Shown: one piece after another, positions 1 through 32,000 of the stretch
Layout of the letters: each line of letters starts with the position of its first letter
Numbering within the stretch: the first letter of the stretch is position 1
DNA from: an uncultured Chloroflexia bacterium
Lineage (GTDB): Bacteria; Chloroflexota; Anaerolineae; Anaerolineales; Anaerolineaceae
Length of the DNA: 32,000 nucleotides
Direction: 5' to 3'
NCBI GenBank assembly: GCA_963704755.1
Contig: OY969938.1
Location: 2,400,001-2,432,000 of the forward strand
Notes under the pieces: model-generated
The model's input: the letters and a program-made list of their open reading frames with translations, nothing else
What the model was told of the DNA's origin: nothing
Databases searched by the model: none
Made by a program: the position numbers and the translations under genes

Positions 1-389
1 AGCAGGCTAATACAATGGTCACAAGCCAGGCCGATCAGATCACAACCTTACAGACGGCCAATACGGGCCTGCAAAAGGAACTGGATTCTGCCACGCTGCA
101 TTTGTACGTGCTCAAGGCGCTGTCAGGTGCGCGCGGAGCCAGCCAGGCAGTGGCTACCGGCGATTACGCTGGGGCGCGCTTGTTATTGATCCAGTCCTCT
201 GCCGCGCTGGATACCCTACCTTCCCTGATGGGTACGAATCAAAAAGACGTACTAACCGCTTTGCAGCAGAGTGCTGCTCAGGTATTAACTTTGGTAAAGA
301 CAACCAACCTGAAGTCAGCACAACCGGAGTTAGAACAGTTGACCAAAAATCTGGCACAACTGGAAGGCAATTTATTCCCTAACCCCTGA
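1..389 (+). CDS. 3' end of a hypothetical protein (Ala/Leu/Gln-rich, coiled-coil-like); the frame is open to the window edge
   Basis: The frame of ORF 15..389 stays open back to nt 3. The stop is TGA at 387-389. No recognisable catalytic motif. Confidence 0.35.
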   Translation, partial: QANTMVTSQADQITTLQTANTGLQKELDSATLHLYVLKALSGARGASQAVATGDYAGARLLLIQSSAALDTLPSLMGTNQKDVLTALQQSAAQVLTLVKTTNLKSAQPELEQLTKNLAQLEGNLFPNP

Positions 390-464
390 TTCTTCCGTCC
401 TTTCGATAAGCCGCCTAACCCCCAACTGCCCCTCGGTCAATCGACCAGGTAGCTTTAATTGGTA

Positions 465-506
465 GGATCAGAACCCCGATGGGGAAATCCATCGGGGTTC
501 TGATCC
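465..506. terminator. Perfect 18-bp stem / 6-nt loop hairpin between convergent genes (terminator-like)
   Basis: GGATCAGAACCCCGATGG (465-482) pairs with CCATCGGGGTTCTGATCC (489-506). It lies between the + ORF ending at 389 and the - MFS gene ending at 632. No clear U-tract follows on either strand. Confidence 0.45.
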
Positions 507-631
507 CTAATATCTATCCGGCCTTTTCTGCACTGGGGATGCACATCGTTTTCCCATTTTTGATGCGCGTAGCGTTTATTACGCTCGTAGAACTTCCAAT
601 CAGTTCCTTGTTTTCAGCTTTCAGCGATGGT

Positions 632-1810
632 TTAAGGTTTTTCGTTATCCATATTGACTACCTGCCCGCGAATGAGTACAAAACTCAGGAGCAGCGTAAT
701 GACAAGTGCAATACCGAAGATCAAAAAAAGATTGCTGAGCCCAGTTGCAGAGATGATTTTTCCCGCTAAAGCGGTTCCGACACCTCCTCCGCCCATAAAA
801 CAAAAGGCGACCAGCGACATCGCAGCTCCCCTCTCTTTTTGGGCGAATTCGGTTGCTCTGGTCAGTAACGTGGAATGGGTGAAGATGAAACCCAGGCCCA
901 ATAGTGCTACACCAAGGATCAGGAGCGCCAGGAATTGTCCAGACAGAAAAATGACCAGATCGGCCAGGGCAGCGGAGATCAACCCTATGCTCAGAATATT
1001 TCTGGAGCCGATTTTCGCAGCCAATTTTCCGCTAAGCCTTCCGCCGATGACTGTCATAATCCCAAAGCCGGTCATGATCAGGCCAATATAGAAATAATTA
1101 AAGCCATAAGTTTTTGAAATATAAGCGCCTGTAAAGGAAAAACTCCCCACGATAAATAATCCTTCCAGCGCCACGATAAGATATGTAAAGAGACTCGTTG
1201 TAGAACCGAGCAGTTTGCTGTAAGGCGCAAACATTTTGCTGTCCGGATGTTTTTCGGATGGAAGAACCTTGTAATTGGTCACCAGCAATATAACGGGGAT
1301 CAAGGAAAAAACCGCATAAGTAACGAATACACCGCGCCAATTGAAGAAAAATGCGATCGTCCCGCCGATTGCCATACTGAGTCCCTGTCCCAGGAAAGAT
1401 ATTCCCATGAAAGTGCCAATTGCGCCTTGTCTTTCCCGGAGTGGGAAAACGTCGCCGATCAATGCCAGAGAAATCGGCATGACAGACGCCGCAAAAATTC
1501 CGGTCAGCGCGCGAAAGATCGCCAGATTGGTCAAGTTCGAACCTAAGGCACATAACCCGGCCGAAACAGTGAATAAGATAACCGAAAGCACAATGACCTG
1601 TTTTTTTCCATACCGGTCCGCAAGGGGGCCAAAAATAATCTGGAAAACACCGAAGGGGATCATGTAAGCAGTGATTAGTAGTCCTGCTCGTGCGATATCG
1701 ATGTTTAGATTCGTGGATATCGCCGGAAGGATCGGCGACACCACCCAGTTGTCTGCCATCACAACAAAACCGGCCAGTCCAAGAAACAAAATGAGTTTAT
1801 TTTTGTTCAT
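632..1810 (-). CDS. MFS transporter (drug/H+ antiporter-like)
   Basis: ORF 632..1918 trimmed to the ATG at 1808-1810 (MNKNKLILFLGL...). The profile is polytopic and hydrophobic. MFS motif A 'GPLADRYGKK' is present. Confidence 0.85.
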   Translation of the reverse strand: MNKNKLILFLGLAGFVVMADNWVVSPILPAISTNLNIDIARAGLLITAYMIPFGVFQIIFGPLADRYGKKQVIVLSVILFTVSAGLCALGSNLTNLAIFRALTGIFAASVMPISLALIGDVFPLRERQGAIGTFMGISFLGQGLSMAIGGTIAFFFNWRGVFVTYAVFSLIPVILLVTNYKVLPSEKHPDSKMFAPYSKLLGSTTSLFTYLIVALEGLFIVGSFSFTGAYISKTYGFNYFYIGLIMTGFGIMTVIGGRLSGKLAAKIGSRNILSIGLISAALADLVIFLSGQFLALLILGVALLGLGFIFTHSTLLTRATEFAQKERGAAMSLVAFCFMGGGGVGTALAGKIISATGLSNLFLIFGIALVITLLLSFVLIRGQVVNMDNEKP

Positions 1811-1934
1811 TCTCGATTGGATCCTTTCATTTCTCATGAAATTTACCGGGACCGATAATGCAAGCAAGGAAACGCCCTCAACTGCATCTTCGGAAAACCC
1901 AAAAATGGGGAATATCAAGCTATGTTCAAAGGTT

Positions 1935-3014
1935 TTACATGATCAGGTTGAACAGATACCCGGTGAAGACAATGGCTATTGTGATCACAGCGATAAAAAC
2001 AGCGATGAGTTGGGGTTTGAGCACCCGGCGCAGGATGATCATCTCCGGCAGGCTCAGTCCAACCACGGACATCATGAAGGCCAGTACGGTGCCCAATGAA
2101 GCGCCTTTTTCCATCAAGGCACTAACGATCGGAATCACTCCGGCCGCGTTGGAATAGAGTGGGACGCCCAGGAGGACGGCTGCCGGCACAGACCACCAGG
2201 CTTGCCTGCCCATGATGCCAGCCAGGGCCGAATCAGGTACGTACCCGTGGATACCTGCCCCCACAGCGATGCCTACCACTACATACAACCAGACTTTACC
2301 AACAATCTCCTTGACCGCCTCCCAGGCGCGCCGGATGCGCTCGGACCAGGTCAAATTTTCGCCCTCAACACCGCCTGTTGCCTGCATCTTCCAGACAAAA
2401 TCCTCGACATAACGCTCCAGGTGAAAGCGTCCAATAACCATACCGGCAACGATAGCGATTACCAGGCCAGAGGCAATATATATTCCGGCTACTCTCCAAC
2501 CAAACAGGCCAAAGAGCATTACCAGCGCTACCTCGTTGATCGTTGGCGCGGCGATCAGAAAGGAGAAGGTCACGCCCAAGGGGATACCGCTCTCGACAAA
2601 ACCGATGAACAGCGGCACGGCCGAGCAGGAACAGAACGGGGTCACGATACCGAGCATGGCTGCCAGCACATTTCCGATCCCCTGGCGTTTCCCGCCCAGC
2701 AGCGCCCGGGTGCGTTCCGGGCTAAAAAAGGTGCGGATGATCGAGATTCCAAAGATCATGCCGGACAGCAACAGCACGATCTTTGGAACATCGTACAGGA
2801 AGAAAGCCACCGCCTCCCCAAGGTGCGATCCCTGGGGCAGATTCAAGGCCGTGTAAGCCACCCAATTGGCCAGCGGCTGGATGGTCTGGTAAGCAGCCAC
2901 CCAGGCCGCCACGATTAATACCAGAAGCCCGACCATGCGCCAGTGGGATTGTTTCTGTCGCTGGGGACGCGATTGTACAAGTAAATGATCCATATCAGCT
3001 CCGACCACATTCAA
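1935..3014 (-). CDS. Polytopic permease of the COG0701/ArsP-type family
   Basis: 359-aa membrane ORF with the 'PFCSCSAVPLF' motif characteristic of this permease family. It sits downstream of a CxxC redox protein and arsR. The start may instead be the ATG at 2993 (MDHLL...). Confidence 0.75.
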   Translation of the reverse strand: MNVVGADMDHLLVQSRPQRQKQSHWRMVGLLVLIVAAWVAAYQTIQPLANWVAYTALNLPQGSHLGEAVAFFLYDVPKIVLLLSGMIFGISIIRTFFSPERTRALLGGKRQGIGNVLAAMLGIVTPFCSCSAVPLFIGFVESGIPLGVTFSFLIAAPTINEVALVMLFGLFGWRVAGIYIASGLVIAIVAGMVIGRFHLERYVEDFVWKMQATGGVEGENLTWSERIRRAWEAVKEIVGKVWLYVVVGIAVGAGIHGYVPDSALAGIMGRQAWWSVPAAVLLGVPLYSNAAGVIPIVSALMEKGASLGTVLAFMMSVVGLSLPEMIILRRVLKPQLIAVFIAVITIAIVFTGYLFNLIM

Positions 3015-3085
3015 GAAATTGAATAATATTCATTAAAGAGGGGGAAGCCGGAAACAGCAATAACCGGCTTCCACCTAACGTTACA

Positions 3086-3326
3086 TCATGCTTTAAGCCA
3101 GGTCGCGATTTCGTTTTCGGCCGGAATCCGGCCGGCTGAAACGAGCTTTTCGGTTAACCACCAGGCCCGGGGTAGACAATATCGGGTATTTCATGATCTC
3201 AGCGTAATCGGTCACTTTTACAATTTCCGCTTCGACACCCAGATCCGTAATCACTTTGCGGGTTACGGCTTCGAGCCTCTTACAGTTGGCACAACCAGAA
3301 CCAAGCACCTTAATGGTAAGCATCAA
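3086..3326 (-). CDS. Small thioredoxin-like 'redox-active disulfide protein 2' with an apparent 1-nt frameshift near 3152
   Basis: The N-terminus [18 protein letters not shown] carries the CxxC motif. The tail of tracked ORF 3093..3326 ([20 protein letters not shown]) is unlike the family. The neighbouring frame from ~3152 reads [21 protein letters not shown] and stops at TGA 3086-3088. Confidence 0.75.
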
Positions 3327-3360
3327 AACCTCCAGGATATGCAGAATTTTGTATATATTT

Positions 3361-3392
3361 ACAGCAAAGAAAAAGCCTGATCCAGGCTTTTA
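3361..3392 (-). terminator. Short stem-loop plus U-tract downstream of arsR
   Basis: The minus strand reads AGCCTG-GAT-CAGGCT followed by TTTTCTTTG. An A-tract on the other side makes it potentially bidirectional. Confidence 0.4.
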
Positions 3393-3400
3393 TGAACAGA

Positions 3401-3757
3401 CTAAGCGTTACATTTAGGGCACGGGCAATGAATGTTATTTTTCACATGCGGCACGCTGGATTCTCCTAAAACCTGTTGTACGGCATCCAAGACGGCATAA
3501 ATTTGGGGATCGGCAACTCGATAATAAACATTCCAGCCATCCCGCCGGTCCTGGATCAACCCGGCTTCGCGCAGAACAGCTAACTGCTGGGAGATGTACG
3601 ATTGACGCAAGCCCAGGTGAGCCTCCATATGACAAACGCAGTGTTCGCCGTCTCGCAGAATGGCTAAAATCGCCAGCCGGGCCGGATGGGTAAGCACTTT
3701 GAGCAACTGCGATTGCGCTTCGAAAGGATGTACTTCAGTCAAAGAATCGTTAACCAT
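3401..3757 (-). CDS. arsR: ArsR/SmtB-family metalloregulator
   Basis: Winged-helix segment LKVLTHPARLAILAILRDGEHCVCHMEAHLGLRQSYISQQLAVLREAGL with the CVC metalloid-binding motif. ORF 3401..3856 is trimmed to the ATG at 3757 (MVNDSL...). The C-terminus is Cys-rich (HCPCPKC). Confidence 0.85.
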   Translation of the reverse strand: MVNDSLTEVHPFEAQSQLLKVLTHPARLAILAILRDGEHCVCHMEAHLGLRQSYISQQLAVLREAGLIQDRRDGWNVYYRVADPQIYAVLDAVQQVLGESSVPHVKNNIHCPCPKCNA

Positions 3758-4132
3758 ATTCAAAACCTTGCATGTGATAATAGCACAAGCCAGAAACAGA
3801 CAAAAAGGCCGTCTGTCACCTATTCCATATGACGGACGGCCTGAATGTAGCAGCAATTGTAGCTTTAGTTATCCGTAGCAGCTTCTACAGTCAATCCAGG
3901 CCCAAATGCGGCCCAGAGCCAAAGCCAGGCTTGACTATGGAAGCGATAACACTATCGGCTGACGCCCTCGAAATTTCACCCGTACTGGTGCCACGCTATT
4001 TTAAGCTTCTTTCAGGAACAACAGATGGAGAATACCTCTAATAATGAGGGCGTATCCCATTCCACATAATACTTTTAGTCGTTGAGAGTGTATTGCAGTT
4101 CGGGTAGATTTATGCCAACTCGGACATAATTC

Positions 4133-4693
4133 TTATTCACTTGCTCCTGGTTCACCCTTCTCCCCGGTAAAGGCGTATTCGGTTTCAGCTTTGCATTCAT
4201 TTGACAGCGCCTCCCCGTACGGTTCGTAGCTGCGGTTCAGGCGCACATCCCCCGCCTCGTCCACTAACTGGCGTACCGAGCCAAGCGCATCGCCAATGAA
4301 ATACTCCGTCGAAGCAGCACTTTCTTGTTCCAACCGACAGTTTCCGTAAAGGTAAGTCCGTGCTCCGTCAGCCAATACCTGGGTGAGTGTCCAAAAGGCA
4401 TACTCCACACTGGCGTTCAGGTCCAGGGTGTAGTGGGTGGTCACGCCGTTCTCGAACTGGCGGAGCCGGTCGCCCAGGCCGTTGTAGGCGTAGCCTACCG
4501 TCAGGCCGCTGGCGCTGACCGCGGTCAGTTGGTTGGCGTGGTTGTAGGTATAGGTGTTGACACCATCGTTGAGCAGGTTGCCGTTGCCGTCCCAGGTATA
4601 GCTGACCGCGTTGAGCGTGTTAATACGGTTAGCATCGTCATAGGTGTAGGTATTGACCACTTCCGGCATTTGCGGATCCACCACTTTGGCTTC
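4133..4693 (-). pseudogene. C8: terminal rhs/YD-repeat remnant, truncated at both ends, with no toxin tip
   Basis: YD repeats (YTYDDANRINTLNAVSYTWDGNGN...). The open frame starts right after an in-frame TAA (4694-4696). It ends at ...YAFTGEKGEPGASE*, i.e. inside the conserved AFTGE(N/D)YD core segment, before the DPxG motif. Confidence 0.8.
4441..4690. repeat. ~250-bp near-identical YD-repeat block shared by C8 and C7 (partner at 6662-6912, offset about 2221 bp)
   Basis: Direct comparison of the two stretches shows only scattered mismatches. A more diverged copy lies at 17402-17545 (C2) and 9017-9250 (C6). Confidence 0.8.
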
Positions 4694-4745
4694 TTACATA
4701 TAATAGGTATACAGCACATCATCATTTGATCCAACTATCAGTTGA

Positions 4746-5471
4746 TTACTTCTCATCAATAAATCCCTGCCAATTCTTATACGATGATAAAGATAGATAA
4801 CTTTGCAATTGGCTATCTTCCATAATATGTACAATATCAACGTTCAGCTCATTTGGCATCTTTAAGCTAGATTGAATGATTTTTTCGCATAGATCTTGTC
4901 TAAAAAATGGTGTACGTTCACCATAATGATATAAAATCATTTTTCTTGAAATCCAGACAAGCCCCACATCACATCCCTTTCCTTCCGGATCATTTCTCTG
5001 ATAAAAAAATCCATCCGGTATTCCGATTTCATCAACCACCTCATAAAAACTAATTTGAAAATTAGGGAATACCTTTATATCGTAAAGTTTATCATCGGTA
5101 ATTGTTCGGAAATCGACTGCTAGCATATTCAGAGGTTTTTTGTAAATCGTTTGAATCTCATCACCTGGAATAAATCGATTTACGGAATTGCTCCAAATCT
5201 CGATTGATTTCTCTTTGGTTTCATCAAGATTTAGAAATCCTAAATTTTGGATTTCCTTAATCACATCTTCCTTTGTTGATTTACCAGGAATGAGACCATA
5301 CCAACATGGCGGAGTACATAGTATTTTTTTATTCATCCAACTGTTATCAATAAATTTGGGATCAGTAATATTAGAATTTCCGCTATCTTTTATGCAAGCA
5401 CATAATAGAAATACTAATCCCAAACTTATCAGACCTAAGCTAAGGCAGATTATTGATCTGTTTCTCAACAT
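4746..5471 (-). CDS. Putative lipoprotein immunity protein for the C7 metallopeptidase tip (CxPPCW[YW]G family, paralog of 7087..7803)
   Basis: ATG at 5469-5471 preceded by AAGGAAG. Signal peptide with lipobox LCAC, then the motif CTPPCWYGLIPGKS. It overlaps the toxin 3' end by 32 nt. AT-rich. Confidence 0.6.
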   Translation of the reverse strand: MLRNRSIICLSLGLISLGLVFLLCACIKDSGNSNITDPKFIDNSWMNKKILCTPPCWYGLIPGKSTKEDVIKEIQNLGFLNLDETKEKSIEIWSNSVNRFIPGDEIQTIYKKPLNMLAVDFRTITDDKLYDIKVFPNFQISFYEVVDEIGIPDGFFYQRNDPEGKGCDVGLVWISRKMILYHYGERTPFFRQDLCEKIIQSSLKMPNELNVDIVHIMEDSQLQSYLSLSSYKNWQGFIDEK

Positions 5472-7086
5472 AACTCTTCCTTTTTGGGGTATTTCCAATT
5501 CCGATTACTAATCCGGATTGATAATTAGGATAAACATAATATGCTAAAGATTGAGCCCAATCCTCTGCGCCTGGGTGGGTAAATAAAGGTCCTCCACCTC
5601 CATAAGTTGATGAATATGGGAATTCTTTGCATTCATTAATTGGATTTTGTGGACCAGGGGTTGAAGATGCACATTTGCTTTTTGTGTCGGGTGGAGGTTC
5701 GGGATAAGTGATCCCTCCAGAAGCATCAACTGTCGGTTTATATGGATCCCAATGGCATCCGCCCATACCCAGGCAATCCCAAGTTCCTAACTCTTGCATC
5801 AACCCATAAGATAATTGATTTCCAGTTTGATAATCCCATACGTGTCCAAATTCATGAACGAAAGTATGTTTATAATAATCATCATAACCTGTTTGTAAAT
5901 CGTCAAAAACAATATCCCCCAATAGAGGTTCCCAAATCCCTGGAGGAGACATAGCTCCTAATCCATGAATTTTATTTATCCTCAAACTCTTTACAGCAAC
6001 ATTCATTTTCCCATTCATTTTAGAATTCAAATCAATAGCCGCTTGTTTTATCAGCTTCAGTTCATCAAGTATCCAATTGCCCTTTCTCCATTCACAAGAG
6101 GTTTTCTCACGGGGATTTGGAATATACCCTGTAACCGAAATTGGTCCCCAATCTTTTTTTATGGTTATTCCGAAAGTTAGCAAATCTTTCAAATATTGAT
6201 CAGCTGCACCCGTTTCGCTCTGCTCAATATGCCCAGTTGGATCTTTGTAATTAATTGGGTCCCCGGTGACATATAACCAGGAGTTATAGGACATGGGGTT
6301 TCTAACATTAGTTGGCCAGATATCCTTGCTGACAAACCTTCCGTCTGCCGGCTGGTAGTACCTCGCCCGCATATAGACCAGCCCGGTCAGTGCATCATAA
6401 TCTTCTCCGGTAAAAGCGTAATCTGTGGTGGCGGTTCCTTGGCTCTCCAGCACCTCCCCATACGGCGCATAGCTCTGAGTCAAAGTGACCTCGCCCTCCT
6501 CGTCGGTCATCTGCCGTACACTGCCCAGTGCATCCGGCAGGAAGTAACCGGTCTGGGTCTCACTCACCTGGGCAATGCGATTTACACCATACAGGTAGCT
6601 ATTCGTCCCATCCTGCAGCACCTGGGTCAGCCCGGCGTTCAGGTCCAGGGTGTAGTGGGTGGTCACGCCGTTCTCGAACCGGCTGAGCCGGTCGCCCAGG
6701 CCGTTGTAGGCGTAGCCTGCGGTCAGGCCGCTGGCGCTGACCGCGGTCAGTTGGTTGGCGTGGTTGTAGGTATAGGTGTTGACACCATCGTTGGGCAGGT
6801 TGCCGTTGCCGTCCCAGGTATAGCTGACCGCGTTGAGCGTGTTAATGCGGTTAGCGTCGTCATAGGTGTAGGTATTGACCACTTCCGGCAGGAGCGGGTC
6901 CACTACTTTGGCTTCCTCCAGGCGGTTACCGACCGCGTCATACTGATAATGGAAGTATAGCCCTGAATCGTAATCCGCGGCGGTCAGGCGGTTGAGCGGG
7001 TCGTATGTGTAGTCGATGGTGTGGCTGCCTGGTGGGGGCTCGTCGTACGGAATGCGCGCTGGAAGGACTTTGAGGACATTCTTTTC
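5440..7086 (-). CDS. C7: orphan (5'-truncated) rhs C-terminal module with a HExxH zinc-metallopeptidase toxin tip
   Basis: The frame is open from directly after the TAA of the upstream immunity gene (7087-7089). There is no ATG; the first GTG is at 6903. It carries YD repeats, the core end ...LVYMRARYYQPADGRFVSKD...GDPINYKDPTGH, and a tip from ~6228. HEFGH is encoded at 5842-5856. Confidence 0.8.
   Translation of the reverse strand, partial: EKNVLKVLPARIPYDEPPPGSHTIDYTYDPLNRLTAADYDSGLYFHYQYDAVGNRLEEAKVVDPLLPEVVNTYTYDDANRINTLNAVSYTWDGNGNLPNDGVNTYTYNHANQLTAVSASGLTAGYAYNGLGDRLSRFENGVTTHYTLDLNAGLTQVLQDGTNSYLYGVNRIAQVSETQTGYFLPDALGSVRQMTDEEGEVTLTQSYAPYGEVLESQGTATTDYAFTGEDYDALTGLVYMRARYYQPADGRFVSKDIWPTNVRNPMSYNSWLYVTGDPINYKDPTGHIEQSETGAADQYLKDLLTFGITIKKDWGPISVTGYIPNPREKTSCEWRKGNWILDELKLIKQAAIDLNSKMNGKMNVAVKSLRINKIHGLGAMSPPGIWEPLLGDIVFDDLQTGYDDYYKHTFVHEFGHVWDYQTGNQLSYGLMQELGTWDCLGMGGCHWDPYKPTVDASGGITYPEPPPDTKSKCASSTPGPQNPINECKEFPYSSTYGGGGPLFTHPGAEDWAQSLAYYVYPNYQSGLVIGIGNTPKRKSYVEKQINNLP
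5762..6675. repeat. Copy A of a ~914-bp identical or near-identical block of a tandem duplication (copy B at 8103-9016, offset 2341 bp)
   Basis: Every six-frame ORF translation in this span is identical to its partner (for example 5965..6180 = 8306..8521). Spot-checked nucleotides are identical. Confidence 0.9.
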
Positions 7087-7803
7087 TTATTTCACAGTAT
7101 TAAACCCTTGCCATCTTCTATAAGTTGTCATCGAGTGAAAATCTTCTATTTGACTTTCATCCATAAGATCAATATAACTTACATCCAATCCAGAAGGTAA
7201 TTTATCTCTATATTCATCGACTTTTTCGCAAAGATCTTTTGTAAAGATTGAGGGATTATCACCGAAATAATAGATCACCATTTTTCGAGAAAGCCAAATG
7301 ACAGCTAAGTCACACCCTCTTCCTTCGGGACCCTTTTTCGAAAGGGTAAACCCGTCTGGTTTTCCAATCTTCTCAACAACCTCATTTATGGTGATGTGAT
7401 AATTGGGTGACAGTCTAATATAATTTAAAATGTCCTGGTCTGAAAATTGAAAATATGCAGCCCACATATTCATAGGCTCTTTGTAATAAACCCATACAGC
7501 TTTCCCCGAGACAAGTTCTTCTTTTGTATCGCTCCAATAAGTAATATCCTTCTCGGTGAATTTTTCCGAATCTAAGAAAATTATTGATGGAATAGCATCA
7601 AGTAGTTCATTTATTGATGAATAACCCGGTGAAATCCCATACCAACAAGGAGGTTTACATGGTTTATCCTCTAGCCAACTTTGATCTATAAGGTCAGGGT
7701 CGGATATATTGGTTGGCACACCATTGATGCATGCTGAAATAATAATTAATAAACCTAACCAAGATAACCCAAACCTAATGTAGATTATTAATTTGCTTTT
7801 CAA
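7087..7803 (-). CDS. Putative lipoprotein immunity protein for the C6 metallopeptidase tip (CxPPCW[YW]G family)
   Basis: TTG start at 7803 preceded by AAGGAAG. Lipobox ISAC. Motif CKPPCWYGISPGYS. Clearly homologous to 4746..5471 but much more diverged than the toxin core. It overlaps the toxin 3' end by 29 nt. Confidence 0.6.
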   Translation of the reverse strand: MKSKLIIYIRFGLSWLGLLIIISACINGVPTNISDPDLIDQSWLEDKPCKPPCWYGISPGYSSINELLDAIPSIIFLDSEKFTEKDITYWSDTKEELVSGKAVWVYYKEPMNMWAAYFQFSDQDILNYIRLSPNYHITINEVVEKIGKPDGFTLSKKGPEGRGCDLAVIWLSRKMVIYYFGDNPSIFTKDLCEKVDEYRDKLPSGLDVSYIDLMDESQIEDFHSMTTYRRWQGFNTVK

Positions 7804-9621
7804 TGTATTTCTTCCTTATCGGTGTATTTCCAATTCCTATTACTATTTTTGATTCATAATTGATATAGACATAATATGCCAATGATTGTGACCAATCTTC
7901 GGCACCTGGACCAGTAACAAGTTCACCACCTTTTCCATAAGTTGAAGCATATGGATATTTTTTACAATCCAGGATTGGATTGGTGTTTTGAGGTCCAGGT
8001 GGGGAAATTTCACAACCTGCCAGAGTATCTGGCGGTGGTTCTGGATAAGTAATATTTCCAGAAGCATCAACTGTCGGTTTATATGGATCCCAATGGCACC
8101 CTCCCATACCCAGGCAATCCCAAGTTCCTAACTCTTGCATCAACCCATAAGATAATTGATTTCCAGTTTGATAATCCCATACGTGTCCAAATTCATGAAC
8201 GAAAGTATGTTTATAATAATCATCATAACCTGTTTGTAAATCGTCAAAAACAATATCCCCCAATAGAGGTTCCCAAATCCCTGGAGGAGACATAGCTCCT
8301 AATCCATGAATTTTATTTATCCTCAAACTCTTTACAGCAACATTCATTTTCCCATTCATTTTAGAATTCAAATCAATAGCCGCTTGTTTTATCAGCTTCA
8401 GTTCATCAAGTATCCAATTGCCCTTTCTCCATTCACAAGAGGTTTTCTCACGGGGATTTGGAATATACCCTGTAACCGAAATTGGTCCCCAATCTTTTTT
8501 TATGGTTATTCCGAAAGTTAGCAAATCTTTCAAATATTGATCAGCTGCACCCGTTTCGCTCTGCTCAATATGCCCAGTTGGATCTTTGTAATTAATTGGG
8601 TCCCCGGTGACATATAACCAGGAGTTATAGGACATGGGGTTTCTAACATTAGTTGGCCAGATATCCTTGCTGACAAACCTTCCGTCTGCCGGCTGGTAGT
8701 ACCTCGCCCGCATATAGACCAGCCCGGTCAGTGCATCATAATCTTCTCCGGTAAAAGCGTAATCTGTGGTGGCGGTTCCTTGGCTCTCCAGCACCTCCCC
8801 ATACGGCGCATAGCTCTGAGTCAAAGTGACCTCGCCCTCCTCGTCGGTCATCTGCCGTACACTGCCCAGTGCATCCGGCAGGAAGTAACCGGTCTGGGTC
8901 TCACTCACCTGGGCAATGCGATTTACACCATACAGGTAGCTATTCGTCCCATCCTGCAGCACCTGGGTCAGCCCGGCGTTCAGGTCCAGGGTGTAGTGGG
9001 TGGTCACGCCGTTCTCAAACTGGCTGAGCCGATCACGTTGTACGTGTAACCTACTGTCAAGCCGCTGTTGCTGACCGCGGCCAATTGGTTGGCATGATTG
9101 TAGATGTAGGTGTATACACCATCATTGAGTAAATTACCGTTGTCGTCCCAGGTGTAATTGGCCCCGTTGATTGTGGCGATACGGTTGGCATCGTCGTAAG
9201 TATATATTTTGACCACCTCTGGCATAAGTGGGTTCACCACTTTGGTTTCCTCCAGGCGATTTCCAACCGCATCATACTGGTAATGGAAGTATAGCCCCGA
9301 ATCATAATCTGCAGCGGTCAGACGGTTGAGCGGGTCGTAGCTGTAGTCGATGGTCAGGCTGTTCGGCGGGGTACCTTCCTCACGGGCCGGTGCGGCCTGT
9401 ACCTTGATGGCGATTTCCGGCAGACCGAAACCGGTTATGTCCTCGACTTTTTCGTTCAAAGGTGGGTTGGGGCGTTCGGCCCACATATTGCCGGCACTTT
9501 GCTTAGTCGCTGCTGTAACCGGGTGAGATGCTCCTTCCCAAAACGTTTTTTCTTGTTTCTTATCCTCGCTGGTACTGAAAAGCCCACTCAGCCAATCCAA
9601 TGGACTGCCGGACAAGGCCAA
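7775..9621 (-). pseudogene. C6: rhs C-terminal module with a HExxH metallopeptidase tip, split by a 7-bp deletion
   Basis: ORFs 9004..9621 and 7775..9007 are one reading frame interrupted at ~9036/9037. Relative to C7, the 7 nt 'ccaggcc' (the GLGD codons) are missing. HEFGH is at 8183-8197. There is no ATG at the 5' end; the tracked start is a TTG. Confidence 0.8.
8103..9016. repeat. Copy B of the tandem duplication block (partner at 5762-6675)
   Basis: See copy A. Confidence 0.9.
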
Positions 9622-9695
9622 TAGCGAACCACCGGGGAAAAGGCGGATAAAACCAACTCGCTACGAAAACCGCCCAAAGGTCCTCAAATCCCAGA

Positions 9696-10307
9696 TCATT
9701 TATTTTTAGGTGGCTCACTATCGTCCTGAAGATGAAATGACCATGTCCATTCTGAACCAGCCAGCCGGGTTTGACGAAGAATAATCCCTCGTGGATTGTT
9801 TTCCTTTGACCCTGTCACGATCAAGACAACTTCGTCAGGCATTTCAATCACTTCATTTTCACAATAATCGATGGCTGTAAAAAGCTGTGGATCAATTCCT
9901 CCACCTTCTCGATTGAAAATCGAATCTAGCTCACCAGCTCGCTTCATACCTGTAAAATGCAGCCTTATATATCCACTATCTCTATATTCTATCCACCAGT
10001 TCATCCAATCACTAGCATATTTCTTCCCTTCATCTGGATTGATGTAGATTTGTTTATAAGTCCCATCTTCCTTTATTATCAACAAATCTTCATCATGAAG
10101 ACCATAATTGGCAATCCATTTTCCAATTAAATCGGATTCTTTGAAATTGGTGGGCAACGGAGGGCACAGACTCAACTCAACCGTCTCTGTGGATGAAATA
10201 GCTTGTCGGTTTGTAAGTGAATCTAGGCCCTTACAAGAAGTCGTTGAAACAAGGAACAAAACTGTAAAAATTAATCTTTTTAATAAATGTGCCACTTCAC
10301 ACCCCAT
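9696..10307 (-). CDS. Putative secreted or lipoprotein immunity protein for the C5 tip
   Basis: The ATG at 10305-10307 overlaps the toxin TAA (10307-10309) as TAATG. Signal-peptide-like HLLKRLIFTVLFLVSTTSC. AT-rich. No recognised family. Confidence 0.5.
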   Translation of the reverse strand: MGCEVAHLLKRLIFTVLFLVSTTSCKGLDSLTNRQAISSTETVELSLCPPLPTNFKESDLIGKWIANYGLHDEDLLIIKEDGTYKQIYINPDEGKKYASDWMNWWIEYRDSGYIRLHFTGMKRAGELDSIFNREGGGIDPQLFTAIDYCENEVIEMPDEVVLIVTGSKENNPRGIILRQTRLAGSEWTWSFHLQDDSEPPKNK

Positions 10308-11605
10308 TATTGAATATCTATCAATTGTAGATAAAATGGCCATGGAATTTTCTGTTGTAAACACCCCAAACTATGTTCACTCCATCTGAACGTTTGATAC
10401 ATATTTCCGCCTCCCATCAAGAATCCAGTTTCCCCACGTGTTCTTGGTTCCAGAATGGCCACAATTTCTGGATAACGGAGAAGAATATCTATAACACCCT
10501 CATTTTCCATGTCCTTATGCTCTTGAACAAATTGTTCTAAGGTGTAAGGGTTATTGCGTTCCTCGAAAGGTGGAAAACGCGTTGGTATATGGGTGCCTGA
10601 AGCTAAGTCAGTTCGGTTGATTATCTCGAATTCAACTCTATCAGTTGACGACTTTTCCACCCTGTAATCAAAAGAACCTAAAAAATGTGTTATAGGAAAG
10701 AAAAATTCACCTGTCGAAAAATTAATTCCATCGATTAAGGCCAGAATAAATTCTGGTGGATTAAATTTGCTTTCTTTTGGCGTTGTAATATCTCCAAACT
10801 TATAAAATTCTTTTCGTACAGCATCTAATAAGATAGATCGTGCCAATTCATTTGTAAGTGCGTCATTACGGTTAAATAATACTGTGTCTGGCCCACGTTC
10901 ACAAAGGTAGTCAGCTACTAGATCTATGGCACTCTCCGGCTTAGTCCATCTCGGATCAAGGCAATTAAACCGATTGTTCCATGGATTCTTTTGACTCAAA
11001 GATAATAAAAGTGGACCAGCTTGACTATATAAAGCTTTAGCGGCTATTACTGTATTCTTTGCAGTATCTGCACAACCTATAAAAGGAATGTCACATAAAA
11101 GTGGTGAATAACCAGAAGGGTCCGTTTGATTTAAGACATTATTTTTAACATAAATCCAATTATTAAGTGAGAGAGGGTCTGAGGGATTCCCTGCCCATGT
11201 ATCCTTGCTGACAAACCGCCCGTCCCCCGGCTGGTAGTACCTCGCCCGCATATAGACCAGCCCGGTCAGTGCATCACAATCTTCTCCAGTGAAAGCGTAC
11301 GCCGTAGTGGTGGTTCCTTGGCTCTCCAGCACCTCCCCATACGGCGTATAGCTCTGCGTCAAAGTGACCTCGCCCTCCGCGTCGGTCATCTGCCGTACAC
11401 TGCCCAGTGCATCCGGCAGGAAGTAACCGGTCTGGGTCTCACTCACCTGGGCAATGCGATTTACACCATACAGGTAGCTATTCGTCCCATCCTGCAGCAC
11501 CTGGGTCAGCCCGGCGTTCAGGTCCAGGGTATAGGTCTTCAGTATGTCACTGGTGGTAGAGGCAAGACGGTCTCCCTGCCTGACGTAATTATAGTTGATT
11601 GCTAG
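10307..11605 (-). CDS. C5: orphan rhs C-terminal module with a tip of unknown function (~265 aa)
   Basis: The frame is open from 11605 (TAG at 11606-11608). The A-type core reads ...TYTLDLNAGLTQVLQDGTNSYLYGVNRIAQ...YMRARYYQPGDGRFVSKD...NQTDPSGY. The tip starts at ~11107. No ATG; GTG at 11500. Confidence 0.75.
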   Translation of the reverse strand, partial: LAINYNYVRQGDRLASTTSDILKTYTLDLNAGLTQVLQDGTNSYLYGVNRIAQVSETQTGYFLPDALGSVRQMTDAEGEVTLTQSYTPYGEVLESQGTTTTAYAFTGEDCDALTGLVYMRARYYQPGDGRFVSKDTWAGNPSDPLSLNNWIYVKNNVLNQTDPSGYSPLLCDIPFIGCADTAKNTVIAAKALYSQAGPLLLSLSQKNPWNNRFNCLDPRWTKPESAIDLVADYLCERGPDTVLFNRNDALTNELARSILLDAVRKEFYKFGDITTPKESKFNPPEFILALIDGINFSTGEFFFPITHFLGSFDYRVEKSSTDRVEFEIINRTDLASGTHIPTRFPPFEERNNPYTLEQFVQEHKDMENEGVIDILLRYPEIVAILEPRTRGETGFLMGGGNMYQTFRWSEHSLGCLQQKIPWPFYLQLIDIQ

Positions 11606-11650
11606 CTACTAGCGGCGAATAGTTGTCAACCAATCGGAACTACAACCTCT

Positions 11651-12068
11651 TTATTTTGTTTCTGAATACCCAACCATATAGCGCTGCCCATCAACGACAA
11701 TGCTATTTGCTTCGATGAGCAACGATGCAGACCAAATTTCTAAAACAAAATTAGCACTAATTGATTTTTCAATAAACCTTCCGTAAGAAGAATTTCTGTT
11801 AATCAACATATTTTCTCCTGGTAAATATGAAATTGAAGTTAATTCAGCATATTGCCATGCGGCATTTTGAAAACGATTTTCCCCATCTCCGCCAACAAAG
11901 TAAAACGACGAAACGTTCTCCAAAATAACATAATGCTGAATAATTCGGTCTCGAGTTCTCATTATAAAAGCTAATTGAAATCAAATGTCCGCATAAATCA
12001 ACAGAGAAATCTGTGATTATCCCACCTGTAAATTCGAGAAACGATTTTTCAAAAAAGTCTTTATCCAT
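11651..12068 (-). CDS. Putative immunity protein for the C4 tip (two overlapping ORFs; possible frameshift near 11950)
   Basis: The ATG at 12066-12068 lies 2 nt after the corrected toxin stop (TAG 12071-12073). ORFs 11844..12068 and 11651..11962 overlap in different frames. It could be one ~140-aa gene or a 103-aa gene starting at 11962. Confidence 0.4.
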
Positions 12069-12070
12069 TT

Positions 12071-13350
12071 CTATCTTATCCTTTTCGCGGTATCAATCAA
12101 TCGAATAATGTCATCATATGATGTTGACGTGAATGCGTGATGGGCTTCCGCAAGAATATTCGAATAATAATCACCTTGAAGTGGTAAAGAACCTTTGCCA
12201 TCTACACTCACTCGCCAATATGGTTCATTTCGAATTCCACCACTATTTATTATTCTAACAACAATATCACGGTTTCCTGCCCCTTTCTTTATTGTAACCC
12301 GCCAGCCATTTCCTTGAGCAGGACCAAAATCGCCACCTGTATTGTTCGCAACTTTTTGAGATAAAGCTTCACGTTCAGCAGGTGTATCATAAGGTTTATT
12401 GCTTCCTCCAGTAGAACTTGAGAAATAATATTGGGCAGTGGGTCCACCATCTCTTTAACAACCAGGTGCCCGAGCATCAGCGCACCATGCCCAGCAAGCG
12501 CCATACTTATTGTCGCTACGGGAATGCCCGCAATAGCCCCTTCCCCAGTCAAGGATATTCCACCCCCTCCAACCATTCCAGCGAGCCCAAACCCAATTTC
12601 AGCAGCAGCCTGGACAAAAACAAAGGCCCGGCCATAATATCGACCTGCAACCACCTCTGGATTACGAAGATTGTACGAAGCTCCACACTCAAATAACTCA
12701 TCCGCTAGGGCATGCGCAATCGATGAAACGCCTATTATGCTTATTGCATCCAGGTATTCATGGGCAAACCCGTAGATAAAGCCGAGAGCTTGGTTGCTAT
12801 TTTGGCTGAGCATACCGAAAATTTCAGCTTGATGCTTGTAGAAACCTGCCCACTTTTGAGTTTCCTCTTCATTGCACGTTCGCCCAGGACCAACCGAAAA
12901 TCCCGCCACACACCAATTTCCACTCGGGTCGATTAATATGATTGGATTGGCATTTGCATAAGCCCAATAGTTATAGGAAATTGGTTGATACTCATTTCCG
13001 TCCCAAGTATCCTTAGAAATGAATTTTCCATCCCCACCAGCATAATACCGTGCCCGCGGATAAACCAGCCCCGTCTGTGGATCGTAATTTTCTCCGGTAA
13101 AGGCATAACCTGTCTCGGCCTCCCCATCACTGGCCAGCTCTTCCCCGTACGGTTCATAGCTACGGTTCAGGCGTACTTCACCCGCCTCGTCCACCAACTG
13201 GCGCACCGATCCAAGCGTGTCGCCAATAAAATACTCGGTTGAATCTGAGCCTTCTTGCTCCAGCCGGCTGTTTCTGTAAAGGTAGGTCTTTGCTCCGTCA
13301 GCCAATTTCTGGGTGAGTGCCCAAGGGGCGTGCTCCGCACGTATGTTCAA
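12071..13350 (-). CDS. C4: orphan rhs C-terminal module; the tip has a Gly-rich hydrophobic segment and a hidden C-terminal domain recovered across a frameshift at ~12452
   Basis: B-type core ...STEYFIGDTLGSVRQLVDEAGEVRLNRSYEPYGE...ARYYAGGDGKFISKD...LIDPSGN, with the tip from ~12915. The tracked ORF ends in low-quality sequence at 12289. The adjacent frame is open from ~12455 to TAG 12071-12073 and encodes ~128 aa (RDGGPTAQYYF...GNGWRVTIKKGAGNRDIVVRIINSGG...AEAHHAF...TAKRIR). Confidence 0.7.
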
Positions 13351-13520
13351 GCCTGTGTTGTTAACGATCCTTCCTTTCGTAGTATCTCTATAGGAAACCC
13401 AAATGGATCATTTCAATACGCTTTGTTGGAAAGCCCAAAGTGCATACTTGATAATCGTGAAAGCGCTAGGTGGTTTTTGGAATTGCATATGTATGAATAA
13501 TTCAAAAGTAAAAGTCGAAA

Positions 13521-14405
13521 TTATCCAACAAATCCCGAATTGATCAAACGAATTGAATAATGTAGGACAGGGAATAGGGCGGTCAAATGGATATTTAATT
13601 GTTCTAAAGAATTGTATCCCCACACAATTATTGGTGAAAATTTCGATCCTATTATTTGAAAAGCAGGAGTGGAATAATTTAAAAACAAAAAAGTCGGTAA
13701 TGGCATTTCTCTAACTATTTTCGATCCTATATTTTGTTGAGCATTTGTGTGATGCTCTTTTAATATAATAGCGAATTCGAATCCTTTAGGCTCTAGGATT
13801 AAGTAATTATGGAATTCAAATTCAACAGTACGATTTGATTTCTTTTTTCTTGCGACTAAGATTTCCCTATCATTTTTATATTCTAAATGGTAATCGTACT
13901 TTGTAAATAAATCACCATACATTGCTATTATAGAACTCTGAAAATCAATATTATCTTCACGATCAATTTCATAGTAATTTACTGATGACGGATTATCCAG
14001 CCATGGAATACCATACTTGATAATTTTTTCTATTGCATCCTTCAGCTTAACTTCAAACTCCTCCTTGTTTCTTGCTTCCCACCAATTTGCCTCAACTTCG
14101 TCTGTTTGAGCAAAATTGTACCTGATCAAGTCGGCTAAGCGACTAAACAGCGGAACTTGATAATCCGGGCTATCATTTGGAACTAATGGAATTCGATAAA
14201 TGTTTACAGTAAACGAATAGGATATAGGTATTTCATTATATTGTCGCCTTTGAAATTGGACCTTTTTTATTACTTTAGCATCAACCAAGGACTCAAATTC
14301 GTACATTACATTACTAATACCTTGTGCATTATGTTCTACATCGTAATAACCGAATTGATTTAATGCCGGATCAACCAAGGAGTGGAATATTTGTAATAAA
14401 GTCAT
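13521..14405 (-). CDS. Putative immunity protein for the C3 nuclease-like tip (294 aa, unknown family)
   Basis: AT-rich ORF 57 nt downstream of the C3 stop, on the same strand. No signal peptide. Confidence 0.45.
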   Translation of the reverse strand: MTLLQIFHSLVDPALNQFGYYDVEHNAQGISNVMYEFESLVDAKVIKKVQFQRRQYNEIPISYSFTVNIYRIPLVPNDSPDYQVPLFSRLADLIRYNFAQTDEVEANWWEARNKEEFEVKLKDAIEKIIKYGIPWLDNPSSVNYYEIDREDNIDFQSSIIAMYGDLFTKYDYHLEYKNDREILVARKKKSNRTVEFEFHNYLILEPKGFEFAIILKEHHTNAQQNIGSKIVREMPLPTFLFLNYSTPAFQIIGSKFSPIIVWGYNSLEQLNIHLTALFPVLHYSIRLINSGFVG

Positions 14406-14462
14406 TATAAAATCGCTCCATTAAATTAATTGTGAAAATTTCAAATTGATGCAATCTGAGGA

Positions 14463-15521
14463 CTAAGGGATTGCTCCAGCAAGGGCAGGAATCACCCACT
14501 CATCGCCGGGTATTGGATCTAACAGCGTCACGGTAATTCCTACAGCAATCAAAATTTGAATGCACTTTTGTGTGTACGCTGGTTGAGGAAGCCCAGAAAT
14601 TTCCTTACTCTCCTTTTTCTCCATCGATTTAGTTTGCTTATTGTATTCGTACATATATTTGGGTACTGGAATTGAGACAGGAATTTTATCTTTACGAACA
14701 CTCTTATATATAATTACTCCTGATGAACTCATCGAGGACATTATAATAGAGCCAGAATAATAAGGATTGACCCCTACAATATCCCACCCATTCACGACCC
14801 ATTTATAATTAGTGCCTTTTCGAAGTGATTTTGGGGTTTTGGGATCTGGCAGTGCATTGTATACGTCAACATACCATTGTATTTCAGCCGCACCTTGAAC
14901 CAATTGCTTTTCGTTCTTAATCTCAAAAGCTTCTTTAGTAGTTTCGTTTACAATATCAATATAACCTATATTTCCAGTCGGTGTGCCAATAAGAATCGGT
15001 ACTCCGTTGTCATCACTTAAGCCTAAATTTGCTTTTGATCCACCACGTACAGGAAATTCTGGTATTACGATTTTTCCCATCCCATAAGTTGTCTCATAAT
15101 GCATTTGGATCATTCTATGTATTAGCTCTCCAGAATATAATCCTGTTGGATCAAAATAATTTATTGGATTCGCTTGGGTATACAGCCAATTATTATAAGA
15201 CATTGGCAGATAATAATTACCTTGCCAAATATCGCTAGATAGGAATCTGCCATTATTGACAGCATAATACCTGGCCCGTAAATAAACCAGCCCGGTCTGT
15301 GGATCGTAATTTTCTCCGGTAAAGGCATAATCTGTCTCGGCTTCGCCATCAGCCGTCAATATTTCTCCATACGGTTCATAGCTACGGTTCAGGCGTACTT
15401 CACCCGCCTCGTCCACCAACTGGCGCACCGATCCAAGCGCGTCGCCAATGAAATACTCCGTCGAAACGGCGCTTTTGGGATGGGTTCGTATTGGTTTGGT
15501 AAAGAGCAAACCGTCATTCAT
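14463..15521 (-). CDS. C3: orphan rhs C-terminal module with a PD-(D/E)xK-like nuclease tip and a hydrophobic C-terminal tail
   Basis: B-type core homology starts only at STEYFIGDALGSVRQLV (about 15460). The core ends at ...NYFDPTGL and the tip starts at ~15137. Motifs are EFPV ... YIDIVNETTKEAFEIKN (E-I-K at 14916-14924). The tail is GLPQPAY plus a hydrophobic stretch. It has its own ATG (15519-15521) in a non-homologous 20-codon leader. Confidence 0.75.
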   Translation of the reverse strand: MNDGLLFTKPIRTHPKSAVSTEYFIGDALGSVRQLVDEAGEVRLNRSYEPYGEILTADGEAETDYAFTGENYDPQTGLVYLRARYYAVNNGRFLSSDIWQGNYYLPMSYNNWLYTQANPINYFDPTGLYSGELIHRMIQMHYETTYGMGKIVIPEFPVRGGSKANLGLSDDNGVPILIGTPTGNIGYIDIVNETTKEAFEIKNEKQLVQGAAEIQWYVDVYNALPDPKTPKSLRKGTNYKWVVNGWDIVGVNPYYSGSIIMSSMSSSGVIIYKSVRKDKIPVSIPVPKYMYEYNKQTKSMEKKESKEISGLPQPAYTQKCIQILIAVGITVTLLDPIPGDEWVIPALAGAIP

Positions 15522-15665
15522 TTTTCTGGATAATGTCGGATCACGATTTAAGTTTTTCTCAAACTGTTCGTGGAGGGGTATTCGGTCATTCTAATAATTG
15601 AATAATCAAGGTTACCCTAAACGAGGGCGAAAGAAGCTGGGTTCACGTCTATTTTTCTTGTCTTT

Positions 15666-16184
15666 TTACTCTTGTTCAAAGGTCGTTAGTTGTTCGATTT
15701 TCTCGAGTATGATTTGTCGCAAATCCTCCAATTCCGGGATCATTTTTCCAGATTCTTGTGCTAACTGAATAACAAGCGTTGGAGGTGATCTATGTCTTGA
15801 ATGTATATGGGTAAATATTCTTTTTTTCAGGTTAGGCTCATGGTTTACTTCACTCTCTTTTTCCCCCAATTCATCGCGGTATGCCATAGTAATTTTTGCG
15901 TCTGTGTCGCTCAATATCTCTAGCAACCTTATGAGGGCGCTCATTTTCTCTCTTAATAGCTCATCTTCCATACCATCGGATGCTACTAAAAATTGTCTTT
16001 GAACTCGATCCATGTTTGGACCAAAATACTCGTTGTCAAAATCTGCTAAGCCTGAAGCATGATTAACAATGTAACTTTTTGCTAGGCTAAAACAGGTTTC
16101 TGCTAATTGTGCCAGGAATCTAAGGAATTCTTGATACGACACATCAATGATTGTTCCATCACCATAAATATCAAATTTAGTCAT
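15666..16184 (-). CDS. Putative immunity protein for the C2 tip (172 aa, unknown family)
   Basis: The ATG lies 32 nt downstream of the C2 stop, with an AGGA-type RBS. Acidic, helical-looking, AT-rich. Confidence 0.45.
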   Translation of the reverse strand: MTKFDIYGDGTIIDVSYQEFLRFLAQLAETCFSLAKSYIVNHASGLADFDNEYFGPNMDRVQRQFLVASDGMEDELLREKMSALIRLLEILSDTDAKITMAYRDELGEKESEVNHEPNLKKRIFTHIHSRHRSPPTLVIQLAQESGKMIPELEDLRQIILEKIEQLTTFEQE

Positions 16185-16216
16185 GTTTTATCCTGTGTAG
16201 TTCACACGGTAGTTAA

Positions 16217-17401
16217 TCATGGAACCCGGGAGAATGCCGCCAGCCGAAGGCCATAGTTTACTAGAAGAATACCCCCAGGAACGGTTACGACGTCATCAAC
16301 AATACCCACCACTGTCGCGTCTTCTACAATTGTGACAACTACAATTGTTCCACCAGCCAATATAAGGACTGTACCACAAGCCGTACCAAAATCAATAGCA
16401 TAAGCAGGTTGATAAGGTTGTGAACTTGGAACCCAATTGCGTGGCCTGAGCAATCGTTTATTTGGAACCAGACCCGCTAGTGGTTTTCCTAAGAGAACGG
16501 GCGCAAGTGCATTGGGCTCAATCCAATAAGCTATGACCCCGTTCCCAACATAGTCGGCGACTAAATCCACAAAAGGAAATGCTAGACTGAGCGGAGTTTT
16601 TCTATACTTGCCTGGCCAATCTGAACCTAGGCCAATATGAAATGGCGTTTGATTCCAATCATAATCACCACCTAACAAATGGTTCCCCAGTAATAGATTG
16701 GCTTGAGCTGCTATAGATAAATCTGCAACATATCCTTGAACCTGAATAGCTCCCGATGCAATTAATAATATGGGTTCAATTTCGTAGACATCGCCTGTCA
16801 GTGAGTTGAACATGTCAGGATGCCTAAAAGGTGTGCCAGGGACCGGATACTCTAATTGTTTGCTGGGATTAAAACCATACATGGCTTCGTAGTAATCTTC
16901 AATTGGCATATGGTACATAGGTTCTGCAAGCCACCAACGCCACATACCACCAGGATCAATGAAATTGACAGGATTTCCTTCAACGTAATTCCAGCGATTT
17001 AGCGATGTGGGATTGTAATAGTCCCCCAGCCAGGAGTTTTTTGAGATAAATCGACCTGTTGAGAGAGATAGGTATCTTGATCGCAAGTAGATCAGCCCGG
17101 TCTGTGGATCATAATTTTCCCCGGTAAAGGCATAATCCGTCTCGGCCTCCCCATCACTGGCCAATACTTCCCCATACGGTTCGTAGCTGCGGTTTAGGCG
17201 TACTTCACCCGCCTCGTCCACCAACTGGCGCACCGAGCCAAGCGCATCGCCAATAAAATACTCCGTCGAGGCGGTGCCCGCTTGTTCCAGCCGGCCGTTT
17301 CCGTAAAGGTAAGTCCGTGCTCCCTCTGCCAATACCTGGGTGAATGTCCAAAAGGCATACTCCACACTGGCGTTTAGATCCAGGGTATATTGAATGGTCA
17401 T
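16217..17401 (-). CDS. C2: orphan rhs C-terminal module with a PD-(D/E)xK-like tip (E-I-E variant) and a hydrophobic tail
   Basis: ATG at 17399-17401. The B-type core ends at ...NFIDPGGM and the tip starts at ~16942. Motifs are LEYPVPG ... PDMFNSLTGDVYEIEP (E-I-E at 16775-16783). The tail is QPYQPAY plus a long hydrophobic stretch. YD-repeat homology continues upstream to ~17545 but contains an in-frame TAA (17486-17488). Confidence 0.75.
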   Translation of the reverse strand: MTIQYTLDLNASVEYAFWTFTQVLAEGARTYLYGNGRLEQAGTASTEYFIGDALGSVRQLVDEAGEVRLNRSYEPYGEVLASDGEAETDYAFTGENYDPQTGLIYLRSRYLSLSTGRFISKNSWLGDYYNPTSLNRWNYVEGNPVNFIDPGGMWRWWLAEPMYHMPIEDYYEAMYGFNPSKQLEYPVPGTPFRHPDMFNSLTGDVYEIEPILLIASGAIQVQGYVADLSIAAQANLLLGNHLLGGDYDWNQTPFHIGLGSDWPGKYRKTPLSLAFPFVDLVADYVGNGVIAYWIEPNALAPVLLGKPLAGLVPNKRLLRPRNWVPSSQPYQPAYAIDFGTACGTVLILAGGTIVVVTIVEDATVVGIVDDVVTVPGGILLVNYGLRLAAFSRVP

Positions 17402-17672
17402 GCCGTTCTCGAATTGGCGGAGCCGGTCGCCCAGGCCGTTGTAGGCGTAGCCTGCGGTCAGGCCGCTGCCGCTGACCGCGGTCAGTTAGTTGGCCTGATT
17501 GTAAGGGTAGGAATACACACCATCGCTCAGGAGATTCCTATTTTAGGCCAAGGTAAAGTCCACATCGCTGTATCACGAAGGGAAGATAATCACTTAATCG
17601 GTATTGCCTTATCATCGATGAAACTGTTTTCTCGATTGCTTAATTCGAAGAATTTATTAATGGCAATAATAT

Positions 17673-18101
17673 CTAATGATCCCTACTCTGCAAATCCTCG
17701 GCCGATAATTTTCGTAGAATTTGTATGTGGCAATCAATAGAATCTCTTTCGAAATTTGCTCTTGCCATATCACGATTTATTCGATATGGATTGTTAGCCA
17801 TAATGGTATCAAATAGGTCGCTATGAATATATATTGTTATTGCAACTACCTTTATAGGTATTTCTTGGCTAAGTAAGCAAGTAAGAATTTCTTCCGCCAA
17901 TAACTTAATATTAAGCTCGCCTTTTATGTTTCTTGATGATATTGGGTTATTTTCGCTATGGAACCAAGAAATATTGACTTTATCATTTCCTGCCACCTGC
18001 ATTGTAAAAGTCAGATTGATTATAAATAAAGGTAAATTTTGCTCTTCAAATAGCGAAATGATTTTCTGCAACAATTCAGTGATTTTCAAATTGATTGGCA
18101 T
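17673..18101 (-). CDS. Putative immunity protein for the C1 tip (142 aa, unknown family)
   Basis: The ATG lies 33 nt downstream of the C1 stop and is preceded by AGGAG. AT-rich. Confidence 0.5.
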   Translation of the reverse strand: MPINLKITELLQKIISLFEEQNLPLFIINLTFTMQVAGNDKVNISWFHSENNPISSRNIKGELNIKLLAEEILTCLLSQEIPIKVVAITIYIHSDLFDTIMANNPYRINRDMARANFERDSIDCHIQILRKLSAEDLQSRDH

Positions 18102-18134
18102 TTTTTCTCCTGGAGCGTTAAGAAGGGTACTAGA

Positions 18135-19547
18135 CTACGGCGTTACAAAAACTAGTGGGGGAAAAAGACAAAATTCTGTAATTTTATAACCAAGATAAAT
18201 TATTATAGGTACTGACAAGTAAATTGTCACTTCGGGATTAGGCAATTCTACAGAGTAAGCAGGTTGAGGCGAGAGTCCATTTTTCGGTACCCATCCCTGT
18301 CTTTCATTTCTGGTCGATGTTTCCATTGGCCGTGTAAGATGAATAGGATCAAGCACGGGAACATTAACTGGTTTTGGCCGCCTATATTTCCACCATACAA
18401 TAACACCTGGCATAGGTTGACCAGCATATAAGTCAAATTGACCTGTATCATCATTTCCCAGAAAAACCTCGGAAGGGAAAGAATAACCTTCTACCCAAAA
18501 GGGTGGAAATATATTCCAGTCATATATCATACCAACTGGATTAAATCCTGTTAGCAACAAATTTTCATGAGCATCTTCTAATTCAATTAATCGTGGCTGA
18601 AGCTCTAATAGAGCTTCATTTTGATCAGCCCATGGTTTTATTTCCCAAACTTCTCCTGAAAGAGAATCTAACAGGTCAACTTTAGTTCCTAAAGGCGGAA
18701 TCGGATATTCAGCATGAATTTGATCTATACACCCCATCATTGCAATTTCTTGAACACGGACTGAAACATTTTGAGATTGGAATCTATTCCTTGAAGAATT
18801 TAGAAGTGATTCACCAGGCCCCCAAAAGTAATGGCCTGAGGGGTCTAATCTCGATAATGGATTATTTGCTGTATAAACCCACAATGAAACCGTTTGAGGC
18901 AATAATTCTTTAATGGGCCATATATCCTTGCTAACAAACCTCCCATCCGTCGAGTCGTAGTACCTCGCCCGCAAATAAACCAGCCCGGTCAACGAATCAT
19001 AATCTTCTCCGGTAAAAGCGTAAACTGTGGACGCGGTTCCTACGCTTTCAAGCACCTCTCCATAGGGCGTGTAGCTCTGCGTCAAAGTGACCTCGCCCTC
19101 CTCGTCGGTCATCTGCCTCACCGACCCTAGTGTGTCCGTCAGGAAGTAACCGGAATGAGTTTCACTCACCTGGGCAATGCGGTTTACACCATAAACGTAG
19201 GTATTTGTCCCATCCTGAAGTACCTGGGTCAGCCCGGCGTTCAGGTCCAGGGTATAGGTCTTCAGTATGTCACTGGTGGTAGAGGCCAAGCAGTCTCCCT
19301 GGCCGTTATAGCTATAGCTGCTAATCACGGACCCCTGATTATTAATTGATATCAGCCGGTTGGCGTGGTCGTATGTGTAGGCATAGGTCCCATCGTTCAG
19401 CAAATTGTCGTTATCATCCCACTGGTATTCGGTCTCATTGACATTGGTCAGCCGGTTGGCAGCGTCGTAGCTATAGCTGGTCGTCCCGGCGGCAGTCGTT
19501 TCGCTCAGGCGGTTACCGACTGCATCGATCGTGATCGTCATGGACAA
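18135..19547 (-). CDS. C1: rhs C-terminal module truncated at its 5' end by an IS630 remnant; PD-(D/E)xK-like nuclease tip with a hydrophobic tail
   Basis: YD repeats plus an A-type core ending ...NNPLSRLDPSGH, with the tip from ~18830. Motifs are AEYPIPP ... VDLLDSLSGEVWEIKP (E-I-K at 18636-18644). The tail is LSPQPAY plus a hydrophobic stretch. The 5' end abuts IS630 sequence at ~19525-19540. Confidence 0.8.
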   Translation of the reverse strand: MSMTITIDAVGNRLSETTAAGTTSYSYDAANRLTNVNETEYQWDDNDNLLNDGTYAYTYDHANRLISINNQGSVISSYSYNGQGDCLASTTSDILKTYTLDLNAGLTQVLQDGTNTYVYGVNRIAQVSETHSGYFLTDTLGSVRQMTDEEGEVTLTQSYTPYGEVLESVGTASTVYAFTGEDYDSLTGLVYLRARYYDSTDGRFVSKDIWPIKELLPQTVSLWVYTANNPLSRLDPSGHYFWGPGESLLNSSRNRFQSQNVSVRVQEIAMMGCIDQIHAEYPIPPLGTKVDLLDSLSGEVWEIKPWADQNEALLELQPRLIELEDAHENLLLTGFNPVGMIYDWNIFPPFWVEGYSFPSEVFLGNDDTGQFDLYAGQPMPGVIVWWKYRRPKPVNVPVLDPIHLTRPMETSTRNERQGWVPKNGLSPQPAYSVELPNPEVTIYLSVPIIIYLGYKITEFCLFPPLVFVTP

Positions 19548-19857
19548 CTTGAATACGCACTCGCCGATCTCTTTTTATGAAACTCACGAGCAAGACGAAG
19601 CTCGACGGCGCATTGATCGCTTCGAATTCCATTTCACACCGAAGCATGGTAGTTGGCTGGATATGGCTGAAATCGAGTTGGAGGTCTTGATCCACCAGTG
19701 CCTTTCTCGACGTATTTCCGATAAGGCCGTTTTAGAATCTGAAGTGGCTGCCTGGCAAAACAACCGCAATGCCAAGCTAGTCAAAATCAATTGGCGCTTC
19801 ACAACGGCTGATGCCCGTTTCAAGCCAAAAAACCTCTATCCCGAGATTCACCTTTGA
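19531..19857 (+). mobile_element. IS630-family transposase, C-terminal ~108 aa only (remnant)
   Basis: IVMDNLNTHS...FEFHFTPKHGSWLDMAEIELEVL...QCLSRRI matches the DDE C-terminal part of IS630/Tc1-like transposases. The N-terminal ~2/3 is absent and is replaced by antisense RHS sequence. Confidence 0.75.
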
Positions 19858-19871
19858 CAGACCACATTAGT

Positions 19872-20240
19872 TCACCAAACCCATAACTCATTTACTTTAT
19901 CCCTATATGTGGCGGCTTCAGCTGTAACATAGCTTTCTGGTGTTAACGAGATGAAAAGTGAATATTTGTTTCCAAACATGATTACTATCGATTTTCCTTC
20001 CTCGATAGTGGCCGAGACTATTATCTGACCAATACACTCGAGAAGTAGATTACAAAAATCTTTGGATTCGCGTTTATGTGATATTCCATTAACAAGGATT
20101 TCAGGGTCCGTAATTGCCGTTAAGACGGGACCATCGAATCGAAATTGAATATAATCTCTAACGAATTCTATCGAACTCAACTCGTCATTTATTAATTCAC
20201 TAAACGGATTTTCTTTTGGTTTATTAACTACCCCATTCAT
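19872..20240 (-). CDS. Putative immunity protein for the C0 tip (122 aa)
   Basis: The ATG at 20238-20240 lies 9 nt after the corrected toxin stop (TAA 20250-20252). It is preceded by AAGGAG. AT-rich. Confidence 0.55.
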   Translation of the reverse strand: MNGVVNKPKENPFSELINDELSSIEFVRDYIQFRFDGPVLTAITDPEILVNGISHKRESKDFCNLLLECIGQIIVSATIEEGKSIVIMFGNKYSLFISLTPESYVTAEAATYRDKVNELWVW

Positions 20241-20249
20241 TGGATCTCC

Positions 20250-21297
20250 TTATTCTGCACGGAAAGGCAAATGCCACCAAGAATCTGCTTTGTTGATAGT
20301 TTTTCCTGTGTAGGGATTAATTGACTGTCCGGATTTATTATAATAAGAAGCATATCCGTTAGGATAACCACGCCAGGAGAGGGTGGTTGAGGATTTGTCG
20401 GATCCATAATTCGGACACCATATGCGCTGTCACTGAGTCCATTTCCTCCATTTCCTCCTTCATATCTTAAATCCTTTTCCAGATTTAACTGGGCTAGGTC
20501 CTGTTGCGCCATTTGGTATAATAATTGAATCTTCGCCCGGTGATACAATAAAATCCGGTGAGTTTGAAGACTTAATCGTTGGCGGCTGAGGTATGGCATC
20601 GTTATTGGCTGTTGAGGTGGTTTTCGGTAGTGAATAGTAGCTTCCAAACTCAAGTGCTGAACTTCCTCCTGTGATCCATAAGCCAGCTGAGAATAAATCG
20701 TTTTCAAAAACTTGTTGAGAAGCTTCCGGATTATTGATCAATTCTGCTTGAGGAGTATCTGCAGTAAGAAATGATGTTATTAAACCGGTGGCTACAACAG
20801 TTGTTATTATGCCCGCATTATCTACAATAAATGTTCCCACTGCAATACAAACTGCCAATAATGGGCCAACACAATGCCCCGTTGGATCGTTATAACGAAC
20901 GGGATTGTTGTTTGCATAGGAATAACGATCCCAATTCTGATCGCCTTGAATTTCGGGTATGATAGAATCAGGTTGAGTGAAACGCCCTAGCGCGCTGTCA
21001 TACCACCTCGCTCCATAATAATACAATCCGATCGAGTCTTCCTCTGCCCGGTGAACTGGTAATCGGTGGGCAAAGTTCCGCTGGTATACCGTGTCTCACC
21101 CTGACGGAGCACCCCAGAGCGTTTTTTGCGAGGGGGCAGGGCTTATACAACTGTTTGCTGTTCAGGCTGCCATCCGCGTTGGCCACCACACTGGTCGAGC
21201 CCAGGTGATCGTCCAGCAGGAAACAAATTTTTTCCTGCAATGGCAGTTGTATCCCCATTTGGCTACCTGCTATCCGTTGGCCCTCCAGAACTGCCAC
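20250..21297 (-). pseudogene. C0: rhs core end of a third lineage plus a toxin tip, broken by about four frameshifts
   Basis: Pieces read in three frames: LLDDHLGSTSVVANADGSLNSKQLYKP / GETRYTSGTLPTDYQFTGQR / EDSIGLYYYGARWYDSALGRFTQPDSIIP...NNPVRYNDPTGH. The tip from ~20873 has a hydrophobic segment. The tail is recovered in two further frames down to TAA 20250-20252. The breaks are near 21122-21127 (T6), ~21040, ~20465 and ~20365. Confidence 0.7.
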
Positions 21298-21321
21298 AGA
21301 AATTCTTCACAAATTTCATCA

Positions 21322-22297
21322 TCAATCGGGCCATATATCCCTCGGAGTTTGAAAAAAAAATGATTCTCCCTCATTGAGATATTGGCTATAGAATTCGTCT
21401 AAAGTTAAGCCAGTTGCAGTTTCTATTGGCAAGATATAGGGTTTGGAAACCGGATCATATTGTTCAGTTAATGATTCTAATGGAACAGTTTCTGTAGATG
21501 CCCTAAGATCAATCTCGACATCTATAGGACTTTCTGTTCTATAAAATGAAGGGCAAATTGTATATGTTTCTTTCCGATCTGTATTTCCTCCAGAAATAAT
21601 GAGGAACCCTTGTGAATCGTAGAACAACCATAATGTATAACCAACAATATCTTGCCCGGCACTTGTAGTCTGTAACCATATCCTGCCAGGTTTTCCATAA
21701 TGTTTCAGAATTTCTTCAGGAGAATAGTTTTTCCATAGTGGTAAGAACTGTTCCAAATTTTCATTCGAGAAGGTCCCGGCTTTAATACTGTAAATATAAC
21801 GGTCTTTCTCCTCGAACTCGATCCAATTAATAACTGTTTTCTTCTGAAGAAACAGAATCAAAATGCACCTCATGATGAATTTGATCCGTTGACCGAATCG
21901 TAGAAGTTGGTTCTATGCCCATATGTTTTAAAAGAGGCAAAGCCTCGTCCCAAGAGGTCTTTCCTGGCTCCATCCCCCACCAGCAGGGAAGCTTACAATC
22001 TTGGCTATCTGTAAACAGATCCAAAATGTACTTATCCCTCTGCTGAACTGTTAGAGTAGGTTCTAATGTCACTGTCACTTGGGGTATTTTATTCTCCGTG
22101 ATGATCCTTCCAATTTCCACAGTAGGTGTTTTTGATTGCTCTGTCGTACTGATAGGAGAGACCTCAACAGGGACTTTACTCTGTGTAGTTATTGGTAAAG
22201 GTAAATTTGATCAGGGATTACAACCCATAAGAGATAAACAGAACACTAGAATCAACAGAAGAGCACGAAAAAAAGAAAGATTTGAAGAGAATGTCAA
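21322..22297 (-). pseudogene. Lipoprotein with a CxLPCWWG domain (distant relative of the two metallopeptidase immunity proteins); disrupted, with no cognate toxin upstream
   Basis: Signal peptide plus lipobox FFRALLLILVFCLSLMGC starting at TTG 22295-22297. In-frame TGA at 22211-22213. Motif CKLPCWWGMEPGKTS. Frameshift in an A/T run at ~21837-21840 joins ORFs 21827..22120 and 21322..21873. Confidence 0.5.
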
Positions 22298-22300
22298 ACG

Positions 22301-23634
22301 AATTGTGTAAATGGATTGCACGCTAAAATCCCATCCGATTATCAAAACGGATGGCTAATTGGTTGAGAATAGTAGTCCAGTTAAAAATAGGTATAGCCCA
22401 CTTCTTGGTGATGTCCCGAGTGGCCAGGAAGAGCAGCTTGCGAGCCGCCTCGGGATTGGGGAAGCCGCCTTTGGTTTTGATGATTTTGCGTAACTGGCGG
22501 TTATACCCTTCCACGGTATTGGTGGTATAAATCAGGCGCCCGATCTCGGAGGGGTAAGCAAAGAAAGTAGCCAGGTCTTCCCAGTTGTTCTCCCAGGAGC
22601 GCGCCGCCACAGCATACTGAGCGCGCCATAGGTCGCCCAGTTTAGCCAGGTTCGCTTCGGCTGCCTCTCGTGTGGGTGCCTGATTGATGGCTTTTAGATC
22701 ATGCATAAACGCTTTACGATCTTTCCAGGAAATGTATTTCAGGCTATTGCGGATTTGGTGAATGATGCAACGTTGGATCTGGGCCTGGGGAAATACCGCC
22801 AACACGGCTTCCTTGAACCCGGCCAGGCCATCCATGCAGGCAATGAAAATATCCTTCACGCCACGATTTTGCAGATCGCTCACCACTGAGAGCCAGAAAT
22901 TGGCCGTTTCAGCTCCTGTACCGATCCAATGCCCTAAAATGGTCCCGATGGCCCCCTAAATCCACGCTTAAGACGATGTAGACCGCAGTATTCTCGACTT
23001 TTCCATTTTGTCGTAAGTTGGTGTGAATGGTATCCAGGTAAATAATAGCATAAATCGCGGCTAACGACCGGCTTTGCCGGGCTTCTACCAGGCTCCAGAC
23101 TTTATCGGTGATCGCACTGACCGTACTGGGCGAGACGTCCACTCCATACAGTTCTTCGAGCGTCCCTTGGATATCCCGGATCGACATGCCCCTGGCATAC
23201 ATGGCTATGATCTTGTCTTCCTACTCATTCGTGTTGGCGCTATGTTTCTTGATGATCTGTGGCTCGAACTCGCCATTTCGATCCCGGGGTAGCTGGATGG
23301 ACACTTCGCCGTCCGAGCTGCGTACCCTTTTGCTGTAATGCCCATTGCAGCTATCGCCAGAATTTCGCCCTTTAGCCTCGTATCGTTTGTAACCCAGTTG
23401 CTCGTCTATCTCCGCTTCCAGCATCTGCTCCAAAGTCCCGGCAAATAACCGCGCAAAGATGCCTTCTTTGCCGAAAATATCGTCCATTGATTTGGCTTTT
23501 GCCAATTCACGCTGCACTTCTTCCGCGTTGGGCAAGCTATTTTGAATTTCCGCGGGGGTAATTTGTTTTTTTTACCATTATTGGGGCTCCTTTTCGCCTT
23601 CCTTTATCTTATTTGGAATCCCATTTACACACTT
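22301..23634 (-). mobile_element. IS256-family insertion sequence (ends approximate) with a decayed transposase
   Basis: Imperfect terminal inverted repeats GTGTAAATGG-ATT (22305-22317) and AATCCCATTTACAC (23617-23630). The length of ~1.33 kb is typical of the family. No flanking direct repeat is evident. Confidence 0.75.
22323..23578 (-). pseudogene. IS256-family (Mutator-like) transposase, interrupted three times
   Basis: Motifs ...KIIAMYARGMSIRDIQ..., ...VDL.GHRD.ILGHWIG..., ...NRGVKDIFIACMDGLAGF..., ...IQRCIIHQIRNS.... The ATG is at 23576-23578. Interruptions are a frameshift in an 8-nt A/T run (23566-23573), an in-frame TAG (23221-23223) and a frameshift at ~22943. Confidence 0.85.
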
Positions 23635-24404
23635 TATCCTACACCCTCTCCCTGAATAAGTTTAAAATTATATAGTATTGCATCAAGCATCAACTCTTGT
23701 TGCCGAGGTCGGCTGATCGTTGCTTTATGGTCACCGAGTTGTGTCCCATAATATCCGAATTGAGCATGATTTCCGCCTTCAATTCGGACCCATTGTGTAT
23801 CTGTGGGTAAATATTGGGAAGTAGCTTCGACTTCCTCTTCACTGGCTAATCCATCGTTGGTCGCATAAATTTTTGTCACCATCAGAGATCTTTCGGATAA
23901 GTCGAACGCATCTTCTTTAGGGTGTGAGGTCCCGATCAGGATTAAACCATCCAAATGTTGATCATATTGGTAAGCGAAACGAGCTGCAATAGCTCCGCCC
24001 CGAGAATGCCCACCTACGACCCAGTATCGAAGCGTAGAATTTGATTTTTCGATTTCCAACGCCTGGTCCATAACGCTGGCTTGTTGGGATGCCAATGGCG
24101 CTGATCCGAACGGGAGCTTAATAATAAACGTATTGAAACCATCTTCGGCTAACGCCCTGGCCATAGGAGCATAGGCTTCCGGTGCAACTAAAGCCCCCGG
24201 AAAGAAAATGAATCCCGTTGGTTGCTGTATTCCGGTGGGGCGAAATTGTAGATAGTGATTTGTTTTTTCAACCGTAACCGCCCGACTATTTTCAAGTACT
24301 TCCGGATCGAATCCTCGAACACAATAAGAATTCGCCATCCAGAGAATAAAAAGCAATCCAAATGAAACCCAGATAATCCTGATTATTTTGTGAAAGCGAG
24401 ACAT
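23634..24404 (-). CDS. Membrane-anchored alpha/beta-fold hydrolase
   Basis: N-terminal TM helix. Nucleophile elbow GGHSRGG (GxSxG). A downstream Asp (ATNDG) and His (GGNHAQF) are consistent with a Ser-Asp-His triad. Confidence 0.7.
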   Translation of the reverse strand: MSRFHKIIRIIWVSFGLLFILWMANSYCVRGFDPEVLENSRAVTVEKTNHYLQFRPTGIQQPTGFIFFPGALVAPEAYAPMARALAEDGFNTFIIKLPFGSAPLASQQASVMDQALEIEKSNSTLRYWVVGGHSRGGAIAARFAYQYDQHLDGLILIGTSHPKEDAFDLSERSLMVTKIYATNDGLASEEEVEATSQYLPTDTQWVRIEGGNHAQFGYYGTQLGDHKATISRPRQQELMLDAILYNFKLIQGEGVG

Positions 24405-24409
24405 AATTT

Positions 24410-24517
24410 TTAATGGATGGCGATCGTAGCCAGTATACCCACACAGGCCAAAGAAAAAAATAGGCCGGCAACGAGAAACCGATTTCGAGTGGATAAGTGT
24501 TTAAAATTGTGAAGCAT
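24410..24517 (-). CDS. Possible 35-aa small membrane protein upstream of the hydrolase (below the ORF-track cutoff)
   Basis: ATG 24515-24517 with AGGAG ~12 nt upstream. The product MLHNFKHLSTRNRFLVAGLFFSLACVGILATIAIH has one TM helix. Its stop lies 5 nt before the hydrolase ATG. Confidence 0.3.
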   Translation of the reverse strand: MLHNFKHLSTRNRFLVAGLFFSLACVGILATIAIH

Positions 24518-24773
24518 TCTAGATTTACTCCTGTGATGTTTTTTCTAAATACGCATGTCTGAAGGCAACAGATAGGTCACTTCAAGGTGCATGGCATGTA
24601 CTAATACCAACCCATTGGCGCTTTGTCTGCGGGTGCATTCACGAAAGTCAAAGAGGTATGCCCTCTGGTCCGATCCAGCTCTGCCATTTTAGATCAAGTT
24701 ACAAAGGAAAGATATATACGAAAGTGTGGAAAAAGTGGGGTAGCAGGCAGTCCAGAAATGAAGGAAACTACTT

Positions 24774-25532
24774 TTATAAAATTTTCCGGCTATGAGCCAA
24801 AGCGATAGCCTCAGTCCTTCGGCTTACCCCCATTTTTTGATATATTTGTGAAGTGTACATTTTTATCGTATTGACGGAAAGTGAAAGCTGATTGGCAATT
24901 TCCTTATTGGATAGACCATCCGCCATTAGTTTCAAAATTTCTAATTCCCGACGTGTAAGCAATCCAGATAGATCTTCCGCCGGTTCGACCTGATCCACAT
25001 TCTTGGCATCTTGACCAGACAGTTCCATTACCGGGACCGCCCCGAGAAACACTTTAGATTGTGGCGAATAAAAAATTCGATAATCACCTTGATTTGTGAA
25101 TTGAAAAAACTCATTACTGGTAAGGCCGAAAACAAGGTCAGCAACCTGAACCTCGTAATTGGGAACCTGGATAATGCCGATTGTGTTGCGCCATCGACAA
25201 ATAACTCGCCCTTCGACTTGAGCTGCTTTCCCATCCCGAAGGTCAAAGTTGATGCTGAGCCATCGCATCGGCGAACGACGAAGCAGCCATATCCATAGCA
25301 GGCCAATGGGTATCCAGAAAATGAGTTCTCCGCGGTTTGCGAAAGACGGAAACCGAAGCTTGAGAAACAATAAAATGAATAAGGAAGCCAATATGCCCGC
25401 AATACTTAAAGTTGCGGTTAGAAAGAGTAAGCGTCGTTGATAAAGGACGCGAATTTGAGTTCTGCTCAGGACACCCTGAACATTTGCCTGAATATCCTCC
25501 TGGGTCAAACTTACCACAGACAAATTACTCAT
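24774..25532 (-). CDS. Membrane-anchored LuxR/GerE-type transcriptional regulator
   Basis: The C-terminal LTRRELEILKLMADGLSNKEIANQLSLSVNTIKMYTSQIYQKMGV is a LuxR-type HTH. The N-terminal half has two predicted TM helices followed by an unassigned ~100-aa domain. Confidence 0.75.
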   Translation of the reverse strand: MSNLSVVSLTQEDIQANVQGVLSRTQIRVLYQRRLLFLTATLSIAGILASLFILLFLKLRFPSFANRGELIFWIPIGLLWIWLLRRSPMRWLSINFDLRDGKAAQVEGRVICRWRNTIGIIQVPNYEVQVADLVFGLTSNEFFQFTNQGDYRIFYSPQSKVFLGAVPVMELSGQDAKNVDQVEPAEDLSGLLTRRELEILKLMADGLSNKEIANQLSLSVNTIKMYTSQIYQKMGVSRRTEAIALAHSRKIL

Positions 25533-25802
25533 CAGATATATCTATTTCAGGTTTGGCGAAAGAAATAGGCACAGATCGGCTCATTTTTTTTTGTAGCTGA
25601 AGGGTTTTGGCGTTACCCCATCATTATAACAATCATATAGACTGAGATCTCGCTCACCAGGACATTTTTTTGGGGGAGGGTATTGCTTTTCGATTTGCAT
25701 TTGCAAAGGTCTGCTATGCAAACGCATACAGATCATGTTTATCCTGGGATAGTAAGAACAATCGTTGGTATTAACAACTGGAACATGTAAAAGGAGACCC
25801 AT

Positions 25803-26764
25803 ATGCAACCATACGAAGACGCCTACCTGCGCCAGCGGGTAGGCGCAGTGATTTAACTGCAAAAGCAGGGCAAAATCGTCATCGCCGCCTACCAGGACGG
25901 CACCGGCCTGCCGACCCGGCAGGATTTGCCCAACCTCAACCCGTCCACCCACCCGCACGACTACGCGCTGGGCGATGCAGGCTACCTTGACTACGATGGT
26001 CAGGTTGGCGCGTTCATCTTCACTCCCAAACCGGGCGCAGACTTACCCAAGGCGCTGGCACATTACCAGGAGCTTTCCCTGGCAGAAGCGGTTGTGAACG
26101 CGGCGACCCGCCAGGCGACCATCCGGGTGAACGACACGGAAATTACTTTCACCGGTGTCCCAATCTGGGTGCCGGGCCATACCCTGCTCAAGGAGCTCAA
26201 CGAAGAACTGGCCCGGACCAACTCAGGTGTGATCGTCTGGAAGCTCACCTGGGACGAACGAGGCATTGACCGGCAAGAGCGCCTCTTTCAAGGAGCGGCG
26301 TCCAGGCTGCGCAACGGCCAGGCGCTGGTCCACCTGAGCGGCTACGCCTACGACGAGGATCACGCCCTGATGTATGCCGGGGCGGTGGGGTACAAGACCA
26401 GCCTGGAGAGCATCCGGGGCCTACTTGCCGGGCAACACCTGGAGGGCGATGAAAGCTGCCCAACTACTGTATGGGGAATGAGGTCGGCGGCGCGATCGTA
26501 CCGGAAGAAGACGGCGATTTGTTGACCGAGCTGGCCCGCGAGGTGCTCAACGGAGCGGACCTGCCCGACCTGCAAACCCTGTTCGCCGACGAGATGAAGG
26601 TCAGCAACAACCCGCTGGGCAGCCTGACCACGCCCAGTGAGACCATCTTCCCGGGCAAGAAGGTGCTGACCTGGTCGGATTGGATGACGGAGAGGGCCGT
26701 GGTGATGAGAAGGAAATCAAAGAAGGAGGTAGCACCGGAGGATCAGATGGGATTAGGGATCTAA
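25803..26764 (+). CDS. Hypothetical protein on a GC-rich island (in-frame TAA and one frameshift)
   Basis: AAGGAG (25791-25796) lies 6 nt before ATG 25803. In-frame TAA at 25854-25856. ORFs 25926..26525 and 26471..26764 join across an AAA run at 26452-26454. No recognised motif. Confidence 0.4.
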
Positions 26765-26805
26765 AAAAGGAAGGGCTCTGAAGACAACCAGAGCCCTTCC
26801 TTTTT
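26763..26805. terminator. Bidirectional rho-independent terminator between convergent genes
   Basis: A6, then the 12-bp stem GGAAGGGCTCTG (26769-26780) / CAGAGCCCTTCC (26789-26800) with an 8-nt loop, then T5. Confidence 0.8.
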
Positions 26806-26834
26806 AAATTTAAGCGAACTTGTAGAATGAAAAT

Positions 26835-28536
26835 TTACACCATTTCCCTGGTGGTTAGCAACCCTCGTACCATGGCCGCGTCCTCACATTTCAGGGCTTT
26901 TTCAGCCAGTAATTTGGCCTCTTCTACAGAGAATTTTCGTATGGTTTCCTTCACCCCAGGGACAGATTTTGAGGAGACACTGAACTCATCCAAATCCAAC
27001 CCAAGCAGAATTGGAACGACTGCGGGGTCGCCGGCCAATTCTCCGCACAAACCCACCCAAATATTGTTTTGATGTGCAGCCTCAATTACTTTCTGTATCT
27101 GTTTTAGGATCGCCGGATGGGCAGCGTCCGCGATGGAGGCAATTTTCGTATTGGTTCGATCGACTGCAAAAGTGTATTGCGTCAGGTCGTTGGTGCCAAT
27201 ACTGAAGAAGTCTACTTCGCGGGCGAAGGAATTGGCCATTTGCACGACCGAGGGGATTTCCACCATAATCCCTACCTGAATATCCGTGGCGTACGCTTCG
27301 TGTTTTGCCTCGAGCTCGCGACGCGCTTCCAGCAGAAAAGCCTTTGCCCTGCGTAATTCATCGATCGTGGCGATCATTGGGAACATCATTCTCACATTAT
27401 GACCCTGCGCAGCCCGCAAGATTGCCCGCAATTGAGTTTTGAAAAAATCCGGGCGATCAAGGCAGACCCTTATGGCCCGCCATCCGAGGAAAGGATTCGC
27501 CTCCTGGCCTAGATCCATGTAAGGCGGGTATTTATCTCCGCCAATATCCAAGGTACGCACGACGACCGGCCGCTTGTCCATAATCTCGAAAATGGCCCGG
27601 TAGGTTTCAAATTGCTCATTCTCGCTGGGAGCAGTCTTTCTATTCATGTAAAGGAACTCGCTGCGCAGCAAACCAACCCCTTCAGCGCCATCCAGCAATG
27701 CTTCGCGAGCATCCTCCAGGCTCCCGATATTGGCCACGACCTCGATCTGGCGCCCGTCGATGGTGAAGGCAGGCTGCTGCGCCTGAGCCAACAATCTGTT
27801 GCGGTCGTTCAATTCGCGTTCTTGCTGTTCGGAATATTTCTGGCGGGTCATTTCATTGGGTGCAAGGATGATTTCGCCGCGATGGCCGTCAAGGATGATA
27901 CAGTCATTATCCGCAACCTCTTTTAATGCACTCCCTACGCCAACGACGGCCGGCAGCCCTAACGCCTTCGCCAAAATTGCAGTATGCGAGGTGGAACTGC
28001 CTTCTTGGGTCGCGAATCCTAAAATCATGCTCCGATTTATTTGCCCGGTAACCGAGGGAGTTAAATCCCGCGCCAGCAATATAACCGGAGAATCCAGATT
28101 CGAGAGGTCGTTGGTACGGATCCCGGCAAGGATGCGCAAGACCTGTTGGCCAATGTCGCGGATATCCGCGGCGCGGGCACTTAAATATTCATCCGGAAGA
28201 GCTTCCAGGCGGTCTGCAAAATAGCGGATGGCATAATCCCAGGCGAATTCAGCGCCCTGGTCTATTTTGGCGTGGGCCAGTTTGATCAGCTCGGGATCGT
28301 CCAATAACATTTCGTGGGCCGTGAAAATAGCAGCTTCTTCCGGACGGTCTTGCAACGAATTCGAATACCTGGTGTATGTTTTGCCGCACCGAGTTTCTGG
28401 CCTGCTCCAGGCGTTCTTTTTCCTGCGCGGGGTCAGATTTTTTGGGAACAATTTGGATCACTTCGTCTCGATACCAAAGGGTCCTGCCAATTGCGATTCC
28501 CGGTGCTGCTGCTATTGCTTTGAGTATTTGGTTCAT
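26835..28536 (-). CDS. ptsI: PTS Enzyme I (phosphoenolpyruvate-protein phosphotransferase) with an apparent frameshift near 28355-28365
   Basis: Motifs GSSTSHTAILAKALGLPAVVG (active-site His), EGVGLLRSEFLY, DFFSIGTNDLTQYTFAVDR, GLCGELAGD. The N-terminal MNQILKAIAAAPGIAIG... lies in ORF 28249..28572 in a different frame. The ATG at 28534-28536 has AGGAG 7 nt upstream. Confidence 0.9.
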
Positions 28537-28568
28537 TGATACTCCTAAAAGATTAACAACAACCCCAA

Positions 28569-29195
28569 TCACATTGAAGGTCGTTGGTATTTGAAGTTTT
28601 CGAGTCTGAAATCCGTATCCAGGCCGGATATGATCCGGCCCTTCCGATTAGCATCAATTTCGACCTCGATAATCGCCGCGGGGGGTATGTAGAATAATTG
28701 GGTCATTTTGCCGGTAATCTCTTTTAAGATCATGGAGATTAATCCGTGGTGCGAGATGACCAGAGTTGAACCGCCAGGATTTTGATCCAGGATTAAGTTG
28801 AGGGCCTTCACCACCCGTTGGTGCATCTCTCGAAGGGGTTCACCCCCTTTAAAATGGGGAATGAACCAATCCACCATTGTGTGAAAAAGAATCAGTTTCC
28901 TGGGAAAATAATGCATAGCAGTCCCTTCTGCTACACCAAAGTCTTGCTCCTGCAATAAATCCAGGGGATGTGGGGTCTGGCCAATTTCACCGGCGATGAT
29001 TTCCGCCGTTTGCCAGGCACGCCCGGTAGGGCTCGAAAAAAAGGAATCGAATTTTCTTCCGCGTAAAGATTCGGCGGTCATATGCACCTGCTGCAAACCC
29101 AGGGTGGAAAGCGGCGAATCGGACCGCCCATGAAGTAACCCTTTTTCCATCCATTCGGTTGAACCATGTCTTACGATAGTTAAATGGGCCTTCAT
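28569..29195 (-). CDS. Histidine-phosphatase superfamily protein (phosphoglycerate-mutase-like)
   Basis: RHG motif (LTIVRHGSTEW), SSPTGRAWQTAE, and a second catalytic His in VISHHG. Its ATG is 2 nt after the ptsH stop. Confidence 0.8.
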   Translation of the reverse strand: MKAHLTIVRHGSTEWMEKGLLHGRSDSPLSTLGLQQVHMTAESLRGRKFDSFFSSPTGRAWQTAEIIAGEIGQTPHPLDLLQEQDFGVAEGTAMHYFPRKLILFHTMVDWFIPHFKGGEPLREMHQRVVKALNLILDQNPGGSTLVISHHGLISMILKEITGKMTQLFYIPPAAIIEVEIDANRKGRIISGLDTDFRLENFKYQRPSM

Positions 29196-29197
29196 AC

Positions 29198-29464
29198 TTA
29201 CCGGTCGCTAAAATCGTTTTCGATAAGTTTTTTCAAGTCGTTTATCGCGGTCTCTTCATCTTCTCCATCTGCGCTAATGTGAATGATCGCATCCTTGGTG
29301 ATGCCCAGGTTGAGCAAACCCAAGAAACTCTTGCCGTCTGTCGAATTGTCGTTGTAGGCAACTTTTATGTCCGATTTATATTTTCGAGCCGTTTGAACGA
29401 ATAATGTCGCCGGGCGTGCGTGAAGACCGACGGAATGCAATATCGAAATTTCTAAATCTTTCAT
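29198..29464 (-). CDS. ptsH: Phosphocarrier protein HPr
   Basis: 88 aa, with the His-15 region ILHSVGLHARPA and the Ser-46 region DGKSFLGLL. Confidence 0.9.
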   Translation of the reverse strand: MKDLEISILHSVGLHARPATLFVQTARKYKSDIKVAYNDNSTDGKSFLGLLNLGITKDAIIHISADGEDEETAINDLKKLIENDFSDR

Positions 29465-29561
29465 ATTAATGATTTCCTCTGTAGCTAAGATGAATAAATT
29501 TGCGAGGTAAAGGTTGAGACACGATCCAACTGGCCTGAGCGCCTATCCGAAAATTACCCTG

Positions 29562-29602
29562 GGTGTTTGTTTTAGTCGGCAAAGCCGACTAAAACAAACA
29601 CC
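29562..29602. promoter_or_regulatory. Perfect 19-bp inverted repeat with a 3-nt loop between nagA and ptsH
   Basis: GGTGTTTGTTTTAGTCGGC (29562-29580) AAA GCCGACTAAAACAAACACC (29584-29602). No strong U-tract follows on the minus strand. It could be a terminator or attenuator, an RNA-stability element or a protein-binding palindrome. Confidence 0.5.
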
Positions 29603-29637
29603 AAAATATCTTAGGGATAGGTTCTAAATCCACCAAC

Positions 29638-30828
29638 CTAATTCTTTGAAACCAAATGGTCATGCAGATAGGTTTCTTTAAAGAATCCACTTTCTGCACG
29701 CTGGTCAAAAACCTTCTTGCCTTCAACGAAGGTGGCGATTGCGTTGTAGGCCGGATCGATCACCACAAAATCGGCGTCTTTTCCAATTTTGATCGAGCCC
29801 TTGCGCTCACCAAAACCATAATACTGGGCGGCATTCAACGACGACATGCGGATAACTTGTTCCAGCGGCAAATTCAATTGATCGACCAATACCGAGATGC
29901 CATACAGGACTGATTTTGTGGATCCCATCAATCTTCCGGTTTCTGTTTTACAAAAACCCTGTTCGTCCACATGGACGGTAAAAGGTCCAAACTTATAGTC
30001 GCCTTCCGGCGCCCCGGCAGCCTCGCTTGAATCGGATATCATCATCCAATGGTCCAGGCTCTTTACCCGGAACATCAATTCGAGCATCGTGGGGACAATA
30101 TGCAGCCCATCGCAAATGACCTCACACTGGACGTTCTCGTTGAGCAGGCAAGCGCCCAGGCCGCCCATATTGCGATGGTGAATCCCGCTCATAACGTTTC
30201 CGGTATGGGTCGAAACCGAAATACCGTTGTCGAAGGCTCGCATAGCTTCCTGAAAGTTACAGTTGCTGTGTGCATAAGCCATAACGACCCCTTTGTCGCG
30301 CAGGTAGTCCACCACTTTTTGGCTATCCGGAATTTCAGGCGCAATGGCCATCAGCTTGAGCAGGCTGTCCAAATCGGCGTAGATCTTTTCTACCAGTTCC
30401 ATATCTACCTGGGGAGGTTCAACGTAAACGCCGCCTTCACCCACCCGGTTCAAAAAAGGCCCTTCCGAATGGATGCCCAAAATTTGAGCCCCATCGGGTT
30501 GTTCGCGGGCTACTTTAGCGATGTATTTGCACATTTGAGGCGAGGCGGTCGGAAATACGCCGGTCACACCATTGGCAGCACAGCCCTTGAGGTAGCCCCG
30601 GATTTCACCTTCCGGGTCGCTAACGTCCGATCCGATCACACCATACCCCCTGGTCCCATGATTGTGGGTATCGATGATTCCCGGAATTATTCTATACCCG
30701 CTGTAATCGAAGGACGGCTCGATTTCCGCATTGGCACTATGAAAAGCAACAAATTGGCCGTTCTCGATTTCTAAATAGCCGTCGCGAACGCCTTGTTCGA
30801 AATAGATCTGATCGGATTTGATGTACAT
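29638..30828 (-). CDS. nagA: N-acetylglucosamine-6-phosphate deacetylase-like amidohydrolase
   Basis: Motifs GIIDTHNHG, GIHSEGPFLN, AYAHSNC, STHTGNVMSG, ISDSSEAAG. ORF 29638..30912 is trimmed to the ATG at 30826-30828 (MYIKSD...), 5 nt after the chbG stop. Confidence 0.75.
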   Translation of the reverse strand: MYIKSDQIYFEQGVRDGYLEIENGQFVAFHSANAEIEPSFDYSGYRIIPGIIDTHNHGTRGYGVIGSDVSDPEGEIRGYLKGCAANGVTGVFPTASPQMCKYIAKVAREQPDGAQILGIHSEGPFLNRVGEGGVYVEPPQVDMELVEKIYADLDSLLKLMAIAPEIPDSQKVVDYLRDKGVVMAYAHSNCNFQEAMRAFDNGISVSTHTGNVMSGIHHRNMGGLGACLLNENVQCEVICDGLHIVPTMLELMFRVKSLDHWMMISDSSEAAGAPEGDYKFGPFTVHVDEQGFCKTETGRLMGSTKSVLYGISVLVDQLNLPLEQVIRMSSLNAAQYYGFGERKGSIKIGKDADFVVIDPAYNAIATFVEGKKVFDQRAESGFFKETYLHDHLVSKN

Positions 30829-30833
30829 GGAAA

Positions 30834-31637
30834 TTACTCCGTGCGAAGGTCGTCGTAGGTGATGAGCGAGATTTTGTGAGAATCCAGGTAATCGATCAGT
30901 GCCGGCGAGCAAGCCATATAAAGATCTTTTTCGCGGATAAGGGTGTAAGAGGAAACCTGGAAGATCTCCTCATCCACAAAGCCGGCATGGCAAATCAAAA
31001 AAGAATATTCGTTTTCGAGAACTTCCGGGATAACTTCGAGGACGTGTTTCTCGACGTCCGTTTTTAATTGCAGCTCCACCGGAAATGGTTTGGGGTTCCA
31101 GGTATTGGTCAGGGGGTGGATGTTAAATTTTTCCCACATTTCAAAGGACGTCGGTACGCCGTACTTCACCGAGATGGCCTTCATCGCCTTAGCGATGTTG
31201 GGGGTGACGAAGGAATGCGGGTGAATGTACTTGGGCTTCTCGCCAACCAGGTCGAGGAACTTCAGGTACTGGTTTTCCACCTCGATCAGTGTCTGTTCCC
31301 AGGGGTACGGATCGTTGTCCATCTCGCTGATAATCGACATGGACGGTTTCTCGCCGGACTTGGCCCGCATTTCGGACGAGGTGTAGAACTCGCCGGTCGG
31401 TTTCACCAGGTCGGGAATTTGATCTGCCGCTGAAACCGGTTTTCCGGCCACCAGGTTGATATCGATGCCCAGGCAGCATTGAGGATATGGCTTGATCTGT
31501 TTGGCCGCAAAGGCAGAACTGGGCATATTTACAAACAAACCGGTATTGCGAATTAACCCTTCACGGATTCCTTTGAGAATCCCACAAGTTACTCCTTCGG
31601 TAATGCCGTAATCGTCCGATTCAAATAGCAATTTCAT
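30834..31637 (-). CDS. chbG: YdjC/ChbG-family carbohydrate (chitooligosaccharide) deacetylase
   Basis: The N-terminal MKLLFESDDYGITEGVTCGILKGIREGLIRNTGLFVNMP matches the YdjC family signature (xxDDxGxxxxxNxGI). The size fits, about 267 aa. Confidence 0.75.
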   Translation of the reverse strand: MKLLFESDDYGITEGVTCGILKGIREGLIRNTGLFVNMPSSAFAAKQIKPYPQCCLGIDINLVAGKPVSAADQIPDLVKPTGEFYTSSEMRAKSGEKPSMSIISEMDNDPYPWEQTLIEVENQYLKFLDLVGEKPKYIHPHSFVTPNIAKAMKAISVKYGVPTSFEMWEKFNIHPLTNTWNPKPFPVELQLKTDVEKHVLEVIPEVLENEYSFLICHAGFVDEEIFQVSSYTLIREKDLYMACSPALIDYLDSHKISLITYDDLRTE

Positions 31638-31639
31638 GG

Positions 31640-31984
31640 TTATCCTTTCAAAAACATCAACAGTCCGTCACGAATTTTTTCTAATCTCGGCATATCCACT
31701 TGAAAATCTTTTTTCGAGCGCGTGTTGCGTACCAAAAACCAATCTTTTTCAATGGTTCCCGTACAAATGTGAATCATCTTCGGGAAAAATTGGAGGTTTG
31801 TGTCCTTCCCGCGATCCTCACCAATTACTTTTTCAAGAATTTCCATGCGCGGAAGAGATGCAATGAGCTTTTTCGCTTCCAGGTCCGAATCTTTCTTGTG
31901 GATGCAGGCCATTTTTTCGCCAAAGGCCAGGCAATCGAGGTAAACCAAGATCTTATTCTGCAGGCTTTCATCCTTAGTCAGCAT
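31640..31984 (-). CDS. Hypothetical 114-aa protein, first gene of the chbG-nagA cluster in the window
   Basis: ATG at 31982-31984. The stop lies 2 nt before the chbG ATG. No recognised motif. Confidence 0.35.
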   Translation of the reverse strand: MLTKDESLQNKILVYLDCLAFGEKMACIHKKDSDLEAKKLIASLPRMEILEKVIGEDRGKDTNLQFFPKMIHICTGTIEKDWFLVRNTRSKKDFQVDMPRLEKIRDGLLMFLKG

Positions 31985-32000
31985 TTTTAAACCTGAAGAA

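Follow-up and report, generated by a model that had tools for sequence, protein, structure and literature searches.

An array of orphan rhs-CT/immunity cassettes with no main rhs gene in 32 kb of Chloroflexota DNA

Orphan rhs-CT/rhsI modules are known from Enterobacteria (Poole 2011, PMC3150448; Koskiniemi 2014, PMC3967940), with up to 11 orphans in Salmonella strains (PMC7043789), and a C-terminal displacement model has been put forward (Jackson 2009, as cited in PMC5727410). In Snodgrassella alvi, three loci together contain 18 genes of the Rhs family (PMC5727410). Orphan immunity arrays have been described for the Vibrio cholerae T6SS (PMC5361080), and orphan immunity genes for gut Bacteroidales (PMC12247911).

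Here we analyzed a window, the whole stretch of 32,000 nt, for which stop-to-stop ORFs revealed nine rhs fragments on the minus strand at 4136-21222, in a row of ~18 kb (Table 1). Like enterobacterial orphans, they consist of a 5′-truncated core part that passes at a DPxG boundary into a variable tip, with an immunity gene downstream. They also resemble these orphans in lacking translation starts, in core homology that permits recombination, and in sharing their tips with full-length proteins elsewhere. On the other hand, no main rhs gene heads this array within the window, its boundary is DP[STG]G[HYLMN] rather than the strict DPxGL, and IS scars lie at its upstream end and inside it. The host differs as well, being a member of Chloroflexota, where the parents are Sec-type surface proteins of 3000-4300 aa instead of T6SS PAAR/VgrG-linked effectors.

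With S. alvi the array shares extended series of truncated Rhs genes accompanied by immunity genes, members that have become pseudogenes, toxin-less terminal fragments (compare C8) and mobile-element genes in the loci (PMC5727410). However, only in S. alvi does each locus begin with a complete PAAR-Rhs gene beside a T6SS, and there many orphans are transcribed and immunity genes matter for fitness (PMC5727410). As in orphan immunity arrays, immunity genes are kept after toxin loss, imm(-1) here and imm0 on two other contigs, but most toxin tips are still present and no linked recombinase is found in the window.

Table 1 Features of the array and its insertion-sequence scars, in minus-strand order
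Feature	Position	Strand	Description
IS256-family (Mutator-type) element	22286-23649	-	Degenerate; PF00872; upstream array boundary
imm(-1)	21325-22283	-	Immunity-like lipoprotein gene with no toxin upstream; tenth remnant of the array
C0	20240-21306	-	Divergent-lineage rhs fragment; ~105 core residues over three frames; TIGR03696 E 9.4e-17; DPTGH at 20888-20874; tip frameshifted
imm0	19872-20240	-	122 aa; AAGGAG upstream of ATG; overlaps C0 stop
IS630-type DDE transposase remnant	19531-19857	+	C-terminal part only; PF13358 (DDE_3) profile positions 82-143 of 146 only
C1	18138-19574	-	A-type rhs fragment; ~230 core residues; TIGR03696 E 3.4e-18 and YD repeats; DPSGH at 18845-18831; intact 231-aa tip
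imm1	17676-18101	-	142 aa; AGGAG ribosome-binding site
C2	16220-17563	-	B-type rhs fragment; DPGGM at 16957-16943; intact 241-aa tip
imm2	15669-16184	-	172 aa
C3	14466-15488 (stop-to-stop ORF 15590-14466)	-	B-type rhs fragment; ~115 core residues; DPTGL at 15152-15138; intact 224-aa tip
imm3	13524-14405	-	294 aa; DUF4304 (PF14137 E 2e-6)
C4	12074-13340 (stop-to-stop 13407-12074, two frames)	-	B-type rhs fragment; DPSGN at 12930-12916
imm4	11654-12068	-	YxiG-like immunity-type gene, frameshifted; PF24711 E 9e-22
C5	10310-11593 (stop-to-stop 11605-10310)	-	A-type rhs fragment; DPSGY at 11122-11108; intact 266-aa tip
imm5	9699-10307	-	Signal-peptide-like N-terminus
C6	7778-9354 (stop-to-stop 9660-7778, two frames)	-	A-type rhs fragment; ~260 core residues; DPTGH at 8584-8570; intact 264-aa tip with HExxH
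imm6	7090-7803	-	238 aa; lipoprotein-type immunity protein; lipobox IISAC
C7	5443-7023 (stop-to-stop 7086-5443)	-	A-type rhs fragment; ~260 core residues; DPTGH at 6243-6229; intact 262-aa tip with HExxH
imm7	4749-5498	-	250 aa; lipoprotein-type immunity protein; 39% identical to imm6
C8	4136-4693	-	Mosaic rhs fragment; 95.7% identity to C7 in the 5′ part, B-type in the 3′ part
C7 = C6 identical tract	5762-6675 = 8103-9016		914 nt; perfect identity; flanks 68-85% identical

When two full-length Chloroflexota Rhs proteins of >3800 aa each were aligned by tblastn with the whole window, Rhs-like sequence was found at 4145-21222, on the minus strand only. The matches cover only parent residues ~3296-3559 of 3853, which are the last ~260 residues before DPxG, and the core starts of the fragments map to residues 3296-3448 (C1, for example, to 3323-3552). 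The profile TIGR03696 (Rhs_assc_core) matches eight of the nine modules, C0-C7, with 58-72 bits (E 9e-17 to 4e-20; curated cutoff 32.5 bits) but not C8, and YD repeats (PF05593 or TIGR01643) were detected in C1, C6, C7 and C8. A motif scan found DP[STG]G[HMLNY] exactly once in each of C0-C7, and not in C8. Each of C0-C7 runs from core through DPxG into an unrelated AT-rich tip, followed by a small ORF with a Shine-Dalgarno sequence and ATG; the widest spacing is the 57-nt gap that follows C3, and at the other extreme C7 and its ORF overlap by 32 nt. The GC content is 52.7% in cores, 40.7% in tips, 35.7% in small ORFs and 49-50% in flanks. The cores belong to at least three lineages, namely A-type (C1, C5, C6, C7), B-type (C2, C3, C4, C8) and the divergent C0. 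Because dN/dS between cores is 0.10-0.50, the cores have evolved as coding sequence.

This anatomy agrees with an earlier note on the same DNA, which had described nine minus-strand modules of several lineages, the spacing of the small ORFs and, for all but C8, the switch from a DPxG-ended core to a tip; the profiles that it proposed to run, TIGR03696 and PF05593, are among those given above. Its limit of roughly 240 core residues was too low for C6 and C7. It had also called the array unusually long, which does not hold against the Salmonella and S. alvi numbers and related Chloroflexota contigs (L018) made wholly of such cassettes.

No YD-repeat shell of ~1000 aa or more and no N-terminal trafficking/secretion region was found in the window by the same tblastn, and neither the 9.7 kb upstream of the array (22.3-32.0 kb) nor the 4.1 kb downstream of it contains a main rhs gene, as the note had stated for both shell and full-length gene. 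The flanking ORFs are housekeeping genes unrelated to Rhs, with ArsR/ArsP/MFS genes on one side, while the other side has a hydrolase gene and genes for LuxR and PTS beyond the IS256 element. No integrase was found within the window, although one relative (L044) has two inside its array. The locus is the classical orphan rhs-CT/immunity architecture, as C-terminal displacement would produce it, minus the head gene. Because this is a known kind of locus with the main gene absent from the window, it is less unusual than it looked at first.

The tips of C1-C7 recur in sequence comparison as C-termini of Rhs proteins of 2100-4100 aa. Alignments of core and tip together extend to the C-terminal ends of P0225 (3331 aa), P0286, P0278, P0271 (4098 aa), P0230, P0240, P0265 (3704 aa) and P0218, but for C0, unlike C1-C7, no such match to any full-length Rhs was obtained. 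The C1 tip is homologous to the C-termini of P0240, P0271 and P0230. The tips of C1, C2 and C3 form one family, and C2 is 49% identical to the C-terminus of P0271 over 434 aa. The C4 tip has its counterpart at the C-terminus of P0218 (2910 aa). C5 aligns along its whole length with an orphan (P0072) at 68% identity, and is 44% identical to the C-terminus of P0265. The C7 tip is homologous to the C-termini of P0225, P0286, P0278, P0238 and P0234. None of the tips matches Pfam, NCBIfam or PDB entries. HExxH is invariant across the C6/C7 tip family, for which a predicted model (pLDDT 65) gave no Foldseek match below E 0.9.

Among related loci, L003 has at least three orphans behind a parent of 3800 aa, and L047 has a 3284-aa parent followed by orphans including a C6/C7-type cassette. 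The parents carry signal peptides or lipoboxes together with Big_1, CarboxypepD_reg, DUF6531 and MG4 domains, and look Sec-exported. WapA of Bacillus subtilis is an intact, Sec-exported, wall-associated Rhs-type toxin of ~2300 aa, made by a bacterium that lacks a T6SS. Compared with WapA, the Chloroflexota parents carry Big_1, CarboxypepD_reg and MG4 as extra domains, and the WapA/yxi region finds a counterpart here in the YxiG-like family (PF24711) of imm4.

In the toxin fragments, the first possible start codons have no Shine-Dalgarno sequence at proper spacing. Promoter-like sites were found 52 times against 45.5 ± 6.6 expected, which is the chance level, with a consensus of E. coli type that is perhaps unsuited to Chloroflexota. 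In the same scan, not tuned to Chloroflexota, no promoter-like site is conserved across cores on the coding strand. A few strong sites do lie inside tips just upstream of immunity genes, such as 18230-18202 with 11/12 matches. The fragments are RBS-less and putatively promoter-less orphan rhs-CT/immunity cassettes, in line with the note's reading of them as silent orphans. Because there is no RBS-backed start codon, no shell and no signal peptide, the toxins could presumably not be made or exported from this locus.

Seven of the nine immunity genes are intact. Linkage of toxin and immunity gene is kept in other genomes for the C5/imm5 and the C6,C7/imm6,7 families; in L046, for instance, P0072 is followed by an ORF with 61% identity to imm5 (E 2e-91). 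A protein identical to imm0 is encoded on two unrelated metagenome contigs (L049 and L050), where the common stretch is only 512 nt (window 20368-19857, 98.8% identity) and imm0 is kept with only a 128-nt toxin remnant. The two damaged genes are imm4, in which PF24711 covers profile positions 33-129 only and the N-terminal part is in another frame, and imm(-1). The latter has its signal peptide LLLILVFCLSLMGC in frame at ~22283-22225, followed by an in-frame TGA, and contains one frameshift; its frame-joined protein is 25% identical to imm6 over 197 aa (pairwise E 4.5e-7). Because three immunity proteins are lipoproteins and a fourth, imm5, has a signal-peptide-like N-terminus, the matching toxins would have their targets outside the cytoplasm. 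With ribosome-binding sites of their own and, in seven cases, intact reading frames, the immunity genes could still protect against neighbors deploying these toxins, and a role in protection against non-self toxins is plausible by analogy with orphan immunity arrays.

Four of the nine toxin fragments are damaged, as are both array ends; six of the eight tips are intact. C0, with tblastn pieces at 21222-21139, 21100-21044 and 21029-20877, can be read through only by changing frame at least three times. A TAA nonsense codon interrupts C2 at 17488-17486, the C4 tip is frameshifted between 12454 and 12292, and C6 has a 7-nt deletion at ~9036. C8, the downstream end, stops after AFTGE inside the core, without DPxG, tip or immunity gene. 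Because the C6 lesion is a 7-nt deletion, the frame-change zones contain no homopolymer run of >5 nt, and a short-read contig confirms two breaks in the IS256 element, the lesions are real. The array is slowly decaying. The silent bank of the earlier note implies a maintained function, which this damage does not support.

Recombination has left its own marks. The 914-nt tract of perfect identity between C6 and C7 runs from the end of the core across DPxG through two-thirds of the tip, and C5 shares a 151-nt identical tract with C6/C7. The 914-nt identity could in principle be an assembly polishing artefact, but its pattern is that of an apparent recent gene conversion, and the cassettes remain substrates for homologous recombination.

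At the upstream end, the IS256 transposase is split into three ORFs (23535-23221, 23202-22909 and 22955-22326), whose PF00872 matches cover profile positions 6-97, 110-196 and 197-377. The element is bounded by a pair of imperfect inverted repeats of 29 nt (22286-22314 and 23621-23649), one of which has taken the place of the imm(-1) gene start. The flanking 8-mers AGATTTGA and CCCTGAAT do not match as a target duplication, and the lack of one beside an old, degenerate IS hints weakly at IS-mediated deletion. Inside the array, the IS630-type remnant abuts the 5′ end of C1 without a spacer, and homology to L049 stops exactly at 19857; the remnant marks a putative internal deletion scar. C1, in which Rhs homology begins at ~19532, could be what is left of a longer rhs gene. 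The main rhs gene was probably lost at these scars, and ‘detached from its expression gene’, as the earlier note put it, fits them.

We consider it fairly probable that the array is a displaced-cassette fragment of a Chloroflexota rhs locus, decaying after its head gene was no longer attached, with immunity genes still usable. The 3′ end of a giant rhs gene with a Sec-exported product would acquire a new tip and its immunity gene by recombination, and each such event would push the previous tip/immunity pair downstream with a core stub of ≤260 codons. The IS256-family element at the upstream end, the downstream cut inside C8 and the IS630/C1 scar would then account for a detached head gene, and what is left would be immunity genes with their own ribosome-binding sites and toxin stubs that recombine. 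Because A- and B-type cores are interleaved and C0 is very divergent, this history misfits a single sequentially displaced parent, and at least a second parent, or rearrangement inside the array, has to be assumed.

One alternative is an artefact of long-read metagenome assembly, with a collapsed or chimeric repeat, frameshifts as errors and the parent missing by mis-joining. The source is indeed a metagenome-derived 4.87-Mb contig with numerous frame breaks, and the short-read contig (L001) ends inside the IS256 element. However, L001 is 100% identical over 22828-25832 (3005 nt) including both IS256 breaks, the frame breaks lie outside long homopolymers, housekeeping genes stand on both flanks, and collapse is unlikely because cores differ by 15-30% and tips are unrelated. 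We thus regard an artefact as extremely unlikely. Very unlikely, too, is expression in place from internal promoters as intracellular TA-like pairs, as reported for main and orphan Rhs-CT of Salmonella Typhimurium, where internal promoters upstream of the DPxGL-coding region were demonstrated (PMC7043789). The strong sites near immunity genes would suit such pairs, but promoter-like sites by the E. coli-type consensus are neither enriched nor core-conserved on the coding strand, no Shine-Dalgarno sequence with a start codon precedes the tips, and extracytoplasmic targets misfit an intracellular role.

The array could also be an active silent-cassette bank that donates tip/immunity sequences to a full-length rhs gene elsewhere in the chromosome by pilS/pilE-like conversion. 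Both perfect tracts imply recent conversion between cores, most tips are intact, and orphan-to-main recombination has been demonstrated in Salmonella (PMC3967940). Yet conversion is seen between cassettes only, and damage in C0, C2, C4, C6, C8 and two immunity genes suggests relaxed selection. Indirectly, the source contig (4,871,623 bp) contributes no protein to the best 120 of the 3776 relatives of a Chloroflexota Rhs protein (2611 aa) used as query, and no long protein with a core >~63% identical to C7 occurs among 1.84 billion cluster representatives. Such a bank is therefore a possible but unlikely explanation. Still more doubtful is a trans-acting silent library diversifying a distant full-length rhs gene as pilS does pilE, with the 914-nt tract as the footprint of its machinery; if true, toxin switching would be independent of the cis arrangement of displacement.

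The displaced-cassette reading does not overturn current understanding. It extends the orphan-cassette logic of Rhs toxins, known from Enterobacteria and bee-gut Neisseriaceae, to Chloroflexota, and flags three uncharacterised families: the HExxH tip with lipoprotein immunity, the C5 family, and a tip that combines a PD-(D/E)xK-like motif with a hydrophobic tail. The array would also exemplify what stays after a weapon is lost, namely antidote genes that look translatable and toxin stubs that recombine.

All nine minus-strand ORF groups (cassettes C0–C8, numbered from high to low coordinates) that an earlier note had claimed are present in the ORF listing of the window, and the description is correct far beyond chance. 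The RHS-core profile TIGR03696 matches C0–C7 with E values of 9e-17 to 4e-20, well over the curated cutoff, and C8 gives no TIGR03696 match in the NCBIfam profile search. YD repeats (Pfam RHS_repeat or TIGR01643) are found in C1, C6, C7, and C8. In each of C0–C7 a single DP[STG]G motif occurs, and 137–266 residues come after it. The claimed switch to AT-rich tips, the variable toxin parts, is borne out by GC content, which drops from a core value of 52.7% to 40.7% in tip sequence; the small ORFs are at 35.7% and the flanks at 49–50%.

The array has the architecture of orphan rhs-CT/rhsI modules described for other bacteria (PMC3150448, PMC3967940, PMC5727410), but one defining feature, the main gene at the head, is missing. 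The nearest genomes are Chloroflexota metagenome-assembled genomes, two of which (L002 and L003) carry Rhs genes of >3800 aa. The cassettes align solely to the last stretch of these Rhs proteins before DPxG (residues 3296–3559 of 3853 in L002), and the remaining parts of both parents have no match to the window in any frame. The flanking genes are unrelated, with ArsR, an ArsP permease, and an MFS transporter on one side and an IS256-family element, an alpha/beta hydrolase, a LuxR regulator, PtsI, HPr, a histidine phosphatase, an amidohydrolase, and YdjC on the other. Because only that final parental stretch is matched and the flanks are unrelated, the claim that no full-length rhs lies in cis holds, and none is recoverable by frame correction. 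A complete rhs ORF hidden by frame errors is thus rejected, as shell sequence is absent from every frame. Incidentally, the LuxR-type gene and ptsI are separated by a stretch at 62% GC that is possibly a broken gene. No tRNA gene or Rfam family was found in the window.

That the ~100 residues 5′ of the C6 Rhs part form a conserved N-terminal domain in a short Rhs protein that stands alone was considered and rejected, as the stretch is not conserved in homologues and has no other match. One fixed start boundary for many short homologues was also set aside, being largely an effect of query start and score ranking. AGGAG-type sites lie 5–10 nt before the ATG of the immunity genes, and none was found where the toxin fragments could first start. 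Promoter matches of the sigma-70 type do not rise above chance (52 observed vs 45.5 ± 6.6 expected).

A parent elsewhere in the genome was also sought. With a 2611-aa Rhs query, no protein of the window's 4,871,623-bp contig was among the best 120 of 3776 relatives, and no long cluster representative exceeded ~63% identity to C7 in its core, both in searches that can miss a parent. Homologues were returned only up to ~1.75-fold the length of the query (≤501 aa with 286 aa and ≤377 aa with 218 aa), and therefore short queries cannot reveal giant parents. A Logan contig reached via a 46-aa cluster member (L045) is unrelated to the window.

Scars are found at the ends of the array and inside it. 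The IS256-family element at the upstream end has its transposase in three pieces, and a short-read contig from a different data set matches the window across two of the breaks at 100% identity. Directly inside the array lies imm(-1), an immunity gene related to imm6 with neither a start codon nor a toxin upstream, and its lipoprotein signal peptide starts where the IS256 repeat ends. No target duplication was found at the element, as the flanking 8-mers differ. A toxin-less gene cut at the IS end without target duplication is consistent with a deletion or inversion associated with the IS, in which all upstream sequence, a main rhs gene included, would have been lost. Within the array, the Rhs homology of C1 begins at the exact start of an opposite-strand remnant of an IS630-type DDE gene, which retains just profile positions 82–143 of 146. 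As the two coincide, C1 may be what is left of a longer rhs gene, possibly one of full length. At the downstream end, C8 breaks off after AFTGE.

Features of the array, its flanks, and related contigs (window coordinates unless a contig is named)
Feature	Position	Observation
PTS and sugar-processing cluster	26835–31637	right flank; PtsI, histidine phosphatase, HPr, amidohydrolase, YdjC
62% GC stretch	25958–26835	~900 nt; one 199-aa plus-strand ORF without Pfam match and several short minus-strand ORFs
IS256-family element	inverted repeats 22286–22314, 23621–23649	1364 bp
imm(-1)	22283–21325	in-frame TGA and frameshift
C0		at least three frame changes
imm0 with last ~128 nt of its toxin gene	20368–19857	matches L049 1671–2181 and L050 2526–3036
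C1 start of Rhs homology	~19532
C1, C2, C3 tip ends	18138–18300, 16220–16400, 14466–14600	QPAY, then hydrophobic, transmembrane-like tail
C1–C3 tips		related to C-termini of P0271 (4098 aa), P0230, P0240
C2		CAA-to-TAA change
C4		tip frameshift; tip related to C-terminus of P0218
imm4		frameshift
C5 tip		related to C-terminus of P0265 (3704 aa)
imm5	10307–9699	signal-peptide-like N-terminus
In-frame stretch upstream of C6 Rhs homology	9660–9361	~100 open codons; match nothing in homologues or full-length parents
C6		7-nt deletion vs C7
C6 and C7 tips		related to C-termini of P0225 (3331 aa), P0286, P0278, P0238, P0234
C6/C7 identical tract	8103–9016 = 5762–6675	914 nt
imm6	7803–7090
imm7	5498–4749
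L018	1–13109	whole 13-kb metagenome contig; five co-oriented orphan cassettes, two near-duplicates with in-frame stops
L044	5129–7511	tyrosine recombinase (phage-integrase family) in or beside orphan array
L046	12206–12874	tyrosine recombinase (phage-integrase family) in or beside orphan array

Judged from their sequences, the cassettes are real Rhs toxin/immunity modules. Alignments of core plus tip extend to the extreme C-termini of full-length Rhs proteins in other Chloroflexota. Toxin–immunity linkage is kept in other genomes: a C5-type orphan (P0072), 68% identical to C5, precedes an ORF that matches imm5 at 61% identity, and a relative of imm6 and imm7 comes after P0091, an orphan of the C6/C7 type that itself lies behind a 3284-aa parent, as is classical. 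In addition, imm4 belongs to a YxiG-like family and imm3 carries DUF4304. Lipoprotein signal peptides are found on imm6, imm7, and imm(-1), which are related to one another. These, together with the N-terminus of imm5, suggest that the corresponding toxins act outside the cytoplasm, and the HExxH and C5 toxins would probably target the cell envelope.

The C6/C7 tip family, with an invariant H-E-x-x-H...D, may be a metallopeptidase; the assignment stays tentative because Foldseek found nothing significant for its structure model (pLDDT 65). The tips of C1–C3 form one divergent family with an invariant E...D...E-I (K or E after E-I), a QPAY motif, and a tail of hydrophobic residues, an uncommon feature in a nuclease-like toxin domain. 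The tips could not be assigned by sequence searches of Pfam, NCBIfam, and PDB, nor with AlphaFold and Foldseek.

Full-length relatives begin with signal peptides or lipoboxes, and Big_1/invasin, CarboxypepD_reg, MG4, and DUF6531 domains precede the YD shell. In this they resemble Sec-exported surface Rhs proteins such as WapA of Bacillus. On two related contigs (L003 and L047), a parent is followed by orphans, at least three of them on L003. Others contain cassettes only: L018 has five, L024 three, and L044 three, plus integrases and transposases. As L018 consists entirely of cassettes, some with stops, parent-less decaying stretches recur in this lineage. Unlike L044 and L046, the window has no tyrosine recombinase.

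Decay within the array is partial, with 6/8 tips and 7/9 immunity genes intact, and no homopolymer run in the zones of frame change exceeds 5 nt. The cores have diverged as translated sequence, because dN/dS between cassettes is 0.10–0.50. Exchange between cassettes is also seen. The perfect identity of C6 and C7, flanked by sequence only 68–85% identical, is a clear conversion tract, and imm6 and imm7 are just 39% identical despite it. C5 has a 151-nt identical tract in common with C6 and C7, and in the mosaic C8 a 5′ part like that of C7 (95.7% identity) is joined to a 3′ part of B type. The imm0 module is 98.8% identical on two ENA metagenome contigs (L049 and L050) that lack any Rhs core and otherwise have nothing in common with the window, which suggests that an immunity module has recently moved without its toxin. 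The two contigs resemble poly-immunity clusters and have a fragment of IS256 type close by.

The earlier note called the array unusually long, but its length is unexceptional when compared with up to 11 orphans in Salmonella (PMC7043789) and 18 Rhs-family genes across three loci in S. alvi (PMC5727410). It belongs to an under-studied phylum and has informative scars and a clear conversion tract.

Follow-up and report, generated by a model that had tools for sequence, protein, structure and literature searches.

Orphan rhs-CT/rhsI modules are known from Salmonella, E. coli and Dickeya (Poole 2011, PMC3150448; Koskiniemi 2014, PMC3967940). They occur in tandem, as do the modules of the wapA orphan region of B. 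subtilis, and each consists of a stretch of Rhs core, a DPxG core-end motif, a variable toxin and a small immunity ORF. Recombination between orphan Rhs modules proceeds through core homology (PMC3967940), and tandem immunity paralogues recombine as well (PMC9484751). Zincin toxins are also described: Tox-MPTase1–5 feature an HExxH motif at the C terminus of RHS repeat proteins, and no immunity family is listed for the Tox-MPTases by Zhang et al. 2012 (PMC3482391). Periplasmic metallopeptidase effectors with an exported or lipoprotein immunity protein are known, too (PMC6899460).

The array analyzed here occupies 4133–21297 on the minus strand of the window—the whole stretch of 32,000 nt of DNA that was analyzed—and features at least nine orphan Rhs C-terminal cassettes. 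It shares with the rhs-CT/rhsI orphans the tandem arrangement, the order of core stretch, core-end motif, variable toxin and small immunity ORF, the core homology as a recombination substrate and a GC drop at the core–tip junction; likewise, its two adjacent cassettes C6 and C7 carry neither start nor export signals. A YxiG-like ORF (PF24711) is found in one cassette of the array, as in the wapA region of B. subtilis. [quoted passage not shown] Relatives of the cassettes occur in Chloroflexota, mostly in Anaerolineae. The Rhs frames open right after the stop codon of the preceding immunity gene and contain only ~100–270 aa of core ahead of the core end; none of the ORFs in the window has the length required for a full-length rhs gene. 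The Rhs pieces of C6 and C7 are orphan fragments, not main rhs genes, and the lack of a complete rhs gene in the window means that the cassettes may be relics. C6 comprises positions 7087–9621 and C7 positions 4746–7062, both on the minus strand. The features are the following:

9696–21297, minus strand: rest of the orphan array, six more cassettes of Rhs core end, toxin and small ORF
10307–11500, 12289–13350, 14463–15521, 16217–17401, 18135–19547 and 20460–21297, minus strand: toxin ORFs of these six cassettes
9017–9621, minus strand: C6 upstream Rhs YD-repeat core fragment (PF05593 RHS_repeat), out of frame with the toxin
8103–9016, minus strand: C6 copy of the 914-base block (TIGR03696), with DPTGH at 8570–8584, HEFGH at 8183–8197 and 155 toxin codons
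7775–8102, minus strand: C6 toxin tail, residues 156–264, with the Cys-rich loop region, the GAEDW helix (7892–7906), the C-terminal helix and the stop codon
7087–7803, minus strand: imm6, a lipoprotein of 238 aa and candidate immunity protein, with signal peptide and lipobox ISAC
6676–7062, minus strand: C7 upstream Rhs YD-repeat core fragment, directly following the stop codon of imm6 and sharing the reading frame of the toxin
5762–6675, minus strand: C7 copy of the 914-base block, with the Rhs core end, DPTGH at 6229–6243, HEFGH at 5842–5856 and 155 toxin codons
5440–5761, minus strand: C7 toxin tail, residues 156–262, with GAEDW at 5557–5571 and the stop codon
4746–5471, minus strand: imm7, a lipoprotein of 241 aa and candidate immunity protein, with ATG at 5471 and lipobox LCAC
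4133–4693, minus strand: C8, a terminal truncated Rhs core fragment without toxin

The Rhs core end is recognized by TIGR03696 (cutoff 32.5 bits) with scores of 71.5 and 71.9; in C7, the match spans residues 145–225, with its end at DPTGH. The repeat family PF05593, which has a cutoff of 22 bits, reaches 39.7 bits in 9004–9621 and stays just under the cutoff in C7 with 21.3 bits, and matches of the cassettes to the YD-shell family PF25023 are sub-threshold. In a PDB profile search, the core-end segment aligns with the core ends of TcC, Rhs and teneurin. The core-end motif, at which an Rhs toxin may be released by autoproteolysis, is present. The GC content is 0.55–0.60 in the core, 0.37–0.42 in the toxin and 0.33–0.35 in the immunity genes, resulting in a break of composition at the core–tip junction.

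C6 and C7 share a block of complete identity. The first-pass annotation had found 5762–6675 of C7 and 8103–9016 of C6 to give identical translations, and this identity extends to the nucleotide level: at an offset of 2341, 914 of 914 bases match, as judged by the exact-match run containing position 6200. The gapped alignment of the two units has 2351 columns with 472 differences; in 5000 permutations of the difference positions, the longest identical run measured 62 (mean 29.5) compared with the 914 observed, and if sites differed at the rate of the flanks, 0.33, log10 P for 914 identical sites would be ~ -158. The block consists of 447 bases of Rhs core plus 467 bases (155 codons) from the beginning of the toxin domain, and both of its edges fall within ~50 bases. 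The 3′ edge (minus strand) is abrupt: two synonymous differences at 5761 and 5758 are followed by 42 matching bases to 5716, past which the differences are dense and include a 6-base indel. The true onset of divergence is hence 5715, which refines the decay of similarity described earlier as lying below ~5760/8100. The divergence reported above 6675/9016 is likewise found, with an identity of 73–88% beyond the 5′ edge, and the tail peptides quoted for C6 and C7 are correct. A net 7-base deletion in C6 at ~9031–9035 causes a frameshift and splits this cassette into the ORFs 9004–9621 and 7775–9007. An exact repeat of 914 bases with its partner just 2.3 kb off could also be produced during assembly, either by consensus polishing that homogenizes similar repeats or by mis-joining of one repeat. 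This origin is very unlikely: the edges are biologically structured by isolated synonymous differences, an indel and a frameshift; the flanks differ by 24–36%, too much for reads to cross-map past the block; and the encoded proteins are recorded in the protein database on a 4.87-Mb contig, which suggests a finished long-read assembly.

The sequences on both sides of the block are old. Between C6 and C7, the upstream Rhs core features a dS of 1.09 and a dN of 0.14, the toxin tail a dS of 1.2–1.6 (tail proper: pS 0.66, dS 1.6), and the immunity genes are saturated with a pS of 0.70–0.72; inside the 914 bases, dS is 0. Uniform divergence along the unit, which the first-pass annotation had set against its reading, is not seen, as the block at dS 0 lies between diverged flanks. 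The block is not intrinsically constrained at silent sites, since the N-terminal part of the toxin reaches a dS of 0.27–2.8 in six related pairs elsewhere in the family. Because dS is zero inside and both flanks are old, with sharp edges in between, it is strongly supported that the block is a recent gene-conversion tract between old paralogues. Hence, of the two options proposed at first, recent gene conversion of the 5′ part holds. The best explanation overall, and very probably the correct one, is that C6 and C7 are old paralogues that underwent a recent conversion of at least 914 bases within the array.

Recombination is common among these cassettes. The 5′ part of C8 (4412–4693) and the C7 upstream core (6634–6915) share 95.7% identity, with a dS of 0.07, the core of C6 and C7 differs from the core at 11192–11534 by a dS of 0.14, and in a mosaic pair of related loci (L003 and L012), identity alternates from 67% to 100% along the toxin and immunity genes. 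The core ends of the other cassettes are 70–95% identical to those of C6 and C7. As an alternative to exchange within the array, a sister-strain cassette with the same core end and N-terminal half, yet with another tail and immunity gene, might have integrated within the block and thereby duplicated it. A single uninterrupted segment (6676–8102), made up of the C6 tail, imm6 and the C7 upstream core, separates the two copies, as fits a Campbell-type insertion; the low GC of the toxin and immunity genes points to a horizontal origin of the tips, and mosaic alleles are present in related populations. Such an import is nonetheless quite unlikely, since the incoming block would have had to match the resident one at 100% beforehand, which merely relocates the recombination event. 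Furthermore, within the array, the nearest relative of the C6 upstream core is not that of the C7 upstream core, which speaks for local exchange. Scans of genomes and metagenomes yielded no sister-strain sequence, second strain or pre-conversion allele; the closest toxin relative in them is 47% identical over most of the domain, and a decayed tail fragment (L016) reaches 67%.

For the conversion within the array, direction of transfer and mechanism are what we infer. The simplest course would be RecA-type intrachromosomal gene conversion, by which at least 914 bases would have been copied from one cassette onto the other. It would most likely have begun in the Rhs core-end sequence common to all cassettes and could have run 467 bases into the toxin because C6 and C7 happen to encode homologous toxins. 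The tract would then have ended where homology drops, in the hypervariable Cys-loop region. As the outcome, the N-terminal catalytic halves of the two toxins are identical and the tails 77% identical, and the immunity proteins share 39–40% identity, consistent with the moderate similarity first noted for the lipoprotein genes at 4746–5471 and 7087–7803.

The toxin domain is AT-rich, comprises 262 aa and is a predicted metallopeptidase of the zincin type—an HExxH motif followed by a downstream Glu—with conserved cysteines. H125, E126 and H129 of the HExxH motif are invariant in 74 homologues and are located on helix 116–134 of the AF2 model, which has a pLDDT of 93.5. E222 in GAEDW is near-invariant across the same homologues and lies on the model helix 221–232, where it is likely the third zinc ligand. 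The tail is not a separable subdomain because it carries this near-invariant Glu. There is no significant match of the toxin in Pfam, NCBIfam or PDB. In Foldseek, the top PDB match is anthrax LF with an E-value of 0.017 and a TM-score of 0.33, which is not significant; all fold matches are weak and of zincin/gluzincin type (anthrax LF, PPEP-3, GtgA and M1 peptidases), and structure matches in BFVD are weak, too. A Pfam scan of the 74 homologues gave scattered sub-threshold zincin matches in one to three members. The toxin is presumably an extracytoplasmic peptidase.

In 27 of the 34 related loci, the toxin gene is immediately followed by a homologous lipoprotein gene. By inspection of alignments, a signal peptide with a lipobox Cys is seen in most homologues of the immunity protein, and a lipobox of the L-[AS]-[AGS]-C type is present in imm6, imm7 and most loci; the model of the immunity protein features an N-terminal helix at residues 3–25. 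The genes imm6 and imm7 overlap with the toxin 3′ end by 29 and 32 bases, respectively, and their SD-like sites, in both cases AAGGAAGA, sit within the toxin 3′ ends upstream of the immunity genes. Searches of Pfam, NCBIfam and PDB gave no significant match for the immunity protein, whose family comprises 567 cluster representatives in a library of 1.84 billion proteins. The lipoprotein probably acts as the cognate immunity protein and neutralizes the toxin.

The second option proposed at first was co-diversification of tail and immunity gene: a tandem duplication followed by co-evolution of the toxin C-terminal subdomain with the immunity gene, in the manner of the two-step model of colicins, with the divergent region marking the interface. 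Divergence does start inside the toxin and carries on through the immunity gene, and the tail differences are mostly found at variable loop positions with the catalytic motifs kept. The synonymous sites of tail and immunity genes are saturated compared with none changed in the block; because of this saturation, tail and immunity genes must have split long before the block coalesced. Moreover, co-evolution at an interface cannot account for the equally old opposite flank. The dN/dS of the tail, 0.08–0.21, gives no sign of positive selection, with power limited by saturation. The amino acid distances are not coupled either: between C6 and C7, they amount to 0.23 in the tail and 0.60 in the immunity protein, and between L003 and L012, the same tail distance of 0.23 goes with an immunity distance of 0.06, which also weakens the assignment of the tail as the immunity interface. 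In 11 pairs, rho between the immunity distance and the tail distance is 0.51, which does not exceed the 0.55 obtained for the N-terminal part. Co-diversification is hence refuted as an explanation for the pattern of identity, and the two-step scenario is very unlikely. As for the chimera left by the recent conversion, selection may not yet have acted on it, given the orphan status of the cassettes and the frameshift in one of them.

The C-terminal lobes of C6 and C7 differ at 25 positions and by a 2-residue indel. If both toxin–immunity pairs were functional and did not cross-protect, immunity specificity would lie wholly in the Glu-bearing C-terminal lobe, and conversion at the level of the subdomain would yield new specificities. 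We regard this as unlikely; if true, Rhs orphan arrays would gain toxin specificities via sub-domain gene conversion in addition to whole-tip replacement. The C6/C7 pair is a natural domain swap and, as such, a ready-made set of constructs for mapping immunity specificity. The conversion itself is ordinary behavior for this kind of toxin gene array and concerns two adjacent silent copies, and the general understanding of polymorphic toxin systems is left unchanged. The pair is a clean example of how a toxin array evolves as a "rearrangement hot spot," in which the carrier sequence nucleates conversion and the tract can enter the toxin-coding part if two cassettes carry related toxins—resulting in chimeric toxins. 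Neither the toxin family nor the antidote family has been described before. Both have confident structure models and no Pfam or PDB relatives: a Cys-rich zincin toxin domain found on Rhs proteins in Chloroflexota as well as in a few further phyla, and its lipoprotein partner.

Among known metallopeptidase toxins, C6 and C7 are comparable in setup to the VgrG2b C-terminal domain with PA0261 and to Tpe1/Tpi1 of the T6SS of Pseudomonas and Acinetobacter (PMC6899460). These feature an HExxH toxin that acts outside the cytoplasm and an immunity protein that is exported and, in several lineages, a lipoprotein, as predicted for the partners of C6 and C7; disulfide-dependent folding is plausible for both types of toxin. 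The carrier is Rhs in C6 and C7 but VgrG in VgrG2b, and no relationship in sequence or fold is detectable, as VgrG2b is absent from the top Foldseek matches and no Pfam match is found. With Tox-MPTase1–5, the toxins share the zincin HExxH at the C terminus of an RHS repeat protein; in contrast to these, no Pfam model matches the C6/C7 toxin or its 74 homologues, and a lipoprotein partner is tightly linked. The M34 gluzincins, namely anthrax lethal factor and the Pro-Pro endopeptidases, likewise combine a helix bearing HExxH with a Glu on a helix further along the chain, and they provide the best, though weak, matches in structure. However, this similarity is not significant (E 0.017–0.6, TM 0.33–0.36), and the long Cys-rich loop between the helices of the C6/C7 toxin has no counterpart in M34.

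In terms of recombination, the array resembles esaG/tipC of T7SS loci (PMC9484751) and the silent-cassette conversion of the pilE/pilS type, where conserved blocks nucleate conversion and mosaic genes arise. Unlike in these systems, the conserved block of C6 and C7 is the Rhs core carrier, and the tract spills into the catalytic domain of the toxin. The rhs-CT/rhsI modules swap whole tips, whereas the tract between C6 and C7 extends beyond the core end and terminates within the toxin, giving rise to chimeric toxins.

C6 (7087-9621) and C7 (4746-7062) are old orphan Rhs toxin–immunity cassettes that lie side by side, and a recent gene conversion between them best explains the 914 identical bases that they have in common. 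All genes concerned lie on the minus strand, and "upstream" refers to higher coordinates. The first-pass annotation had put the identity at about 914 bp with an offset of 2341; in an exact-match comparison, 5762-6675 equals 8103-9016 at this offset without a mismatch. A gapped alignment of the whole units (4746-7060 against 7087-9394) has 2351 columns, 472 of which differ. When the difference positions are permuted 5000 times, the longest identical run is 62, and the chance of 914 identical sites is approximately 10^-158, given the flank difference rate of 0.33. Directly past the upstream edge, the identity falls at once to 73–88%, which bears out the renewed divergence described earlier above 6675/9016. 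At the downstream edge, synonymous changes at 5761 and 5758 are followed by 42 more identical bases, and from 5715 on the copies differ densely, with a 6-base indel among the differences. C6 features a net 7-base deletion at approximately 9031-9035, some 15–20 bases above the block edge, because of which its Rhs core frame (ORF 9004-9621) is out of register with the toxin frame (7775-9007). The tail peptides and the moderately similar lipoprotein genes (39–40% protein identity) are likewise as the first-pass annotation described them.

Divergence between C6 and C7 along the unit
Rhs core upstream of the block (118 codons): dS 1.09, dN 0.14
Identical block: dS 0
Toxin tail downstream of the block (91 codons, counted from the first that differs): pS 0.66, dS approximately 1.6, dN 0.23
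Immunity genes: pS 0.70–0.72 (saturated), dN 0.47

The block is far younger than its two ancient flanks and is therefore read as a gene-conversion tract between old paralogues. Gene conversion was one of two explanations offered from the sequence alone, and a dS of 0 between ancient flanks on both sides argues for it. Constraint on the silent sites of the block was rejected as a cause: in the N-terminal toxin part, six related pairs found in other genomes have a dS of 0.27–2.8, which matches or exceeds the dS of the tail. A division into three age strata—block, tail, and immunity gene—was likewise dropped, since the pS values of tail (16 near-identical edge codons left out) and immunity genes are indistinguishable at saturation. 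An assembly or polishing artefact is an unlikely source of the identity: the block edges are structured, the flanks differ by 24–36%, and the protein database places the encoded proteins on a 4.87-Mb contig. A cassette already in possession of the block could instead have come in from another strain, which would shift the recombination event elsewhere. The 46-residue Logan protein P0016, placed in the 90%-identity cluster of P0001 together with C6 and C7, was considered as a sister-strain allele and is an unrelated sequence; it is an apparently spurious cluster member because its contig has no similarity to the window.

Recombination evidently takes place often, both in the array and in the toxin family. 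The core upstream in C7 is 95.7% identical (dS 0.07) to C8, the terminal truncated core fragment at 4133-4693, and the cassette core at 11192-11534 matches the block's core part at 94.5% identity (dS 0.14); the remaining core ends of the array are 70–88% identical. In two related metagenomic loci, L003 and L012, the identity repeatedly changes from 67% to 100% and back over the length of the toxin and immunity genes, and sub-domain recombination therefore seems general in the toxin family. In the same alignment (columns 315-2040), the immunity genes are 92–100% identical and two toxin patches 67–72%. For the gene conversion in C6 and C7, homologous recombination would likely start in the core-end sequence common to all cassettes. 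The tract would run on into the toxin only in C6 and C7, because these are the only cassettes of the array with homologous toxins, and would end in the Cys-loop region, where the homology drops to approximately 58% with an indel. Switching by a diversity-generating retroelement or an invertase is not indicated: neither a reverse transcriptase nor an invertase was found by Pfam among the ORFs across the window, and the differences between C6 and C7 are neither adenine-specific nor inversion-like.

The array (4133-21297) consists of at least nine cassettes, each of which opens with an Rhs/YD-repeat core fragment; past the core-end motif, a small ORF follows the variable C-terminal domain. ORF 9004-9621 matches RHS_repeat (PF05593) above threshold, and TIGR03696, "RHS repeat-associated core domain", scores approximately 72 bits (cutoff 32.5) and stops exactly at DPTGH in C6 and C7. 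With a family profile, the core segment aligns to structures of TcC, Rhs, and teneurin at their core ends. The GC content falls from 0.55–0.60 in the core to 0.37–0.42 in the toxin and 0.33–0.35 in the downstream gene—the drop at the core/toxin boundary is the classic Rhs core-tip discontinuity. The following further features belong to the array and its upstream end:

22323-23535, minus strand: IS256/Mutator-family transposase (PF00872), broken into three ORF fragments, abutting the upstream array end
19531-19857, plus strand: DDE_3 (IS630-like) transposase fragment between the cassettes C1 and C2
13521-14405, minus strand: DUF4304 ORF (E 1.9e-6)
11651-11962, minus strand: YxiG-like ORF (PF24711, E 1.4e-21)

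The Rhs frames open directly past the downstream gene of the preceding cassette, no ORF of the window comes near the size of a full-length Rhs ORF, and a transposase lies at the array end; the cassettes are therefore orphan rhs-CT/immunity modules. The broken IS256/Mutator transposase occupies the site where the main rhs gene would be expected, and IS activity may have caused the loss of this gene. The YxiG-like and DUF4304 ORFs stand downstream in their cassettes and belong to families known beside polymorphic toxins. YxiG is a component of the wapA orphan region of B. subtilis, and the match hints at a WapA-like, Sec-dependent Rhs system. A PADLOC search gave no match to a known defence-system component. 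The toxin domains at 14463-15521, 16217-17401, and 18135-19547 (minus strand) have no Pfam match and share short motifs, namely D...E(I/V)(K/E)P, which recalls PD-(D/E)xK nucleases, and, at the C-terminus, QPAY with a hydrophobic tail; they may constitute one more undescribed toxin family with three copies in the array.

The toxin of C6 and C7 is a domain of 262 residues past DPTGH, without a match in Pfam, NCBIfam, or PADLOC and without a sequence relative in the PDB. A single-sequence search finds only 13 relatives besides the window's own copy, a genome scan finds distant relatives only, and a profile search finds several dozen full-coverage relatives, essentially all of them Rhs-core fusions. 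The named sources are Chloroflexota MAGs (Anaerolineae and Chloroflexia, mostly Anaerolineae) and one Phycisphaerae MAG. Among the homologues, HExxH (H125, E126, H129) is invariant, and E222 of GAEDW is invariant or nearly so. The AlphaFold2 model, built with 74 sequences (pLDDT 93.5), places HExxH on helix 116–134 and E222 on helix 221–232, with a long, mostly coil stretch carrying conserved cysteines in between. Its Foldseek matches are weak but all zincins, mostly gluzincins: anthrax lethal factor (E 0.017), PPEP-3, GtgA, and M1 peptidases. In the viral library, the matches are SprT-, IrrE-, and M34-like proteins. It is concluded that the toxin is a predicted divergent zincin of the HExxH-plus-Glu type, outside every described family, the Tox-MPTase1-5 domains of Zhang et al. 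among them. Distant family members in L019 (1913-4855) and L028 (1793-4657) end long Rhs ORFs (>950 residues, running off the locus end) with N-terminal non-Rhs domains and Thr/Pro-rich linkers; this architecture suggests that delivery in these lineages is by large secreted surface proteins. The Chloroflexota MAG contig L001 carries two cassettes of the toxin–immunity superfamily (1607-2931 and 6001-7387), 4 kb apart and with toxins approximately 25% identical to one another; several metallopeptidase cassettes per array are therefore not unique to the window.

The candidate immunity protein is a lipoprotein, a homologue of which follows the toxin directly, usually with overlap, in 27 of 34 related loci from genomes and metagenomes—even where the toxin is only 25–30% identical to that of C7. 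Most homologues bear a signal peptide ending in a lipobox cysteine, and in both window copies a Shine–Dalgarno-like AAGGAAGA lies inside the toxin 3' end. A word-indexed search with the single sequence of imm6, the lipoprotein gene of C6, finds itself only; an exhaustive profile search finds a family of 567 cluster representatives (E<=0.001). The AF2 model (pLDDT 92.2) matches no PDB fold significantly (best E 0.15), and none of 73 members matches Pfam. The predicted export of the immunity protein, its conserved cysteine pairs, and the many cysteines of the toxin suggest a toxin that acts outside the cytoplasm. Promoter and terminator scans gave counts not above shuffled expectation, and a sigma-70-like match present in both block copies (5872-5899 and 8213-8240, minus strand; TTTACA, 16 bases, TATTAT; 10/12), approximately 400 bases upstream of each immunity start, may for this reason mean nothing. 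Above C1, two overlapping ORFs at 21322-22210 (minus strand) share a region with the family's N-terminal CxxPCWxG...PG motif (profile E 2.8e-9, HMM positions 47–97 only); it probably represents an orphan immunity gene that has lost its toxin and is itself decayed or very divergent. In the short metagenome contig L016 (1-1086), an intact immunity homologue follows a decayed toxin, which is interrupted by stop codons and frameshifts before residue ~171 and has a tail 63–67% identical to C7. It is a case of immunity retained after toxin decay; a tail-only truncation at the same breakpoint was rejected because the upstream 142 bases resemble decayed toxin sequence, with stops and frameshifts.

The other explanation offered from the sequence, co-diversification of the toxin tail (residues from 156 on) with its immunity partner, fails as the cause of the pattern, given the ancient flanks on both sides of a block with dS 0. 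The dN/dS check gives no non-synonymous excess (omega 0.21 in the Cys-loop region and 0.08 in the remainder, which begins with the Glu helix), with saturation limiting its power. Nor is the predicted coupling seen: the amino acid distances between C6 and C7 are 0.23 for the tail and 0.60 for the immunity protein, whereas L003 and L012 have the same 0.23 for the tail and 0.06 for the immunity protein, and over 11 pairs the immunity distance goes no better with the tail (rho 0.51) than with the N-terminal part (rho 0.55). Nor does the tail form a subdomain of its own: it carries the putative third zinc ligand, in a motif, GAEDW(A/S)QSLAYYVY, almost unchanged between the copies. The new chimera may never have been exposed to selection, as the cassettes are orphan and C6 is frameshifted, and its existence is therefore so far uninformative on immunity compatibility.

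New in this system are an Rhs-borne zincin toxin family and a lipoprotein immunity family, both undescribed, from Chloroflexota and with predicted functions, as well as a tract that ends inside a catalytic domain. With the tract ending there, N-lobe and C-lobe make up a natural chimera that lends itself to mapping specificity. Metallopeptidase effector–immunity pairs acting outside the cytoplasm are known in VgrG2b-CT/PA0261 and Tpe1/Tpi1 (PMC6899460); the likeness of the C6 and C7 pairs to these is one of functional analogy only, with no homology detected. The gene conversion itself is known behaviour in a known kind of locus: the array is of the same kind as the orphan rhs-CT/immunity modules that lie downstream of main rhs genes, without start or export signals, and can be captured through recombination at core homology (PMC3967940).
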